From NCBI GenBank assembly GCA_977020255.1, contig CDROCS010001060.1, forward strand, positions 186,001-249,099: a stretch of 63,099 nucleotides of DNA, given 5' to 3'. The notes under the pieces were generated by a model. The model did not search any database, was not told where the DNA came from, and was given only the letters and a program-made list of their open reading frames with translations. Position numbers and translations under genes: made by a program. Positions within the stretch are counted from its first letter, which is position 1. Every line of letters begins with the position of its first letter. Source of the stretch: Obrimoposthia wandeli (taxonomy: Eukaryota). This document shows positions 1 through 63,099 of the stretch, in pieces.

Positions 1-2582
1 TTAGAAAATGAAATTGTTAGAAGAAGTTTTTCTGCATGGACATCACCTGTTGTTTTAGTAAAAAAGAAAGACGGTTCTTTGAGATTTTGCGTAGACTACA
101 GAAAACTAAACGAAGTCACTCACAAAGATACTTATCCACTGCCAAGAATTGATGAAATATTAGACAAACTAAAAAATGCACAAGTATTTACAACTTTAGA
201 TTTACAGAGTGGATACTGTCAAATAGAAATTGAGGAGTCAGATAAATATAAAACAGCTTTCTCAACAGGAGAAGGATTGTATGAATTCAATGTCTTACCA
301 TTTGGATTAACCGGAGCTCCAGCAACATTTCAGAGATGTATGAGCCATATTTTAATGGATGCAGATCACGTAATGGTATATATCGACGACATTCTTATTT
401 TTTCAAAATATTTTGAAGAACATTTAAAAGATTTAGAAAACGTATTCTTAAGATTACAGGTGGCAGAATTAAAACTAAAACCAAAGAAATGTGAATGGAT
501 AAAAGATAAAGTAAATTACTTAGGACATGCTGTATCAGCAAAAGGAATACAACCAGACGAGAGTAATGTAGAAAAGATTAACAATTTTCCAATCCCAAAA
601 ACAGTAAAAAATATACAGGAATTTTTAGGGCTTGCAGGATATTATCGTAGATTTATTAGAAATTTCGCACAAATAGCAATACCATTAAATAAACTTATTA
701 AAAAAGATGAAAATTTTGAATGGGAAAAAGAACAACAAGAATCTTATGAATATTTAAAACAAAAACTAATCGAAAAACCTATACTTAGATATCCTAATTT
801 TAATAACTCATGTTTAGTTATGACTGACGCCAGTGGTTATGCGTTAGGAGCAGTTTTAGGACAACAGGAAAATAACGAAAAAGATCATGTGATAGCATAT
901 GCGAGCAGAGGTCTAAAAAAACATGAAAGAATTACTCAACGATAGAAAGAGAATGCCTAGCTATTTGCTTCGCAATGGAACATTTTAAACATTACTTATT
1001 AGGTCGAAAGGTTTATGTTTACACAGATCAAAGACCATTACAATGGCTTTTAAATCATAAGGATACAACATCTAGATTAATGAGATGGGCATTGATTTTA
1101 CAAAAATATGATATTGAAATAAAATATAGAAAAGGAAAATCTAACGCTAATGCAGATTGTCTATCACGAATAAGAGAAGAAATAAACGAAATAACTGCAA
1201 ACGACATCGAATTAAATCTTTTTACAATAATTCAAGCTAAATATGATGAAAAAGTAATTACTAAACTTCAAAGCAAAAATAATGAAATTCAGCAAATAAC
1301 TAAATACATTAGCACAAACGAAGTACCAACAGATGAAAAATTAAGAAAACATTTAAAAATTCACGAATCACGATACAAATATAGTAATGAAATATTATAT
1401 TATTTAAATGACAAAAATCTATATTCACTAGTTATTCCTAAATAAATTCAGTGTCAATTACTTCTTCAATATCACAATAGAGCGCTAGGAGGACATTTAT
1501 CATCAAAAAAGACACATTCACGATTAAATTTAAAATACTATTGGATTGACATGAAAGAAGAAGTAAAAAATTGGTGTAAAACATGTGAAATATGTCTTAA
1601 ACGAAAAAATACTTTACGTACCACAAAAATACCTTTAAAACCATTACCTTATCCATCAACCCACATGGAAACTGTTGCCATGGATGTAATGGGACCATTA
1701 CCTGAAAAACCCCGAGGAAATCGATATATAATAGTCTTTTCGGATTATTTTACAAGATGGCCAGAGGCTTTTCCAACATAAGACCATCGCGAAAGTTTTA
1801 GTCGATAAAAAATTATTTTTACTTTCGGTGCACCCCGAAAATTCTTAACCGACAAAGGTCCTGAATTTATAAATAATGTATTAGCGTCAATAGCTGAAAT
1901 TTTTCACATAATAAAAAAGATCAATACAACACCATATCAGCCTCAAACTGACGGGTTAGTAGAAAGATTTAATAGAACCCTCGAAGATATGATGGCATCA
2001 TATACAAACAACAACCAAACAGATTGGGATTTACACATACCTCCATGCCTTTTTGCATATAGAACATCAGTACATTCATCCACAGGAGAAACACCTTTTT
2101 ATCTTATGTTCCTCAGAGATCCTCAAATGCCTATTGAATTAACATTACTACAACCTACTACACAATACTTAGAAATACCTGAATATAAAATAGAAATTAG
2201 AGAAAGAATAAAACTAGCATTCGAAAAAGCTAAACTATTTGTAAAAAACATACAAGAAAATTACAAAGAATATTATGATAGAATAACTAAGCCATCAAAT
2301 ATAAAAAGCGGAAGTAAAGTGATGATTCACAATCCACAAATTAATGTAGGATTGTCACACAAATTATCAAAACCATACAAAGGACTATATACAGTCATTA
2401 GTACCAACGGAACCAACATAACAGCTAAACTAGATAATAAACCAAAATCAAAATAAATAAGAGCACATATAAACAGATGTCGAGAAATACCTGAGGAGAA
2501 TACAAAAGTAAAAAGTCACAAATATAACTTAAGATCAACTAACGATAATACAGTTCTACAAATGTTGACAATAAAAAACTAA
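1..2582 (+). pseudogene. pol: pol of element A: RT, RNase H and integrase, broken by a few frameshifts and stops
   Basis: [44 protein letters not shown] (RT). TDASGYALGAVL (RNase H). H-x4-GH...CKTC zinc finger, AMDVMGP / TDKGPEF / GLVERFNRTL (IN D,D,E) and KPYKGLY (GPY/F-like). ORF pieces 79-945, 975-1445, 1551-1781, 1989-2456. Confidence 0.95.
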
Positions 2583-2628
2583 CAAAAACAAAACTATTTT
2601 GAGTCATCAAACCAGAAATACAATAAAA

Positions 2629-3873
2629 ATGTCAATGAAAGAAATTGGTAAAATAATGATGTTATTGATAATATATTTTACATTAAAATATAACCTACTG
2701 AAAGTAAACGCAACAAACATAAATGACAATCAATCAATCATACAACAACAAACAAATAAATACGACTCAACAACTCATCTCATAAAAAATTTTGGATTAA
2801 TAACAATAATACCTGAAATCACATCAATAAAGTTAAAAATTTCTCTTCTTACAAACAAAACAGGAAATGTGCAAATCACACAAACAGATAGAAAACAAAA
2901 TATAATTATTTCAGGAATAAAATCACAAAAATATACAATACCATTTTTAAGAACAGAAACACAATATAAAATAAGAATTAAGTCGAAATTAAAAAATATA
3001 ACACTCTATGAAAGAATTATAGAAACTCACATATACCTAGCATCAATATAAAAAACAACAGCAAAATATATATCCAAACATAAAATAATGATAAAATGGG
3101 AATTTCAACTAAAAATAGATGACTTAGATAAAGCCCTCATTAGAATTAGATATAGAGGACATAATTCTAATTTTTGGAAAGACTCAGAAAAATAATTAGA
3201 AAATACACAAACTAAAACAAATTTAACCATAGAAAATATAAGATATCCAGAGAAAATAATTATGGACAATAGAGAATGCGTAATCACTAATAAACCAATA
3301 ATGTACAGACAATGGAGTCAAAAGTTTGAAAGTTATAAAAATCTAACGAAATTAACAATTTTAGGAAATAAGATATCCAAACTATATCAACTTATAATTT
3401 TTTGTGGTCGTTGGTCAGCAGTAAAAATTAAGAAATATGTCAAAGAAACAACCACAAAACAAATGCTACATACCACAGCATTTACATCAAAGATTTACAG
3501 AGTTACAAATCAAGTTGAAATCACGGAGAAAATAAGAATTAAATTAAAATTAAAAACAACAAAAACAATATCCTATAAATCATTTAATGAAAGTTTTAAA
3601 ATGCACTATGGTAAACAAGAACATTCAAGGAATGAAGATAAAAAAGAACTTATAATAATAGTTATAGTAATCGAAATAATTACATTTATAAATCAATTAT
3701 CATGGAGAATTTTAATTTTGAAACATACAAAAATGATAGAAACAAAACAACGAAAACACTTTTGCGGCTCCCCAGGCCCTTTTAATATTTATATTATTCT
3801 CAAGGATGAGAATTCTTCAGAATTATCTATAAATACTGTAATAGAAAATAGGAAAAGAAATATAACACAATAA
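2629..3873 (+). pseudogene. Accessory ORF of element A: signal peptide, FN3-like repeats, TM helix and cytoplasmic tail; two in-frame premature stops
   Basis: ORFs 2599-3051 and 3262-3873 share one frame. Hydrophobic MMLLIIYFTLKYNLLKVNA; FN3-like YTIPFLRTETQYKIRIKS and I.WEF...IRIRYRGH...W; TM LIIIVIVIEIITFI. The homologue in C (22283-23456, minus) has no stops over this part. Confidence 0.6.
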
Positions 3874-4078
3874 TCAATTTTTTTTAAAATAAAACCATTT
3901 AAGTAACAAATAATGTTAGTACTATTATGTAAATCTAAATTAGTTAGGAAATAGAATAAATATTAATAGAAGTTAGATATATGTGTATTTTAGGGAGGAT
4001 TTAATGAAAATAATGTTAAAATAAAATTACCAGGAAACGTATCCTGAAATTTAATAATGGTTATTTTTAGATATAAAA

Positions 4079-4447
4079 ATGAACAGATTGGCAAAAGTTT
4101 GTAAAAAATGCAAAAAATTAGAGAAAAAGATTCGAGATGTTTCCAGACAGCATGACGACTACTATATAAAGATCACAACTCAAAATGAATCACTGAAACA
4201 ATTAATAAAACAAAGTGTGGAAGAAAAATTGAATAATGATTTGACAATTGACGAACTAGAAGGGAGGTTGACACATAGTTTTCGCAGAATAGACTATTTA
4301 ATACAACAAACTTTAAGTCAACGATCAACTATAGCCTCATTAAGAAGACAAATGATGACCTATAGCGACATGATAAACTTTTATATGACCATAAATCCTA
4401 CTATCCCAACTAATACAACATTTGATGATGGATATGAACATTGGTGA
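4079..4447 (+). CDS. Small coiled-coil accessory protein of element A (122 aa)
   Basis: Intact ATG ORF. RLTHS-x6-L-x12-SLR aligns without gaps to RLEHS-x6-L-x12-SLR in the ORF at the same position in element C (14908-15189). Confidence 0.65.
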   Translation: MNRLAKVCKKCKKLEKKIRDVSRQHDDYYIKITTQNESLKQLIKQSVEEKLNNDLTIDELEGRLTHSFRRIDYLIQQTLSQRSTIASLRRQMMTYSDMINFYMTINPTIPTNTTFDDGYEHW

Positions 4448-4631
4448 ACAAAACTCTGGTTAAACTATAACCATACATCCTTCTTTTGTACAAATTGTCT
4501 AACTTTTTGTTAATAAGTTTATTTTCATGACAAATCCCACATACTGCATGGATAAGACTGATATTTTTATAACTTTAAGACTGAGAAATAATTATATTAT
4601 TTTATTCAACTAACAAATTGATTAAAGCAGA

Positions 4632-5801
4632 ATGAATATCAATCACCTGGATACGACTCCAGACCAGCTCACTCGGTCAGATCAAACAAAAAGCACAGCA
4701 AAAATAGAAAGAGGAAAATCGGAAAATATGCCAGAAAGGTGGTATTTAGCAAAATTCCTTTATCAAAAGATGCGTCAGTTTAACATTGCATACTTTAGAA
4801 ACAACGGAGGAAGAAAAATGTTTTCAAATCAAACATTTCTTCTTAATAAGTTAAAAATTACCACAGAGGAAAGAACAAGCGCACTTATTTTTTCCAATGA
4901 GAAAAGACCAACTAATATGGCTCTCAGCGAAATATTCCCCGATAATAATTGTGAAAAAATAGATATTCACGTGGCACTAGGAGTGGCCCATTTAAAAACC
5001 AAATCAGATAAGACCTTAAACTTTCTGATGATAGGAAATCATACCTACACCTTACAAGCAGCACAATTAGAAAATCAATATAGCATAAAAATAGGAAGAG
5101 GACCACATCTATTATTTATAGAAAAAATAAGAAAAGCAGAAGAACCTCAACAAATAGCCCTTTTTGAATTAAAAAACGCACAGAAACCAGCAATTTTGTT
5201 CCTCGATTGCGAAATGGTGATATCAGTGGATAAACAGCCAGTTTTAGCAAGTGTTTCTATTATAAATTACATATGCAACGTAATTATAGATACACTGTGC
5301 GTAACTAGAGACAGAGTAAGAAATTACGTTACTAGAATAACTGGACTATCAGATAGAAAGTTACAAGGATGTAGAGATGCTGATGAAGTAATTGAGGAAG
5401 TAATAAACATTGTGTATGGTAACATCATCGTAGGTGTGGGACTAACAAACGATTTAAAAGCTTTACGCCTACAGAAATGGATGTTATTCAACATTTTTGA
5501 TTTAGGAATATCTAAAATCATAAAATCAGAACTAAATCACAATCACCCAAATATTGGACTCGCCAACATGGTGCAGAAATACTTAAATGTAGAAACACAA
5601 AAAGGAGTCCACACTAGCATGGAAGATGCAAATCACACCCGAAAAATTTTCATAATGAAGGAGGAAATGTTGAATAGAGATTTTGATTTGACCGAGGTGA
5701 TGAATCCACCATCTAGCGAGAACAACCCCAGTTCATCGTTCTCACATAAGACCAGAAATCCGGAGTCCGGTACACAAAACTCCCCGATTTTGTTGGATTA
5801 A
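4632..5801 (+). CDS. DEDDh 3'-5' exonuclease (REX4/ISG20-like) with an uncharacterised N-terminal domain, encoded inside element A
   Basis: ExoI LFLDCEMV, ExoII GVGLTNDLKAL and ExoIII HTSMEDA are all present. The 389-aa ORF is intact and ends just upstream of the 3' LTR. Confidence 0.88.
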   Translation: MNINHLDTTPDQLTRSDQTKSTAKIERGKSENMPERWYLAKFLYQKMRQFNIAYFRNNGGRKMFSNQTFLLNKLKITTEERTSALIFSNEKRPTNMALSEIFPDNNCEKIDIHVALGVAHLKTKSDKTLNFLMIGNHTYTLQAAQLENQYSIKIGRGPHLLFIEKIRKAEEPQQIALFELKNAQKPAILFLDCEMVISVDKQPVLASVSIINYICNVIIDTLCVTRDRVRNYVTRITGLSDRKLQGCRDADEVIEEVINIVYGNIIVGVGLTNDLKALRLQKWMLFNIFDLGISKIIKSELNHNHPNIGLANMVQKYLNVETQKGVHTSMEDANHTRKIFIMKEEMLNRDFDLTEVMNPPSSENNPSSSFSHKTRNPESGTQNSPILLD

Positions 5802-6204
5802 GGTAGAATTATTATTATTTTTATTCTGTTTTCATTCTTGTCTAAATTTTTAACGATTTTTAACCAGACATGATTGTGATTAGTAAAACAGTGATCAGTT
5901 ATAACATACAAACAACACTAGTTAACAATAGAAACCAGACAAAATAGTTTTACTAATAATTAAGATAAAAATTATAATTCTGAGGACAAAGACTTTTATG
6001 ACCCGGAGGATTGTTGGGAAAATATTATAGCTGTTTATTTTGAAAAAGTAAAAATATAAATATATATATAAAAAATTTAAAAAAATAAAATAAAAAGTAA
6101 ATAAGAATTAATTAACTAAAGAATTAATTAAGAACTTTCCTTAATTAGGGAAAGGTTCTATTTAGAAAATATGTACTTTGGCATTTTAGTCTCAAGAGTG
6201 GTCA

Positions 6205-6256
6205 ATCTCCGACGGGAAAAAAGCCCGTTTCGCCCTTCCGGGCTCATCAGGGAGAT
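6205..6256 (-). ncRNA. Type I hammerhead ribozyme, antisense, in the partial A LTR (6012-6360)
   Basis: Minus strand: AUCUCC CUGAUGA GCCC-GGAA-GGGC GAAAC GGG-CUUUUUU-CCC GUC^GGAGAU. Complete core with stems I, II and III. Confidence 0.92.
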
Positions 6257-7133
6257 GGCTTGTTATTTCTAACTTCGCGGTGGATTCCGCGAAGCCGGAG
6301 ATAACAATAATAAAAAGCCAGGGAAAAGAGGGAAAGATTCCCCTTTCATGTGCCGACGAATAGGTGTGGGACTAACAAACGATTTAAAAGCTTTACGCCT
6401 ACAGAAATGGATGTTATTCAACATTGTTGATTTAGGAATATCTAAAATCATAAAATCAGAACTAAATCACAATCACCCAAATATTGGACTCGCCAACATG
6501 GTGCAGAAATACTTAAATGTAGAAACACAAAAAGGAGTCCACACTAGCATGGAAGATGCAAATCACACCCAAAAAATTTTCATAATGAAGGAGGAAATGT
6601 TGAATAAAGAGTTTGATTTGACCGAGGTGATGAATCCACCATCTAGCGAGAACAACCCAGTTCATCGTTCTCACATAAGACCAGAAATCCGGAGTCCGGT
6701 ACACAAAACTCCCCGATTTTGTTGGATTAAGGTAGTATTATTATTATTTTTATTCTGTTTTCATTCTTGTCTAAATTTTTAACGATTTTTAACCAGACAT
6801 GATTGTGATTAGTAAAACAGTGATCAGTTATAACATGCAAACAACACTAGTTAACAATAGAAACAAGACAAAATAGTTTTACTAATAATTAAGATAAAAA
6901 TTATAATTCTGAGGACAAAGACTTTTATGACCCGGAGGATTGTTGGGAAAATATTATAGCTGTTTATTTTGAAAAAGTAAAAATATAAATATATATATAA
7001 AAAATTAAAAAAAATAAAATAAAAAGTAAATAAGAATTAATTAACTAAAGAATTAATTAAGAACTTTCCTTAATTAGGGAAAAGTTCTATTTAGAAAATA
7101 TGTACTTTGGCATTTTAGTCTCAAGAGTGGTCA

Positions 7134-7185
7134 ATCTCCGACGGGAAAAAAGCCCGTTTCGCCCTGCCGGGCTCATCAGGGAGAT
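7134..7185 (-). ncRNA. Type I hammerhead ribozyme, antisense, in the A 3' LTR
   Basis: Minus strand: AUCUCC CUGAUGA GCCC-GGCA-GGGC GAAAC GGG-CUUUUUU-CCC GUC^GGAGAU. Predicted cut between 7140 and 7139. Confidence 0.93.
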
Positions 7186-7839
7186 GGCTTGTTATCTCTA
7201 ACTTCGCGGTGGATTCCGCGAAGCCAGAGATAACAATAATAAAAAGCCAGGGAAAAGAGGGAAAGATTCCCCTTTCATGTGCCGACGAATATCGTCGACA
7301 TGTGATGTTAGTGTGCGCAAGTGCACAATTCAACACACACACACTCACACAGCAGACATCACTCAACTCACTCACTTACTCACTCAACTTTCATACTCAC
7401 TCACACTCACTGCTCACTCACACACTCACTCGTTTTATCCCTTTATTTCTCCCCATGCACTCTCGTGTGTATGTGTGTTCCCAACTGCTGTTATCTCGAT
7501 ACGGATGTAGATAAATTGATATACATTTTCTCTCTCTGCCCAGATCCGCTGCCATCGGTGTATGTGTGCAGCAGTATTTCTTCTTGCAATTTCTGATTTG
7601 TCTAATCGTTTACCAGTGGAATTGAGGTTGTAGTGCAACTGATTGACTTGTTTTCTATAGTTTGAAGTGGAGCTTTAATTTTTTAAGATTCACATTCGAA
7701 CAAGATAGTCTAATTGGATTAAAAAACAGAAAAAGCTCTGGAAATTGCAACATCACTGTCAGCAGTTTGTTTGGATATTTAAGCTGCACACTGCTTACTA
7801 AAAGGCCAGTGGATAAAATTTGATACAAATATTTTTTGA

Positions 7840-8097
7840 TTAAACAACATTGATTCTAAACAATATTGCTCCTGTATTATTGAAGAATTTTTAGATTAAA
7901 CAACATTGATCCTGTATTATTGAAGAATTTATAAACCAACAACATTGATCCTGTATTATTGAAGAATTTATAAACCAACAACATTGATCCTGTATTATTG
8001 AAGAATTTTTAGATAACACAACATTGATCCTGTATTATTGAAGAATTTTTAGATAACACAACATTGATCCTGTATTATTGAAGAATTTTTAGAAACA
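7840..8097 (+). repeat. Minisatellite of about 39-40 bp (caacattgatcctgtattattgaagaattt...) near the 3' end of the A LTR
   Basis: About 6 units here and about 10 units at 33876-34321. Confidence 0.9.
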
Positions 8098-10119
8098 AAG
8101 TTTTCAGATAATACAATATCATTTGTAATTAGTATTTTGGTATTTTGATATCCCAATTATAATACTTGTACTGATTATCGGAAAGACGGTCACCGATGCA
8201 AAGTCATGCAGAATAAATAAATGTCCAATTTATTTAGTCTAAGCCTGGTCAGATTACTGTTTTAATGGTTTAAGACAATAAGCTTAAATGCATTAATAAT
8301 CAGCCCTAGACCACACCTCACTAGTTTCGAATATTCAAGCCAATAGTGTTCACAATTCTGAACACAGCATAAATCACCAAACATAAATGAAGAAGTCAAT
8401 TCAGTAAAACCTTCATATCAATGAAATCAGATAAGAAATTAAGACCACTAAATACTGTAATTGCCAAAGTCACTCTGTAGGCCTCCAATTGAGAAACCTA
8501 AAGATATTTTTAAGAAAATCCCCAACAAATAAATTCTATGAAACGTAAAATATGGACCTAATAAATACTTGATAAATTCCATAAAATATATTTTACTTGG
8601 TTCTATACACTGCAAGAAATATAGAACGGCTTAATTCATTTTGTGCTAAAGGATGTAAACTCTATTATAAGATAATGTATAGTGAAAACGTTTACTCATA
8701 TATTATTCATTGAAATCGATTGCAATATAACAATAAATTCTTCAAATGACAACAAGTACGTGAACATATAATAATAACTTAAAATATGACGACGTCAATA
8801 TCGAATTTGAACAAAGTTTAATTGGCACAGTGCTAATTTCAATTTTTAAAAGTTTTACATTCATAAAAAGTTTTTTTTTTAATTTTAAATCCAAAAATAT
8901 CATCTGCAATATAACTTATTTTAATGCAATAAATTACAAATGAATGTATTCTTGTGATAAAATTTATAATATATAAATATTAAATCCCACAAATTATTTA
9001 TATGCAATTGTTTTAATCTTCTTCTTATAAACTAAATATTTAAAATTAATTAAATATATTTAAGACAATTGTACGATTTAGTCTAATAAATAACAATAAG
9101 GCACAATTGAGTTTAAATTATAAAATCAAATTTGTGCTATAAAATATATGATTTCAATTGTAAACTATCGTGTTATATTCAAAACAATTAAATTAATTTT
9201 TTTGATATTAATTAAATGTTTCTTTTAAAAGATTTTTTTAATATTTCCAATTCACAATATTAAAATTATTAAGATCGTCTTCATAGTCTTTCAAAGTGTT
9301 TTTTATTTAAAAAAAATAACTTTGTTATATAGAATTTTGTGCCTTACAAAATTTAAGTTTTGTACCAATGCTTTACATATTCATATTTTTGTGCTATATA
9401 TTGTAATCTACTTTGGTCAAAATAATCTATTGAACTTTCATGTCATAATTTAATTTCAAATCAGAAAAAAAAGATTTGCATACTGAATAATTCTTGAGTA
9501 TTAAACAGGTCAATAATATTTATTAATCATTTAGTAAATAAGAAAACAAATCATACAGTTCGACTATTAAATATTTCCTAAATTTAACATATTTACTATC
9601 ACACTTCATGAAAAACTTGCAAACAATATTCAATTAGATTTCATTATCAATGATAAATATGCCTGATTCTTCGATTCAATGAAATTTCCGAAATAATAAA
9701 TTCACTTGAGTGCATTTAAAACATTTTATAAAACATCAGGTTTTCTTATTATTCGCACTACAAACTTATTTCTTTTACTGAATCGATAATCTGTATTGGC
9801 TAAACATTATTAAAAAGTTTATTTTTATTTCTTATCATTCTTAACTTTCAGTAACTCGAAATATTTTATAAACCAATAAAATATCTCAATGCCCAAGACT
9901 ACAAAAAAAATTATATTCACATAAAATTATATTTTGAACAATGTAATTCCGTCACTAATGTATCTTCAATTAGGGTATATGTTAATTACTGACTAATTAT
10001 TTGAACTGGTTTTAAACTAATATTTAAATGGACAATTTAAACTATATTTGTTAATCTATTTTTTTCGATTTATACAGAATATTTTACTATATATTTATAC
10101 AATATATTTTTCTTTTAAT

Positions 10120-11112
10120 ATGAATAATATTTGGAAATATTTAAAAGACCACAATTTAGAAATTGATGTATCGTATGTATCTCCACTATTAAAGTGCTCA
10201 ATGTGTTCCTCAATCCTGAGGCAGCCCATGGGGGCTGTTTGTGGATGCGTGTTCTGTGACGATTGTATCCACAAATATCTCGGGGAAGACTTGAAGCCAT
10301 GCCCGGGTTGTATCATGGATAACATCACAACAGAAATAAGTTACGGCCGCGATATTGTGCAATGTAGGAAGTCCACGAGGGAAATAAACAAGCTTGCTGT
10401 CACTTGCCCACACGATGGATGCGAGGAGAAATGCGAGTTGCTGCAGCTGATGGATCACATTGTATCTTGCCCTGTGTCGAAGTCCGGCTGCATTTTCAGC
10501 AGCATCGGATGTATGAGTGCGCAGTTTAATTCGCTGGAGCTGAACAAGCATCTCGATGAAGGAAGAATGGCGCATTATCGGATTATTGTCGAGACTCTGT
10601 GTCTGCTCAAGAACGGTTTCGAGTCACTGCAGGCGGAGCGAGGAGACGAGTCTGTCATCAGAAATGAGACGGATAAGCTGAAAGAAGACAACACAGAGTT
10701 GAGAGTTGCGTGTGAAGCGAGAGATAACGAATCCAAGGCGGCGATTGATGCGATTGTGGCGGAGGTGGCGGCTCTGAGAACGGAGAATGTTGAGAAGAAG
10801 AAGAAATTAGAGCTGAGAGAGGCAGAAATGAAGAAGGATAAAGAAGAAAGCTGGAGAGAAATTGAACAGTTGCAGAAGAAAGTTGAGAGATTGAGAGAGG
10901 ATAATGGGAAGATGAGTCAAACAATCAAAGAGAACAAAGATAATATCGATGGTGTGCGGAGGGAAATGAAGGAAGATATAAAGAGGGTTACTGAATCAAA
11001 TTCTGAGGATAATACGAAATGGCAGACGGAGATTGACGAGAAGAAATCGGACTTAGAGAAAATGAGAAAGGAAATTGGCGAATTAAGAGCGACTCTGGCG
11101 ACATCTCGGTGA
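10120..11112 (+). CDS. TRAF: TRAF-like protein copy 1: RING, TRAF zinc fingers and coiled coil; MATH domain deleted
   Basis: CSMC...CGCVFCDDC...CPGC RING; CPHDGC...HIVSCP and CIFSSIGC...H zinc fingers; long heptad region. ATG at 10120 (the track's 10048 start is TTG). The ORF ends at a deletion junction relative to copy 2. Confidence 0.8.
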   Translation: MNNIWKYLKDHNLEIDVSYVSPLLKCSMCSSILRQPMGAVCGCVFCDDCIHKYLGEDLKPCPGCIMDNITTEISYGRDIVQCRKSTREINKLAVTCPHDGCEEKCELLQLMDHIVSCPVSKSGCIFSSIGCMSAQFNSLELNKHLDEGRMAHYRIIVETLCLLKNGFESLQAERGDESVIRNETDKLKEDNTELRVACEARDNESKAAIDAIVAEVAALRTENVEKKKKLELREAEMKKDKEESWREIEQLQKKVERLREDNGKMSQTIKENKDNIDGVRREMKEDIKRVTESNSEDNTKWQTEIDEKKSDLEKMRKEIGELRATLATSR

Positions 11113-12339
11113 GTGTTGAGACTTTTATGAGCCGTTTGAACCTCTTTCTCAATCGCGCAATAAAACATTTCAGATATTTCCCATCTTTTTACTCTTCTCG
11201 GATTGTACATCCAAAATGATCAAATTTCCGTCATGTAAATATTTAATTTAATTTCTATTGGTAATTTCATTTCATTTTTCCTTTATGGAGATTTTAATCG
11301 ATTATCTAAATCCATAATAAAATTATTTAATTGAAATTTAAAATGTGCTTGAGAAAATTATTAAATTAATTTGAATTTCTCTTTGATATTTGGAGCTGCA
11401 AAATAAAACGCGATAGAAATATTTGTATGGATGAATGCTCAGATTATCGTACTCGCTGATCATAATTTATCTTTCATTCGATATCCGGGCCTCAGAGGAG
11501 CGTACTGGAAATCTCTCCCAACAATTCACGGCCAATATCGAAAGCATGGACGAGTGCTGATGTCCCCATTGGTTCTGCAGCCTCTGCATGGCCGCTCATT
11601 AATTACATCTCACGATTTATTGAATGCCACTTCGTCATTTCCAACATTTAGCGACATAATCCCACTATGGTCCCCCAATGTCCGTCAGTCCGCACGTCCC
11701 AGACTTAGACCGGCACGACCACACAAATTCCTGTTACATTTCCAGAGGTGTCCACAGATTTTGTCGCGAGGGCTTTCTAAAATTCGATGTTCTCATTGAA
11801 GGAGTATTTTAACTAGATTATAAATGGTGTTATGAAACAGCAGCTCGTACAACTAAAGAGCGTTTATGAGAAGCAAAGTACAAAAGAAGACACTTTCGTG
11901 TCAAACTAAATTGTCCAAATATGGCATAGCATAAAATATTCCGCAAAATATATTTAAAATGGCTTTATTTGATTAATTTAAATTACCTCATTTAAATAGA
12001 GAATATGATGGTCTATTTATTTTATTTTAATAAATTAAAATTTATCTTAAACAAAGATTTATATTTGACTCATTTGTATCTTCCTCTTAAGTGAATTAAA
12101 ATAATTCATTCCCATAATTCTTCTTTACATTTCTAAGTTAGCAAATCAATAGTAAATTTTCAACTAAATCGCAATTTTTAATTAACATGCGAAAGACACC
12201 TAAAAATAAATTTTTTATTTCGAGTTATTTTGGGAAATTCCACATTTATTTGATCTTTTATTGATAAAAGATTGGGAGAAGGACGTCATGAAGTCATAAA
12301 ATTGCAAATGTGTATATGTTACGAATGAAAATGGACAAT

Positions 12340-13222
12340 TGTTGGGCAAGAATCTGAATAAATAAACTTTCAAAATTGTTAAGATGTTAATTGACAATTG
12401 TTGGGCAAGAATCTGAATAACTAAATTTCCAAATATTTTATTATTATATCAACGTGTTAAAGATGCCCGGATTATACAAAATCAAAAGAAAAATTTTCTC
12501 CAAGTGATATTTTTGTCACTGTTATCATAAAATCCAACTGTTTTATACAATAACTTCTTTCGGTTTTTCGATTCTGATCGGTTGTGCCATGTTCACGTCA
12601 GTTAATTGCAAGAAGTATTTTTGGGTAGATTTGCACACCAAAAATATCATAGAACAAAATTTGGGTAATATATAAACACACCCGTGTGAACACACACACA
12701 GAAACATTGTAAAATCGATGTGTCAAGGAAACTATTGAAATAATTGTGCCATGCATTATTGGATTTGGTTTGCCACACTGGAACCGATCGAGGAGGATTG
12801 AACCTGACGTCACGTCCAGAGATAACTCCACTAAATGCCAGGAGATTGTAACGTTTTGACGTTCATCAAAGTGCATCCAGAATTATTATGCACTGTCTGA
12901 GAGTGTGTGTATGCGTGAATGATGATGATGTTGCTGATGATGTCGATGATGATGGTGATATTGCTGATGCTGTTGTTGTTTCTGGATGATGATGATGCCT
13001 CTCCGGATGATGATGTAGGAAGGTGGAGGAGAGAGGCTGCTGTTACTGGGCGGTAAATCTTTGGCGGTCAAAACCGCTTATCTAGCCGCCTCCCTGACGA
13101 GCCTGGCAAGGCGAAACAGGGGTATTATCCTGTCGGAGGCTGATGATGAATACCTCCCTGATTGTGGACACCTCAGTAAAATGTCAATTTAAATTGACAA
13201 AAGTTAATTTTAAATCCCAACA
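12340..13222 (-). repeat. 3' LTR of element C, copy 1 (about 883 bp)
   Basis: TGTTGGG...CCCAACA terminal inverted repeats, preceded on the minus strand by cccccataggag. The left boundary could instead be the second repeat at 12399. Confidence 0.78.
13088..13140 (+). ncRNA. Type I hammerhead ribozyme, antisense to element C
   Basis: GCCUCC CUGACGA GCCU-GGCA-AGGC GAAAC AGG-GGUAUUAU-CCU GUC^GGAGGC. Predicted cut after 13134. Confidence 0.93.
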
Positions 13223-13556
13223 CTCCTATGGGGGTAAACAAAGTCAGATCTCTGACGTTTTAAAAACAAAAATAGAAATAATGTCCCGTTTAGTATATAG
13301 CTGTCCAACGTGACTTCCACAAAATAAATTACTCGAGTCTGTTAATGTAAAGATAAAATATAAAATTTTGATTTTACACTTTTCATATCCACAAGCAATA
13401 AGACATTTAATGAATGATGCATAGTAAAATATTTTACTACTCTAAATGCTGTCCTCAGAATCAGTGGAGCAAAGGTCCATGACCTCAGGCAGGCTAGTAT
13501 TGGTAATGCTGGGGAGAGAGACCGTCAGTCCACATTCTTCTATAAGTTCTTGCTCT

Positions 13557-14528
13557 CTATGGAGGAAAATGTTTCGGGTCCATTGTGTGTACGAGGCTAG
13601 AGTGGGTATCCTTTTGTATTTCCTTATTGAAATACCACGAGACCATTCGAGCGAGTCCAGCTTGTTCTCTACGATTGATCTCTAATCGAATAGTATGTGT
13701 TGCTCCTAGATCCACCGTCTGCGAAAAATCGTTTTTCTGTAGTTCTAAAACCTTGAGGTAATTGGTTATTCCCGTTCCTACAAAAATGTTGTCTTTTAGC
13801 AAAGACTGAACGCGTTGTAACACTTCAACAGAATCAGGTTGGTTTCTTAACTTACGTTCGTTGAGGCCTTTTATTCTTGTCATATAATTCCTGATTCTGT
13901 CTCTGCTATTGCATTTTGTATCCAAAACGATTTGTCCACTTTTGTTCATTATAGTAATGCTGGCTAGGGTGGGTTGTTTGTTCATTTTTACTACCATTTC
14001 ACAATCGACAAAAAATATTTGAGGATTGTTGTGATATTAAAATGGCAGACTTGAACGGGACTAGGTCGCACAATTTGTTCTATGAATAATATGTTATGTC
14101 CACCCGACAAACGAATCATCAAATCGGGAGTTATTTAATGTAAGAGTGGTTTTGTAGGAGAATGCTTGCTTTTCTTGTGTTTTAAAAATCCACAGCCTTT
14201 TGCTACGTGAATCTCAATGTCCGTGCAAGTAGGTAAAAATTTCATCAACTCAAACAGTCTGTTCTGTTGGCTTTTTTCTAGTTTTGTTGAGAATTATGCT
14301 CTGTCTAGGGGTGTCTCTTAATTTGATGCTATTTGGAAGCTGGGTCTGATTGTCAAAAATCTTTATTCCGTAATGGTTATGGAAATACCTTGTTCCAAAC
14401 TACCTTATTTTTCCATAAAGGAACTTAGCCATTTTTGGACGTTGTTCTGCTAACTAGACTGACTTCTCTCTCTTACTCTGCGGCACAACCTGCCAGTTCA
14501 AATAAGGATTTGTACTTGTGGGTTCCAT
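13557..14528 (-). pseudogene. DEDDh exonuclease of element C, degraded
   Basis: FFVDCEMVVKMNKQPTLASITI. The upstream region translates to AKFLYGKIR*FGTRYFHNHYGIKIFDNQT, homologous to A's AKFLYQKMRQFNIAYFRNNGGRKMFSNQT. Stops, frameshifts and altered ExoII/III acids are present. Confidence 0.8.
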
Positions 14529-14907
14529 CTGTAGGGTATACAGATATAGTAAAAAAAAAATTGATTTTACATGCAAATATAAAATTTGTCAAATGTTTAT
14601 AAAATGAAATGTTCGTGTCAGATTTTTTGTCTCTTTTTGTTTATCAAAAGTCTGTAAATCATTTTATTTTTATGATGTAACAAGCTCAATCAAACAGGTA
14701 TATAAATAAGATATAATTTTTTCATTCTTTACTACATATTCTTGTTACTTCTATTATCAATATCAATATATACATATCTATATAAATATATTCGTTTTTA
14801 TTTATTCCTAATTTTTATTATGACACTTTAACTAAAGTTAATGAATATTAATACCCATTCATAAACATATTTCCTTTCCAAATCATGCCATAAGCTCAAA
14901 CTAATTC

Positions 14908-15189
14908 TCAATTTTCTTTTAATTTATATTTTAATTTACTCACTGTGGATTTACTAATTTTCACACCGAAATCATCACTTTCTCCCGGTTGAAATCCCAT
15001 TAAACGATTAATTACTGATCTCAATGATACAAGAGAGTTTAACGCTTCTATGAGTCGTCGTACTAATAATTCCTGATTTGTTTGGCTATGTTCTAATCTT
15101 TCATTTGCAACGTCAAAAGCATTATTCATTCGCTCACATTCCATTTCCTTGTCTTTCAAATGCGATCGCAGATTTATATTTTCTATCAA
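14908..15189 (-). CDS. Coiled-coil accessory protein of element C
   Basis: Homologous to 4079-4447 and at the same position. Also present at 43046-43252 and about 54170-54375. Confidence 0.6.
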   Translation of the reverse strand: MIENINLRSHLKDKEMECERMNNAFDVANERLEHSQTNQELLVRRLIEALNSLVSLRSVINRLMGFQPGESDDFGVKISKSTVSKLKYKLKEN

Positions 15190-15727
15190 TAATTTATTTT
15201 CCCATTTCTTCTGTCTCTTATATCTTCTTTTATTATTTTGTACTATTTTTTAATTTCTCATTTCTAAAATGTTAATAATTTTTGAGTTCATTTTTACTAT
15301 TTTCAATTTAAACTAAACACATACGCACTTTTCTTCATTAACATTATAATTACTTTATTTTATGATTAGTTTTTATTTTAGTATGTCAATTCGTGTTTTT
15401 ACTTGTATGAAAATTTTATGAAGATTTTTCTCTTTTCTTCTTATTATTCTCAATTATTGTATTTATTGATATGTTAGATGAGTTTGAAGAGCTAGGTATG
15501 ATAGATGTTATAAATGGCCCAGGAGGTTTACAATATTTTGTCCGATAATGTTTTTTGAAAATTGTGTTATTTTTTACTTTAATGACTTTCCATGTTATTT
15601 TTATGATTAATGTAAAGATTTCAATTATTATGATTGTTACAAAAATTTTCTTGTTATTTATATTTTTTGAGTATTTTTGTTTATTAAAGTGTATTTTTAG
15701 ACTTTCATTAAATGATTTATATGGTAT

Positions 15728-17106
15728 TGTTGGAATATTAATTAAAAGAATTAATTAATTTTTAAGTCAATTTAAATTGACATTTAATATTTATCTAAAA
15801 TGCCCACAATTAGGGAGGAATTCAAATTCAGCCTCCGACGGGGTGGTCCCGTTTCGCCTTGCCAGGCTCATCAGGAAGGCGGCTTGATAACAAGATTAAA
15901 CACAATGATTTTTCCGCCCAGCAATAGCAGCAGATGCGGCGGCGGTCTGCCCTTTCTCGGCCAGCGACAAGTCTGGTCCAGCTCCTCCACCATCCTTCCC
16001 CGTATTCCCCGTCATCCTAATCGGCAGTCTGAACAGCGACATTTCCCGGCTGCACATGATGACACTATCGTGCACAGACACCGATTCGTCTAGCCCAGAA
16101 CGAGATGGCCCATTCAACAGACTAGTATCCCAACACATACATCATTGTCTCCCACAAAATTTATCTTCCTTCCGACTGACAATTTTCTCTTTCTTTCTCT
16201 CCCAGTTTGTATGGTGACATCTGTATTTATGTGTGTGTACAAAATTTGTGATATCGATTTTTGACGATACATTTTGTGTGTGTGTGCGAGCCGGGGATTT
16301 CAGCAACAACAGCATCATCAGCAACATCATCATCATCGGCATCGTCAATATCATCAGCATTTGTGCCAGTGTGCTGTCTTTCGCACAGACACACACCGCA
16401 GTCTATCAATCTCCTTCTATGCCACAGCTGCAACATGCACTTTCCGCGATACTGCGATCCACCGTATCTCCCTACTTATCAATCTCCCTTTTTCCACACA
16501 GACCATCCTAACCAGCAGCATGTCAGTGTCAGGATGACCACCATCGCACTGGGTCAGTTTCGAAGTCCCCTCCTTCTGTAGATTCATCTCCGTATGTCAA
16601 GTGATTGAGATCTCCACAGTCATCATTGGTTATTGGAAGCGAATTTCAGTTTTGTCTGTCGTTCAGTGTGCGTGTGTTCAATCAAGGAATTTAACTATAT
16701 GTGTGTGCTGTGATTTTCGCTGTGGTTAGAGGAGACAGTGTTTGTCTGCGTGTTTGATCCCGATCATCGATCGGTAAAATTCTGCACAGCAGTTTTGTTT
16801 TCCTCTGACATATAAACAGCATGATTTCTGTGAAGCTTAACACACAAAAATATACAACATTTCAACCTGTTAAAAAATTGAATCATTATTCAAAAGATAT
16901 TTTCCCTGGAACTTATTAACAATTAAACAAAGACAAGTATTTGAACCTATCCAAAAGTTATTTTCGCTGGAACTTATTAACAATTAAATTAAAGACAAGT
17001 ATTTGAACCTATTCAAAAGATATTTTCCATGGAACTTATTAACAATTAAATTAAAGACAAGTATTTGAACCTATTCAAAAGATATTTTCCCTGGAACTTT
17101 ATAACA
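15728..17106 (+). repeat. 5' LTR of element B copy 1 (about 1379 bp)
   Basis: TGTT...AACA ends, followed by AT then TGG (PBS). Homologous to 43820-45141 and about 56146-57573. TATA-like catataaacag near 16810 and ~58-60-bp repeats at about 16890-17106. Confidence 0.88.
15831..15880 (-). ncRNA. Type I hammerhead ribozyme, antisense, in the B 5' LTR
   Basis: Minus strand: GCCUUC CUGAUGA GCCU-GGCA-AGGC GAAAC GGG-ACCAC-CCC GUC^GGAGGC. Confidence 0.92.
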
Positions 17107-17108
17107 AT

Positions 17109-17121
17109 TGGTGAGCTCGAC
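17109..17121 (+). promoter_or_regulatory. Primer binding site, probably tRNA-Trp-like
   Basis: TGGTGAGCTCGAC lies 2 nt after the LTR end and matches the avian retroviral Trp PBS TGGTGACCCCGAC at 11/13. Identical at 45144-45156. Confidence 0.65.
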
Positions 17122-17568
17122 TAAGAGCACAGAAACAAGGATAGAATTGCAGGTCATATTTTATTATTTTATTTTATTTATGATATTTTATTTGATAAAT
17201 TTGTATATTTACCTAATTTTTTTTTATTATTTACTGATTGTATTTATCATAATTACATTTAATTTAAGAGTTTACATAACTCCAGATTAACATCTATTTA
17301 TTATTGCTTTTAATTGATATATTACGTTTAATTACGATTTTTTTACATTTGATCAGTATCTACATTTACATAAAAACTTTATTTACTGAGTAGTTGTCAT
17401 ATATACAGTTGATTTAAGATTTTATTTACTTTGATTTTGTGGATACCATTTGTGTTTATTGGAGGATTAGAGATTTCGTTTACATTTTTAACTATCGTTT
17501 ACTTATATATTGAATATTTTTATTTTTACTTAACGATTATATTTGTCATTTTTAAATTTCCACTATAC

Positions 17569-17807
17569 TTGAGGTGTTTGCAGCTTTGCGCACAAGCCTC
17601 GTAGGTCCAAAATACATTTTCATAATTTTCATATAGTTGAGGTGTTTGCAGCTTTGCGCACAAGCCTCGTAGGTCCAAAATACATTTTCATAATTTTCAT
17701 ATAGTTGAGGTGTTTGCAGCTTTGCGCACAAGCCTCGTAGGTCCAAAATACATTTTCATAATTTTCATATAGTTGAGGTGTTTGCAGCTTTGCGCACAAG
17801 CCTCGTA
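17569..17807 (+). repeat. 68-bp tandem repeat in the B 5' leader (3 full units and 1 partial)
   Basis: Units start at 17569, 17637, 17705 and 17773. Copy 2 (about 45608-45710) has only 1 full unit and 1 partial. Confidence 0.93.
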
Positions 17808-18954
17808 AGATTAAACATAATTTTGTTTCCTGAAACATAGTCGGGTCCTGTTCTCTAATTTTCTTTTATAATTTGATTTGTGTTGATCATTTTAATCGTA
17901 AAGGTTATAGAAAAATAATTTATTGGTTTTCAGAGTTCTGTTCACATAAAGGCTAAACACTGGCTGTTGTCGGATAGAGTTTTGAACCCTGACAAATATA
18001 TTAAAAAAGTAATCAACAAACGAAGAACAACTCAAATACAAAATATTTTGAGAAAATTTTAACATTTTGCTTTGAACTGGTTTACCAGTAAAGATTCGTT
18101 TTTTGAGAACTATAAATTGGAGTGGATTTATCTATTAGAGGCGTAAAAGTAAAATAAAAAACTAAAAAGATAATAAAAGTTAAAATAATCATATAAATAT
18201 ATGTTTGTATAAAAAATAAAATTGATCAAAAAATTTAAAATTTTGTCGCAAATTGTCTTGTTTCCCAAGTTACGTCGAGTGCTATCATATAAAGACTTTA
18301 TACTGGTTGGCGGTGGAAGGTCTCAAAGTGATAAGGGACAGAGATTATTGAGATAAATTTTTGAGTCTTGTTATTGTACTAAAAAATTAAAAAACAAAAT
18401 AAAATAAAACTTCGGAAAGATAAATTTTCTCCAGAGATTTTCAGAGAGCGTGTTTTTAATATTGATAAGAGAGTTTGATTTTGAGATTGACTAAATAACT
18501 TTTACGAATTTCACCGAAATATTTTTAGTTTCAGTACGCAGTACGCATTTTTCATTTTTCGCAATATTTGATTTTGAAACTCTAAATAAATTACTAATAA
18601 CACAAACCCAAAGATCTATCACAAAAATAGACACACAAAATAAGAAAATAAAAACGTAGCGCTAGCCTTCACTGGAGAAGAATTCAAACAAGATTAGTTA
18701 GGACAGACTCCAGTGAAAAAACGATTCAAAGACCCAAATCACAAATCAGTTTTACAACAAATAACGATTTACTTACACAGACTTCCCCACTCTCAGAACA
18801 TCTGGACCTAACATTAACCTCAGATACAGAGAGTTTACCTTCACCACAAACATCTGACTCGGATAGTTCGTCAGAGATAACGGCATCAGTAGCCGTACCA
18901 GAACCACCTATTGTACAAATAAACAACGAACAAATAATCGATCAACCTCAAATA

Positions 18955-20273
18955 ATGGCTGAACATAAATTAAATGTTCCTTTAGACGCTTTCAATGGCG
19001 ATAAATCTTCACTACCCGAATTTTTAAATAGATTTGATTCATTTGCTCAGGCATTTGAATGGACTAATGTAGAGAAACTTAGGGTTTTTCCGGCGTATTT
19101 AAAGGGCACTGCCTTAACAATTTATAGAGGATTAAATAATGAACAGAAAGACACATGGGACCATTTAGTTCAGAATTTTCAAAATATGATTTTAGGAGCA
19201 CAGTCTGAACAAAATTACCTTAACCAATTTAGGCAACGTGAACAACATTTGGAGAACCCACAAATATTTTTGCAGTTGAATTACGAAGATTAGCCTTAAA
19301 ATCATTTCCCGGAATTGAGGAAGTCTTAAGAGAACGTTTGCTCCTACATCAATTTCTATATGGGCTAAACAGTAAAATAAAAAATCACCCAGCACTACTA
19401 GAAGTAGAAAATTTTCAACAAGCTGTAAATAAGGCTCAACTTGTAGAAACAAGATTAAACATGTTACAACAATCTGAAGTTTCAGCATTAACCTTTGAAA
19501 AAATACAAAGACCAACAACACCACCAAATTTCAATCAAACTCAAAACTATAACCCAAATACACAATCTAATTACCAAAGCCAACAACAATATACACCACC
19601 GACAAATAACTTTTATAGAAATCAAACAAACAGAAACTATACAGACTCACAAATTACACAAAGATCTTTCCAAAAATGTACAAATTGTGGACTGCAAAAT
19701 CACACAATAGAGAATTGTTATAAAATAACCAACAACAAATTTTGTAGATTTTGTAAAAAAGACAATCATACTATTGAAACTTGCCGAAAATTGTTATACA
19801 GACAAGGTAATAATATAAGACCACAAAATAATAACTTTAACAATCCTAATAATAATTTCAAAAATACAAATAGTAATTTTAGAAGCCCATATAATAATTT
19901 CAATAATCAAAATAATCAAGCTAAATATTTTAATACTAATACAAAATTTTGTAAAATTTGTAATATGAAAAATCACAATACTGCTGAATGTAGCAAACTA
20001 AATACAATGATGAACCAATTTGGTAACACAACAATAAAACAACAACAACCACAACCACAGAGTCAAAAAACAGTACAGTTTAACAATCAAATTCAACAAT
20101 ATGCTTCCAGAAACCCAATACATACTATTGAAAACACTGATATAACTCAGGAAACAGAAGAAGTTGCATTGATGAGATTAAGGCAACAAGAAATAGATAA
20201 TCGCTACAAAGAAACACATCAGCAATACCAAAACAATGAACAAAACACAAATAGTACCAACTCTCAATCCTAA
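18955..20273 (+). pseudogene. gag: gag of element B copy 1 (frameshift near 19250)
   Basis: DAFNGDKSSLPEFLNRFDSFAQAFEW...FPAYLKGTALTIY capsid-like N-terminus and three C-x2-C-x4-H-x4-C knuckles (CTNCGLQNHTIENC, CRFCKKDNHTIETC, CKICNMKNHNTAEC). Confidence 0.9.
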
Positions 20274-20487
20274 TTCGGAGAAATATTTAGAAATGGTTGT
20301 CTAACATTAGAAAAAAGAACACAAATAAGTACAAAAATAAATCAAACCACTCAAACACAAGATACAAAATCGAAAAAATAAAAATAAACGAAAAACACCA
20401 AAAAATAGTAAAAAGTCAACTCTTAAAAATACATATAATTTTAACAAAATCATCCAGAATTTATGGAAAATAATTCAAATAATATTT

Positions 20488-22282
20488 ATGATATGTATTA
20501 TTACAAATATAATAAAACCAGTTAATGCCTTGGAAGCGTATGATTGCTCAAAATATAGTATTCAAAATAAATATTCCTTAATGGATTTACAACAATGTGC
20601 TGATGCCGACCCAAACGAAGTAAAAATCAAAACCACCAAGTTATTCCATGTATACCAGGAAACAGATTTCATAAATACAGAAGTTTACGAGTGTAGGGTA
20701 CACGTAGAAACATTCATAACATATTGCGGACAACACAGCCATAATTCAATTGTCAAACCTGCACTAGGAAAAATACCAATAATTGTCGATGCACTAAATT
20801 GTAAGGACGCTTTTGCAACAGGAGAACTAAGAATAGATAGAGAAATTAAAGTACGAGCAGTAAAAAATAAAATTATACAACAAATGATTACAGTAGTAGG
20901 AACAATAAAATCTGACGGTGCATGTACAACAGGCACATACGTTGTGATGGGAGTCAAACAAAGTGGTTTAGTAGTTATAAAAAACTTTGAAGTAGAACTA
21001 AGAACGTTCAAGGCAACATTTGACCCATCTACAAATAATATGGTAACTATGCCATTTTGCGAAGCAAATATAAGTCATTGCAATACAGGATCCTCAATTT
21101 TATATTATAAGGTAAAAACAGACCAATGTAAATTAATACTCCTAAAATCTGAAATTTTTCAAATAATTCAAGGTCAAAGATTTAAAGATGACCCGGAACT
21201 TGATCAAAGAGTGCCAAAAGATATACATAAAAAATATAGGACAAGAAAAATTCAAAAAACATCAACCCCAACTATTTTAATGTCAACAGAACAAGGTTCT
21301 GGAATGCGATTTATTAAAAAGAAAGAGGAATCCCGATATGGACACTCTATTTATACAACTAATTATAAAGGAATATATTTAAGTAAAGAAAAAATATATA
21401 ATGCAAAAACGACACCAACAAAGTTTGACATAAAAAATTACGATTATTTTAATAATAAATTAGATTATTTTTATCACAAAGGATTAATGACAATAGAAGC
21501 AATTTATACAGAAACGATAATGAATGACTGTAAATTAAACCAAGAAATTTTGAAAACAAAATTGGCAATTATTGCTACAAATCCAGAATTAATAACACCA
21601 TTATTACCACTAGCTGATGGTACTTTTGGAAGAGTAATGGGAGAAGTGCTATATACTTATCAATGTAAAAAAGTAATAGTTAATATAAGAAATCATAATA
21701 AATGCACTAAAGAATTACCAATTTCATACAAAAATCATTCATTATTCGTAGAACCAATCACCAAAATAATACTTTTAATACATACAGTATAAAGGAAATG
21801 AATTGTTCAAACATAATGGCACCTCATTATCAAATCTCAAAGGATATTTGAATATCACTCCCAAGAAGAGACATAGTTGCTCAACCATTAAAATTACAAT
21901 TAACTGACCTCAATAACGACATAGAAATAAAATCAGACAATGAACTAAATACAAAAGGTATATACATACAAGAAGACATAGACAAATTAAGAAAATACAT
22001 TTTATTTCCTCAAATTAGATCACGAATTTTAACACAAATAATTGAAAGATCAGTACCAAACGGAATTGGCCGTCCTGATTACGATTTATTACTTTCTCCA
22101 AATCATTTTATAAAAGCTACACAAAATACAATGTCAAAAATATGGGGAAAAGTTTTAATTTTTGGTCAAGCATTTTCTGGACTTGTGGGAATATATGCAT
22201 TGCTGATATGTTTTAAGATCCTTTTGAGTCAAATTTTATCTATATATTATATTTATAAAGTTGGTGGATTGACATGGAAACT
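20488..22282 (+). pseudogene. env: Chuvirus (Monjiviricetes)/gB-type class III fusion glycoprotein, env-like, B copy 1
   Basis: Signal peptide ...ICIITNIIKPVNA|LEAYDC; YECRVHVETFITYCGQHSH; YFNNKLDY...DCKL; GEVLYTYQC; KGIY..EDIDKLRKYILFP; C-terminal FGQAFSGLVGIY TM region. This pattern is recognised from chuviral G proteins. One frameshift near 21780 and one stop. Confidence 0.85.
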
Positions 22283-24150
22283 TTGTTGTGACGGTTGTAG
22301 CATGTGGTATTTGTTTTATGGTTGTTTCTTTGATATATTTCCTAATTGTAATTACTGACCATTGGCCACAAAAAATCGTAGGTTGATATAATTTGGATAT
22401 TTTATTTCCAAAAATCCTTAAGTTTGTTAGATTTCTACAAGTCTCAAATTGTTGTCCCCATTGTCTATACATTATTGGTTTGTTAGTATTTACACATTCT
22501 CTATAATCCATAATTATTTTTTCTGGATATCTTATATTTTTTATAGTTATATTTGTTCTGATTTGTGATTTTTCTAATTGTTTTTCTGCGTCTTTCCAAA
22601 AATGAGCATTATGTCCTCTATATCTAATTCTAATGAGGGCTTTATCTAAGTTATCTATTTTAAGTTGAAATTCCCAATTTATCATGATTTGATGTTTTGA
22701 TATATATTTTGCTGTCGTTTTTAATATTGAAGCTAAGTATAAGTGAGTTTCTATAATTCTTTCATAGAGTGTTATATTTTTTAATTTCGACTTAATTCTT
22801 ATTTTATATTGTGTTTCTGTTCTTAAAAATGGTATTGTATATTTTTGTGATTTTATTCCTGAAATAATTATATTTTGTTTTCTATCTGTTTGTGTGATTT
22901 GCACATTTCCTGTTTTGTTTGTAAGAAGAGAAATTTTTAACTTTATTGATGTGATTTCAGGTATTATTGTTATTAATCCAAAATTTTTTATGAGATGAGT
23001 TGTTGAGTCGTATTTATTTGTTTGTTGTTGTATGATTGATTGATTGTCATTTATGTTTGTTGCGTTTACTTTCAGTAGGTTATATTTTATTGTAAAATAT
23101 ATTACCAATAACATCATTATTTTACATATTTCTTTTATTGACATTTTTATTGTATTTCTAGTTTGATGACTCAAAATAGTGTTGTTTTGTTTTTGTGAGT
23201 TTTTTATAGTTAACATTTGTAGAACAGTATTATTGCTAGTTGATCTTAAGTTATATTTGTGACTTTTTACTTTTGTATTTTCTTCAGGTGTTTCTCGACA
23301 TCTGTTTATATGTGTTCTTATTTCTTTTGATTGTGGTTCATTGTCGAGTTTAGCTGTTATGTTAGTTCTGTTGGTACTAATGACTGTATATGGTCCTTTG
23401 TATGGTTTTGATAATTTGTGTGACAACTCTACATTAATTTGTGGATTGTGAATCATTACTTTACTTCGCTTTTTATATTTGATGGCTTAGTTCTTCTATT
23501 ATAATATTCTTTGTAATTTTCTTGTATATTTTTGACAAATAATTTAGCTTTTTCGAAAGCTAGTTTTATTATTTCTGTAATTTATATTTTATATTCAGGT
23601 TTTTCTAGGTACTGTGTAGTAGGTTGTAGTAATGTTAGGTCAATAGGCATTTGAGGATCTCTGAATAACATAAGGTAAAAATGTGTTTCTCCTGTAGATG
23701 CATGTACTGATGTTTTATATGCAAAAAGGCATGGAGGTATATGTAAATCCAATCTGTTTGGTTGTTGTTTGTGTATGATGCCATCATATCTTCGAGGGTT
23801 CTATTAAATCTTTCTACTAATCCGTCGGTTTGAGGGTGATATGGTGTTGTATTGATCTTTTTTATGTGATAAATTTCAGCTATTGACGCTAATACATTAT
23901 TTATAAATTCAGGATTTTTTTCGGTTAATAATTTTCGGGATGCACCGAAAGTAAAAAAAAAATTCGACTAAAACCTCCGCAATGGTTTCAGCCTTATGAT
24001 CATGTGTTGGAAAAGCCTCTGGCCATCTTGTAAAATAATCAGAGAAAACTATTATATATCGATTTCCTCGGGGTGTTTCAGGTAATGGCCCCATTACATC
24101 CATGACAACAGTTTCCATTTTGGCTGATGGATACGGTATTGGTTTTAAAA
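22283..24150 (-). mobile_element. Element C copy 1, 5'-side fragment: integrase core and C-terminus running into the FN3 ORF
   Basis: ORF 22236-23456 reads KPYKGPYTVI...HKYNLRS and continues without a stop into the signal peptide and FN3 repeats. ORF 23909-24265 contains VMDVMGP. There is no 5' LTR; the fragment abuts a kinesin exon at about 24150. Confidence 0.88.
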
Positions 24151-27100
24151 GTGGGCCTAGACGAACTCGAGGAGGAGGAATACGATGACGGTGATCTCGA
24201 CGAGAATGACGATCTCGCCCTTGTCCGATCTGCCAATGTAAGTGGGATCCAAAGAGAGATAACATTACTTTGCTTGGCCGTATTGCTTCTTTCCAGATAG
24301 TTTAGTTTTGAACACTAAAAAAATGGGTCAAACAATTAATTACATTTATTAGTAAATTAGAGTAAACAGCAAAATTTATGAAAACATTTAAATATCCTTT
24401 ACAAATATAATCTGATAATATGTGATCATTTGTTCAACAATATTATTTTAAGGGGATTCTTCGCCTATTATGACCAATTTCGATTTTTCGATGTACCAAA
24501 TATTATTTGATACATGTGGTTTCTTAAAACTAATGATTCTTAAATTTACATGGAATATTTCGCAGTCACCGTTTCATCATGACTATGTTGCAATATATAA
24601 AATAAATTAAGATAACATACAACATATATTAAAATACTTTTAAACACAAAATCTTTTACTTAAAACCCATATTAGTCAATTTAGTGAATTTAGTCCAATT
24701 TACTGTACTCAAATCTCTTACAATTTTGTGAATTTGTCTGTAAAAATTGTCAGTATCGGCGGGTCGAAAAAACTCTTGATTTTAAAATATTTAGCGTTTA
24801 TAATGTACTACTTTTATATTTAAGTATTTAAATTTATGCATTTCTAGAAAAATACTGTTGACAAATGCTTCTCAGCACTGATTCTAAATGAAAAAAGTAT
24901 CAACCGCAATATTATGTTTTAAGTTTTGTAAATTTATTTATTTATCAATGTTTATATTTTCTATTACATATCTAATTGATAAAACAGTGGTAAATAAACA
25001 ATAATGTACATAAACTTATGCCCAAAATTAAATTCTAACACTTCTCATTTTTCTTGTTCCATTAATTGAATAAAAGATAATTCCATCATACAACGTTTGG
25101 TTCTGATAGACTTGAATGCGGTGACTGGGTGTATGTGTGATTGTGGTCCACACTGAGCAACTCAGTGACCGCGTAACTCTGTATCCATTGCAACAAATGC
25201 AAACATACATTGCTCCTTTGTTGACTTGAGCTGATAACTCTGCTCTCGCTTGTAAGACAATGATGTACTCTGTTTTTCCGTAGCGAGTTTCTGTACTGTG
25301 GAGACGAGTGCTTGGAGATACTTGCTTGGTAACCATCACAATAGCCTGGCTACTCGGCAATTTTATTATACAGGAATACGCATCTCCACCTGACTCCTTT
25401 ACTGTTATTGATTTTCTTTTCTAGGGTTAAACATCTCTTAATCGTTTTCATTACAGACTTAATTATTAAAAAATATTGTCTTGTTGCTTTATCAAAGCAT
25501 CTCTCTTGTGCCAAATATCACTTATTTATTAGATTTTAAAATATTGCTTTTCCCAGAAATATTTATTCCACCTTTTGATAACTAATGTTTTGGAAATATA
25601 ATCCGTTTATTAGTGTTGCGGAAATTGGATTCTTTATAGCAATTGAGCGTTTTCCTGAAATTTGAAGTGTCTTCTGTGGTATACAGGGGATATTAGTAGC
25701 TGCTCTATTTTCCCAGACTAGGTGAACATGTACGTTGGGCAGCAACTGTCGACAAACATGATCAGTAGTGGCTAAACTGCACTTGTTAGTTGAGGTGACT
25801 TGTTCAGTCGTATTCTTGTCATGTAGACAGCCAATTTCAACTTGCATAATAGAAGGGGGTATCTATGACTCATTGGGGAAAGATTTTCTGATGGAGTTTC
25901 CTCCCCCTATTTAGGCGGAATTTATCGACGACGAGATGTTCAGCTTCCAGGAACTCGTGAACAAGATCGAGTCTCTTGAGGACAATGTCTGTGATAAGCA
26001 TAAAGATCTCGTGGACGTGAGTAATTTTTGATTTGGTCTCAGTTTTAATTCGCATATTTACTCATTTGTATTATATTAAAAAATTAATTAGGTGTATTGC
26101 CTTATAAGAATAATAACTAAAATATATTTTTAAATTAAGCACTCAACTCTTGTAGCGTCTGGCGTTTGAACTGCTGAACTAAATGTTCATCGAATTCATT
26201 TTCATTTTTGATATACTTCTTTCCAATAGATATTTTTGGCATGGGAGTCTTATTATTGTGTCAGGGAATATTTGTATGTGGTCATTTCAGTAAGGGGAAA
26301 ATCTATTGCAGAGGTGTAGTACACTATAAAAGCTGTCATTTCAATGTATGCCAAATATCTAAACTACTATTGCCAAGCATCGATTTGAAGGTGTATTTCA
26401 CGATGATAATCGATATGCGAAAGGAATGCCGAATAAAGGGGAAGTTGAGCGATTATTGCAAACGAAAATCATTACGACATGAGAAATGTTAATTGACGAC
26501 CACACTTCATGCCGAATAACTCTGAATGGCATGTATGCTAAACTTTAATGCTAAATCTCCCATAGGCCTTGACAATATACAAATATACGAACTAAAAACC
26601 GCTACTATGACAATTTGGGGGTTTTATTAACATTCTATTTTATTCTACCAATATCTAATTATTATTAGTTTTTAATTGATTCCGCAATCCTATTCAGAAT
26701 CTGACAACTCAGTTGAAGAAACACACGAGCCTTTTCAAGATGACCAAGCAGCCGGATTATCCTCTGGACGGTAAGATCTTCTGCATCTCAAATAACAAAC
26801 AATAACTTCGTTTTGTACATTTAGAGTACGCCAATAAGTTGGAAGATCTTCTTGACGATCAGCTCAAAGGGCTCACAGATTTCAAAAGTAAGCATCTGTT
26901 TTCGTTTGTGAGAGTTAAATTGAAATATAAACAAACCCGTTTTCTCTACTTGTATGGTACAGTATGCTGGTGGTCATATCTTTTCCAACTTTTCAGGTAT
27001 TTAGATTAATTAAACCTTTTATTTATAAAATAAGTTGTTTACATTATCACACACAATTGAGAAATTAAAATAGTTGAAACAGTCTAGCCCATTTGACAGC

Positions 27101-29020
27101 ACATTTAAATGTATACTATTTTCTGTTTATACAGTTAACCATGCTTAATGCGAACAAATGTGACGCCTTTTTGTCCTCAATATCGATAGTAAACTGCATT
27201 TATTAATGTAGTAAAAAGTGTCAATGGTTTAAACAGTTCCACATTTATTTGTATCGGCAGTTCAGTATATGATGAAAAGAAAGGTTAGCACACAAAATGA
27301 AATGGATTATTTTAATGCAAATATTTAATATTGGACTAATGAGAATGATAAGAATTAGAGAATTGTAAAAGTATTATTTGATTGGATGATATATATATAT
27401 TAAAATCCTTAAACTTTAGTGGACAAGTTTCACTTTATTGATAGTCAAAGATGAAATTCATGCACAAAATTAAAAGATTAGTAAAATATTGTATAAATAA
27501 ATTTCTTTATACCAATTTCAGAAAGCTTGGATGAATAAAGTACATTAAACATACATGAAAAGAAAACCCATTAATAAAAATATTGCTCCACTCTATAATA
27601 TAAGTTTCATACTGGTTCAAATCCACACAACTTCAGACAACTTCACCAAAGAAGAAATAATCTTTAAAATAAAAAATCATTCGACAGCGGCGATGGATGA
27701 TTTTTAGAACAGAAGACCAATAAAATAAAGCCGTTACATTTAGAAAAATACGTAGCACACTGTCACATCAATTTAAATTCATCAAAAATATCACGTACAT
27801 CGATTTAAAAAACATTTTACGATTATGGGTTACATTTGCATGTGTTAATACGAAATCTTTCCTAATGGGTACCTCAGACAAAGAGGCACAATTGTAATGA
27901 AATAGAAAGTTCTGAAAAGGGATATGTGTATATTGATTTGTGTCTTCTTTGATGAAGTGTACAGTTGGTTGAAAGTCTTGCATATACACAAACGGTTGAG
28001 ATCTGGACAAACACTTTACACATATGTACATTATTCAATAGTGTCTGAATGCTCTTAGGAATATATTTACTCTCTGAAACGTATTGATATTAGTGAGTAG
28101 AAAACAACGTTTACCATAATTGTGGAAAACAAAAAAGTTCCTAAAATAAAACTAGAATAGACTCTGCTTAGAACCTACTACAAAAACATTGACACCATTT
28201 TGTATTTAACTCCATACAGCTTCAATGACCGCTCTTATATTATTACTTTAATAAAATACATTATTTTCTTTACACATCTTTGATAATACTTTGATTAAAT
28301 CATTTTTTGGGAAAGTTAAAAAAAGTTTATTTCAATAGCCCTAATCGTATCATATTTTATAGATATTAAACAAAATATGTTGGTTTCACAATCATTTAAA
28401 GTGTCCAAAATGATTTCTAACAAATCTTATAAACTAAATTTCTTATCTCAAATGTCATGAGTTTTGTTTCTGCAAGTTTCCATCTTTGATCATATTCTCT
28501 TCCGTGATTATAGGAGTAAGGTTCTTTCAATTGGTGAGTCGTCTTTCATAGACATTTTAGGGGGAAATGACAGATTAGCGTTTGTTCTCAACACATAGAA
28601 ACAGATAGCCTAACACTGCTCGAAATATTTGATCATGATTACACAATCTATGTCACTCAGATGCCAACAGGTGGGTCAATCCCCTACTTTACATAATTTA
28701 CACAGACCAAACATGTAAACTAGTGGGTATATTAATGCACAAAGAGAATTGTGCCACTGTAGAAGTACTGAAACGTATGCATATTCTTTATACGTACTAA
28801 GTATTCTTAAATAACTTATTTTATGATTCAAAATAGCATGAAAACTGGGATAATATCTATAACTATGCTTGTAATTGTTCGTTTTAAGTGTAATCTACTG
28901 TAGTGTTATCCTCGTGTATCTCTTTGTCTGTCTGTAGATACTGTGATCGAGCTTCGAGGAGAGCTAAAGAAGGAAGAAGAAACCAGCAACCGTTTACTGG
29001 CCAATCGCAACAACCAGTGA
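24151..29020 (+). pseudogene. KIF2: Kinesin-13 (KIF2/MCAK-like) gene, 3' part only: exons 24151-24237, 25915-26016, 26698-26770, 26825-26887, 28938-29020
   Basis: GT/AG sites with compatible phases give ...NDDLALVRSAN AEFIDDEMFSFQELVNKIESLEDNVCDKHKDLVD NLTTQLKKHTSLFKMTKQPDYPLDE YANKLEDLLDDQLKGLTDFKN TVIELRGELKKEEETSNRLLANRNNQ*. This aligns by eye to the KIF2A tail ([25 protein letters not shown]...MTEEVDYDVDSYATQLE...). The first exon is 5'-truncated. Confidence 0.82.
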
Positions 29021-32000
29021 CCATCTTTCCTAGTTCCCGATCACACACACAATTGACAGATGAAGATGATGGTATAATTAGACCTGTAAATCAATTTGAA
29101 ATACACTTTGATTTCAATCAAATCCTGGATAAAGTCAAATTTGCATCAAATGAAGATTATGGTCTTTGGAAATTGGAGTAAATACCTTTAGAAGAACAAA
29201 TATTCTAAACAACTCTCCTAGATGTCGAGAATATGATGTTCAAGAATACAAAAATTGAAAAAGATTTAAATCTTCTATATCGATTCAAGAAATGGAGATT
29301 GAGGAAGATATATATTTATATAAAAATTTCAATGAAATTTTGAATATGTAAATATTTGATATTAAATATTACTAATATTTTACAGTGGATAGAGAGGAAA
29401 TGATTACTACAAGATGGTTTACCAGGGATTAAGACTAAACAAGGAGCAACTGAAGAAACTTAAGATTAACATATATATTTTTCCTTCTCTTGACAATCTT
29501 TTTAACATAGGAAATGTCAAAAAACTGTTATTCATCAAATTGTTTAATTTTAAAATCATTTAAAAATTGAAAATATTATATAAATAATTATAAAGGTAAA
29601 TTAAAAAAATTATAACGAATTTCTTTTTAAAACATATTTTAAAAAACTTGGACAAATTTGCAGTCAAGTTAAAACCTTTTCTATAAAAAAATAAATAAAT
29701 AATAAAAATTATGCTTATAATCTTTAACAATTAAAACAAATTCTTTTTAAAAACCAAAGTAATACGGATTTTAAATCTATACATTTATTAGAATAATCAC
29801 AATTTAAGCTTGTTCACTTATGCTTATCATCACTTTAACTGACATATCCCTTCTGGCTTTGAGTTTTTGCTCGTCTGCTTAACGTTTTGAAAGCGGCTCC
29901 TGTTTGTCCACACAAATTGAAATGAGATACTTATGGGAATGCAGCACTGTGGCAATGAATAAAGGAGTGGCTCAGTGAACGTAGTTTAGTTGGCCAACAT
30001 GGAGAAGTAGCAGAAAGCATGCAGTAACTGGCCCAATCAAGCAGTTTTATTGGTGAGGCAGTCCTTATATAGAGTGCCTCGGTAAGGTTTGAAGATTTTC
30101 TGTTTTGGTTTTTTAGAATTGTGGTTCAGATTAAATTAAAGAGCGATTTGTGATTTTTAATATCCATTGGAATTAGAAGAAGTATAGTTATGAAGAAACA
30201 CAGCAAAGATGGGGTAAATGTGATATGTGGATGTGATTACATTGGAAAGTTTACAATGATTTAAATATTTTCTTAAAAGTTTGGTTTGTTGAAATATATA
30301 TTGTTTTTAGAATACGAATTTTTTTATTAAAATTATGGACACTTTTAGAACTACTAAGAGTAGGTGGATGTGTGACTTCTGCTGTAAAGATCTATGGACG
30401 TTTTTTAATATTTTTAGAAACACTGAAGCCATTTGAATTTCTTATTACATTTTCTAAAGTTGATAAAGTATGCTTTAAATCTCATTGTGATGATTAGAAA
30501 AATTATCTGACAGATGGAGACTCCAAGTATAAAAATTGAAATGAGTTATTCTTCGAGATGGATTGTAGAAGTGGTCAAAATTGATGACCTGAGATTAGAA
30601 TTTGTGTGCCTAAAAGCCAGAAGGGCTTTATTTTCTAAATAATTTTTTGATAAATTTTTTTCTCCTATTTTAATAAAAAAAAAGCAGATAAAAAGGAGCA
30701 ACGTTTTTCATCCATACACTCAAAATTCCGATTGCGCCGGCACTGTCTATAAATGAATGTACAAGACCAAAATAATTCAATGTGTTTATATAATAAACAA
30801 GAAACCTTTGTATAGAAATTTTGGTTTTAAATGCTTCAGCACACTTATTTTTATTGAACCATTTTTAAAAGCTATCTTCAAATATTTGGTAAGACTAAGT
30901 TTATATATAAATTTAGATATAACATAATTTTTCATAGGTTCTCTGAACAATTTGTCATATTAAAAATAATATACAAATGCATTTTTGGCAGTTTTTTAAA
31001 GCTGTATATAAAAATTAATTCAAGATTTTATTTTTCCAAATAATATCTTTTACGGTCATATTTTACCCTTTTACGTACACATTGTAATAAAATGTTAGAA
31101 ATATAATAAATTGGGTGCTGTGTTTTTGAGTAAGAAAGGCTCTTGTCGGGCTTCATTTGTGCTAAATAGTTCACCCAAACTATATTAAATTAAAACTATT
31201 TAAGACTGTTAAGATATTTCATATCAGTTACTTATTGTACACCATGTAACACTATGTTATAATATTTTAATTTCTGAATATGTCCGAAAAAGCTGAATTC
31301 CAGTTGCCACAGGCGAAGACTACGACTCTGGAGATGATAGGGGAAAATATACTAGAAGAAGTGACCATTATTTCAGCACTCCACTGCGCAAAGAGGTAAT
31401 CGGAACGATAACAACAGTGAAATGGTCATATTGAACAATGGATGTTTTCTGATTGTTAATTTGAGAGTTACTTTAGATATTTAGGTATTCATAAAAAGTT
31501 GACAATTTTAGTAAATTTTTTTCATTTATAACATTTTAAACAATATTAGTCAATATGTTATGAATGAACGACGTTAGTAGGTGGATGTGTCCGGTATAAT
31601 CCACGCCCCCCTGTCCTTTAAAACCGTGCTTGTGTGTGGAGTGAAATTTCGTGCATGTGTGTGAAGTGAAATTGTCTACACCCACCCAACACTTAAAAAA
31701 ACTAATTAACCCCATATAACACCCTTTAAAATTGAAAATCTCATAGTGCTCCCCAAAATGTGAGGAAGGTCCTGAGGTGGTTTGAGCAATATATTTGACG
31801 AGCAATACATATATATAAAATACAAAATACAAGACAAATATGAATTTATCAAAAAATCATATATAAACAACATATTAACTTCACTCAAAGTCCAAAGAGG
31901 CTGTATTTTACCATAATCAGCTGTTTTGTTTCCTCTTCGAAATCAGAAATAAAATCATATGAACATCACATTTATTTTCATTCATTGAAATAACATTATC

Positions 32001-32342
32001 ATCATAACTCACCGAACCAACTACACACACAAACATTGTACTTTGTAATTCATCTTAGTCCCTTTAGAACATTTTACCCAGATTCTTCTTGGTAATAAGC
32101 ATGTTTTCATACTAGAGGGCTGAGATTTCATCTACCCGATGACTGCTTGTGTTGGGAAAATATTATAGCTGTTTATTTTGAAAAAGTAAAAATATAAATA
32201 TATATATAAAAAATTTAAAAAAATAAAATAAAAAGTAAATAAGAATTAATTAACTAAAGAATTAATTAAGAACTTTCCTTAATTAGGGAAAAGTTCTATT
32301 TAGAAAATATGCACTTTGGCATTTTAGTCTCAAGAGTGGTCA

Positions 32343-32393
32343 ATCTCCGACGGGAAAAAAGCCCGTTTCGCCCTGCGGGCTCATCAGGGAGAT
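32343..32393 (-). ncRNA. Type I hammerhead ribozyme, antisense, in the solo A LTR
   Basis: Same as 7134-7185 with loop II one nt shorter (GCCC-GCA-GGGC). Core intact. Confidence 0.88.
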
Positions 32394-32679
32394 GGCTTGT
32401 TATCTGTAACTTCGCGGTGGATTCCGCGAAGCCAGAGATAACCATAATAAAAAGCCAGGGAAAAGAGGGAAAGATTCCCCTTTCATGTGCCGACGAATAT
32501 CGTCGACATGTGATGTTGGTGTGCGCAAGTGCACAATTCAACACACACACTCACACAGCAGACATCACTCAACTCACTCACTTACTCACTCAACTTTCAT
32601 ACTCACTCACACTCACTGCTCACTCACACACTCACTCGTTTTATCCCTTTATTTCTTCCCATGCACTCTCGTGTGTATG

Positions 32680-33506
32680 TGTTGGGTAATTAATTAAAAT
32701 TAATTAATTTAAGTCAATTTAAATTGACATTTAATATTTATCTAAAATGTCCACAATTAGGGAGGTTTTCAAATTCAGCCTCCGACGGGGTGGTCCCGTT
32801 TCGCCTTGCCAGGCTCATCAGGAAGGCGGCATGATAAAAAGATGAGACATAATGTTTTTGCGCCCAGCAATAGTAGCAGATGCAGCGGCGATCTGCCCTT
32901 TCTCGGCCAGCGACAAGTCTGGTCCGGCTCCTCCATCATCCTTCTCCGCCATCCTTCCCCGTATTCCCCGTCATCCTCTCCTTCTATGCCACAGCTGCAG
33001 CATGCACTTTGCAGTTTATAGGACTATCTCAGTCCTTATCAGTGCTGTGATGCATAGAGCCACCCCATCTCGCTCTCACTCGGCCGGTCTCTCAGCGTCC
33101 CTCTCTTTTGGCGATGCTATATCTGTTGCTGCCCTACCACTATCTCGCCGTCAGCAACAACAACAGCATCGACTTGAATCGATCTCTGATGTGTGCCAAT
33201 GCTGCAGCGCTGCCTATTGGACGAGGCCTGAGAGGGCTGATACGCAGTGTCTCGACTGCTATAACTGTTGATGATTTAGAAAATCATTCAGTGATTGTTA
33301 CCTATTTGACTTTGACGGAAAAATTAACAATACAATTTATTGACAACAATTATTTGATTTACCTATTTGACTTTGACGGAAAAAGACAGAGGAGGAGAAA
33401 TTAACAATACAATTTATTGACAACAATTATTTGATTTACCTATTTGACTTTAACGGAAAAAGACAGAACAAATTATTAATTAACAATTCGGATCCCATTT
33501 ATAACA
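32680..33506 (+). repeat. Solo LTR of family E (827 bp) with TATG target-site duplication
   Basis: TATG|TGTTGGG...TTTATAACA|TATG. The empty site gtgtgTATGtgtgttcc is seen in the A LTR at about 7466-7482. The 5' part resembles the B LTR, and there are 3' tandem repeats at about 33295-33470. Confidence 0.93.
32778..32827 (-). ncRNA. Type I hammerhead ribozyme, antisense, in solo LTR E
   Basis: Identical to the B ribozyme at 15831-15880. Confidence 0.92.
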
Positions 33507-36342
33507 TATGTGTGTTCCTTACTGCTGTTATCTCGATACATATGCAGATAAATTGATATACATTTTCCCTCTCTGCCCAGATCCGCTGCCATCGGTTTAT
33601 GTGTGCAGCAGTATTTCTTCTTGCAATTTATGATTTGTCTGATCGTTCACCAGTGGAATTGAGGTTGTAGTGCAACTGATTGACTTGTTTTCTATAGTCT
33701 GAAGTGGAGCTTTAATTTTTTAAGAATCACATTCGAACAAGATAGTCTAATTGGATTAAAAAACAGAAAAAGCTCTGGAAATTGCAACATCACTGTCAGC
33801 AGTTTGTTTGGATATTTAAGCTGCACACTGCTTACTAAAAGGCCAGTGGATAAAATTTGATACAAATATTTTTTGATTAAACAACATTGATTCTAAACAA
33901 TATTGCTCCTGTATTATTGAAGAATTTTTAGATTAAACAACATTGATTCTAAACAATATTGCTCCAGTATTATTGAAGAATTTTTAGATTAAACAACATT
34001 GATTCTAAACAATATTGCTCCTGTATTATTGAAGAATTTATAAACCAACAACATTGATCCTGTATTATTGAAGAATTTTTAGATTAAACAACATTGATCC
34101 TGTATTATTGAAGAATTTATAAACCAACAACATTGATCTTGTATTATTGAAGAATTTTTAGATAACACAACATTGATCCTGTATTATTGAAGAATTTATA
34201 AACCAACAACATTGATCCTGTATTATTGAAGAATTTATAAACCAACAACATTGATCCTGTATTATTGAAGAACTTTTAGAAACAACATTGATCCTGTATT
34301 ATTGAGGAATTTTTAGAAACAAAGTTTTCAGATAATACAATATCATTTGTAATTAGTATTTTGGTATTTTGATATCCCAATTATAATACTTGTACTGATT
34401 ATCGGAAAGACGGTCACCGATGCAAAGTCATGCAGAATAAATAAATGTCCAATTTATTTAGTCTAAGCCTGGTCAGATTACTGTTTTAATGGTTTAAGAC
34501 AATAAGCTTAAATGCATTAATAATCAGCCCTAGACCACACCTCACTAGTTTCGAATATTCAAGCCAATAGTGTTCACAATTCTGAACACAGCATAAATCA
34601 CCAAACATAAATGAAGAAGTCAATTCAGTAAAACCTTCATATCAATGAAATCAGATAAGAAATTAAGACCACTAAATACTGTAATTGCCAAAGTCACTCT
34701 GTAGGCCTCCAATTGAGAAACCTAAAGATATTTTTAAGAAAATCCCCAACAAATAAATTCTATGAAACGTAAAATATGGACCTAATAAATACTTGATAAA
34801 TTCCATAAAATATATTTTACTTGGTTCTATACACTGCAAGAAATATAGAACGGCTTAATTCATTTTGTGCTAAAGGATGTAAACTCTATTATAAGATAAT
34901 GTATAGTGAAAACGTTTACTCATATATTATTCATTGAAATCGATTGCAATATAACAATAAATTCTTCAAATGACAACAAGTACGTGAACATATAATAATA
35001 ACTTAAAATATGACGACGTCAATATCGAATTTGAACAAAGTTTAATTGGCACAGTGCTAATTTCAATTTTTAAAAGTTTTACATTCATAAAAAGTTTTTT
35101 TTTTAATTTTAAATCCAAAAATATCATCTGCAATATAACTTATTTTAATGCAATAAATTACAAATGAATGTATTCTTGTGATAAAATTTATAATATATAA
35201 ATATTAAATCCCACAAATTATTTATATGCAATTGTTTTAATCTTCTTCTTATAAACTAAATATTTAAAATTAATTAAATATATTTAAGACAATTGTACGA
35301 TTTAGTCTAATAAATAACAATAAGGCACAATTGAGTTTAAATTATAAAATCAAATTTGTGCTATAAAATATATGATTTCAATTGTAAACTATCGTGTTAT
35401 ATTCAAAACAATTAAATTAATTTTTTTGATATTAATTAAATGTTTCTTTTAAAAGATTTTTTTAATATTTCCAATTCACAATATTAAAATTATTAAGATC
35501 GTCTTCATAGTCTTTCAAAGTGTTTTTTATTTAAAAAAATAACTTTGTTATATAGAATTTTGTGCCTTACAAAATTTAAGTTTTGTACCAATGCTTTACA
35601 TATTCATATTTTTGTGCTATATATTGTAATCTACTTTGGTCAAAATAATCTATTGAACTTTCATGTCATAATTTAATTTCAAATCAGAAAAAAAAGATTT
35701 GCATACTGAATAATTCTTGAGTATTAAACAGGTCAATAATATTTATTAATCATTTAGTAAATAAGAAAACAAATCATACAGTTCGACTATTAAATATTTC
35801 CTAAATTTAACATATTTACTATCACACTTCATGAAAAACTTGCAAACAATATTCAATTAGATTTCATTATCAATGATAAATATGCCTGATTCTTCGATTC
35901 AATGAAATTTCCGAAATAATAAATTCACTTGAGTGCATTTAAAACATTTTATAAAACATCAGGTTTTCTTATTATTCGCACTACAAACTTATTTCTTTTA
36001 CTGAATCGATAATCTGTATTGGCTAAACATTATTAAAAAGTTTATTTTTATTTCTTATCATTCTTAACTTTCAGTAACTCGAAATATTTTATAAACCAAT
36101 AAAATATCTCAATGCCCAAGACTACAAAAAAAATTATATTCACATAAAATTATATTTTGAACAATGTAATTCCGTCACTAATGTATCTTCAATTAGGGTA
36201 TATGTTAATTACTGACTAATTATTTGAACTGGTTTTAAACTAATATTTAAATGGACAATTTAAACTATATTTGTTAATCTATTTTTTTCGATTTATACAG
36301 AATATTTTACTATATATTTATACAATATATTTTTCTTTTAAT

Positions 36343-39111
36343 ATGAATAATATTTGGAAATATTTAAAAGACCACAATTTAGAAATTGATGTATCGTATG
36401 TATCTCCACTATTAAAGTGCTCAATGTGTTCCTCAATCCTGAGGCAGCCCATGGGGGCTGTTTGTGGATGCGTGTTCTGTGACGATTGTATCTACAAATA
36501 TCTCGGGGAAGACTTGAAGCCATGCCCGGGTTGTATCATGGATAACATCACAACAGAAATAAGTTACGGCCGCGATATTGTGCAATGTAGGAAGTCCACG
36601 AGGGAAATAAACAAGCTTGCTGTCACTTGCCCACACGATGGATGCGAGGAGAAATGCGAGTTGCTGCAGCTGATGGATCACATTGTATCTTGTCCTGTGT
36701 CGAAGTCCGGCTGCATTTTCAGCAGCATCGGATGTATGAGTGCGCAGTTTAATTCGCTGGAGCTGAACAAGCATCTCGATGAAGGAAGAATGGCGCATTA
36801 TCGGATTATTGTCGAGACTCTGTGTCTGCTCAAGAACGGTTTCGAGTCACTGCAGGCGGAGCGAGGAGACGAGTCTGTCATAAGAAATGAGACGGATAAG
36901 CTGAAAGAAGACCACACAGAGTTGAGAGTTGCGTATGAAGCGAGAGATAACGAGTCCAAGGCGGCGATTGATGCGATTGTGGCGGATGTGGCGGCTCTGA
37001 GAGCGGAGAATGTGGAGACGAAGAAGAAATTAGAGCTGCGAGAGGCAGAAATGAAGAAGGATAAAGAAGAATTCTGGGGAGAAATTGAACAGTTGCAGAA
37101 GAAAGTTGAGAGATTGAGAGAGGATAATGGGAAGATGAGACAAACAATCAAAGAGAACAAAGTGTGCGGAGGGAAATGAAGGAAGATATAAAGAGGGTTA
37201 CTGAATCAAAGTCTGAGGATAATACGAAATGGCAGACGAAGATTGACGGGAAGAAATCGGACTCAGAGAAAATGAGAAAGGAAATTGGCGAATTAAGAGC
37301 GACTCTGGCGACAAAGGCCGATATGAAGACGGCGCTCGATGAATATTCGCGAGAAGTGGCTCAATTGAAGAAGGAAATAGACCGAGTTAAAGTAATTTTC
37401 CCCTCGCTCTATTTATGACGCATTGCAGGAGGAAGTGGCGCAGCAGAAGAAAGATTCAGAGAAGGAGAGAGCGACGACGACGAGCGGGGTGGAGAAGACA
37501 GCTGGAGCGGAGGTAATTGATGTTCTGCAGCAAAATCGGTGACGAATGGAGCCACTTTCACGGGGAATCGGCGATGCTGAGATGGGATCGATGAAGGGGC
37601 AACATTGGGAACTGAGGTCGAGGGAGTTAATCAATATAAGTGTTGTAAATTGTCATTGTCAGGTGCGAGTGGGATTATTACGCCAGCTACTCATTATTTT
37701 ATCATCACAGTGATCCTCCCTCATTTTAGTGTGGAACAATTTTGTGTGTGGGGTTATTTTATTTCCACAATATCTTCATTTATCCGAGAGTGATCAGCAG
37801 TGTCAAGTTTGGGCATTGGTTGGCATTATCTGAGTGCGGCCTGTTCTGTTAGAAATGTCGAATTGGGGTTTCTCTTTCTTGTCTATCCTGGATTTGAGAT
37901 TCTTGTTGTTGTATGTGACCTCTTTTTCATTTCCCTTCATTGTGGAGGTTTTGTTGCTTTGTTTAATCGTATTATTTAGTCCGTGGGTTCCTTCCTCGAA
38001 GTTGTGAATGTTGTGTGATTTACAACGTCTTGTGAGTGTTTGAGTGTGGGTTTGAATGTGTGATGTTTCTTTTGGAGCCATTCCCTGTTTGTTTTATGTT
38101 CCCATATTCTTTTTGATTTTGCTAAAGAATGTGGCTCTGTTGAGTGTAGTGAGGACGTCGCCTATGAGGTGAACTTCAGCGTGTGTTGTTGAGTCAAGTT
38201 TGCAGAAGTCGCTCCTCGAGGTAGAATTCGTCTTTACTCGACGTTGCTCAGTTGTAGCCCAACATTTGATGGCGATGGTGCTTGTTTGTTACTATGCGCT
38301 GTCTGGCTCCGTTTTCTGAGTTTGAGCTTCTGATTGGGAAATTGTTCTTTTGTTTTCTGCCGATTGTTTCTGCAGTGTGTTCTCATTGTGGTTGTTTCAG
38401 CTCCGGCTAATGTCTGATTGTTGATTTTGCGCCTGTTTGCTGGGTCCTGTGCAGTGTTGGTGCTGATGTATTGGTGTGGAGAATTGTTATAATTCCTGCT
38501 GTGTTTGGTGTGTGTAATGTTTTCGAGTATTCCCTTTTCTGGGCTGTGTATGTGCGGCAAATTGTCCGGGTAGTAAATATCGGCGGTGGCTTTGGGAAGA
38601 GGTAAATCGGTGTCGCGATTGAGCGGACGCAGGGATTATGGTGCTGTGTGGAATGTGGAATGAGCAGCTGTTTGTGCGTGCGCAGGGCGGAGTGGGGGCG
38701 ACATCGCTTCATCGAGCACCGGCGACCGCGGACCAGCACATTTGGACTGCAACACGAGTCAGAGAGAGCAGCAGTGATCAATGGAGCAGCACATTCCTCC
38801 TCCGAGGATACCACATGCAACTGAGAGTGGTGCTGAGGCTGGTTGGTGTCACCTCTATCTGGACAGATCTCTACCTCGTGGGATCATCAGAAGATGCCGC
38901 ACTGCACTGGCCAATGAGGCTGCCTATGCGACTGCGGGTGACGGACCCCGACTCCGGGACGGAGATTTGGTCTAAGTCGTGGACTGGCAATGGTCAGAGA
39001 CCGAAGAAGAATGGCCGAGTCTGCATTTGTTCTTCTCCTCATTTCAGTCTCACAGGACACGCAGGAGCCATGACGAAGGACTCTGTCGTCATCACTGTGG
39101 AGATTGTGTGA
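36343..39111 (+). pseudogene. TRAF: TRAF-like gene copy 2: RING, zinc fingers, coiled coil and MATH domain; 13-bp frameshift deletion and about 1 kb of intervening sequence
   Basis: Near-identical to copy 1 at the N-terminus. It lacks ataatatcgatgg near 37161 and has a probable 37-nt intron at 37391-37427. ORF 38638-39111 has MATH features HIW...STF...GYHMQLRV...EDAALHWPMR...DSVVITVEI. Confidence 0.8.
37640..38600 (-). mobile_element. Possible degenerate non-LTR retrotransposon 3' fragment inside TRAF copy 2
   Basis: Strong A/C skew on the minus strand and weak LINE-like remnants across frameshifts (RTYTA..GILE; W...KKHHTFKPTL...SRKEPT..IRL). Boundaries approximate. Confidence 0.35.
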
Positions 39112-40420
39112 GCCTTTCCCCACTTCTGACTTCCCTTTCCTCTGGCTCAGTGTGATCGACATTTATCATATTTACTTTCACTTTGCGTATTCCATCTCGG
39201 TGAGTGTGGAGACTTTTATGAGCAGTTTGAACCTCTTTCTCAATCGTGCAATAAAACATTTCAAATATTTCCCATCTTTTTACTCCTCTCGGATTTGTAC
39301 ATCCAAAATGATCAAATTTCCGTCATGTAAATATTTAATTTAATTTCTATTGGTAATTTCATTTCATTTTTCCTTTATATTGATTTTAATCGATTATCTA
39401 AATCCATAATAAAATTATTTAATTGAAATTTAAAATGTGCTCGAGAAAATTATTAAATTAATTTGAATTTCTCTTTGATATTTGAAGCTGCAAAATAAAA
39501 TGCGATAGAAATATTTGTATGGATGAATGCTCAGATTATCGTACTCGCTGATCATAATTTATCTCCCATTCGATATCCGGGCCTCAGAGGAGCGTACTGG
39601 AAATCTCTCCCAACAATTCACGGCCAATATCGAAAGCATGGACGAGTGCTGATGTCCTCATTGGTTCTGCAGCCTCAGCATGGCCGCTCATTAATTACAT
39701 CTCACGATCTATTGAATGCCATTTCCAACATTTAGCGACATAATCCCACTATGATCCCCCAATGTCCGTCAGTCCGCCCGTCCCAGACTTAGATCGGCAC
39801 GACCACACAAATTCCTGTTACATTTCCAGAGGTGTCCACAGATTTTGTCGCGAGGGCTTTCTAAAATGTGATGTTCTCATTGAAGGAGTATATTAACTAG
39901 ATTACAAATGGTATGAAACAGCAGCTCGTACAACTAAATAGTGTTTATGAGAAGTAAAGTGCAAAAGAAGACATTTTCGTGTCAAACTAAATTGTCCAAA
40001 TATGGCATAGCATAAAATATTCCGCAAAATATATTTAAAATGGCTTTATTTGATTAATTTAAATTACCTCATTTAAATAGAGAATATGACGGTCCATTTA
40101 TTTTATTTTAATAAATTAAAATTTATCTTAAACAAAGATTTATATTTGACTCATTTGTATCTTCTTCTTAAGTGAATTAAAATAATTCATTCACATAATT
40201 CTTCTTTACATTTCTAAGTTAGCAAATCAATGGTAAATTTTCAACTAAATCGCAATTTTTAATTAACATGCGAAAGACACCTAAAAATAAATATTTTATT
40301 TCGAGTTATTTTGGGAAATTCCACATTTATTTGATCTTTTATTGATAAAAGATTGGGAGAAGGACGTCATGAAGTCATAAAATTGCAAATGTGTATATGT
40401 TATGAATGAAAATGGACAAT

Positions 40421-41300
40421 TGTTGGGCAAGAATCTGAATAAATAAACTTTCAAAATTGTTAAGATGTTAATTGACAATTGTTGGGCAAGAATCTGAATA
40501 ACTAAATTTCCAAATATTTTATTATTATATCAACGTGTTAAAGATGCCCGGATTACACAAAATCAAAAGAAAAATTTTCTCCAAGTGATATTTTTGTCAC
40601 TGTTATCATAAAATCCAACTGTTTTATACATTAACTTCTTTCGGTTTTTCGATTCTGATCGGTTGTGCCATGTTCACGTCAGTTAATTGCAAGAAGTATT
40701 TGTGGGTAGATTTGCACACCAAAAATATCATAGAACAAAATTTGGGTAATATACAAACACACCCGTGTGAACACACACACACAAACATTGTAAAATCGAT
40801 GTGTCAAGGAAACTACTGAAATAATTGTGCCATGCATTATTGGATTTGGTTTGCCACACTGGAACCGATCGAGGAGGATTGAACCTGACGTCACATCCAG
40901 AGATAACTCCACTAAATGTCAGGAGATTGTAACGTTTTGACGTTCATCAAAGTGCATTCAGAATGCACTGTCCGAGAGTGTGTGTATGCGTGAATGATGA
41001 TGATGACGTTGCTGATGATGTCGATGATGATGGTGATATTGCTGATGCTGTTGTTGTTTCTGGATGATGATGATGCCTCTCCGGATGACGATGTAGGAAG
41101 GTGGAGGAGAGAGGCTGCTGTTACTGGGCGGTAAATCTTTGGCGATCAAAACCGCTTATCTAGCCGCCTCCCTGACGAGCCTGGCAAGGCGAAACGGGGT
41201 TATTACCCTGTCGGAGGCTGATAATGAATACCTCCCTGATTGTGGACACCTCAGTAAAATGTCAATTTAAATTGACAAAAGTTAATTTTAAATCCCAACA
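40421..41300 (-). repeat. 3' LTR of element C, copy 2
   Basis: TGTTGGG...CCCAACA ends; near-identical to 12340-13222. Confidence 0.78.
41166..41218 (+). ncRNA. Type I hammerhead ribozyme, antisense to element C copy 2
   Basis: GCCUCC CUGACGA GCCU-GGCA-AGGC GAAAC GGGG-UUAUUA-CCCU GUC^GGAGGC. Confidence 0.92.
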
Positions 41301-43819
41301 ATCCTATGGGGGTAAACAAAGTTAGATCTCTGACGTTTTAAAAACAAAAATAAAAATAATGTCCCGTTTAGTATATAGCTGTCCAACGTGACTTCCACAA
41401 AAATAAATTACTCGAGTCTGTTAATGTAAAGATAAAATATAAAATTTTGATTTTACACTTTTCATATCCACAAGCAATAAGACATTTAATGAATGATGCA
41501 TAGTAAAATATTTTACTACTCTAAATGCTGTCCTCATAATCAGTTGAGCAAAGGTCCATGACCTCAGGAAGGCTAGTATTGGCAATGCAGGGGAGAGAGA
41601 CCGTCAGTCCACATTCTTCTATAAGTTCTTGCTCTCTATGGAGGAAAATGTTTCGGGTCCATTGTGTGTATGAGGCTAGAGTGGGTATCCTTTTGTATTT
41701 CCTTATTGAAATACCACGAGACCATTCGAGCGAGTCCAGCTTGTTCTCTACGATTGATCTCTAATCGAATAGTATGTGTTGCTCCTAGATCCACCGTCTG
41801 CGAAAAATCGTTTTTCTGTAGTCCTAAAACCTTGAGGTTGTTGGTTATTCCCGTTCCTACGAAAATGTTGTCTTTTAGCAAGGACTGAACGCGTTGTAAC
41901 ACTTCGACAGAATCAGGTTGGTTTCTTAACTTACGTTCGTTGAGGCCTTTTATTCTTGTCACATAATTCCTGATTCTGTCTCTGCTATTGCATTTTGTAT
42001 CCAAAACGATTTGTCCAATTTTGTTCATTATAGTAATGCTGGCTAGGGTGGGTTGTTTGTTCATTTTTACTACCATTTCACAATCGACAAAAAATATTTG
42101 AGGATTGTTGTGATATTCAAATGGCAGACTTGAACGGGACTAGGTCGCACAATTTGTTCTATGAATAATATGTTATGTCCACCCGACAAACAAATCATCA
42201 AATCGGGAGTTATTTGATGTCTCATCAACCGGTAAGAGTGGTTTTGTAGGAGAATGCTTGCTTTTCTTGTGTTTTAAAAATCCACAGCCTTTTGCTACGT
42301 GAATCTCAATGTCCGTGCAAGTAGATAAAAATTTCATCAACTCAAACAGTCTGTTCTGTTGGCTTTTTGCTATTTTTGTTGAGAATTATGCTCTGTCTAG
42401 GGGTGTCTCTTAATTTGATGCTATTTGAAAGCTGGGTCTGATTGTCAAAAATCTTTATTCCGTAATGGTTATGGAAATACCTTGTTCCAAACTACCTTAT
42501 TTTTCCATAAAGGAACTTAGCCATTTTTGGACGTTATTCTGCTAACTAGACTGACTTCTCTCTCTTACCCTGCGGCACAACCTGCCAGTTTAAATAAGGA
42601 TTTGTACTTGTGGGTTCCATCTGTAGGGTATACAGATATAGTAAAAAAAAATTGATTTTACATGCAAATATAAAATTTGTCAATGTTTATAAAATGAAAT
42701 GTTCGTGTCAAATTTTTTTTTCTCTTTTTGTTTATCAAAAGTCTGTAAATCATTTTAGTTTTTTGATGTAACAAGCTCAATCAAACAGGTATATAAATAA
42801 GATATAATTTTTTCATTCTTTACTACATATTCTTGTTACATCTATTATCAATATCAATATATACATATCTATATAAATATATTCGTTTTTATTTATTCCT
42901 AATTTTTATTATGACACTTTAACTAAAGTTAATGAATATTAATACCCATTCATAAACATATTTCCTTTCCAAATCATGCCATAAGCTCAAACTAATTCTC
43001 AATTTTCTTTTAATTTATATTTTAATTTACTCACTGTGGATTTTACTAATTTTCACACCCGAAATCATCACTTTCTCCCGGTTGAAATCCCATTAAACGA
43101 TTAATTACTGATCTCAATGATACAAGAGAGTTTAACGCTTCTCTGAGTCGTCGTACTAATAATTCCTGATTTGTTTGGCTATGTTCTAATCTTCCATTTG
43201 CAACGTCAAAAGCATTATTCATTCGCTCACATTCCATTTCCTTGTCTTTCAAATGCGATCGCAGATTTATATTTTCTTACAATAATTTATTTTCCCATTT
43301 CTTCTGTCTCTTATATCTTCTTTTATTATTTTGTACTATTTTTTAATTTCTCATTTCTAAAATGTTAATAAGTTTTGAGTTCATTTTTACTATTTTCAAT
43401 TTAAACTAAACACATACGCACTTTTCTTCATTAACATTATAATTACTTTATTTTATGATTAGCTTTTATTTTAGTATGTCAATTCGTGTTTTTACTTGTA
43501 TGAAAATTTTATAAAGATTTTTCTCTTTTCTTCTTATTATTCTCAATTATTGTATTTATTGATATGTTAGATGAGTTTGAAGAGCTAGGTATGATAGATG
43601 TTATAAATGGCCCAGGAGGTTTCTACAATTTGTCCGATAATGTTTTTTGAAAATTGTGTTATTTTTTACTTTAATGACTTTCCATGTTATTTTTATGATT
43701 AATGTAAAGATTTCAATTATTATGATTGTTACAAAAATTTTCTTGTTATTTATATTTTTTGAGTATTTTTGTTTATTAAAGTGTATTTTTAGACTTTCAT
43801 TAAATGATTTATATGGTAT

Positions 43820-45141
43820 TGTTGGGATATTAATTAAAAGAATTAATTGTTAATTTTTTAAGTCAATTTAAATTGACATTTAATATTTATCCTAAAATGC
43901 CCACAATTAGGGAGGAGAATTCAAATTCAGCCTCCGACGAGGTGGTCCCGTTTCACCCTTTTTACCGGAAGCTCATCAAGAAGGCGGCTTGATAACCAGA
44001 TTCAACACAACGATTTTCCAGCACAGCAATAGCAGCAGACGCGGCGGCGGTCTGCCCTTTCTCAGCCAGCGACAAGTCTGATCCAGCTCCTCCACCATCC
44101 TTCCCCCGTATTCCCCGTCATCCTAATCGGCAGGCTGAACAGCGGTATTTCTGACTAAACATGATGACACTATCGTGCACAGACCCCGATTCGTCTAGCC
44201 CAGAACGAGATGGCCCATTCAACAGACTAGTATCCCAACACATACATCATTGTCTCCCACAAAATTTATCTTCCTTCCGACTGACAATTTTCTCTTTCTT
44301 TCTCTCCCAGTTTGTATGGTGACATCTGTATTTATGTGTGTGTACAAAATTTGTGATATCACGATTTTGAGCGATACATTTTGTGTGTGTGTACGAGCAG
44401 GGATTTCAGCAATAACAACAGCATCATCAGCAACATCATCATCATCGGCATCGTCAATATCATCAGCATTTGTGCCAGTGTGCTGTCTTTCGCACAGACA
44501 CACATTGCAGTCTATCAATCTATGCCACAGCTGCAACATGCACTTTCCGCGATACTGCGATCCACCGTATCTCCCTACTTATCAATCTCCCTCTTTCCAC
44601 ACAGACCATCCTAACCAGCAGCATGTCAGTGTCAGGATGACCACCATCGCACTGGGTCAGTTTCAAAGTCCCCTCCTTCTGTAGATTCATCTCCGTATGT
44701 CAAGTGATTGAGATCTCCACAGTCATCATTGGTTATTGGAAGCGAATTTCAGTTTTGTCTGTCGTTCAGTGTGCGTGTGTTCAATCAAGGAATTTAACTA
44801 TATGTGTGTGCTGTGATTTTCGCTGTGGTTAGAGGAGACAGTGTTTGTCTGCGTGTTTGATCATCGATCGGTAAAATTATGCACAGCAGTTTTGTTTTCC
44901 TCTGACATATAAACAGAATGATTTCTGTGAAGCTTAACACACAAAAATATACAACATTTCAACCTGTTAAAAAATTGAATTATTATTCAAAATATATTTT
45001 CTCTGGAACTTATTAACAATTAAACAAAAACAAGTATTTGAACCTATTCAAAAGATATTTTCCATGGAACTTATTAACAATTAAATCAAAGACAAGTATT
45101 TGAACCTATTCAAAAGATATTTTCCCTGGAATTTTATAACA
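43820..45141 (+). repeat. 5' LTR of element B copy 2
   Basis: TGTTGGG...TTTATAACA followed by AT TGGTGAGCTCGAC. Confidence 0.88.
43930..43985 (-). ncRNA. Degenerate hammerhead ribozyme in the B copy 2 5' LTR
   Basis: Minus strand reads UUGAUGA instead of CUGAUGA and stem II is disrupted. Probably inactive, or a sequencing error. Confidence 0.55.
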
Positions 45142-46849
45142 ATTGGTGAGCTCGACTAAGAGCACAGAAACAAGAATAGAATTGCAGGTCATATTTTATT
45201 CTTTTATTTTATTTATGATATTTTATTTGATAAATTTGTATATTTACCTAATTTTTTTTTTATTATTTACTCATTGTATTTATCATAATTACATTTAATT
45301 TAAGAGTTTACATAACTCCGGATTAACATCTATTTATTATTGCTTTTAATTGATATATTACGTTTAATTTACGATTTTTTTTACATTTAATCAGTATCTA
45401 CATATACATAAAAACTTTATTTACTGAGTAGTTGTCATATATACAGTTGATTTAAGATTTTATTTACTTTGATTTTGTGGATACCATTTGTGTTTATTGG
45501 AGGATTAGAGATTTCGTTTACATTTTTTACTATCGTTTACTTATATATTGAATATTTTTATTTTTACTTAACGATTATATTTGTCATTTTTAAATTTCCA
45601 CTATAATTGAGGTGTTTGCAGCTTTGCGCACAAGCCTCGTAGGTCCAAAATACATTTTCATAATTTTCATATAGTTGAGGTGTTTGCAGCTTTGCGCACA
45701 AGCCTCGTAAGATTAAAAATAATTTTGTTTCCTGATACATAGTCGGGTCTTGTTCTCTAATTTTCTTTTATAATTTGAATTGTGTTGATCATTTTAATCG
45801 TAAAAGTTATAGAAAAATAATTTATTGGTTTTCGGAGTTCTGTTCACATAAAGGCTAAACACTGGCTGTTGTCGGATAGAGTTTTGAACACTGACAAATA
45901 TATTAAAAAATAATCAACAAACGAAGCACAACTCAAATACAAAAAAATTGGAGAAAATTTTAAAATTTTTCTTTTGAACTGGTTTACCAGTAAAGATTCG
46001 TTTTTTGAGAACTATAAATTGGAGTGGATTTATCTATTAGAGGCGTAAAAGTAAAATAAAAAACTAAAAAGATAATAAAAGTTAAAATAATCATATAAAT
46101 ATATTTTTGTATAAAAAATAAAATTGATCATAAAATTTTGTCGCAAATTGTCTTGTTTCCCAAGTTACGTCGAGTGCTATCATATAAAGACTATATACTG
46201 GTTGGCCGTGGTAGTGCTCAAAGTGATAAGGGACAGAGATTATTGAGATAAATTTTTGAGTCTTGTTATTGTACTAAAAAATTAAAAAACAAAATAAAAT
46301 AAAACTTCGGAAATATAAATTTTCTCCAGAGATTTTCAGAGAGCGTGTTTTTAATATTGATAAGAGAGTTTGATTTTGAGATTGACTAAATAACTTTTAC
46401 GAATTTCACCGAAATATTTTTAGTTTCAGTACGCAGTACGCATTTTTCATTTTTCGCAATATTTGATTTTGAAACTTTAAATAAATTACTAATAACACAA
46501 ACCCAAAGATCTATCACAAAAATAGACACACAAAATAAGTAAACAAAAACGTAGCGCTAGCCTTCACTGGAGAAGAATTCAAACAAGATTAGTTAGGACA
46601 GACTCCAGTGATAAAACGATTCAAAGACCCAAATCACAAATCAGTTTTACAACAAATAACGATTTACTTACACAGACTTCTCCACTCTCAGAACATCTGG
46701 ACCTAACATTAACCTCAGATACAGAGAGTTTACCTTCACCACAAACATCTGACTCGGATAGTTCGTCAGAGATAACAGAAGCAGTAACCGTACCAGAACC
46801 ACCTATTGTACAAATAAACAACGAACAAATAATCGATCAACCTCAAATA

Positions 46850-48160
46850 ATGGCTGAACATAAATTAAATGTTCCTTTAGACGCTTTCAATGGCGATAAA
46901 TCTTCACTACCCGAATTTTTAAATAGATTTGATTCATTTGCTCAGGCATTTGAATGGACTAATGTAGAGAAACTTAGGGTTTTTCCGGCGTATTTAAAGG
47001 GCACTGCCTTAACAATTTATAGAGGATTAAATAATGAACAGAAAGACACATGGGACCATTTAGTTCAGAATTTTCAAAATATGATTTTAGGAGCACAGTC
47101 TGAACAAAATTACCTTAACCAATTTAGGCAACGTGAACAACATTTGGAGAACCCACAGTATTTTTGAGTTGAATTACGAAGATTAGCCTTAAAATCATTT
47201 CCCGGAATTGAGGAAGTCTTAAGAGAACGTTTGCTCCCTACATCAATTTCTATATGGGCTAAACAGTAAAATAAAAAATCGCAGCACTACTAGAAGTAGA
47301 AAATTTTCAGCAAGCTGTAAATAAGGCTCAACTTGTAGAAACAGAATAAGCATGTTACAACAATCTGAAGTTTTAGCATTAACCTTTGAAAAATACAAGA
47401 CCAACAACACCACCAAATTTCAATCAAACTCAAAACTATAACCCAAATACACAATCTAATTACCAAAGCTAACAACAATATACACCACCGACAAATAACT
47501 TTTATAGAAATCAAACAAACAGAAACTATACAGACTCACAAATTACACAAAGATCTTTCCAAAAATATACAAATTGTGGACTGCAAATCACACAATAAGA
47601 ATTGTTGTAAAATAACCAACAACAAATTTTGTAGATTTTGTAAAAAAGACAATCATACTATTGAAACTTGCCGAAAATTGTTATACAGACAAGGTAATAA
47701 TATAAGACCACAAAATAATAACTTTAACAATCCTAATAATAATTTCAAAAATACAAATAGTAATTTTAGAAGCCCATATAATAATTTCAATAATCAAAAT
47801 AATCAAGCTAAATATTTTTAATACTAATACAAAATTTTGTAAGAATTTGTAATATAAAAATCACAATACTGATGAATGTAGCAAACTAAATACAATGATG
47901 AACCAATTTGGTAACACAACAATAAAACAACAACAACCACAACCACAGAGTCAAAAAACAGTACAGTTTAACAATCAAAATCAACAATATGCTTACAGAA
48001 ACCCAATACATACTATTGAAAACACTGATATAACTCAGAAACGAAAGAAGTTGCATTGATGAGATTAAGGCAACAAGAAATAGATAATCGCTACAAAGAA
48101 ACACATCAGCGTACCAAAACAATGAACAAAACACAAATAGTACCAACTCTCAATCTGAAT
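46850..48160 (+). pseudogene. gag: gag of element B copy 2 (multiple frameshifts)
   Basis: Near-identical to 18955-20273. Confidence 0.88.
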
Positions 48161-48399
48161 TCGGAGAAATATCTAAAAAGGGTTGTCTAACATTAGAAAA
48201 GAACACAAATAAGTACAAAAAATAAATCAAACCACTCAAACACAAGATACAAAATCGAAAATAAAAATAAACGAAAAACACCAAAAAAATAGTAAGAAGT
48301 CAACTCTTAAAAATACATATAATTTTAACAAAATCATCCAGAATTTATGGAAAAATAATTCAAATAATATTATGATATGTATTATTACAAATATAATAA

Positions 48400-50925
48400 A
48401 ACCAGTTAATGCCTTGGAAGCGTATGATTGCTCAAATCGCAAGTATTCAAATAAACTATTACTTAATGGATTTACAACAATGTGCTAATTGCCGACCCAA
48501 ACGAAGTAAAAAATCAAAACCACCAAGTTATTCCGTGTATACCAGGGAAACAGATTTCATAAATACAGAAGTTTACGAGTGTAGAATTTTGCAGCAAAAC
48601 ATTCATAACATATTGCGGACAACACAGCCATAATTCAATTGTCAAACCTGCACTAGGAAAAATACCAATAATTGTCGATGTACTAAATTGTAAGGACGCT
48701 TTTGCAACAGGAGAACTAAGAATAGATAGAGAAATTAAAGTACGAGCAGTAAAAAATAAAATTATACAACAAATGATTACAGTAGTAGGAACAATAAAAT
48801 CTGACGGTGCATGTACAACAGGCACATACGTTGTGATGGGGTCAAACAAAGTGGTTTAGTAGTTATAAAAAACTTTTGAAGTAGAACTGAAACGTTCAAG
48901 GCAACATTTGACCCATCTACAAATAATATGGTAACTATGCCATTTTGCGAAGCAAATATAGGTCATTGCAATACAGGATCCTCAATTTTATATTATAAGG
49001 TAAAATCAGACCAATGTAAATTAATACTCCTAAAATCTGAAATTTTTCAAATAATTCAAGGTCAAAGATTTAAAGATGACCCGGAACTTGATCAAAGAGT
49101 ACCAAAAGATATACATAAAAAATATAGGACAAGAAAAATTCAAAAAACATCAACCCCAACTATTTTAATGTCAACAGAACAAGGTTCTGGAATGCGATTT
49201 ATTAAAAAGAACGAGGAATCCCGATGTGGACACTCTATTTATACAACTAATTATAAAGGAATATATTTAAGTAAAGAAAAAATATATAATGCAAAAACGA
49301 CACCAACAAAGTTTGACATAAAAAATTACGATTATTTTAATAATAAATTAGATTATTTTTATCACAAAGGATTAATGACAATAGAAGCAATTTATACAGA
49401 AACGATAATGAATGACTGTAAATTAAACCAAGAAATTTTGAAAACAAAATTGGCAATTATTGCTACAAATCCAGAATTAATAACACCATTATTACCGCTA
49501 GCTGATGGTACTTTTGGAAGAGTAATGGGAGAAGTGCTATATACTTATCAATGTAAAAAAGTAATAGTTAATATAAGAAATCATAATAAATGCACTAAAG
49601 AATTACCAATTTCATACAAAAATCATTCATTATTCGTAGAACCAATCACCAGAATAATACTTTTTAATACATTCAGTATAAAGGAAATGAATTGTTCAAA
49701 CATAATGGCACCTCATTATCAAATCTCAACGGATATTTGGATATCACTCCCAAGAAGAGACATAGTTGCTCAACCATTAAAATTACAATTAACTGACCTC
49801 AATAACGACATAGAAATAAAATCAGACAATGAACTAAATACAAAAGGTATATACATACAAGAAGACATAGACAAATTAAGAAAATACATTTTATTTCCTC
49901 AAATTAGATCACGAATTTTAACACAAATAATTGAAAGATCAGTACCAAACGGAATTGGCCGTCCTGATTACGATTTATTACTTTCTCCAAATCATTTTAT
50001 AAAAGCTACACAAAATACAATGTCAAAAATATAGGGAAAAGTTTTAATTTTTGGTCAAGCATTTTCTGGACTTGTGGGAATATATGCATTGCTGATATGT
50101 TTTAAGATCCTTTTGAGTCAAATTTTATCTATATATTATATTTATAAAGTTGGTGGATTGACATGGAAACTAATTTTAGGATGTTTTCCATTTTTGGCAA
50201 AATTTCTTATATTTAACCATCATCAAAATACAGTGAATGCATTATCGAACGAAATGCGAGAAACAAATTTACAAAAAATAGTAGACAATAAAAATAAAGA
50301 GAATACAGAATCTGCACAATACCCCGATTTAGAAAGATATAAAGAAGAAATAATAGTTCAAAAATCAACTGCACCAACAATATATACTATAAATCAAATG
50401 GATAATGATAGACGACCTTATGTAAAAGTTGAAATAAATGAGTACAAATTAAAAGCTTTAATTGACACAGGATCAAGCGTAACAGTTTTGGACAAGTCTT
50501 TCTTAAAACCACACCAAATATTACTACTTCTCACAGATAATAGTCGAATAACAGCAGCAAACGGTCAACCCGTAAATTTTATTGGTAAATTAGATTGCAT
50601 TTTTAAAATAGGAGATAAATTTATAAAAATACCTACTAGAATAATGAAAAATTGTCCATGCCAGATGATTATAGGAATAGATACATTAAGGAAATTAGGA
50701 AACAATTTTCATTTCGACTTCGAGAAAAATCAAATTAAAGACATTTACAGACCAAACGCTAAAAGCAAATACGAATTGGAAATAAAAGGAGATATCATCC
50801 TTCAACCTAGAGCAAAAACAATATTACAATTAGAAACTAACATAGTTACAGAAAAAGACATCTTATTCGAACCTTATAAATATCAACAAGAAACACTAAA
50901 TTACGTTCTACCATATAATTTGTAA
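48400..50925 (+). pseudogene. env: env-like glycoprotein continuing in frame into an aspartic protease, B copy 2
   Basis: ORFs 48928-50034 and 50074-50925 are in the same frame, separated by a TAG that is TGG (Trp) in copy 1. After the TM region comes RPYVKVEIN...ALIDTGSSVTVL...IIGIDTL, a retropepsin signature. Confidence 0.88.
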
Positions 50926-53705
50926 ATAAAAAATAATACAATACCAATTAGAATACTAAATGGAGACATAAGCAGATTCATCTAAAAGTAGGAACACGCC
51001 TTGGAAAAATAAGTGTTATAGCCGAAAATATAAAATTAGTTAATAATGAAAAAATAGAAGACAATTCCACTGTAAAATTTGAAAATATTAGATTAAATAA
51101 TTATGAGAAATCAAACTAAAATCATTGATGGAGAAATATGACGTAATTTTTGCAAAAAATGAATATGAACTTGGACGAACAGATTTAATTAAACATAACC
51201 TTCCGTTAACTATTAATACAGCAATCAAACCAACAACCTTACCGTATCCCATACGCTTACAGAGAAAAGAAGCTCAAAAGACAGGTAAAAGGAATGTTAG
51301 AGAATAAAATCATAGTAAGAAGTTTTCAGCATGGACATCTCCAGTTGTTTTGATAAAAAAGAAAGATGGTTCACTAAGATTTTGCGTAGATTACAGAAAA
51401 ATTAAACGAGATCACATAAAGACCGCATATCCACTTCAAGAATTGATGAAATCTTGGATAAACTAAAAATGCAAAAAATATTTACAACTATAGATTTACA
51501 CAAAGTGGATATTGGCAGATAGAAATAGATGAATCAGATAAAGAAAAAACTGCATTCTCAACAGGAGAAGGATTATACGAATTTAATGTTTTACCTTTTG
51601 GATTAACAGGTGCTCCAGCAACATTTCAGAATTAAGCATGAACCACATTTTGATGGACGCCGATCATGAAAGCACAGCCCCGAGAAGTCTATATCGACGA
51701 TATTCTAATTTTTTCAAAAAATTTTTGAAGAAACACTTAAAGATTTGAAAATGTATTTCTTAGATTGAAAATAGCAGGTTTTAAAATTAAAACCAAAAAA
51801 GTGTGAATGGATGAAAATTAGACAAAGTGAAGATTATCTGGAGTGCATTATCTGCAAAAGGAATTCAACCAGATGAAAGTAATATAGAAAAATAAAAGAA
51901 TTTTCCAATCCCAAAAACAGTAAAAATATATAAAATTTTTTAGGACTTGCAGGATATTATCGTAGATTTATCCAAGCTTTTGCACAAAATAGCAACACCA
52001 TTAAACAAACTTATTAAAAAGGATGAAAAATTTGAATGGGAAACGGAACAACAAGAGTCATACGAATACTTAAAACAAAAATTGATTGAAAAAACCTATA
52101 TTGAGATATCCTAATTTCAACAACTTGTTTCTAGTAATGACTGACGCAAGTGGATATGCGTTAGGAGCAGTACTAGGACAACAAGATAATAACGAAAAAG
52201 ATCATGTGATAGCTTACGCAAGCAGAGTCTTAAAAAACACAAATAAATTATTCAACAATAGAAGAGAATGCCTCGCTATTTGTTTTTTCGCAATGGAACA
52301 TTTTAAACATTACTTATTAGGTCGAAAAGTTCACGTTTATACTGATCAAAGACCATTACAGTGGCTACTAAATCATAAAGATACAACATCTAGATTAATG
52401 AGATGGGCGTTAATTCTCAAAAATATGATATTGAAATTCAGCTATGAAAAAGGTAAATCAAATGCCAATGCAGATTGCCTATCTAGAATAAGAAAAGAAA
52501 TGTCTGTATTCAATAACTTCACCGAATTAAATATTTTTTACAATAATCAAGGCTCGATATGATGATAAAGTAATCACCGATCTTCAAAGCAAAAATACGG
52601 AATTACAACAAATAATTAAATTACATCACCATCAATCAAGTTCCAACAGATGAAAATTAAATATTCAAAAATTCATGAATCTCGTTATAAATTCAGTAAC
52701 AATATTTACATTTATTTAAACGATAAAAATCATGCTACTGATTATACCTAAAGAAATACGTACAAAATTACTCTTCAATATCCTTTGGAGCTTTAGGAGG
52801 ACATCCCTAACAAAGAACACATTGGTCAGTTAAAATATTATTGATTGATATGAAAGAAGATGTAAAAAAATTGGTGTAATACTTGTGAAATATGTCTTAA
52901 AAGAAAAAACACTTTACGTACCACAAAGATACCATTAAAATAATACCGTATCCATCATTACATGGAAACTGTTGCCATGAGATGTAATGGGGCCATTACC
53001 TGAAACACTAGAAATCGATAGGCTAGTATTTTCAGATTATTTTACAAGATGGCCAGATTCCCAACACATGATCATAAGGCTGGAAAACTGCATCGCGAAG
53101 GTTTTGGTCAGAAAAATTATTTTACTTTCGGTGCACCCGAAAATTATTAACCAACAAGGTCTAATTTATAAATAATGTATATTAGCATCAATAGCTGAAA
53201 TCTCATAAAAGATCAATACAACACCATATCACCCTCAAATCGACGGATTAGTAGAAAGATTTAATAGAACCTTCGAAGATATGATGGCATCATACACAAA
53301 CAACAACCAAACAGATTGGGATTTACACATACCCCCATGCCTTTTTGCATATAGAACATCAGTACATGCATCTACAGGAGAAACACCTTTTTACCTTATG
53401 TTCCTCAGAGATCCTCAAATGCCTATTGATCTAATTTATTTCAACCTACTACACGGTACCTACAGAAATACCTGAATACAAAAATAGAAATTAGAAAAAA
53501 GAATAAAACTAGCATTTGAAAAAGCTAAATTATTTGTAAAAAACATACAAGAAAATTACAAAGAATATTATGATAGAAGAACTCAACCATCAAATATAAA
53601 AATCGGAACTAAAGTAATGATTCACAATCCACAAATCAATGTAGGATTATCACACAAATTATCAAAACCATACAAAGGACCATATACAGTCATTAGTACC
53701 AACAT
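50926..53705 (+). pseudogene. pol: RT, RNase H and integrase of B copy 2 (many indels, low-quality sequence)
   Basis: Colinear with A pol 1-2420; TDASGYALGAVL, YIDD-region remnants and the GPY motif KPYKGPYTVI. Confidence 0.88.
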
Positions 53706-56145
53706 AACTAACACATAACTAATAATCGAAACCTGCACATTAATCATAAAAATAACATGGAAGATCATTAAAGTAAAAAATAATACAATTTTCAAAAATC
53801 ATTAATATCGGATAAAGTATTGGCCGATCACCTATTGCTGTGACCTTCATCATTCCTAGCTCTTCAAACTTTCATCTAACGTACCAATAAATACAATAAT
53901 CGAGAATAATAAAGAAAATACGAAAAATCTTTATATTGTCTCAGAAATACATAAAATGAAATACTAAAATAAAAATAATCCTCAAAAATAAAGTATTCAT
54001 AATGTAGATAAAGGAAAGTGCGTATGTGTTTAGTTTAAATAGAAGATAGTAAAAAAATAAACTTAAAAACTTATTAACATTTTAGAAAATGAGAAATTCA
54101 AAATTAATTATGAGAATAATAGAAGAATATATAAGAGACAGAAGAAATGGAAAATAAGGTGTTGATAGAAAATATAAATTTGAGATCGCATTTGAAGACA
54201 AAGAAAATGGAATGTGAACGAATGAATAATGCTTTTGACGTTGCAATTGAAAGATTAGAACATAGCCAAACAAAACAGGAATTATTATTTTGACGACTCA
54301 GAGAAGCATTAAACTCTCTCGTATCATTGAGATCAGTAATTAATCGTTTGATGGGATTCAACCGGAGAAAGTGATGATTCCGGGTGTGAAAAATTAGTAA
54401 AATCCCCAGTGAGTAAATTAAAATATAAAAGAAAGAAAATTGAGAATGAGTTTGGGCTCATGGCATGTTTTGGAGAGGAAATGCGTTTTTCAATGGTATT
54501 AATATTCATTAACTTTAGTTGAAATAGTAATAATAAAATTAAGAATAGGTAAAAAATGAATATATTAGTATAGATATGTATATATTGATATTGATAACAC
54601 CAGTAATAAAGATATATATTAAAGAATGAAAAAATCCATATCTTTATTTATATACCTTGTTTGTTTAATCTTGTTACATAAAAAAGACTAAAATGATTTA
54701 CAGACTTTTGATTAACAAAAAGACAAATAAACCCAACAGGGTATTTTCATTTGATAGACAGTTGACAATTTTTATATTTGCATGTAAAAATCAACATTTT
54801 TTACCATCTGTATACCCTACAGATGGAAACCACAAGCACGAATCCTCACATTTGACCTGGCAGATGGGGCCGGAGGGGATGATAGAGAAGACAGTACAAT
54901 TAGCAGAACAACGTCAAGAAATAGCAAAAATCGCAATGTTCCTTTAATGCAAAAGAAGGCAGCTTGGAACAAGGTATATCCATAACCATAACGTAATAAA
55001 GCTTTTTGACAATCAGACACAGCTTCCAAATAGCATCAAGTTAAAGAGACACTTCAAGACAAGCATAATTCTCAACATAAATAGTAAAAAGCCAACAGAA
55101 CAAAGACTGTTTGAGTTGATGAAAATTCTTACCTACATGCACGGACATTGAGATTCACGTAGCAAAAGGCCGTGGATTTTTAAAAAACACAAGAAAATCA
55201 AACATTTCTCTGTCCTTCTCCCCTGCAAAACCACTCTTACCGGTTGATGAGACATCAAATAACTCCCGATTTTGATGATTCGTTTTTTCAGGTGGAAATA
55301 ACATATTTTCATGGAGCAAAATATGCGACCTAATCCCGTTCAAGTCTGCCATTTGAATATCATTCCCAACAATCCTCAAATATTTTTGTCTATTGTGAAA
55401 TGGTAGTAAAGATGAACAAACAACCCACCCTAGCCAGCGTACAATAATGAATAGAAGCGGACAGATCGTTTTGGATACGAAATGCAATAACAAGAGACAG
55501 AATCAGGAATTATGTGACAAGAATAACGGGCCTTAATGAACGGAAGTTAAGAAACCAACTGATTCTGTCGAAGTGTTAGGAGCTGTGTCAATCCTTGCTG
55601 AGACCATCTTACCAGCGGGGCCAGAATAGCCATGATCTCAAAGTTTTGATTCCCAGAAAGAGCAATTTTCGCACGATTAAAGAATCTAAGGGCCTTCAAT
55701 ATTAATTGAAATCAGACCCGCCAAAATAATAGAACCCATCAAATGGTTTCCATTAATCCTTCCATCAAAAATAAAAATACCACTCCGGCATTCTTTTGAT
55801 TGTTAACGATTTAAAAACATTTCCTCCATAAAGCAAAGCTAATAAAGTGGGCTGAGTCTCACCCTACATGCAAGTAATGAAGCCTATCCCAAGTTGCAAA
55901 CCTTTATCCTCAGTTCTGAAGACCAACAGCTTCATCAACTTGAGATCAGCTTGCTGTCTATACCGTTCACTAAATGTATTGTTGCGTAGATGTAAAGATG
56001 TAAGAAATCAATGTTTTAGCTGTCATTAAAATTCATGGGCTCAAGTAGGTACGCATGAAAAGTCCACGTTTCGATATTTCTCTTTTCAACCAGGACCATT
56101 TTCTTTGCGGAAAAAGTCAGGTTCGACTTTTATTTCCCCCTGGAT

Positions 56146-57573
56146 TATTTGGGATGTAATCAAAAAGAGCCATTTTCATTTTCCGAAGATAATTCAAATT
56201 CAATGTTTTAATATTACTATCCAAAATACACAATTAGGAAGATTAATTACCAGCCTCGGCAGGGTGGTCGTTCGCCTTATGGCTCGCTGAAAAACTGGCA
56301 GTCATAGTCCCTTCGTGATTTGCCGCCAATGGCATAACATGATAAAGCGGCGGTGCCTATAATGGCAGCCGATCCAGATTGCTCCTCCACCATGTTGTGT
56401 TCCCATCATCCTCGTCAGCGGGCTGAACAACGTGACTTCCAGCTAACGCGGAATGGCCTATGTTTTGAAACACGAGAACCATTATTGGGCGGTACATTTG
56501 CGCTCATCATTCATTGTTCATGCGCCACACTTATCGTATCTCTAAAATTATTATTCTTTAAGCTGACCATTCTCTTTCTCTCTTGTGCGTTGCAACATTC
56601 CTGAAGATGCGATGGGTTTGGGCGATACATTTTGTGTGTGTGTGACCGGATTTCGCCAGCAGCAGCATCATCAGCAACATCATCATCGCAGCGCCAATCA
56701 ATATCAATAGCCTTCTTTTGGTGCATATCTTTCGCACAGGCCCTGCGGTCATCAATCATACACTTCTGCCTTGCGACTACGAGTCTTGTATCTGCTGCCG
56801 CTCAATCTCATGCTTTTCACTGGATATCGCCCTTCGAGCATGTCAGTGTCAGGATGACCACCATCATGCTGGGTCCAGTTTTTAAGGGTCCCTCCTTCTG
56901 TGGAATTCATCTCCGTATATTAAGTGATTGAGATCTCCACAGTCATCATTGGTTATTGAGCATTTAGTTTTGTCTACAATACAATTCAGTGTACGTGTTC
57001 AAATCGAGAAATTCAACTATATATGTAGTATGCTGATTCTGTGGTTGAGATAAGTGTTGTCTACATCTAACAGATCCAGTCATCAGTCAGTAAAATTCTA
57101 CTGACGGTTTGTTTTCCTCTGACATATAAACAGCATGGATTTCATAAGAAGCACTTTGTCTGCTTATTTAAGCCTAGTTTAAAAAATTAGATGTTCTTTA
57201 AAATCAGCACCTGAGACTTATTCATAATTCGACAGTAAGTGTTTGATTTCTACTAACAAAAAGATATTTTATCAGAACTTCTTCAACAATTCTAAGCAAA
57301 ATAAGTGTTTGAATATATTTAAAGAATCTTTATAGGACTTGCCTTCTTGATCGCCAAAATGATATTTGGTTCTATTTCAAAATGTTTTCTAGAACTTATA
57401 GCAATTAAACAAGACAAGTCTTTGAACCTATTTAAAATCTTTCCATAGAACCTTCAACATTCATTAAAGATAAGTGTTAGACCTATTTAAGATGTTTCCT
57501 AGGACTTATTAATTAAACGAAGCTTGAGTAACGGTTTCTTCTTAAGAAATGTTTATCTCACAGACTTACTAAC
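56146..57573 (+). repeat. 3' LTR of element B copy 2 (error-rich)
   Basis: Clear matches to the B LTR (catgtcagtgtcaggatgaccaccatc, gtgattgagatctccacagtcatcattggttattg, gacatataaacagcatg). Preceded by a cccc-tggat tract like C's. Confidence 0.7.
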
Positions 57574-59480
57574 GTTGTTTCTTCTATTTATTTTAATTTT
57601 TAACAACTAATTTTGTGATTTTCTGTGATGTTAATTTGGTTTGATTCTAAGTCTTTGTTGTAATGGTTCATGGCATATGGGTATTTGTTTTTATGATTAA
57701 TTTTCTTTGATATATTTCCTAGTATGTTCTTGTTATTATTTTAATCGTGGGATTAAATCTCGTTTGGATCTTCTTTAAAATCATAAGTTTATTGAATTTC
57801 TACCGGTCTAAATTCTTTGTCTACTTCATCTATACATTTATTGGTTCATTAGTATTACACATTCTCTATAATCCACAAAATTATTTTTTCTGGATATTAT
57901 ATTTTTTATAGTTATATTTGTTCTGGTTATGATTTTCTAATTGTTTTCGTCTTTTAATATGACTTTTTGTCTTATCTCGTTCTAATAGAGGAAGCTTTAT
58001 CTTAATTATCAACATGGGTTAAAATTTAATTATCGCTAGTTTGATGTTTTATTATATGTTCACTGTCATTTTAATATTGAAGCTAAAGTATAAGTGAGTT
58101 TCTATAATTCACTTATGAATGTTCTCTTCTTTAATTCATTTTACTCTGTTTATATTGTGTTTCTGTTTTCATACGTAAGTGTTCTCGTTTTTAATTTTGC
58201 TTATCTTCTTCTTCTAAATTTTTCGAAATTTCGATTTCTTTTAATTCTTCCTAATTTTTTTATAAAAGTAGTCTTTTAACTTTTCTTCAGTGTGATTTTA
58301 GGTATTATTGTAATTAGGTCCAAAATCTTGTGAGATGTATTTGTTGATCATGTTCTTCTTTTCATGTTTAATAATTAGTTATTTAGGTTCTACATGTTGC
58401 ACATTAGCGAAGGTTTTTTGTAAAAATATATTGCCATACTTATATTCATTTGCACCTTTCTTATTTCTTCAGCCTTTTTATTGTATTTCGGTTTGATGAC
58501 TCAAAAATAAGGTGTTGTTTTCATTTTTATTAAGGTTTTTATAGTTCTATTAACACTTACAAACCAATATATATTACTGAAATGGATCTTGATTCTCTTT
58601 GACTTTTTACTTTTGTATTTCTTCAGGGTGTTTCTCGACATCATTTATATGTGTTCATATTTCTTTTGATTAATAGCAACATTAAAGGTTTAACAATATA
58701 TTGGTTTCTGTTGGTGCTAATGATAACATGTGGTCCAGCTGTATGGTTTTGATATAATTTTGTGTATGACCTGCGACTCTACATTAATTTGGTTGTGAAT
58801 CATTACTTTACTTTAGCTTTTTATGTTTGATCGCTTGGATTCTTCTAGCCTTAATATTCTTTACTTAATTTTCTTGTATCTTTTTTGACTTAAATAGTTT
58901 TGTTCGCTTTTAAAGCTAGTTTTATTATTCTCATAATTTATATTTTATATTCAGGTTTTCTAGGTACTATGTAGTAGGGTTTGTAGTAATGTTAGTTCAA
59001 TAGGCATTGAGGATCTCGGAATAACGCAAAAATTAAAAATGTGTTTCTCACCTGTAATTATGTACTGATGTTTTATATACGGCATAGAGTGTCTACAAAT
59101 ATAAATATGTTTGGTTATTGTTTTATGTATGATGCCATCATATCTTTGAAAGTTATATTAAATCTTTCTACTAATCAAATAGGTTTGAGGGTGATATTAG
59201 TTGTTTTATTATTGATCTTTTTTTATGTAAATAAATTTGACTATTATTTCAACGTATTTATAAAATTCTAAGTTTTTTCAGTTTCTTTTCAGGATGCAAT
59301 TTGTTTTGCATTCTCATCAAATATCATAATGGTTTCAGCCTATAGTCACTTTATTTGGAAAACTTATATAAATAAAGTGAAAGCTATTATATATCAGTTT
59401 CCTCAGGTGCTTTTGAGTGGCATTTACCATCAGCCATGGTTTCATTTGGCTCAATCTGATTTTAGTGTTGGTTTCAAAGT
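57574..59480 (-). mobile_element. Element C copy 2, FN3-integrase fragment (error-rich)
   Basis: Noisy duplicate of 22283-24150, extending about 100 bp further toward the B insertion site. Confidence 0.7.
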
Positions 59481-62400
59481 GACCTAGAATAGAACTCAAG
59501 GAGGAAGAATATGGTGGTAGTGAATCTCAATGAAATGACAGTCGCCTTGTCCGATCTACCAATGTAGTGGATCCAAGAGGTAACAGCTACTTTGTGGCGC
59601 GCCGAAGCTATTTCTGCAGATATTGGTTCGAGCTTTGTTTCAAAGAATATTGGATCAAACAGATCGAGATGGTCATTAATCGATAATCAGATGAGCGAGA
59701 CTTTGACGTTTCGACGTCATTTTTGAGCGGTGACCGACAATGCGGTCATTTGTTCAACGTAATGCGCTGGAGTTCTTCTTCGCAGGCCGGGTATGGGACT
59801 GTTTCCGGAACAGCACCATGTTGTGCGGTATGCGGTTTCTGCAAATAACAGTTCTTCTAAATTTACCAGACTCTTTTACAGTCACCAGACTTACCATCAT
59901 GAGCTATCTTTCTGTCGACTCAATTAAGATAACATACAACATATCAAATACTTTTTAAACTACAAATCTTTGAACCATAATCAGTTAGCGGGACTGAATG
60001 GGCTACCACTCGAAATCTCTTTGATTTTACGGATTATCCCAAAAGGTATCGATATCAGCGGGATAGAAAAACTCGGATACTGAAATATTTATGACATAAA
60101 CCATGTACTGTTTTTGATAAGCCAGAATTTAGCGACACCTACAAGAAAGTGCTGACCTGACCGGAAATGGCACCTCAAGCGCGGTTCAAAATGAAAGAGA
60201 TATCAAACCGCCGTATTGTCTTTAAAGTTTTATGGAATGTTTGTTATTAATTGTTTTATATTTCTCATTATGTATCTGACTGACCAAACAGGTGATAAAC
60301 CGGCAATAATAACAGCAGCCTTCATTCAGTCACCAGCAGCCTGTTTTTCGCATTCCAGTAAATTGGAATAAAGAATGATTTTCATCCTTTTCGCGGCGTT
60401 GGTTCTGATGGGCACCAGACTCCGATGACTGTGATTGTATATGCGCGGATGTGATACCATACCAGCGTCAGCAACACTCTTATCTTTAACTATAGCAAAT
60501 ACCGGCGCCATTTCACTCACTGTGACCAGAATGATAACTTCTGCTCTCAAACTGTTGGTGTATAACTCGATTATCTGTTGCGATTCGGAAGATCAATGAG
60601 CAACTACTCTGTTTTCGTGGCAGGTTTCTGCCACTGCCGGAGACAAAGTTATGATAACAACTGGTGGCGCCATCTGGCAACCTGCAAACTATCTGCTGAC
60701 TTTATTGCTCTGGAACGTGCTTCTCTGCTGAAATAACACCGTATTGATTTCACCTACCGGAGGATTCAAGCATTCACTAATCGTTTTCATTGCGTACAAT
60801 TAATAAAAGAGCTCTTGTCTATGCGACAGTTTATCAAAGGAAAAACCTCTTTGTAAAGTATAATATATTTATTGGATTTTCCGTCTTCTTTTAAAGCATT
60901 TATCTTTTCGTGCTATTCTTTTAGAATATTGTCATTGTTATTTGCATTGATTTACTATATACAGTGGAAGCATTTTCATAATTTGATATTATTTTCATGT
61001 GGTATACAGGGATCTATTTAATGGCGCAACTCTATTTTCCCAGACTAGGTGAACATGTACGTTGGGCAGCAACTGTCGACAAACATGATCAGTAGTGGCT
61101 AAACTGCACTTGTTAGTTGAGGTGACTTGTTCAGTCGTATTCTTGTCATGTAGACAGCCAATTTCAACTTGCATAATAGAAGGGGGTATCTATGACTCAC
61201 TGGGGAAAGATTTTCTGATTTAGTTTCCTCTCCCTATTTAGGCGGAATTTATCAACGACGAGATGTTCAGCTTCCAGGAACTCGTGAACAAGATCGAGTC
61301 TCTTAGGGATTAATGTCTGTGACTATGCAGCATAAAGATCTCGTGGACGTGAGTAATTTTTGATTTGGGCTCAGTTTTAATTCGCATATTTACTCATTTG
61401 TACTATATTAAAAAATTAAATTAGGTGTATTGTCTTATAAGAATAATAACTAATATATATTTTTAAATTAAGCACTCAACTCTTGTAGCGTCTGGTGTTT
61501 GAACTGCTGAACTAAATGTTCATCGAATTCATTTTTATTTTTGATATACTTCTTTCCAATAGATATTTTTGGCATGGGAGTCTTATTATTGTGTTAGGGA
61601 ATATTTGTATGTGGTCATTTCATTAAGTGGAAAATCTATTGCAGAGGTGTAGTACACTATAAAAGCTGTCATTTCAATGTATGCCAACTATCTAAACTAC
61701 TATTGCCAAGCATCGATTTGAAGGTGTATTTCACTGATGATAATCGATATGCAAAAGGAATGCCGAATAAAGTGGAAGTTGAGCGAATATTTCAAACGAA
61801 AATCATTACGACATGAGAAATGTTAATTGACGACCACACTTCATGCCGAATAACTCTGAATGACATGTATGCTAAACTTTAATGCTAAATCTCCCATAGG
61901 CCTTGACAATATACATATATACGAACTAAAAACCGCTACTATGACAATTTGGGGTTTTTATTAACATTCTATTTTATTCTACCAATATCTAATTATTAGT
62001 TTTTAATTGATTCGTCTATTCAGAATCTGACAACTCAGTTGAAGAAACACACGAGCCTTTTCAAGATGACCAAGCAGCCGGATTATCCTATGGACGGTAA
62101 GATCTTCTGCATCTCAAATAACAAACAATAACTTCGTTTTGTACATTTAGAGTACGCCAATAAGTTGGAAGATCTTCTTGACGATCAGCTCAAAGGGCTC
62201 ACAGATTTCAAAAGTAAGCATCTGTTTTCGTTTCTGAGAGTTAATTTGAAATATATACAAACCCGTTTTCTCTACTTGTATGGTACAGTATGCTGGTGGT
62301 CATATCCTTTCCAACTTTTCAGGTATTTAGATTAATGAAACTTTTTATTTATAAAAGAAGTTGTTTACATTATCCCACACAATTGAGAAATTAAAATAGT

Positions 62401-63099
62401 TGAAACAGTCTAGCCCATTTGACAGCACATTTTAACGTATACTATTTTCTGTCTATACAGTTAACCATGCTTAATGCGAACAAATGTGACGCCTTTTTGT
62501 CCTCAATATCGATAGTAAACTGTATTTATTAAATGGTAAAAAGTGTCAATGGTTTAAACAGTTCCACATTTATTTGTATCGGCAGTTCAGTATATGATGA
62601 AAAGAAAGGTTAGCACACAAAATGAAATGGATTATTTTAATGCAAATATTTAATATTGGACTAATGAGAATGATAAGAATTAGAGAATTGTAAAAGTATT
62701 ATTTGATTGGATGATATATATATATTAAAATCCGTAAACTTTAGTGGACAAGTTTCAATTTATTGATAGTCAAAGATGAAATTCATGCACAAAATTAAAA
62801 GATTAGTAAAATATTGTATAAATAAATTTCTTTATACCAATTTCAAAAATTGGATGAATAAAGTACATTAAACATACATGAAAAGGAAACCATTAATAAA
62901 AATATTGCTCCACTCTATAATGTAAAGTTTCATACTGGTTCAAATCCACACAACTTCAGACAACTTCACCAAAAAAGAAATAATCTTTAAAATAAAAAAT
63001 CATTCGACAGCGGCGATGAATGATTTTTTAGAACGAAAAGAACCAATAAAATAAAGCGTTACATTTAAGAAAATACGTAGCACACTGTCACATCAATTT
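59481..63099 (+). pseudogene. KIF2: Second copy of the kinesin-13 3' region: exons about 59480-59565, 61242-61348, 62024-62096, 62151-62213; runs off the right edge
   Basis: 61030-63099 is near-identical to about 25700-27780. Exon 61242-61348 is 5 nt longer than in the first copy (frameshift or error). Confidence 0.75.

Follow-up and report, generated by a model that had tools for sequence, protein, structure and literature searches.

The window considered here is a 63,099-nucleotide stretch of Obrimoposthia wandeli DNA, taken as a whole. The nuclease gene under study is the last gene of a Ty3/gypsy element of about 15 kb (14.5-15.3 kb in this genome), whose general layout is LTR-gag-env-pro-pol-ectodomain-coiled ORF-nuclease-LTR. 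In detail, gag is followed by a Monjiviricetes-type fusion glycoprotein that runs into the protease, and then by the reverse transcriptase (RT), the RNase H, the integrase, a membrane-anchored-looking extension, a small ORF and the nuclease. This copy spans from a 5' LTR starting at G000:C1060:178859 to a 3' LTR inside the window, and its features are the following.

G000:C1060:181277-185619, upstream of the window: gag, env and protease
1..2574 (+): pol (RT, RNase H, integrase), disrupted by stops and a frameshift
2575..3873 (+): region after the integrase, with an ectodomain between two hydrophobic segments, broken here
4058..4447 (+): small ORF with weak coiled-coil-type Pfam matches only; the metagenome contig L066 has a similar short ORF at the same place
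4610..4631 (+): candidate splice acceptor for a subgenomic mRNA, with a branch-point-like CTAAC and a CAG directly before the ATG
4632..5801 (+): accessory ORF of 389 aa, made of a leader, a double-stranded beta-helix (DSBH)/cupin-fold domain, a DEDDh exonuclease and a disordered tail
5431..7291 (+): tandem duplication of about 930 bp that takes in the final third of the nuclease gene as well as the beginning of the 3' LTR
6941..8164 (+): 3' LTR, with 31 differences over 1184 aligned positions to the 5' LTR (G000:C1060:178859-180038)
8165..8168 (+): target-site duplication CTTG, 4 bp, the same 4 bases preceding the 5' LTR

The element shows the LTRs, target-site duplication, primer-binding-site-like stretch (found in this copy) and PR-RT-RH-INT order of Ty3/gypsy GAG-ENV-POL errantiviruses. 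Its gB-type, chuvirus-like env lies between gag and pol: PF24664 matches ahead of the protease, and env, PR and RT share one frame in L044 and L066. In this copy, pol is interrupted by a frameshift near 930 and by stops at 1443, 1779, 1806 and 2454, and the post-integrase region by stops at 3049 and 3193, while the nuclease is a single uninterrupted frame of 389 codons at 4632-5801(+). An earlier sequence-only reading had described these breaks beside an intact nuclease ORF, which is indeed what we find, but it had called the post-integrase region an "FN3 ORF". None of the window pieces has an fn3 match, and one of four related pieces reaches E 0.17, under the cut-off. Neither is the region clearly a separate ORF, as both L066 and other copies have a pol frame that extends into it. 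This extension (2575-3873, and 22239-23486 on the minus strand) is membrane-protein-like, with no Pfam match over cut-off; it diverges fast (52-65% between families) and looks like a second surface protein besides env.

The rest of the window is a nest of these elements. More gag-env-protease(-pol) pieces of a related family lie at 18652-22358 and 46526-53713, and pol fragments in inverted orientation occupy 22278-24272 and 57653-59594. TRAF-like genes (RING, zf-TRAF, coiled coil and, by eye, a MATH-like piece) are found at 10021-11112, 36244-37179 and 38623-39111; they are repeated with a segmental duplication of 26-28 kb, and again at G000:C1060:156226-159076. The assembly also holds many gene-dense bacterial-type contigs (e.g. 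C253, C506, C6885, C1802 and C5288 of G000), which are contaminants or associated bacteria.

The gene is not particular to this copy. This genome holds 106 or more near-identical copies, along with three diverged families. The protein search scored 106 of 5618 candidates, all of them full length, with 93-100% identity and 78 without a stop, in a set that was ranked by score and is hence biased to intact copies. Family C is 41% identical to the ORF (150 scored of 4077 candidates), and its LTR pairs are 99.6-99.8% alike in the two copies examined. Two further families are 72-78% and 41% identical, and their nuclease gene again follows the same small ORF. Three family-C homologues lie in the window itself.

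13593..14444 (-): family-C homologue, broken
41672..42566 (-): second family-C homologue, broken, in the duplicated segment
54930..55552 (+): third family-C homologue, more decayed

Outside this genome, three metagenome loci were found among 51 pattern matches, two of which are too short to show context. The third, L066, has the same layout, one frame of 2978 aa or more being followed by a short ORF and this by a nuclease homologue; its RT is 70% and its nuclease domain 30% identical to those of this element. The L066 frame (L066:2-8938) holds a ubiquitin-like-looking stretch (by eye), a chuvirus-like env, two tandem proteases, RT, RNase H and integrase, and ends in a second unit of hydrophobic segment, ectodomain and TM. 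About 20 diverged homologues of the protein were collected; their element context is known from the families of this genome and from L066, the other members being unplaced proteins. The nuclease is thus retroelement-encoded, as had been proposed, and a host gene confined to one copy is excluded, since other element copies carry the ORF.

The protein itself can be divided into three parts ahead of its disordered tail.

4632..4727 (+): leader, residues 1-32, unconstrained (pN/pS) and modelled with low confidence (pLDDT), the second Met being residue 33
4728..5141 (+): N-terminal helix and double-stranded beta-helix (cupin-like and possibly AlkB-like fold), residues 33-170, basic, with a conserved Tyr, P-N-x-L-K, I-H-V-x-x-G and Glu
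5187..5669 (+): REX4/ISG20-type DEDDh domain, residues 186-346, with D192, E194, D274, H327 and D332, and a residue other than Arg at the ISG20 Arg53 site

The sequence-only reading had taken the first ~180 residues as a real domain and not a leader. This holds for residues ~33-170, while residues 1-32 behave as a leader: pN/pS is 1.5 over codons 1-33 in 30 copies, and pLDDT is below 50 for residues 1-35 of the predicted structure. Its motifs AKFLY...NQT and DI.IHVA.G are conserved in family C as claimed, whereas LFIE.I is kept there only loosely. The domain, real but described as unknown, now has a fold, since the model shows the double-stranded beta-helix of the cupin superfamily. The metal sites typical of such folds are missing: there is no HxH or HxD...H set in residues 33-170; the cupin His/His/Glu/His motifs are absent, with only one His (20/22) and one Glu (17/22) conserved and this His aligning with a hydrophobic cupin position; and neither the HxD...H iron triad nor the 2OG-binding Arg of AlkB and 2OG-Fe(II) enzymes occurs in the 22-row domain alignment. 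The modelled likeness of fold says nothing on the function of this domain.

The assignment of the second domain was borne out. Residues 190-340 match Pfam RNase_T over cut-off, the best solved relative is ISG20 (1wlj, E 5.5e-10), and the DnaQ fold is nearest to that of ISG20, a likeness that stays at the family level (22-26% identity). ORF residues D192, E194, D274, H327 and D332 align with D11, E13, D94, H149 and D154 of ISG20, so that the catalytic set is complete, as the earlier reading had it. The ExoI D-x-E, ExoII D and ExoIII H-x4-D motifs of the DEDDh group are all present; this ExoIII is not that of the DEDDy (RNase D-like) group, and the best hits are ISG20/REX4. By its residues, the protein is therefore catalytically complete and a predicted 3'-5' exonuclease.

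The earlier reading also saw in it a captured host nuclease and called for a phylogeny, for which the control was an exon of the host's own gene.

G000:C325:31583-31864 (-): exon of the host's own REX4-like gene (L097)

A quick tree built from 163 domains places the 22 domain-bearing rows together with the 4 N-truncated ones in a single group (SH-aLRT 95). In a more careful tree, which is unrooted, lacks ISG20 and PAN2 sequences and has few named "cellular" rows, the 26 element-type rows split from 40 others (39 chosen domains and the host REX4 exon) with support 100/100. The element enzymes do not group with the host REX4, and the trees present them as what looks like one ancient lineage, not one recently captured from this host. 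Within it, D-E-(D/E)-H-D is kept in 25 of the 25 members that cover the site, six of which have DEED, and all five catalytic positions persist among sequences that are only 21-32% identical. The surroundings of the active site are different. ISG20 contacts the ribose 2'-OH through Arg53; an Arg stands at this site in 121 of the 137 cellular-type rows and in 0 of the 26 from elements, and the REX4 "GH" His, found in 137/137 cellular-type rows, remains in 9/26 element rows. Judging from these alignments, substrate recognition has probably changed along the element lineage. Since PAN2 is an RNase that also lacks this Arg, its loss is no proof of a switch to DNA; it could mean a lower preference for RNA rather than a new RNA target.

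The state of the gene across copies is informative on how it is maintained. Among 30 copies ranked by DNA, the nuclease ORF is intact in 12 and broken in 18, and omega is 0.89 for changes private to one copy against 0.35 for common ones. The private changes of this copy (9 non-synonymous, 1 synonymous) do not differ from neutrality (p=0.70), and one of them alters a residue that 19 of 22 homologues share. With 1.3-2% divergence since insertion, where the lower divergence value comes from the LTRs of this copy, an ORF would escape stops with a probability of 0.3-0.46. Stops per kb are no lower in the nuclease (0.53) than in the upstream ORFs (0.39 and 0.11). From the private and common omega values, the neutral private changes and the stop density, the gene is under selection while elements replicate and decays after insertion; positive selection on it is not shown. 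The intactness of the ORF in this copy, earlier read as a signal of retention, is thus chance. Three young family-C copies (L044, L047 and L050) have several pol frameshifts yet identical nuclease proteins, with near-identical LTRs in the two compared. This suggests that some breaks are assembly errors, and assembly indel errors may inflate the apparent decay. We are highly confident of the identity and architecture: a REX4/ISG20-derived DEDDh domain behind a DSBH domain without a metal site, encoded by the 3'-most accessory gene of an old env-bearing (gag-env-pol) Ty3/gypsy lineage and subject to purifying selection as long as a lineage replicates.

Between families A and C, RT is 95% and integrase 94% identical, and the nuclease only 43%, with saturated synonymous sites (pS 0.76, versus 0.20-0.52 in pol). 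This pattern fits what may be a swappable, host-facing accessory gene and would speak against an RT proofreader, but with saturated synonymous sites it may reflect module exchange and not an arms race. Integrase is also less diverged than RT at silent sites between families, which suggests recombination.

The nuclease gene lies outside the Pol frame in families A and C and in L066, and an acceptor-like signal, the background rate of which is 9-13%, is found at its ATG. In family A, CTAAC is present in 30/30 copies and YAG in 29/30; in family C, a pyrimidine tract and a CAG abutting the ATG are found in 16/16; and L066 has the signal too. There is no acceptor at the ATG in two of the five lineages (L064 and L065). 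The nuclease would then be made from its own spliced mRNA, and would therefore act in the host cell rather than within Gag-Pol.

Our best guess for its most likely job, tentative and built on analogy, is that of a separately expressed counter-defence or RNA-clearing nuclease. The 3'-5' exonuclease, with a cupin-fold domain that would bind or position its substrate or a partner, would trim or clear RNA 3' ends that serve as input for silencing or RNA sensing by the host, the candidate targets being small guide RNAs and cleaved or double-stranded element RNA. The model for this is the arenavirus ExoN, which is thought to act so on innate signalling. Against such a job, the available part of the rotifer study of Rodriguez et al. 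(PMC5408684) reports no clear link of DEDDy ORF3s with copy number. A distinctly less probable role is that of a replication helper, trimming the 3' ends of element RNA, of the tRNA primer or of cDNA overhangs, or clearing RNA debris of reverse transcription. The same role was proposed for the rotifer DEDDy ORF3s (PMC5408684), the catalytic set is kept throughout the clade, and the loss of the ribose-2'-OH-reading Arg would fit a DNA or mixed substrate; however, the gene is not in the Pol frame, it diverges much faster than RT or integrase, and the related gag-env-pol elements are described without it in what is available of a survey that did not seek such a gene (PMC13524379). The thousands of candidate copies and the antiviral ISG20 as nearest solved structure, a protein that inhibits many viruses (PMC9157404), might instead indicate a restriction of competitors (other elements, RNA viruses), from which the element would profit and, as a by-product, the host. 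We consider this unlikely: neutral decay after insertion means that the host is not keeping copies, and the likeness to ISG20 is only at the family level. An anti-piRNA nuclease is about as unlikely. piRNA 3' ends are 2'-O-methylated; the Arg loss in 26/26 rows would admit such ends, the dead cupin/AlkB-fold domain would read a modified base or the PIWI complex, and the element would strip the guides that silence it.

A weak or inactive nuclease, being mainly an RNA-binding protein, would account for the loss of the "GH" His and of the Arg53 site and for the six DEED members, but five catalytic positions kept at such low identity are hard to explain without catalysis, and we find it improbable. 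Still more doubtful is the proofreading-like role suggested earlier, in which a partner of the reverse transcriptase would enable a genome of 15-17 kb, as for the nidovirus ExoN. The size of the element and the nidovirus precedent (PMC7968707) are in its favour; but nidoviruses conserve their ExoN and their polymerase to the same degree (PMC7968707), while here a separate ORF outside the Pol frame has diverged between families far more than RT has, and no exonuclease is described for the 30-kb Burro elements (PMC6431247). That the present copy has been domesticated as a host gene, its ORF maintained open while the element decays and pol has at least five breaks, is largely refuted and deserves almost no credence, given the share of intact copies, the chance of escaping a stop, and private changes that look neutral and hit a conserved position.

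A separately expressed counter-defence or RNA-clearing nuclease would bear on the question of whether retrotransposons of animals encode enzymes that counter RNA silencing by the host, for which the VANC proteins of plants are the known anti-silencing case (PMC12859917). The protein is a compact, well-modelled candidate, catalytically complete by its residues and kept by an old element lineage, and its one specific active-site change makes a direct biochemical test possible.

Retroelement nucleases of another type are known. In bdelloid rotifers, the Juno/Vesta LTR and Athena/Terminon elements carry a DEDDy exonuclease as ORF3 (PMC5408684), and DEDD exonuclease domains after pol have been called well known (PMC6338049). 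As in rotifers, the element described here has, downstream of pol, a separate ORF for a DnaQ-like, predicted 3'-5' exonuclease, with intact catalytic residues and DEED variants, and the element enzymes cluster together, apart from host ones. The rotifer ORF3 is however RNase D-like and replaces env, whereas here the enzyme is REX4/ISG20-like, is joined to a DSBH domain and coexists with an env; the words DEDDh, REX, ISG20 and cupin do not occur in the accessible portions of PMC5408684. GAG-ENV-POL errantiviruses with gB-type env are likewise described from Platyhelminthes, Nematoda and Bryozoa, e.g. Smed_errantivirus_1-6 (PMC13524379). They have the same gene order and the same chuvirus-like (Monjiviricetes) class of fusogen, and the env here has many short motifs and its cysteine spacing in common with the Platyhelminthes (planarian) C1a rows of that study, by eye and unscored. 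This likeness would make a free-living flatworm the probable host. A downstream nuclease is not described in the parts available, where "exonuclease" occurs 0 times in the text and 7 supplement files; the LTR search of that survey went only to 3 kb past pol, and no PBS was found for these elements. The element studied here shows that gag-env-pol elements carry a 3' accessory block, one that is absent from the survey's description as available. Burro, the giant planarian gypsy element, also has env in frame between gag and protease and many accessory domains; it is ~30 kb long, twice the size of this element, and its listed cargo is BIR, BCL2, MATH, ankyrin and dUTPase, with no exonuclease (PMC6431247, as available). 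A DEDDh enzyme or cupin-fold fusion is not in what the consulted portions of these four papers describe, nor was a DEDDh-cupin fusion found in a literature search outside of which lay Repbase, most subscription papers and bioRxiv supplements.

In comparison with cellular REX4, ISG20 and ISG20L2, the element enzymes form a separate clade that has lost the Arg53 site throughout and mostly the "GH" His, and they have a folded DSBH domain where REX4 has a low-complexity N-terminus. By analogy only, DEDDh enzymes are used against innate signalling by the arenavirus nucleoprotein (PMC7968707) and on Argonaute-bound small RNAs by the plant SDN1 (PMC6123492); no zinc finger is seen here, the partner domains are different, and SDN1 retains the Arg. 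Thus, DEDDy nucleases of retroelements and gag-env-pol elements are already known, and the element-borne DSBH-DEDDh pairing appears to be new with respect to the literature covered. If the protein does only replication housekeeping, it would still be, after the rotifer elements, a second case of LTR elements having acquired a DnaQ-type nuclease, and an independent one, and it would add this new pairing of domains.

Follow-up and report, generated by a model that had tools for sequence, protein, structure and literature searches.

The stretch of DNA that we analysed (63,099 nt, hereafter the window) contains canonical type I hammerhead ribozymes in the long terminal repeats (LTRs) of protein-coding-type Ty3/Gypsy retrotransposons, on the strand opposite to the genes, and the sequence comparisons argue very strongly that these are real and selected; the setting appears new. 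A complete core (CUGANGA, GAAA, GUC) together with three helices was found at seven sites, which are the seven positions listed in a previous sequence-only reading of this DNA. The pattern CTGANGA-N8-20-GAAA-N8-38-GTC gave eight matches in the window compared to 0.62 expected, and none of 100 shuffled sequences reached eight. The additional match (16263-16321) was rejected as a chance hit, since it lies in a CAT/CAG microsatellite, has no helices and was missed by our covariance model R1. With this model, the seven copies scored 81-90 bits each, and a degenerate copy at 43926-43990(-), which aligned with the others and had also been predicted, scored 50.3 bits. The Rfam model Hammerhead_1 aligned end to end, in agreement with the type I assignment, but its scores of 32.4 bits (7130..7190) and 22.1 bits (13084..13144) are just under the gathering score of 34, which we count against the best explanation given below. 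Neither a Penelope-like element nor a further hammerhead was found in the window.

On the minus strand, the hammerhead in the 3' LTR of element A (LTR family A; 7130..7190, core 7140-7179) scored 89.7 bits with R1, adopts the three-way junction as its minimum-energy fold and is predicted to be cleaved after C17, between 7140 and 7139. Two further minus-strand copies, detected by both the pattern and R1, derive from the same LTR A insertion: the one in a truncated LTR that arose by a 930-bp tandem duplication (6201..6261, core 6211-6250, predicted cleavage 6211/6210) has GGAA as loop II, and the other (32339..32398, core 32349-32387, predicted cleavage 32349/32348) carries a 1-nt deletion in loop II and therefore no longer has a hammerhead as its minimum-energy fold. 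Also on this strand are the copy in LTR B1a, the 5' LTR upstream of gag-env (15827..15885, core 15837-15874, predicted cleavage 15837/15836), which was found by pattern and R1 and has a U-G wobble in stem I, and that in the solo LTR B1b (32774..32832, core 32784-32821, predicted cleavage 32784/32783). The plus strand carries the copy in LTR B2, the 3' LTR of a minus-strand element (13084..13144, core 13094-13134, predicted cleavage 13134/13135), and its duplicate (41162..41222, core 41172-41212, predicted cleavage 41212/41213). The degenerate minus-strand copy at 43926..43990, a duplicate of the B1a copy, shows C3 changed to U, an insertion in stem II and several GC-to-AT changes. A ninth, strongly decayed minus-strand copy in LTR X (about 56242..56293) is damaged in all three sequence blocks (CUGANGA, GAAA and GUC); it was not matched by R1 and is visible by sequence alignment only.

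The minimum-energy fold was the three-way junction in six of the seven copies, and RNAalifold independently predicted the same hammerhead structure, with an open stem I and a stem III of 5 bp. All seven copies keep 15 base pairs with every cell paired, compared to 36-52% in controls with slid partners, and the 14 core positions are invariant. Four pairs have changed on both sides between LTR variants: G-C/C-G versus A-U/U-A in stem I, U-A versus C-G in stem II, and G-C versus A-U in stem III, where the B2 duplicate retains a G-U intermediate. The proposed covariation of all three stems was thus borne out, with the A-U pair of stem III coming from the B2 copy only. LTRs A and B2 differ by nine substitutions in the ribozyme, none of which falls on a core position or breaks a pair (simulated P = 6e-6 for this one inter-family comparison). 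Three of the seven copies contain G-U pairs, and since these become C-A mismatches on the opposite strand, the constraint must be on the hammerhead strand. A candidate contact between stem I and loop II (GCC with GGC) is invariant among the copies; for the B LTRs, predicted folds that include more of the surrounding sequence contain competing helices.

Each of the five LTR variants carries the ribozyme 79-250 nt inside its 5' end, probably in U3, and opposite to the open reading frames (gag, env, protease, RT, RNase H, integrase and exonuclease). The sequence-only reading was therefore right about the antisense orientation of every copy and about the location in the 5' part of true LTRs. It had also derived the orientation from the primer binding site (PBS), the purine tract and the reading frames; of these, the reading frames hold and a purine-rich GGAGGA precedes LTR A, but no PBS could be verified in the elements of the window. 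LTR A (6941..7484, plus strand, 3' end approximate) starts with TGTTGGG right after this GGAGGA, itself 3' of the exonuclease ORF, and has other copies at 6012-6362 (truncated) and 32150-32679. The solo LTR B1b (32680..33506, plus strand, 827 bp) is nested in LTR A with TG...CA ends and a 4-bp target-site duplication (TATG), and the second copy of the block still has the empty site at 7470-7473, which shows that the LTRs are genuine. Downstream of LTR B1a (15728..16822, plus strand, 3' end approximate; duplicate starting at 43820), tandem repeats precede gag. The 5' part of LTR B2 (12900..13222, minus strand) starts with TGTTGGG at 13222 after ATAGGAG, downstream of an exonuclease ORF fragment, and the old, decayed LTR X (56149..57143, plus strand) lies downstream of an exonuclease region (53709-55578). 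Between LTR A and the B LTRs, the flanks are 10-45% identical compared to 60-83% for the ribozyme block, which confirms the reported divergence beyond the ribozyme and leaves it as the only well-conserved island. The G+C content of this island is about 60%, compared to about 30% for the genome, and it has survived under an apparently AT-biased mutation pattern.

The host elements are one lineage of env- and exonuclease-carrying, Burro-like Ty3/Gypsy retrotransposons. Element A encodes a Ty3/Gypsy-type RT and RNase H (79..1445, plus strand; Pfam RVT_1 5.5e-35, RT_RNaseH_2 and RT_RNaseH), split into two ORFs, and, between integrase and 3' LTR, an ISG20/REXO4-like DEDDh 3'-5' exonuclease (4632..5801, plus strand; Pfam RNase_T) with PDB matches to ISG20 (5.5e-10), ISG20L2 and SDN1 and homology to the exonuclease ORF of the public locus L125 (2e-25). 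The minus-strand element ending in LTR B2 retains an exonuclease fragment (13557..13997; Pfam RNase_T 1.6e-6). On the plus strand, we found a gag fragment (46850..47167, Pfam Retrotrans_gag; other-block copy 18955-19293), a class III G-like fusion glycoprotein (env) that is joined in frame to an aspartic protease (48928..50925, ORFs 48928-50034 and 50074-50925; Pfam Monjiviricetes_fusion 7.9e-45, and 555-636/653 fused to gag-asp_proteas; other-block copy 20488-21792), and a region of RT, RNase H and integrase (51297..53713; Pfam RT_RNaseH on 52086-52562) that is 82.7% identical to 1-2418. The elements are thus protein-coding in type, but every copy in the window is defective; intact relatives have the common gene order pol, exonuclease, LTR. 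Burro and other GAG-ENV-POL, errantivirus-like Gypsy elements occur in planarians, nematodes and bryozoans. As described for Burro, the elements in the window place a mononegavirus-like class III env, in frame, after gag and before protease and have TRAF/MATH sequences in their neighbourhood. The descriptions on which this comparison is based mention neither a ribozyme nor an ISG20-like exonuclease, and our elements appear smaller (about 13 kb).

Four insertions that keep the ribozyme intact (A, B1a, B1b and B2), all in this one window, account for the seven copies, which were multiplied by the 930-bp tandem duplication and the duplication of a block of about 15 kb. The copies at 6205, 7134 and 32343 all stem from LTR A, and those at 13088/41166 and 15831/43930 each represent one insertion seen twice in the duplicated block. 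A fifth insertion (X) is present as a decayed remnant only. Since this remnant and the B1a duplicate have decayed, copies are evidently unprotected once inserted. The assignment to four families was not upheld, as these are LTR variants of one lineage that share 83-84% identity in their pol and exonuclease regions.

No hammerhead was detected in five related public loci (RT 64-70% identical), in one of which, L123, the homologous LTR start is clearly present. The trait is thus lineage-restricted, and the comparison indicates that the wider clade does not need it. As claimed before, the setting seems novel: we found no description of an antisense hammerhead in protein-coding Gypsy LTRs in the searchable literature. 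Plant LTR retrozymes share a hammerhead in each LTR, Ty3/Gypsy-type ends and 4-bp target duplications, but are small, non-autonomous and non-coding (1-1.5 kb, compared to more than 10 kb here) and carry a type III hammerhead on the other strand; because that is the strand of PBS and polypurine tract (PPT), their sense RNA is cut and circularised. Penelope-like elements including Terminons and Athena are animal retroelements whose pseudo-LTRs or 3' ends carry hammerheads of type I or of minimal form, and in rotifers exonuclease accessory ORFs are common to LTR elements and Athena. They differ by a telomerase-like RT with or without GIY-YIG instead of Gypsy-type RT, RNase H and integrase, by pseudo-LTRs from tandem insertion instead of true LTRs, and by sense-strand ribozymes, many of them minimal with a stem III of 1-2 bp instead of 5 bp. 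Metazoan non-LTR retrozymes and the SINE-like Sm-alpha repeats of schistosomes are likewise AT-rich animal repeats with canonical type I hammerheads, but their units are 170-400 nt long, tandem or SINE-like, lack LTR, PBS and PPT and are expressed as small circular RNAs, whereas the large coding elements described here have a single copy in each LTR. The non-LTR retrotransposons R2, L1Tc, RTE and baggins carry HDV-like ribozymes at their 5' end. These also process transcripts of autonomous retrotransposons by self-cleavage, but belong to another ribozyme class and act on the sense strand, freeing element RNA from a co-transcript.

A hammerhead captured once in reverse orientation into an ancestral LTR, with a Penelope-like element or animal retrozyme from within the genome as a possible donor, could also have been kept without use to the element by recent descent or LTR gene conversion. 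The abundance of hammerheads in such animal elements, the hammerhead-free relatives, the fast decay of individual copies and the mere four intact insertions fit such a neutral passenger. We nevertheless consider it unlikely in view of the compensatory pairs with an untouched core, the near-random identity of the A and B flanks, the persistence of a G+C-rich island and the lack of any such donor in the window. Processing as in plant retrozymes, which make circular RNAs from paired LTR hammerheads, is a decidedly improbable alternative. Here, the hammerheads of an element's two LTRs, or those of neighbouring LTRs, would cut a long antisense transcript into unit-length RNAs with 5'-OH and cyclic-phosphate ends, which a host ligase would close into stable antisense circles, possibly decoys or regulators. 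Same-strand pairs do occur 929 nt (6205/7134) and 435 nt (32343/32778) apart, and CCUCC downstream of the B ribozymes is predicted to be able to refold the 3' product after cleavage. These pairs, however, are accidents of duplication and nesting, the LTR-to-LTR unit of one element would exceed 10 kb compared to 170-1000 nt for known ribozyme-derived circles, and antisense RNA would carry the complement of PBS and PPT, which would prevent ordinary reverse transcription. A role of the sense strand or the DNA, e.g. as a U3 protein-binding or 3'-UTR element with an incidental resemblance to a hammerhead, we regard as very improbable: the helices are complementary on either strand, in the genomic sense RNA the region belongs to the 3' untranslated part and a 20-bp perfect hairpin directly adjoins the ribozyme in LTR A, but such a role leaves the invariance of core positions that are unpaired or at junctions, the C-A mismatches on the sense strand and the end-to-end Rfam alignment unaccounted for.

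The best explanation as a whole, an antisense type I hammerhead in the 5' part of the LTR that cuts antisense RNA, is one that we hold with middling confidence, and its specific function, the destabilisation of antisense RNA of the element, we propose a little more tentatively. Antisense transcription of the LTR would be driven either by a divergent promoter in the LTR itself or by flanking or nested elements whose transcripts read into it. The ribozyme would fold co-transcriptionally and cut after C17, so that the upstream product ends in a 2',3'-cyclic phosphate and the downstream product begins with a 5'-OH. Since an antisense transcript reaches the ribozyme only within the final 79-250 nt of the LTR, every one that starts in or beyond the 3' LTR would be decapped just before the coding region, and at the 5' LTR those leaving the element would lose their tail. 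The resulting instability of antisense RNA would reduce double-stranded RNA, small-RNA silencing and transcriptional interference. Against this function, it is not obvious that one cut would keep the remainder of the transcript from giving rise to small RNAs. Since the activity of a ribozyme is confined to the strand that carries it, selection to cut antisense transcripts would be the natural reading; the target of this selection would be the element rather than the host. Its shape kept by matching mutations and its constant position opposite the genes suggest that these elements probably use the hammerhead to cut RNA copied from the wrong strand.

The core pattern CTGANGA, 8-20 nt, GAAA, 8-38 nt, GTC matched the window eight times, compared to a mean of 0.62 matches in shuffled windows, none of which (0 of 100) reached eight. 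Seven of the matches are exactly the sites at which the sequence-only reading had placed complete hammerhead cores (6205, 7134, 13088, 15831, 32343, 32778 and 41166); the eighth (16263-16321) was rejected as a chance match in a CAT/CAG microsatellite devoid of the helices. In all seven copies, the conserved core (C3 U4 G5 A6 N7 G8 A9, G10.1-C11.1, G12 A13 A14, A15.1-U16.1 and H17, the nucleotide 5' of the predicted cut) is complete and invariant. The minimum free energy fold is a three-way junction in six of them, stem I being open and the other two stems closed by loops, in the order stem I (6 bp), CUGANGA, stem II (4 bp with a GGCA loop), GAA, stem III (5 bp) and C17; the seventh copy (32339-32398), which does not fold as a junction, has lost one base of loop II. 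With nothing but the alignment as input, RNAalifold returned the same hammerhead structure. The seven copies also served to build a covariance model, which found them again at 81-90 bits and matched 43926-43990 at 50 bits, in agreement with the degenerate copy proposed at 43930, and a ninth, badly decayed copy at about 56242-56293 was seen in an alignment of the LTR starts.

At gathering thresholds, a search of the whole window with Rfam gave no match for any hammerhead copy, and a whole-window scan by E-value yielded only partial type III matches. Local scans of two copies with the type I model RF00163 did give end-to-end alignments, but at 32.4 bits for the copy in LTR variant A and 22.1 bits for the one in variant B2 these stay just under the gathering cut-off of 34. 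Routine annotation therefore misses these copies. Weak Rfam matches to snoRNAs and miRNAs were attributed to a TGATGA-rich microsatellite and a hairpin in LTR A, and were discarded. A perfect 20-bp hairpin at 7191-7237 (minus strand) directly abuts stem I of the family A hammerhead on its 5' side (z = -5.5 for the 141-nt context; weak miRNA-precursor-like Rfam matches). To be active at physiological Mg2+, a hammerhead needs its stem I and loop II to form a tertiary contact. A GCC 5' of stem I is complementary to the GGC of loop II, both being invariant and hence uninformative for covariation; in the minimum-energy fold of LTR A, the AGCC is paired elsewhere. A CCUCC lies 13-17 nt downstream of the ribozyme in the B LTRs and could pair with the 3' strand of stem I, where it may either trap the 3' product after the predicted cut or compete with the active fold.

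The seven sites go back to fewer insertions. Self-comparison revealed that 7857-22282 is duplicated at 34085-50171 with 96-98% identity, and the sites 13088 and 41166 represent a single insertion in the two block copies, as do 15831 and 43930. The sites 6205, 7134 and 32343 all stem from one insertion of LTR A, part of which, together with the 3' end of the exonuclease ORF, lies in a 930-bp tandem duplication (5431-6362 and 6361-7291, 98.6% identity) that includes the first 351 bp of this LTR. With the two decayed copies counted in, this leaves five insertions with five LTR variants (A, B1a, B1b, B2 and X, the last being an old LTR at 56149-57143), four of which have a ribozyme that is whole in at least one copy of the insertion. 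Copy 1 of the block lacks approximately 7.4 kb (about 50171-57600) that copy 2 has kept and that contains protease, reverse transcriptase (RT), RNase H, integrase, exonuclease and LTR X. The block may have arisen by segmental duplication, or a giant composite element may be present twice. The duplication also takes in the pair 25646-27774 and 60969-63099. Between the two copies of LTR B1a, differences are clustered in the G+C-rich LTR start (15755-16070 versus 43850-44170). They consist mostly of GC to AT changes plus indels and have ruined the ribozyme of copy 2; to either side, the sequence hardly differs over several hundred bases. Inserted copies are thus not protected, and any selection acts on replicating lineages rather than on inserted copies.

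The ribozyme-bearing sequences are genuine LTRs. A solo LTR at 32680-33506 (827 bp) has TG...CA ends and the target-site duplication TATG, and it sits within LTR A at a site where the other block copy has no insertion (7470-7473). At LTRs A, B2 and X, an exonuclease ORF and a short stretch of purines (GGAGGA at A, ATAGGAG at B2) directly precede the LTR start, and LTR B1a lies upstream of gag. Among the orientation markers invoked before, ORFs and purine runs agree with each other, but no tRNA-complementary primer binding site (PBS) was recognised after LTR B1a. In every LTR variant, the ribozyme is encoded opposite to the ORFs and the purine tract, and it is indeed located near the 5' edge, lying 79-250 nt inside the LTR with its cleavage site 87-198 nt from the edge. 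For none of the elements in the window could a 5' LTR be clearly matched to its own 3' LTR; aligned stretches of the 5' LTR B1a and the 3' LTR X are about 70-80% identical, and neither the 3' end nor the target duplication of LTR A could be fixed. Just past LTR A, there is a minisatellite of 39-40-nt units (7820-8100 and 33900-34330) whose copy number differs between the blocks, and tandem repeats of 61 and 68 nt (16887-17109 and 17547-17807) are found between LTR B1a and gag.

Pfam domains of protease, RT, RNase H and integrase occur in Ty3/Gypsy order both in the window and in intact relatives. Across the copies, the coding order is gag, env fusion glycoprotein, aspartic protease, RT, RNase H, integrase and DEDDh exonuclease. 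The elements are of a protein-coding type, and stops or frameshifts interrupt each of their copies in the window. The env gene (48928-50925, plus strand, and also 20488-21792, plus strand) encodes a fusion glycoprotein of class III that resembles mononegavirus G (Pfam Monjiviricetes_fusion). Its C-terminus is joined in frame to the aspartic protease (ORF 50074-50925), resulting in the order gag-env-pol. In published planarian Burro and GAG-ENV-POL errantivirus-like elements, env likewise lies in frame between gag and pol, and the window elements resemble Burro in this position of env and in TRAF/MATH sequences nearby. Taken with a G+C content of about 30%, these resemblances would point to a planarian source. 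A TRAF-like ORF with RING, TRAF zinc finger and coiled coil is present inside the duplicated block (10048-11112 and 36271-37179, plus strand), and a MATH domain ORF (38638-39111, plus strand) exists only in copy 2, as copy 1 lacks 37313-39193. Because MATH_TRAF_C has been reported from Burro elements, these ORFs may, by this analogy, be transposon-borne rather than host genes. An unusually high G+C content (43.5%) and a strong GC skew mark the region at 36-39 kb.

The exonuclease, a DEDDh 3'-5' enzyme resembling ISG20 and REXO4, is encoded between integrase and 3' LTR (4632-5801, plus; 13557-13997, minus; 53709-55578, plus). Its motifs DxE, D and HxxxxD can be aligned to those of ISG20, and SDN1, a plant nuclease that degrades small RNAs, was matched as well. 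For rotifer LTR elements, one study described only exonucleases of the DEDDy type. A HMMER search with the RT ORF identified relatives at 60-70% identity, of which six public contigs (L121-L126) were taken. L121-L124 share the architecture of env, protease, RT, RNase H and integrase; L125 and L126 carry pol and downstream accessory ORFs, in L125 in the order pol, another ORF, RNase_T. The RNase_T exonuclease is conserved in L123 (9547-11622, after integrase) and L125 (8000-9331), and the window exonuclease is homologous to the latter (2e-25). When the exonuclease and env ORFs served as queries in word-based protein searches, each gave one distant match in uninformative context. Further Gypsy fragments at 22275-24149 (minus strand) and 57777-59245 contain integrase and a 406-aa ORF on the minus strand and adjoin plus-strand elements; the 406-aa ORF has no detectable similarity to the L125 ORF in the same position.

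No hammerhead was found in the six related contigs, two of which (L121 and L125) probably stop short of the LTR. The homologous LTR start of L123 has the purine run, TGTGTTGGGAATTATT and a similar AT-rich palindrome without the ribozyme, so that the hammerhead is a feature of a sub-lineage and, as judged from these contigs, does not extend to the whole clade. The palindrome, GTCAATTTAAATTGAC or a close variant, is located about 30-50 nt inside the LTR starts of the B variants (13180-13200, 15770-15790 and 32715-32735) and is recognisable at 11858-11875 of L123. Pattern scans of metagenomes, genome contigs and viral contigs revealed no close relatives of the ribozyme outside the window: the 120 metagenomic loci matching core plus stem II were all generic hammerheads of prokaryote or phage type with unrelated stem I and were set aside, and a more specific pattern gave zero matches in both genome contigs and viral contigs.

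All 105 cells of the 15 base pairs (105/105) are standard pairs, compared to 36-52% when the partners are slid by 1-3 columns. Covariation of the stems between LTR variants was borne out, with four of the 15 pairs changed on both sides and none broken among only four insertions with intact ribozyme: stem I has two double changes (G-C and C-G in B LTRs versus A-U and U-A in A), stem II one (U-A versus C-G) and stem III one (G-C versus A-U in 13088, the duplicate 41166 having G-U). The copies at 7134 (A) and 13088 (B2) differ by nine substitutions in 45 positions, none of which affects the 14 core positions or breaks a pair (P = 6e-6 for random placement of the nine in simulation). As proposed, the sequence outside has diverged, variants A and B being 10-45% identical along the LTR compared to 60-83% in the ribozyme block. 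We are thus highly confident that the antisense hammerhead in these Gypsy LTRs is real and selected. The motif has about 60% G+C in surroundings of about 30%. That the hammerhead is a neutral passenger, acquired from some other repeat with a ribozyme, is rather unlikely beside this pattern of substitutions. Selection on the sense strand or on a DNA element is very improbable: G-U pairs are present in three copies and would read as C-A mismatches on the opposite strand, which identifies the hammerhead strand as the constrained one.

Since a ribozyme acts solely on the strand encoding it, the substrate must be the element's antisense RNA. Read in this direction, the ribozyme falls within the final 79-250 nt of the LTR. 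In a 3' LTR, antisense transcripts starting in or past the LTR would be cut just before the coding region, which would part the cap from an RNA body now starting with a 5'-OH; in a 5' LTR, they would be cut before leaving the element. In a genome crowded with nested, oppositely oriented elements, such cuts would curb the formation of double-stranded RNA, silencing by small RNAs or transcriptional interference. These cut positions suggest a gatekeeper that destabilises antisense RNA, which is the best-supported reading and, as we infer its every step, a tentative one that falls somewhat short of probable. Retrozyme-like production of antisense circular RNAs appears decidedly less plausible. The tandem duplication sets two same-strand hammerheads 929 nt apart. 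LTR retrozymes are small, non-coding and non-autonomous, with a type III hammerhead in sense (the strand of PBS and polypurine tract), whereas the LTRs in the window flank gag, env, pol and exonuclease genes and carry a type I hammerhead opposite to ORFs and purine tract in all variants. Turning back to the gatekeeper, the exonuclease is encoded immediately upstream of the ribozyme-bearing LTR. It seems unlikely, albeit conceivable, that an autonomous env-carrying Gypsy lineage joins an active U3 hammerhead, which would decap every antisense transcript on its way into the coding region, with its own ISG20/SDN1-like exonuclease in a two-part counter-defence against small-RNA silencing; if true, this would be the first retroelement ribozyme aimed at its own antisense RNA and not at genome processing.

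Hammerheads have been described in Penelope-like elements and Terminons, plant LTR retrozymes (type III, sense, non-coding), animal tandem retrozymes and schistosome repeats, and HDV-like ribozymes in non-LTR elements. In the accessible literature, the retroelement ribozymes described (R2, L1Tc, schistosome SINE-like repeats, Penelope-like elements, retrozymes) all act on the element's sense RNA, where they free the element RNA from a co-transcript or allow circularisation. Penelope-like elements have a telomerase-like RT with or without GIY-YIG and pseudo-LTRs from tandem copies, in contrast to the RT with Gypsy-type RNase H and integrase found here; no GIY-YIG domain was detected among the scanned window ORFs of at least 110 aa. 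This literature, outside which many subscription-journal papers fall, reports neither a hammerhead in LTRs of coding Gypsy elements nor one antisense to its element. We assign the ribozyme to the type I hammerheads as a new member and regard its arrangement as a variation on the known association of ribozymes with retroelements. An antisense hammerhead in coding Gypsy LTRs would bring autonomous LTR retrotransposons into the ribozyme-bearing classes and suggest a new use, in the control of antisense transcription or the evasion of RNA silencing. Similar sub-threshold hammerheads may be hidden in other genomes.

What the first reader, a model, noticed from the sequence alone, without database searches (positions are those of the whole stretch)
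22283..23456. Integrase C-terminus reads through into a signal-peptide, FN3-repeat type I membrane protein
Seen: in C, the GPY motif and the usual pol end (KYNLRS) continue without a stop into a hydrophobic segment and at least two FN3-like repeats. The TM and tail lie at 15416-15727. In A, a TAA and a 5-nt deletion separate the two. Inference: a second membrane protein, perhaps a receptor-binding, decoy or superinfection-exclusion factor, which would bracket Pol between two membrane proteins in one polyprotein.
Basis: partly seen in the sequence, partly recalled or inferred. Interest (0 to 1): 0.7.

Follow-up and report, generated by a model that had tools for sequence, protein, structure and literature searches.

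The report
Retrotransposon's second membrane protein after integrase
In a very abundant virus-like jumping gene of an animal genome, one long reading frame runs from capsid, fusion protein and enzymes straight on into a predicted second surface protein with a likely fibronectin-type domain; it may help the particles attach to target cells, but that role is untested.

Summary
The element is a Ty3/gypsy LTR retrotransposon with a gB-type env between gag and pol. Other genomic copies carry gag-env-PR-RT-RH-integrase-signal peptide-ectodomain-TM-tail in one 2889-2911 aa frame. The linker after integrase is under purifying selection as protein (dN/dS 0.11), and copy A's breaks are private decay. 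A distant relative (L153, RT 70% identical) has the same layout with no Met before its second signal peptide. The TM at 15416-15731 does belong with copy C: a nested insertion split the element. FN3 has moderate support for the first domain only (ESM Atlas 0.94; profile score above all shuffles; no Pfam hit; AlphaFold uninformative). The second repeat is unsupported. Most likely the polyprotein crosses the ER membrane twice and releases a second type I glycoprotein, equimolar with Env, that serves attachment (about 0.4); host-signalling decoy is the main rival. The gag-env-pol layout is published; nine literature searches found no post-integrase membrane protein. This scan noted the same layout before in another genome (e1-9041064). 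New variant of a known kind.

The parts
23241..23486 (-). Integrase C-terminal GPY/F domain of copy C, ending in KYNLRS
   Evidence: dN/dS 0.08 between subfamilies
23145..23240 (-). Cytosolic linker between integrase and the second signal peptide; likely holds the protease release site (inferred)
   Evidence: open in C; dN/dS 0.11, Fisher p 0.003
23061..23144 (-). Predicted internal signal peptide 2, ending VNA
   Evidence: hydropathy; (-3,-1) rule recalled, no SignalP run; first Met is Ile in 23 of 54 readable loci
22734..22982 (-). Ectodomain domain 1, likely FN3
   Evidence: ESM Atlas 0.94, 173 shared features; hhalign above 40 of 40 and 30 of 30 shuffles; no Pfam hit
22320..22727 (-). Ectodomain domain 2, fold not established; two Cys shared by both subfamilies
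   Evidence: dN/dS 0.19, p 4e-5; FN3 test not above shuffles; Cys and sequons
22283..22319 (-). Start of Thr-rich stalk; copy C is cut here and joined to the env of element B
   Evidence: 2-nt microhomology at the join
15416..15731 (-). End of stalk, predicted TM2 (15590-15649, with a central Glu) and cytoplasmic tail to the stop; 3' half of the split element
14908..15249 (-). Downstream ORF, coiled-coil-like (decayed)
13557..14036 (-). Downstream DEDD-type exonuclease ORF fragment (RNase_T)
   Evidence: Pfam PF00929 E 1.5e-7
15732..22282 (+). Element B: LTR-gag-env half of a nested element that separates the ectodomain from TM2
   Evidence: (PF03732 weak, PF24664 E 2.6e-52)
2300..3873 (+). 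Copy A: the same module in one piece (GPY, signal peptide at 2629, ectodomain, TM, tail), with four stops and a 5-nt deletion
57582..59594 (-). Copy E: indel-rich duplicate of C that reaches the nested-insertion point

Best explanation
The element encodes gag, a gB-type fusion protein, pol and a predicted second type I membrane glycoprotein in one reading frame, and that second protein likely serves as the attachment partner of the fusion protein on particles or producer-cell surfaces. Shown: the single frame, its prevalence, selection on the linker and ectodomain, and the same layout in a distant relative. Predicted: two internal signal peptides and two TM anchors send Env and the second ectodomain into the ER lumen, signal peptidase frees their N-termini, and Pol stays in the cytosol tethered at both ends until the element's own protease releases it. 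Inferred: the one-frame design makes the second protein equimolar with Env and puts it in the same membrane at the site of assembly. Its FN3-like domain on a Thr-rich stalk then binds a host surface molecule and positions the fusogen, as the separate binding proteins of herpesviruses do for gB (recalled analogy).
For: Single natural frames of 2911 and 2889 aa ending just after TM2 and tail, one with 1284-bp LTRs 99.8% alike. 85 of 103 best-scoring matches have no stop across the query (biased towards open copies). With an ectodomain-only query, 13 of 29 copies are open from GPY to the ectodomain and the other 16 break at scattered sites. The one recurrent stop (4 of 29) falls on separate branches of the tree. 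Linker dN/dS 0.11 and domain 2 0.19 between subfamilies. L153 (RT 70%, integrase 52%, env 44% identical) has a 3703-aa frame with the same order, two ectodomain repeats (34% identical to each other, E 6e-6), a Thr-rich stalk and a clean TM, followed by a coiled-coil-like ORF and a homologous exonuclease. It has no Met in the 114 residues before its second signal peptide, so separate initiation needs splicing. The ectodomain is the fastest-diverging module (no detectable similarity to L153), as expected of a host-contact surface. The sister giant family also ends its polyprotein in signal-ectodomain-TM-tail.
Against: No RNA, protein or particle data. No SignalP or TM predictor was run. TM2 is only moderately hydrophobic (KD 19-mer 1.9-2.2) and holds a Glu. 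AlphaFold failed (pLDDT 32 and 35). No homologue in two large protein searches. The ectodomains of this family, L153 and the sister family are not detectably homologous, so the shared layout could be convergent. Frame-breaking lesions are denser in the A-run-rich linker (7 of 29 copies in 36 codons) than in the integrase core (11 of 29 in 215 codons), so loss of the module may be tolerated. Sister families carry phosphatases and RING proteins, which points to host manipulation as a general use of cargo.
Confidence: 0.4

Rival explanations
1. Same processing, but the protein is a captured receptor fragment that acts on the host cell: a decoy or dominant-negative for an FN3-type receptor pathway, or an adhesion molecule that keeps the expressing cell alive or in its niche.
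For: FN3 neighbours in the Atlas and the weak fold matches include cytokine and tyrosine-kinase receptor ectodomains and a poxvirus IFN-gamma binding protein (Z at most 6, low-confidence model). The tail has no enzyme domain. The sister family carries two DSPc domains and three RING-like ORFs, and Burro carries apoptosis and ubiquitin modules (PMC6431247, passages).
Against: No host donor was detectable among FN3 loci of this genome (30 of 147 matches examined). The fold matches are generic beta-sandwiches. The position at the polyprotein end is shared by three families whose other cargo differs.
Confidence: 0.25
2. Superinfection exclusion: the protein binds or removes the entry receptor in the producer cell and limits re-entry by the same or competing families.
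For: Type I topology, rapid divergence between subfamilies, and module swapping (C is a recombinant between subfamilies within the ectodomain). Receptor interference by retroviral Env is established knowledge (recalled).
Against: No direct evidence; Env itself usually does this; nested insertions of the same family occur in this window, though these need not involve entry.
Confidence: 0.12
3. The selected function is mainly topological: signal peptide 2 anchors the integrase end of Pol to the assembly membrane or sets Pol dosage, and the ectodomain is a lumenal chaperone or assembly partner for Env through the charged TM residue.
For: Linker is strongly conserved. Glu in TM2 in 64 of 68 readable loci across both subfamilies; env TM1 holds a Lys here and in L153. 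Charged TM residues pair HCV E1 and E2 (recalled).
Against: The ectodomain is long, on a stalk and under selection (domain 2 dN/dS 0.19); the Glu is not in the same place in L153.
Confidence: 0.15
4. A neutral or decaying passenger, fused by chance loss of a stop codon.
For: High dN/dS in the N-terminal extension (1.28) and stalk (0.62); copy D has deleted the ectodomain.
Against: Purifying selection on linker and domain 2, open frames in both subfamilies, same layout in L153.
Confidence: 0.04

Closest known systems
GAG-ENV-POL HSV/gB-type errantiviruses of Platyhelminthes, Bryozoa and Nematoda (Chary and Hayashi, PMC13524379; abstract, section 5 part 1 of 2, passages and supplement searches seen)
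   Same: Ty3/gypsy pol, gB-type env placed between gag and pol, LTRs, many young copies; the listed Schmidtea elements span about 14.5-18 kb, this one about 14.5 kb.
   Different: The paper's main text has no occurrence of 'fibronectin' or 'exonuclease', and its 7 text supplements none of 'fibronectin' or 'FN3'. The only C-terminal addition to integrase seen in the passages read is a chromodomain. Figures were not visible.
Burro/GYPSM1 giant gypsy elements of planarians (PMC6431247, passages of section 7 seen)
   Same: env in frame between gag and pol in one polyprotein; accessory domains fused in frame; L153 has ubiquitin-like hits between gag and env.
   Different: Less than half the size; no BIR, BCL2, MATH or ankyrin hit in the frames scanned; the passages name no FN3 or second membrane protein after integrase.
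Bdelloid rotifer LTR elements with ORF3 cargo (PMC5408684, passages seen)
   Same: DEDD exonuclease, coiled-coil and TM-bearing ORFs downstream of pol; GPY/F integrase end.
   Different: There the TM ORFs are described as separate ORF3s in elements without a recognisable env; here the membrane protein is in frame with integrase and comes in addition to a full fusogen.
sORF2 of Drosophila MDG1-group elements (PMC11952523, abstract seen)
   Same: An accessory transmembrane protein used for cell-to-cell spread of an LTR element.
   Different: Short, FAST-like, replaces Env; here a 300-aa ectodomain accompanies Env.
Planarian secretory cell nidovirus (PMC6211748, passages seen)
   Same: Single-ORF polyprotein with captured extracellular-type modules and a Thr-rich region at the 3' end.
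   Different: An RNA virus; its domains are fibronectin type II, an unrelated fold.

Membership tests
Ty3/gypsy LTR retrotransposon | Order PR-RT-RH-integrase with GPY/F end | tested here: met
   Pfam; order in frame
Ty3/gypsy LTR retrotransposon | Direct LTRs with TG...CA ends and a PBS-like TGG after the 5' LTR | tested here: met
   LTR pairs 99.8% and 99.1% alike; ends; priming tRNA not identified
GAG-ENV-POL gB-type errantivirus (PMC13524379) | gB-type env between gag and pol | tested here: met
   PF24664 E 2.6e-52 and 9.1e-45, protease follows in frame
GAG-ENV-POL gB-type errantivirus (PMC13524379) | Placement in the published POL tree; five-domain trimer fold | not tested
   No reference sequences at hand; env not folded
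Burro/GYPSM1 | env in frame between gag and pol | tested here: met
Burro/GYPSM1 | Over 30 kb, about 5000-aa ORF with BIR, BCL2, MATH, ankyrin cargo | tested here: not met
   about 14.5 kb LTR to LTR, 2911 aa; no such Pfam hits in window frames
FN3 (PF00041) | Profile hit over the Pfam cut-off | tested here: not met
   no fn3 hit at E up to 1 or 0.1; L153 likewise
FN3 (PF00041) | E-F strand motif and domain-scale pattern, domain 1 | tested here: met
   hhalign score 21.0 against shuffle maximum 12.2 (21 columns, probability 16%); global alignment of 78 columns above 30 of 30 shuffles; Atlas 0.94
FN3 (PF00041) | Seven-strand beta-sandwich fold | tested here: inconclusive
   pLDDT 32 and 35; six strands modelled in domain 1; best Z 6.0 among mixed beta-sandwiches; Foldseek nothing at E 0.001
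FN3 (PF00041) | A second FN3 repeat | tested here: inconclusive
   not above shuffles; Trp and IRYR pattern seen by eye only
Type I membrane glycoprotein | Cleavable signal, lumenal sequons and Cys, single TM, tail | tested here: inconclusive
   hydropathy, five ectodomain sequons in subfamily 2 and five after the predicted cleavage site in subfamily 1, two shared Cys; no dedicated predictor, no experiment

The most novel reading that the evidence does not exclude
A clade of invertebrate endogenous retroviruses splits entry into two glycoproteins, a class III fusogen before Pol and a fast-evolving FN3-based attachment protein after integrase, both cut from one flavivirus-style, membrane-threaded polyprotein: a two-component entry machine not described for retroelements.
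Probability: 0.3. Interest if true: 0.82.

Novelty: new variant of a known kind. Interest (0 to 1): 0.58.

Why it matters
Enveloped retroelements are thought to use one Env for binding and fusion. How gB-type Envs of invertebrate elements find their target cell is open, since herpes gB relies on separate binding proteins (recalled). A conserved second membrane protein in the same frame is a concrete candidate and can be tested as a single gene. The layout also implies that Gag and Pol are made tethered to the ER membrane in equal amounts with Env, an assembly route unlike that of classical retroviruses.

Tried and rejected
Pfam on the ectodomain: nothing relevant. Protein searches with the module: none at E 0.01 among 3929 candidates of near length, none among 1.84 billion representatives, none for L153's module; PDB sequences none. 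AlphaFold twice with shallow alignments of genomic copies: unusable; the fold searches on those models are weak. Host donor: profile A1 against 117 frames from 30 of 147 fn3 matches in the genome gave nothing significant. L153's module not found in G000 with that query. Viral contigs: no env relative. No RNA holder listed. Contigs of four runs of one sample showed one-base deletions in A-runs at similar shares in the linker and in the ectodomain, and no common separating change among the rows shown; 58 substitution rows were not shown. My first idea that the TM at 15416 came from an unrelated subfamily (74% to A) was rejected. A separated sublineage was rejected by the tree. The integrase-core dN/dS was inflated by out-of-register pairs and was redone on 7 and 4 copies. 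No complex prediction was run, because the ectodomain does not fold in the predictor and Env is a trimer.

Full report
Observation. The minus-strand frame 22236-23486 is open from the integrase GPY motif through KYNLRS, a 32-codon linker, a hydrophobic segment ending VNA, and about 260 residues of ectodomain. At 22283 it meets the plus-strand env of another element, with 2 nt of microhomology. C's own integrase core is broken upstream, so both window copies are dead.

The element. Pfam finds gag (weak), a Monjiviricetes-type fusion glycoprotein, aspartic protease, RT, RNase H and integrase, then a coiled-coil-like ORF and an RNase T-type exonuclease. The window lies in a 1.35-Gb animal assembly. 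I did not determine the host; earlier AI notes on this genome call it a probable flatworm.

Does the distant TM belong to C? At first it looked foreign, 74% to A. The genome holds two subfamilies about 67% identical in this module. C is a recombinant, subfamily 1 through domain 1 and subfamily 2 beyond, and the 15416 piece is subfamily 2 (88-95% against 59-66%). A natural uninterrupted stretch, L087, maps to copy E over positions 16-1506 and to the TM pieces at 43823 and 15731 from position 1506 on. One element was therefore split by a nested insertion, the block was duplicated, and C lost 68 more bases.

Fused or separate? The full query gave 103 scored matches out of 15,553 candidates; 85 of 103, including the window's own, have no stop across the query. 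That ranking favours open copies. With an ectodomain-only query, 13 of the 29 other copies examined (of 150 matches) are open from GPY into the ectodomain. The other 16 break at scattered positions. The one repeated stop, in 4 of 29, lies on separate branches. Of five copies read in full, two carry a single frame of 2911 and 2889 aa from gag to the stop after the tail; the other three are broken upstream. Between subfamilies (7 and 4 copies, 28 pairs, not independent) dN/dS is 0.04 in the integrase core, 0.08 in the GPY domain, 0.11 in the linker (p 0.003), 0.46 in domain 1 (p 0.03), 0.19 in domain 2 (p 4e-5), 0.62 in the stalk and 1.28 in the N-terminal extension. A linker conserved as protein after the usual end of pol is the best evidence for read-through. 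Against this, frame-breaking lesions are about four times denser in the linker than in the integrase core (7 of 29 copies in 36 codons; 11 of 29 in 215); the linker is rich in A-runs, and similar one-base deletions occur in ectodomain A-runs.

A distant relative. One metagenome contig, L153, the only confirmed match of 464 candidates, has a 3703-aa frame: gag, signal, env, TM, protease, RT, RNase H, integrase with GPY, linker, signal, two repeats, Thr-rich stalk, TM, basic stop-transfer and tail, followed by a coiled-coil-like ORF and an exonuclease. RT is 70%, integrase 52%, env 44% and exonuclease 30% identical to this family. Its repeats are 34% identical to each other, and the second scores above 25 of 25 shuffles against an FN3 profile while the first does not. 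It has no Met in the 114 residues before the second signal peptide. Its ectodomain shows no detectable similarity to ours. The sister giant family in G000 also ends in signal-ectodomain-TM-tail, again without detectable similarity.

Is it FN3? Pfam, PDB sequences and two large protein searches found nothing. The ESM Atlas ranks FN3 clusters at the top: 0.91 for the whole ectodomain and 0.94 with 173 shared features for domain 1, though its benchmarks were not measured on parts. Against a profile of 22 FN3 domains from G000, some probably bacterial, domain 1 beats all shuffles in local and global mode, on the E-F strand motif; domain 2 does not. AlphaFold gave pLDDT 32 and 35; the best structural match of domain 1 was Z 6.0 among mixed beta-sandwiches. 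I put FN3 at about 0.75 for domain 1 and 0.4 for domain 2.

Mechanism. Two signals and two anchors predict an alternating topology: Gag in the cytosol, Env in the lumen, Pol in the cytosol, second ectodomain in the lumen, tail in the cytosol. Signal peptidase would free both ectodomains and the element's protease would release the enzymes, as in flavivirus or HCV polyproteins (recalled). Both signals end in small-residue motifs. Shared Cys and several sequons fit a lumenal domain. TM2 has a Glu in 64 of 68 readable loci (77 scanned, a few being the same copy twice). Equimolar synthesis with Env in the same membrane, a beta domain on a Thr-rich stalk and fast divergence make attachment my best guess (0.4). 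Host-signalling decoy (0.25), assembly partner (0.15) and exclusion (0.12) remain open. None was tested.

What is known. GAG-ENV-POL gB-type elements are published for flatworms, bryozoans and nematodes (PMC13524379; abstract, section 5 part 1, passages, supplement searches). In-frame env and fused cargo are published for Burro (PMC6431247, passages). Exonuclease, coiled-coil and TM ORF3s are published for rotifer elements (PMC5408684, passages). I also saw passages of PMC6211748 and PMC3315495 and the abstract of PMC11952523. Nine searches listed no paper on a signal-ectodomain-TM module fused after integrase; the library lacks most subscription papers, Repbase entries, figures and bioRxiv supplements, which could hold it. 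This scan reported the same layout in another genome (e1-9041064); that is an unchecked AI note, and I had reached my reading before seeing it.

Verdict. Real, selected and shared beyond this family; a new variant of a known kind of element, with function unproven. Interest 0.58.

Noticed in passing
L091-L110, L154-L155 (G000): A sister gag-env-pol family with frames up to 5301 aa carries, after GPY, two dual-specificity phosphatase domains, several signal/TM cassettes ending in signal-ectodomain-TM-tail, and three RING-like ORFs downstream. Earlier notes describe this family.
   Followed up: partly
window 11102-27774 and 39193-63099: A tandem segmental duplication of about 28 kb period; the first copy has lost element B's pol and 3' LTR by a deletion joining env to copy C.
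   Followed up: yes
window 22283-23144: Copy C is a recombinant: 98-100% like subfamily 1 through domain 1, 96-100% like subfamily 2 from about residue 125 of the module.
   Followed up: yes
window 53713-53720: Element D has an internal deletion joining the integrase GPY region directly to TM2, removing the ectodomain.
   Followed up: partly
window 51297-59594: Indel-rich stretch (72-82% to its paralogues); probably poor assembly consensus rather than age.
   Followed up: no
window 4626-5801 and 13557-14036; L153 12085-13473: A DEDD-type exonuclease ORF with an unknown N-terminal part follows a coiled-coil-like ORF in both subfamilies and in L153 (38% and 30% identical).
   Followed up: partly
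window 10021-11112 and 36244-37179: Two copies of a RING, TRAF-zinc-finger and coiled-coil frame without a visible MATH domain.
   Followed up: no
L153 97-11208: This relative has two aspartic-protease-like motifs in tandem and weak ubiquitin-like hits between gag and env.
   Followed up: no
L118-L120, L127-L130, L132, L136 (G000): One FN3 exon-sized frame occurs in many near-identical copies on different contigs: an expanded host family or cargo of another repeat.
   Followed up: no
L114, L116, L117, L121, L123, L124, L131, L135, L137 (G000): Long intronless FN3-bearing frames that look bacterial, so the assembly probably holds contaminant contigs.
   Followed up: no
window 17547-17807: A 68-bp tandem repeat in the leader of element B, with fewer copies in D.
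   Followed up: no

Follow-up and report, generated by a model that had tools for sequence, protein, structure and literature searches.

Enveloped Gypsy elements with a gag-env-pol backbone have already been published from flatworms. Smed_errantivirus_1-4 combine a Gypsy pol with a class III (HSV/gB-type) env lying between gag and pol, are multi-copy, and have listed spans of 14.5-14.9 kb; the accessible main text contains no match for exonuclease, ribozyme, or fibronectin, and the accessible material gives no LTR or primer site (PMC13524379). The giant planarian Gypsy element Burro/GYPSM1 (>30 kb) likewise has gag, env, and pol in that order and in frame within one huge ORF, its env being similar to mononegavirus fusogens, and it carries BIR, MATH, ankyrin, BCL2, and dUTPase as accessory cargo; an LTR hammerhead, an FN3 tail, and a DEDDh ORF are not described in the accessible account (PMC6431247). 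In the bdelloid rotifer elements Juno and Vesta, an exonuclease ORF common to unrelated mobile elements lies between pol and the 3' LTR, and in Terminons, which are Penelope-like and not Gypsy, a hammerhead accompanies exonuclease, coiled-coil, and TM ORFs; in the accessible parts of these sources, no departure from neutrality is reported for Juno/Vesta, and a hammerhead is unmentioned for LTR elements (PMC5408684, PMC6431247). Hammerheads do occur in the terminal repeats of plant LTR retrozymes, animal retrozymes, and the Penelope pLTR (PMC4918200, PMC7229834, 10.64898/2026.07.22.740005). Plant retrozymes are non-coding and non-autonomous, have a type III ribozyme on the accumulating strand, and resemble autonomous Gypsy elements in only two end boxes (PMC4918200).

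The window analyzed here, meaning the whole 63,099-nt stretch of Obrimoposthia wandeli DNA, contains parts of several elements, of which element B spans 43820 to about 57570 on the + strand. Young copies of its family are Gypsy elements of about 15 kb, near the listed spans of the Smed errantiviruses, and many are present genome-wide. Their LTRs have TG...CA ends and are 98.1-99.9% identical within each pair (8/8 pairs); clear 4-bp target duplications flank two of those eight copies and one lineage-A copy. The primer site is that of tRNA-Trp, for which the genome has an array of six genes. In the loci examined first, which contain 3' halves only, neither ARAGORN nor Rfam detected a tRNA. An atypically short purine run occupies the polypurine position before the 3' LTR. 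The domain order PR-RT-RH-IN is that of Ty3/Gypsy (Metaviridae), and a single frame encodes gag, class III env, PR, RT, RH, IN, and a tail of a signal, two FN3 domains, and a TM segment; a coiled-coil ORF and a DEDDh ORF (ORF3) follow. The env, with its internal signal and TM, lies in frame between gag and protease. Open frames are found in separate copies (2,246 aa from gag to integrase; 748 and 683 aa from integrase to tail), the metagenome relatives have single frames of 3,012-4,057 aa, and two metagenome Gypsy elements carry the same protein cassette, exonuclease included. A six-residue env motif of the family occurs in only one row of the env supplement, that of Smed_errantivirus_1, a likeness judged by eye and from the motif (PMC13524379). 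Unlike Burro, the family has no BIR, MATH, ankyrin, or BCL2 match by Pfam in its gag-to-integrase frame and 3' ORFs. Contigs from four sequencing runs of one sample (kind unstated) covered all 30 bins, with no clear splice joint among the 15 joints listed out of 34; their summed depth was highest in the ribozyme bin, a measure that cannot rank parts. We put at about even the chance that the family is a set of recently amplified, errantivirus-like enveloped Gypsy LTR elements with three separately useful additions.

Working from left to right, the 5' LTR of element B (TG...CA) occupies 43820-45141, with a TATA-like site at about +1089; because of that position, the left part of the LTR is probably U3. 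A type I hammerhead lies on its - strand at 43920-43995, antisense to B, and is predicted to cleave after 43936, which is 116 nt in from the left end of the LTR; its core reads UUGAUGA and its stem II is altered, whereas a duplicated copy at 15821-15890 is canonical. The primer binding site (45144-45156, +) is complementary to the 3' end of tRNA-Trp(CCA). All coding parts are on the + strand: gag (46526-48165; a weak Retrotrans_gag match, broken in this copy), a class III (gB/Monjiviricetes-type) env with hydrophobic segments (48285-50325), and protease, RT, RNase H, and integrase (50407-53712), with many frameshifts from about 51 kb on. The env matches PF24664 at E 9e-45, bearing out the viral fusogen that had been suggested. 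Past the integrase match, which stops at 53712, there is no further match until the coiled-coil ORF at 54141, and the interval contains only what is left of the TM and cytoplasmic parts of the membrane-protein tail (53720-54050); the signal and FN3 domains are missing. The coiled-coil remnant (54060-54359) corresponds to 102 aa in a cleaner copy, the coiled-coil call being based on weak Pfam matches and the residue pattern, and the ORF3 remnant (54806-55860, right end approximate) comprises a family-specific N-terminal domain and a REX4/ISG20-like DEDDh exonuclease. The 3' LTR (+ strand, 56200-57573, ends approximate) is probably poorly polished; its hammerhead, at about 56253-56300, is degenerate and was missed by the hammerhead model, and the target duplication is not readable at this noisy end.

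The two LTRs of B are only 72-74% identical, and B was considered as an old, intact copy; this was rejected, since its likeness to young copies is 91-98% across the 5' half and the noise does not stop at element borders. Relative to the best relative, indels number 0 per 700 nt at 49.4-50.8 kb but 29-37 per 465-600 nt at 55.7-59.2 kb. Because this indel noise spans element borders, and transitions approximately equal transversions in the three worst bins, the noisy 3' region is probably an unpolished assembly tract.

Element A is represented by its 3' half (1-7476, +), namely RT, RH, IN, tail (2629-3870), coiled-coil ORF (4058-4444), ORF3 (4626-5801), and an LTR in which two hammerheads (6195-6266 and 7124-7195) lie antisense, one in each copy of a 930-nt tandem unit at 5431-7291. 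Element C, on the - strand, was split by B, which inserted into its tail gene in the opposite orientation: the 3' part (41156-43819) holds a TM remnant, the coiled-coil ORF (43049-43354), ORF3 (41524-42620), and an LTR with a + strand hammerhead (41156-41228), and a noisy integrase and FN3 region lies at 57829-59282. A duplicated block contains a clean integrase C-terminus, signal, and FN3-like ectodomain (22239-23486, -). The original prediction, that A, B, and C share the 3' order IN-FN3/TM-coiled coil-DEDDh-LTR with hammerhead, thus holds for A and C; B has no FN3 part, and its 3' hammerhead is degenerate.

The cassette is not limited to this locus but belongs to a genome-wide family. Lineages A and B differ in pol mostly at synonymous sites, as had been noticed from the window (dN/dS 0.05 for RT, 0.03 for RH, and 0.09-0.15 for IN, using cleaner copies elsewhere in the genome). 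Between subfamilies, the ratio is 0.09 for env, 0.10 for the exonuclease, 0.32 for the ORF3 N-domain, 0.40 for the FN3 region, and 0.47 for the coiled-coil ORF, so the accessory ORFs (0.10-0.47) are not neutral at this depth; every dN/dS value given here pools non-independent pairs. Within young lineage-B copies, values of 1.27 (FN3 region), 1.10 (coiled-coil ORF), and 1.01 (IN-N) derive from few changes and include decay and sequence errors.

The tail is predicted to be a type I membrane protein with a signal, an FN3 fold, and a TM segment. The ectodomain of a metagenome homologue was modeled with a pLDDT of 80, and its top Foldseek matches are tandem FNIII (E 2e-8), with whole-model TM-scores of about 0.3; the window's own ectodomain gave an Atlas fn3 score of 0.93, the signal and TM being taken from hydropathy. 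The fold of the genome's own tail has a pLDDT of 33, PDB profile matches to FN3 domains are weak (E 0.4-0.5), and Pfam fn3 found no match in the tail. This protein had been proposed as part of an anti-silencing kit, but a function in entry or adhesion suits it better. One polyprotein would cross the ER membrane twice, in the order Gag, signal, class III Env, TM, PR-RT-RH-IN, signal, two FN3, stalk, TM, and tail; because the polyprotein is single, Env and the FN3 protein would be made one-to-one with Gag and Pol and would probably be together on the particle. From this observed layout, we infer that the FN3 protein may be an adhesion or receptor-binding partner.

The best PDB matches of ORF3 are ISG20, ISG20L2, SDN1, and PAN2 (E 9e-6 to 1e-3, catalytic residues aligned), and there was no viral protein among the four PDB sequence matches at E up to 0.01; arenavirus NP and coronavirus nsp14, to which the enzyme had been likened, are thus not its nearest solved relatives. 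Three ORF3 types exist, 36-43% identical to one another, and all keep D-E-D-H-D within an intact D-x-E, D, H-x4-D motif. ISG20, ISG20L2, SDN1, PAN2, and REX4 are cellular DEDDh nucleases; the element enzymes differ by an extra N-domain and form their own group, separate from REX4-like proteins (support 100, in a quick-method, midpoint-rooted tree of 74 of 79 rows). They likewise differ from Juno/Vesta ORF3, which is RNase D-like DEDDy (PMC5408684, PMC6431247). The gene is swappable: two copies are 96% (RT) and 98-100% (RH) identical to lineage B, yet only 37% identical in ORF3. A word-based protein search with ORF3 gave no match among 1,478 candidates, and a scan of viral contigs found no relative; a full HMMER search recovered the family.

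Among the 12 best divergent exonuclease loci, nine have an antisense ribozyme just downstream and three do not. The latter (L085-L087) were considered as a host source gene, which was rejected: L087 sits among Polinton genes (pPolB, integrase, A32 ATPase, and capsid-like neighbors). The neighbors of L085 and L086 are only phosphatase, RING, kinase, or hAT genes. In locus L083, the exonuclease is followed downstream by a GC-rich island whose fold is weak (z -1.95) and which matched none of the ribozyme patterns tried. That Gypsy elements and a probable Polinton have an exonuclease family in common suggests a common host target. These loci bear on the original idea of one coupled kit, in which the exonuclease clears ribozyme products or dsRNA. 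The position of ORF3 directly upstream of the 3' LTR and the nine loci with an adjoining ribozyme favor such coupling; the three loci lacking a ribozyme, one of them of Polinton type, and the two metagenome elements, which have the exonuclease and no detected hammerhead, weaken it. Moreover, hammerhead 5' products carry a cyclic phosphate end, which is a poor substrate and blocks most DEDD enzymes. The nearest structures are single-strand nucleases, and for ISG20 no dsRNA activity is reported in the accessible text (PMC9157404). Coupling is thus improbable. We prefer to read ORF3 as a single-strand RNA exonuclease, intact and swappable, that would act in trans and without dependence on the ribozyme, its probable substrates being host small RNAs or the ends of element RNA. 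Its catalytic residues, the selection on it, and its swapping are observed; the substrate is deduced.

The window holds eight type I hammerheads, and in all three elements checked for polarity (A, B, and C) they are antisense. Across the family, the motif lies antisense in both LTRs, about 90-200 nt from the LTR end; it has the type I core CUGANGA / GAAA / NUH and three stems, with stem I open, the same topology as in animal retrozymes (PMC7229834). Unlike LTR retrozymes, these are coding elements, with the ribozyme opposite to the genes and primer site. Exact matches to the core and stem II number 6,227 genome-wide (control 0), and 30/30 unselected matches are antisense and adjoin the left end of an LTR. 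Rfam hammerhead models had no match in the window, at B's LTR end, or in two metagenome loci, and the assignment is based on the core motif and covariation. In 30 sequences, stems are paired in 98.3% of cells and four pairs are changed on both sides; 18 more distinct sequences, fitted to the model, showed five such pairs, but the sequences are related, and 75 and 79 of 500 shuffles reached these counts. A three-pair GCC/GGC match is a candidate loop II/stem I contact (95.5% of cells, without compensatory change). The minimum-energy fold was a full three-stem hammerhead in one of five antisense segments (z-scores -0.01 to -2.07). Mean identity among 11 LTRs is 0.78 in the ribozyme versus 0.53-0.58 in the LTR interior (shuffled, 0.52-0.54).

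The motif might of course be a passenger from a Penelope pLTR or a retrozyme, or only a sense-strand or DNA structure serving integration or strand transfer near the LTR end. Penelope-like elements and animal retrozymes typically have hammerheads of type I (PMC7229834, 10.64898/2026.07.22.740005), the LTR end beside the ribozyme is itself partly conserved (0.64-0.69), and the polypurine tract is unusually short. However, the unpaired catalytic bases are invariant save N7 (T, C, or A) and one C3 change, G5 is altered in only 77 copies, compensatory changes are present in all three stems, and one stem I pair is U-G in place of C-G in 13/30 sequences, a pairing possible on the antisense strand only. 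This explanation is quite improbable; judged from sequence, the ribozyme is under selection on the antisense strand. It is also seemingly dispensable across the clade because the two metagenome relatives keep the protein cassette and no hammerhead was found in them, one sequence ending at about the LTR start and the other giving 3.1 kb.

The hammerhead is best read as a cis-acting cutter of antisense RNA. An antisense transcript, whether it starts in a host gene, at a small-RNA precursor locus, or at a bidirectional LTR promoter, would enter from the right side of the LTR and be cut about 100 nt before leaving it, ahead of copying the internal genes. At the 3' LTR, the cut would separate the internal-gene copy from the capped part and leave it with a 5'-OH end, making it a poor source of piRNA or dsRNA. 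The position and strand of the ribozyme and selection on it are observed; its cleavage and benefit we infer. Two considerations count against this reading: even after the cut, the upstream fragment with the cap would remain antisense to the greater part of U3, and an antisense ribozyme should also be harmful to host transcripts.

Alternatively, cleavage might make a product that serves in regulation or as a decoy: it would either set the 3' end of a U3-antisense RNA, roughly 0.7-1 kb long and started at a bidirectional LTR promoter, or free monomers or circles from tandem LTR units. TATA-like sites at +822/+969 and +1089, against a cut at about +90-200, are consistent with this, as are the 930-nt tandem unit of element A with its ribozyme in each repeat, two same-strand matches 808 nt apart among those listed, and the circles so made by plant LTR and animal retrozymes (PMC4918200, PMC7229834). 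Against it, LTR types resemble one another in the U3 interior no better than shuffled sequences do, and among 100 matches listed and paired by eye, 16 same-strand pairs have a spacing of 12.6-13.9 kb and only one is <1 kb; a product is thus unlikely to be the purpose. The 12.6-13.9 kb spacing of same-strand motifs in both LTRs is also what the originally suggested release and circularization of a unit-length antisense RNA (about 13.5 kb) would need. LTR duplication alone explains two copies, though, the 2.5-4 kb that follow the cut contain 3-10 AATAAA sites in 17/17 copies, and an antisense circle would have no usable primer site in an element without an RdRP, so that we give this suggestion very little credence. 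Equally far-fetched is cap-independent translation of an antisense protein started by cleavage, as in fungal RNA viruses, where type I hammerheads act in this way in 5' UTRs (PMC13725137). No common antisense ORF lies near the cut site in the lineages compared: ATG ORFs of at least 60 aa differ between lineages and reach at most 108 aa, and those of lineage B begin at least 2 kb downstream, past several AATAAA sites.

Returning to the antisense-cutting reading, planarian transposon piRNAs are mostly antisense, and their clearest targets in the accessible text are LTR elements and Polintons (PMC8532177). Our tentative, joint reading, possible but short of probable, is that a backward copy in a transcribed locus would yield a precursor that cuts itself at the LTR ahead of the element genes, and thereby escape a piRNA trap; that the exonuclease common with Polintons would trim host small RNAs in trans; and that the FN3 protein would assist the class III fusogen as its partner in targeting cells. 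In the literature searched, which did not extend to Repbase, subscription journals, the first paper on Burro, or the supplements of bioRxiv preprints, we found no autonomous Gypsy element reported to have an antisense hammerhead, an FN3 tail, or a REX4-like ORF, and no ribozyme-based counter-defence in a transposon or retrovirus.

A fusogen and an FN3 membrane protein flanking Pol in one polyprotein is an unusual retroelement layout. The hammerheads known from retroelements either process the transcript of the element that carries them or form part of non-autonomous circles. Here the motif points away from the genes, in an enveloped element that is autonomous, and it is kept in thousands of LTRs; this suggests a use not described in the literature searched. 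If the cleavage reading is true, it offers a sharp test of the trap model for the silencing of transposons, which would predict a fall in both antisense RNA and piRNA at one nucleotide.

The AT-rich, 1.35 Gb host genome is that of an animal, and the window consists of nested, related LTR elements, with the segment from 39.2 to 50.2 kb duplicated at 11.1–22.3 kb at 95–97% identity. Element B comprises gag, a class III fusogen, PR, RT, RH, IN, and remnants of the coiled-coil and DEDDh genes; the viral fusogen attributed to it in the original prediction is indeed present. The 3' order that A, B, and C were proposed to share was recovered in A and C only, as B is without the FN3 part and its 3' ribozyme is degenerate. 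The two LTRs of B are just 72–74% identical. Measured against the best relative, indels increase between 50 and 56 kb from 0 in 700 nt to 37 in 465 nt, compared with 0–5 in control elements. The climb crosses element borders (50800–59200), the rate remaining high into the adjoining element, and in the worst bins transitions are about as frequent as transversions. This tract is probably poorly polished assembly sequence, and the 3' defects of B may therefore not be real. B was inserted into the tail gene of C, on the opposite strand. Because the locus is a poor specimen, the family was examined instead.

Searches with the exonuclease yielded 4,086 and 5,619 candidates at first pass; of the 150 and 106 that were scored, the majority had stop-free frames. 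A ribozyme lies 3' of ORF3 in all 10 lineage-B copies fetched, with a second upstream of gag in eight, and 3' of ORF3 in 6/8 lineage-A loci. LTR pairs were 98.1–99.9% identical in 8/8 cases over matches of 1.0–1.5 kb, and the primer site matches tRNA-Trp. Sixteen same-strand ribozyme pairs spaced 12.6–13.9 kb were counted by eye among the 100 matches listed, which by a very rough extrapolation suggests ~1,000 two-LTR copies. At 3' LTR junctions (L013–L030, L049) a short purine run, and no long polypurine tract, precedes the LTR. Genes for tRNA-Trp form a 207-bp tandem array at G000:C5734:143000-144500 (L131), and a dispersed tRNA-Trp 3' half (L128) ends in an encoded CCA.

Open frames, taken from different copies and combined, span all junctions between gag and the tail, and hydropathy places signal-Env-TM upstream of the protease and signal-ectodomain-TM downstream of integrase. 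The same arrangement occurs in two metagenome elements, each truncated 5' and encoding it as one frame (3,012 and 3,207 aa), with a coiled-coil-like ORF and a DEDDh ORF behind. Seven of 11 long env-bearing polyproteins have a signal-ectodomain tail beyond the integrase GPY motif (six with a clear TM by hydropathy); three others stop before RT, and one lacks the motif at which the sequences were divided. One metagenome ectodomain model (pLDDT 80) matches tandem FNIII structures. The window's own ectodomain had an fn3 cluster score of 0.93, no fn3 match in Pfam, and no usable fold when modeled. In metagenome relatives (L083, L084; P0168–P0175), protease-like motifs number two to four and in some cases lie beyond integrase; between its proteases L084 has another signal-FN3-like-TM unit, and P0167 and P0168 contain ankyrin repeats.

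Between lineages, with non-independent pairs pooled, gag, env, and pol had dN/dS values of 0.03–0.16 and the exonuclease one of 0.10; the N-domain of ORF3 reached 0.32, the FN3 region 0.40, and the coiled coil 0.47. In young copies, with pairs pooled likewise, the ratio was ~1 or >1 for the tail, CC, and IN-N, as decay and errors would lead one to expect.

ORF3 has an N-domain of its own and an intact DEDDh site, its nearest structures being ISG20, ISG20L2, SDN1, and PAN2. Three types, 36–43% identical to each other, are carried on closely related pol genes and, in a quick tree, group with metagenome homologues apart from REX4-like proteins. In L119–L122 (G000:C264, C192), RT is 96% and RH 98–100% identical to lineage B, yet ORF3 only 37%; ORF3 has thus been exchanged as a module. 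Less probably, ribozyme and exonuclease constitute one coupled kit. An antisense ribozyme lies downstream in nine of the 12 best divergent exonuclease matches and is absent there from the other three. At one ribozyme-less locus (G000:C2378:55000-94999; L113, L114, L132, L133), the exonuclease lies amid pPolB, integrase, A32 ATPase, and capsid-like genes, together with TBP-like and phosphatase genes, and is probably Polinton cargo.

The LTR motif is, by its sequence, a hammerhead of type I, encoded opposite to the genes. Exact core and stem II matches number 6,227 in the genome, against 0 for the control, and 30/30 unselected matches were antisense and adjoined the LTR left end (located by a 7-mer, one mismatch allowed). 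The stems covary among the related sequences aligned, though the tally of pairs changed on both sides does not by itself exceed shuffles, and a U-G pair in 13/30 sequences fixes the strand. Core position N7 varies freely; G5 is altered in 77 copies; in 166 the final base of stem II differs, usually forming a G-U pair. Across 11 LTRs, identity is 0.78 in the ribozyme and 0.53–0.58, close to shuffled values, in the LTR interior. Against the assignment, Rfam gave no hammerhead match, energy folding produced the full shape in just 1/5 antisense segments, and neither of the two metagenome elements yielded a ribozyme. A less likely reading makes the motif a passenger or structural element. A GC-rich, weakly structured island past the exonuclease ORF of L083 (11780–11885) fits no ribozyme family tried. 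At 5431–7291, a 930-nt tandem duplication (ORF3 end, 3' UTR, LTR start) places two ribozymes in register, and its antisense transcript could release a monomer. Two plus-strand TRAF-like genes, at 10021–11112 (RING, TRAF zinc finger, coiled coil) and 36244–39111 (the same plus MATH), each have an LTR ribozyme ~2 kb downstream on their own strand, where read-through would therefore be cut; 39–40-nt repeat arrays lie upstream of them in the duplicated block (7470–8100, 33500–34330).

The family env resembles that of a Schmidtea element by eye and by one motif, which points to a planarian-type flatworm as the probable host. Flatworm GAG-ENV-POL elements are already published (PMC13524379); Burro has its env in frame (PMC6431247), and an ORF3 of DEDDy type occurs in LTR elements of rotifers (PMC5408684). 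Hammerheads have been described in the LTR retrozymes of plants, in animal retrozymes, and in Penelope-like elements (PMC4918200, PMC7229834, 10.64898/2026.07.22.740005, PMC3088659). A search of the open literature, outside Repbase, found no account of an antisense hammerhead in an autonomous Gypsy LTR, of an FN3 membrane protein fused behind integrase, or of the ORF3 exonuclease family.

Layout, strand, position, conservation, selection, and modular swapping are established by these comparisons. The ribozyme itself would cleave antisense read-through RNA, leaving the antisense copy of the internal genes uncapped and with a 5'-OH, which would make it unsuited to PIWI loading. ORF3 would work in trans on single-strand RNA, and the FN3 protein may be a partner of the fusogen. 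With the predicted cut about 90–200 nt from the LTR left end, a less likely, rival product is an antisense U3 RNA with a defined end, or a small circle. Cleavage that starts translation (cf. PMC13725137) and release of a unit-length circle are both weakened: antisense AATAAA sites are numerous, and no antisense ORF is shared. In planarians, most transposon piRNAs are antisense, LTR elements and Polintons being hit hardest (PMC8532177), a pattern that would fit the cutting of antisense RNA. The anatomy of the element family is well supported, and an anti-silencing role for its ribozyme is plausible.

Follow-up and report, generated by a model that had tools for sequence, protein, structure and literature searches.

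The window analysed here, a stretch of 63,099 nucleotides that forms the terminal part of contig C1060 in the 1.35 Gb assembly of Obrimoposthia wandeli, carries a decayed copy (W2) of a Ty3/gypsy LTR retrotransposon (Metaviridae) whose replicating form is a single Gag-Env-Pol frame. In the reading that we consider likely, the unbroken frame specifies Gag, a class III fusogen, Pol and a second membrane unit, and the resulting chain is threaded four times through the ER membrane and cut by host signal peptidase and by the element's own protease.

The element and its copies in the window

Several features place the element in Ty3/gypsy. Its reverse transcriptase (RT) has Ty3 RT as the best PDB match (E 2.7e-98; next best 1.8e-61), and the frame combines the order protease, RT, RNase H, integrase with this Ty3-type RT. 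All eight full copies are 13.9–15.3 kb long and have LTR pairs that are 97–99.8% alike and start with TGTTGG; the four with both ends resolved show ACA ends and 4-bp target duplications. The primer site matches host tRNA-Arg(TCT) genes, and separate ORFs, among them a DEDD exonuclease, lie 3′ of the polyprotein frame (Table 1). No Pao-type domain was matched in a Pfam scan of the frame, and the element does not belong to BEL/Pao, one of the groups with which an earlier, sequence-only reading of this DNA had compared the position of env.

Within W2, positions 48880–50925 form one frame whose sole stop is the TAG at 50032–50034. On its 3′ side a hydrophobic stretch continues into the DTGS protease motif at 50464, and the family PF24664 (Monjiviricetes_fusion) is matched on either side of the stop (E 9.1e-45 and 2.4e-9) as well as in the other copy, W1. 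The corresponding W1 codon is TGG (Trp), as the sequence-only reading had stated. That reading also had the frameshifts of each copy corrected by the other. The signal-like stretch of W2 (~48333–48413) is separated from the ectodomain by frameshifts, and W1 has signal and ectodomain in a common frame (20341–21792). The two copies are duplicates of a single insertion. They have 7 bases in common that are absent from 60 other copies, at most one such private base links W2 to any other single copy, and their flanks are also duplicated (95–98%). They are therefore not independent witnesses of the frame. W1, moreover, halts at 22282 against an inverted piece, upstream of the protease, and so cannot show continuity between env and protease. 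For both reasons, the fusion is not proven by the window alone.

W2 lies at the contig end and contains 100 frameshifting indels; 46 of the 73 one-base indels adjoin homopolymer runs. A deletion of ~1.25 kb 3′ of the integrase has removed most of a post-integrase membrane unit, which the sequence-only reading missed. The contig end also contains a large duplication (7470–22282 vs 33507–50171, 95–99%), whose second duplicate has far more one-base indels than the first; either a genomic segment was duplicated, or the assembly is redundant here and includes read errors. The RING/TRAF/MATH ORFs of Table 1 represent a TRAF-like gene, in whose ORF no introns are obvious, duplicated along with a 26–28 kb segment; they were considered as a part of the element, comparable to the Burro accessory gene, and rejected because they lie outside the LTRs. 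The DEDD exonuclease ORF is retained in both subfamilies despite sequence divergence and is also found on the C127, C369 and C2072 copies.

Table 1. Features of the window with their positions and strands.
Feature	Position	Strand
5′ LTR of W2 (TGTTGGG...ACA)	43820..45141	+
Primer-binding site TGGTGAGC.., complement of the host tRNA-Arg(TCT) 3′ end	45144..45155	+
gag, much frameshifted in W2: capsid with a weak Retrotrans_gag match, three CCHC knuckles and a linker rich in Asn/Gln	46850..48332	+
Internal signal-peptide-like stretch ending ahead of the family motif AYDC; frameshifted in W2; putative cleavage site	48333..48413	+
Class III fusion glycoprotein ectodomain (PF24664)	48414..50031	+
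Stop codon private to W2	50032..50034	+
Membrane-proximal helix, predicted transmembrane anchor (50071–50127) and weaker kinked hydrophobic helix (50158–50214)	50035..50214	+
Aspartic protease, DTGS at 50464	50407..50703	+
Protease–RT spacer, possibly dUTPase-like (Pfam E 0.16, a lead only)	50704..51250	+
RT (YIDD near 51690) plus RNase H, with frameshifts in W2	51353..52424	+
Integrase of W2	52744..53713	+
3′ accessory region with broken pieces of the DEDD-type exonuclease ORF (family match on the paralog at 4626–5801)	53720..56018	+
Probable 3′ LTR remnant of W2, 72–76% to the 5′ LTR, error-rich, near the contig end	56617..57490	+
Copy W1, from LTR through leader and gag to the env anchor; same insertion as W2, duplicated	15728..22282	+
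Inverted element piece: integrase end in frame with second signal and ectodomain (ORF 22236–23486)	22282..24152	-
3′ half of a third copy, which belongs to the other subfamily; contains RNase H, integrase, the post-integrase membrane unit, two ORFs and an LTR	1..7478	+
Short coiled-coil-like ORF between polyprotein and exonuclease, in one subfamily	4058..4447	
Separate 3′ ORF of ~390 residues, DEDD-type exonuclease (RNase_T E 2.4e-6)	4626..5801	
ORFs with RING, TRAF zinc finger and coiled coil, MATH piece	10021..11112, 36244..37179, 38623..39111	
Piece of a more distant relative (71–73%): integrase and post-integrase region	57582..59594	-
3′ end of another copy, head to head with the W1 and W2 5′ LTRs	13036..15731, 41114..43823	-

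LTR interiors differ between copies, forming 16 clusters among the 20 of 30 copies in which both the LTR start and the primer site were found, and the leaders form 11 clusters. This contrasts with coding regions that are ~97% alike; each copy's own two LTRs are 97–99.8% alike, and the part common to all LTRs is only the first 150–260 bp. The copies compared were those of the window (43820–45141 and 15728–17106), L136–L155 and the full copies on C1637, C2379, C2072, C369 and C2608. Searches with two of the interiors gave 9 and 13 long matches of at least 89% (40 of 163 and 32 of 32 candidates scored), so that very many small LTR lineages may exist on one coding body.

The frame across genomic copies and database relatives

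A 44-residue piece of env used as the query gave 150 scored matches among 9533 first-look candidates, figures that are not copy numbers. Sampling by env comprised 20 loci chosen for long frames and 40 more, covering the first 50 rows entirely, with 49 copies as the "unselected" set; sampling by protease comprised 40 copies (rows 23–62 of 150). As top-scoring rows, the sampled copies are biased towards well-kept ones.

The natural copy L001 has an unbroken frame of 2911 codons that runs through gag, signal, env, protease, RT, RNase H, integrase and a second signal, ectodomain and membrane unit. Pfam domains follow in the order env, protease, RT, RNase H, integrase, and gag lies ahead of env, with a capsid (E 0.0011) and three CCHC knuckles; counted from the first Met, the polyprotein has ~2,780 residues. 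Env thus sits between gag and protease and in frame with pol, as the sequence-only reading had it, and the gag in the same frame makes the chain Gag-Env-Pol, which had been offered as the less certain version, beyond Env-Pol alone. The proposed run of signal, ectodomain, hydrophobic C-terminus and DTG protease in one frame is likewise confirmed, with the proof coming from L001 and the env- and protease-picked sets.

At the position of the W2 stop, the codon is Trp in 47 of 49 unselected env-picked copies and in 38 of 40 protease-picked ones (a stop in one), and contigs from four runs of one sample, which may be the source sample, have the sense letter at 50033 in ~99% of the depth. The stop at 50032 is private to W2. 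Env is located upstream of the protease in all 40 protease-picked copies, and the junction between them is open in 32/47 env-picked and 26/40 protease-picked copies, so that no stop or frame change separates the two in most copies. The gag–env linker is open in 28/47 and 24/39, respectively, and the junction from integrase to second signal in 22/34. Overall, junctions are open in 60–68% of copies, compared with the 54–67% that the decay of RT and RNase H/integrase would predict. No indel located within residues 81 to 2484 is common to at least 4 of the 49 unselected copies; no break is common to copies at either env junction; and common stops reach at most 3 of the 49. Five of 59 copies carry the same late-ectodomain stop. 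It was considered as a programmed stop, being present in 4 of the 20 long-frame copies, and rejected with its single occurrence among the 49 unselected ones.

In the databases, 1356 representatives match env at E 0.001. Env and protease are joined in one protein in 10 of the 17 long top hits chosen for the scan, plus P0002. The hits without this fusion are P0005 and P0011, which end at or just past env; P0021, a fragment; P0008, in which gag-side sequence and env are followed by 188 residues that contain no protease; and P0024, P0040 and P0045, which are other kinds of protein, P0040 having a BEL/Pao-type DUF5641 ahead of env. Among anchor-bearing rows, 112 of 129 terminate within 150 residues. 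In an env tree (FastTree, 129 ectodomains, SH-like support; 20 of 149 rows dropped for less than 70% cover), all 11 fused rows fall, together with three fragments and the rows flanked by Bcl-2, into one 17-row set with support 99, which, as the root is a midpoint, is a group and not a tested clade. P0005 has a Bcl-2-like piece directly before env (Pfam), and P0003 and P0011 have a motif there that we take to be BH2-like; in the genome itself, 11 matches to Bcl-2 were obtained.

Several relatives have further peculiarities. Repeated aspartic-protease domains follow env in P0003, P0004, P0006, P0007, P0009 and P0014, with one further such domain after the integrase in P0004. P0015 has a nuclease-like stretch, recognized by eye, ahead of env in the polyprotein. 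P0002, a protein of 2627 residues, comes from a 9 kb contig that has been assigned to a bacterial metagenome-assembled genome, and is probably a misbinned animal retroelement.

Ectodomains, topology and alternative readings

The env ectodomain of L001 contains 14 Cys and 2 N-glycan sequons. A model of the natural ectodomain and anchor, built from 134 aligned sequences, reached a pLDDT of 89.9; a single-sequence fold reached only 28. With the alignment-based model, Foldseek ranks chu-like glycoproteins first among viral matches (E 5.8e-40, with TM-scores as high as 0.69) and herpesvirus gB first among solved structures (E 4e-12), the latter with a VIA Z of 11.1 and an rmsd of 7.8 over 417 residues; rhabdovirus G gave a Z of 6.6. 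A profile search of the PDB also ranked herpes gB first, weakly (E 0.03), and phmmer with the W1 env gave zero PDB matches. By this model the ectodomain folds as a class III fusogen of the chuvirus G and herpes gB type, in agreement with the chuvirus-like fusion glycoprotein that the sequence-only reading had recognized.

Constraint was estimated as omega from variants present in at least 3 of 60 copies, counting variants and not events on a tree. Omega is 0.05 for the env ectodomain and 0.05 for RT, 0.03 each for capsid and integrase, 0.13 for anchor plus linker, 0.26 for the linker between gag and signal, and 0.30 for the post-integrase region, which is under weaker constraint; single-copy variants gave 0.41–1.10. 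Env is thus under purifying selection and constrained as strongly as RT, and its omega of 0.05 indicates that the replicating lineage needs env.

In the same frame, 3′ of the integrase, lie a second signal-like stretch, ~300 residues and an anchor. Signal, ectodomain and anchor are also present after the integrase in P0002, P0004 and P0015, with no significant similarity among these three regions and that of L001. A word-index search with the post-integrase region found zero relatives among 5128 candidates, and Pfam and PDB gave no match of use. The language-model look-alikes of the L001 and P0002 regions are fibronectin type III proteins (scores 0.88 and 0.91, with recognition under the tool's confidence mark); the ectodomain is likely fibronectin-III-like, as a weak call.

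The positive-inside rule and the insertion scale underlie our reading of topology from hydropathy and charges. The first env helix, with a KD19 of 1.79–2.43 across the family and 2.22 in this element, makes a good anchor. The second stays under 1.6 in all but one of 12 long relatives and in 105 of a further 116 rows, and the model shows it kinked at a Gly-Cys-x-Pro motif. Its KD19 in this element, however, is fairly hydrophobic at 1.69, and the flanking charges are +2 before and −2 after, values that would also fit a second crossing. A charge of +3 lies ahead of each signal, and the last anchor has −1 before and +5 after. Independently of the env helices, the charges at the second signal and last anchor point to a cytosolic integrase end, which calls for an odd number of crossings after the ectodomain. 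A single crossing is the better reading of these features.

On this basis, Gag would be made in the cytosol, and the internal signal 3′ of Gag would begin translocation and be cleaved ahead of the AYDC motif by host signal peptidase. Gag would stay tied to the membrane via the signal stub until the element protease frees it. The single anchor helix would stop transfer, the kinked helix would rest along the cytosolic face, and protease, RT, RNase H and integrase would be cytosolic. The second signal would then export the ~300-residue, probably fibronectin-III-like domain, anchored by the last helix, and Pol would form a loop fixed to the membrane at both ends. Short hydrophobic beta-type motifs, which we take to resemble retroviral protease sites, follow the last knuckle, precede both the protease and the second signal, and are also located at RNase H/integrase. 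Co-localized chains could assemble and bud at the membrane with Gag, Env and Pol at 1:1:1, the gB-like trimer on the particle may serve entry into other cells, and the second membrane protein may serve attachment or shielding. Particle release and entry are the least supported of these steps. Flaviviruses, hepaciviruses and alphaviruses also produce capsid, internal signal and glycoproteins in a chain cut by signal peptidase and a viral protease; the likeness is one of working only, with no homology claimed, as these viruses have class II fusogens and no reverse transcriptase.

Retroviruses make Gag in excess, far from 1:1:1, and splicing or recoding would solve this stoichiometry problem. The single frame in DNA could then yield mostly Gag, or separate Gag-Pol and Env, with the full chain a minor product. 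Single-frame gag-pol elements do exist. The frame contains 37 in-frame slippery heptamers, one of them at the start of the membrane-proximal helix, but these are scattered over a frame of 45% A, those close to a junction are not followed by any strong hairpin, and no standout frameshift signal was found in the frame. The retention of env in 40 of 40 protease-picked copies also indicates that env-less RNA is not commonly copied back. The best-supported 15 of 41 joints in DNA contigs reach a depth of no more than 56, compared with tens of thousands, and the whole env is deleted by none of them. We therefore regard such an expression mode as unlikely.

Env might instead serve an intracellular job, such as anchoring assembly or budding into and fusing out of internal membranes, with no passage from cell to cell. 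High copy number fits intracellular amplification, no canonical furin site was found in the frame, and, according to PMC13524379, it is not known how gB-type errantiviruses enter cells. The whole ectodomain, however, and not just the anchors, is constrained like RT and keeps the full class III fold, which makes a purely internal role improbable. We give still less credit to two membrane crossings at the env C-terminus, with Pol starting in the lumen and becoming functional only via some release step. The second helix of this element would allow it, but that helix is weaker in nearly all relatives and kinked in the model, and the integrase must be cytosolic to satisfy the charges around the second signal and last anchor. 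RT, furthermore, needs cytosolic RNA, tRNA and dNTPs. Finally, the idea of an assembly chimera or chance nested insertion of a viral gene, which the position of W2 at the contig end and its many indels might invite, is refuted by the L001 frame, by a like layout at ~100 other loci of the assembly and in unrelated database proteins (26–50% identity), and by full copies with paired LTRs and target duplications.

Known counterparts and implications

The gene order itself, though rare, has been described before, contrary to the earlier view of a layout outside everything established; the comparisons below draw on parts of the cited papers. An env in frame between gag and pol was reported in 2019 for the giant planarian gypsy element Burro/GYPSM1, as the first such case (PMC6431247, citing Jurka 2007 and Grohme 2018), and the GAG-ENV-POL order has been reported for HSV/gB-type Ty3/gypsy elements in Nematoda, Bryozoa and Platyhelminthes (PMC13524379, which cites Sacco et al. 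2022 for the nematode elements). The present element works like Burro's Gag-Env-Pol chain. Both have env in frame between gag and protease/pol in one polyprotein, an env with matches to mononegavirus fusion proteins, and retrotrans_gag with three CCHC knuckles (PMC6431247). Burro has a dUTPase-like domain between protease and RT (PMC6431247), where the spacer of the element matches Pfam dUTPase at E 0.16 only. The database proteins with a Bcl-2-like piece ahead of env belong to the env tree group of the fused rows. In contrast, the element measures 13.9–15.3 kb and ~2,780 residues, compared with >30 kb and 4,873–5,140 residues for Burro (PMC6431247). Pfam scans of the frame found no MATH, BIR, ankyrin or Bcl-2 cargo between gag and env, and only ~150 residues separate the last knuckle from the signal. 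The text of PMC6431247, as far as covered, also does not mention a post-integrase membrane unit or a DEDD exonuclease ORF for Burro. We therefore rejected an identification as Burro itself, the element being half the size and without the Bcl-2/BIR/MATH cargo.

By a Ty3/gypsy pol and a gB-type env between gag and pol, the element fits the operational class of GAG-ENV-POL gB-type errantiviruses, with which it shares gene order and many recent copies (PMC13524379). The env rows of two elements of the planarian Schmidtea mediterranea in the supplement of that paper, the closest among the named env sequences compared, are alike to the element env over their full length by eye, with a short motif that otherwise occurs only in the query and one other of 151 proteins. 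These errantiviruses are, however, described as three ORFs; the words "fused", "polyprotein", "single ORF" and "in-frame" are absent from the text of PMC13524379, and the parts covered contain no model of topology or processing and no post-integrase membrane unit. BEL/Pao elements such as Anakin have a chuvirus-type glycoprotein of the same family, PF24664, but downstream of a Pao-type pol (PMC7642597), whereas here the pol is Ty3-like and env precedes the protease. The rotifer LTR elements Vesta and Juno likewise have a DEDD-type exonuclease ORF after pol (DEDDy ORF3), which replaces env there and is additional to env here (PMC5408684).

What is new is that the single frame is proven at the level of individual copies, that env is constrained, that a second membrane unit follows the integrase and that the LTR interiors are diverse. 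For the latter two we found no published account, which Sacco 2022, Grohme 2018 or figures may contain, and on signal-peptidase processing of a Gag-Env-Pol chain or a fibronectin-like unit after the integrase the literature covered held nothing on point beyond PMC6431247. How such a chain is made and used is not worked out in that literature, though Sacco 2022 and Grohme 2018 may cover it.

At ~2,780 residues and without the Burro cargo, the element offers a compact case of the Gag-Env-Pol chain. Our reading predicts that signals are cleaved at two sites, that Pol is cytosolic with two anchors and that Gag, Env and Pol are made in equal amounts. The post-integrase membrane unit would anchor Pol at both ends, and its protein is a candidate partner for the gB-type fusogens of retroelements, for which such a partner is missing. 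More speculatively, the elements may constitute a distinct lineage of enveloped retroid viruses with a flavivirus-like build: a chain with four crossings, Gag tied by its signal, Pol looped, and a gB-like fusogen accompanied by a fast-evolving, fibronectin-III-like attachment or regulatory partner, the role that herpes gB needs from gD/gH/gL, with swapped LTR interiors that would retarget expression among tissues.
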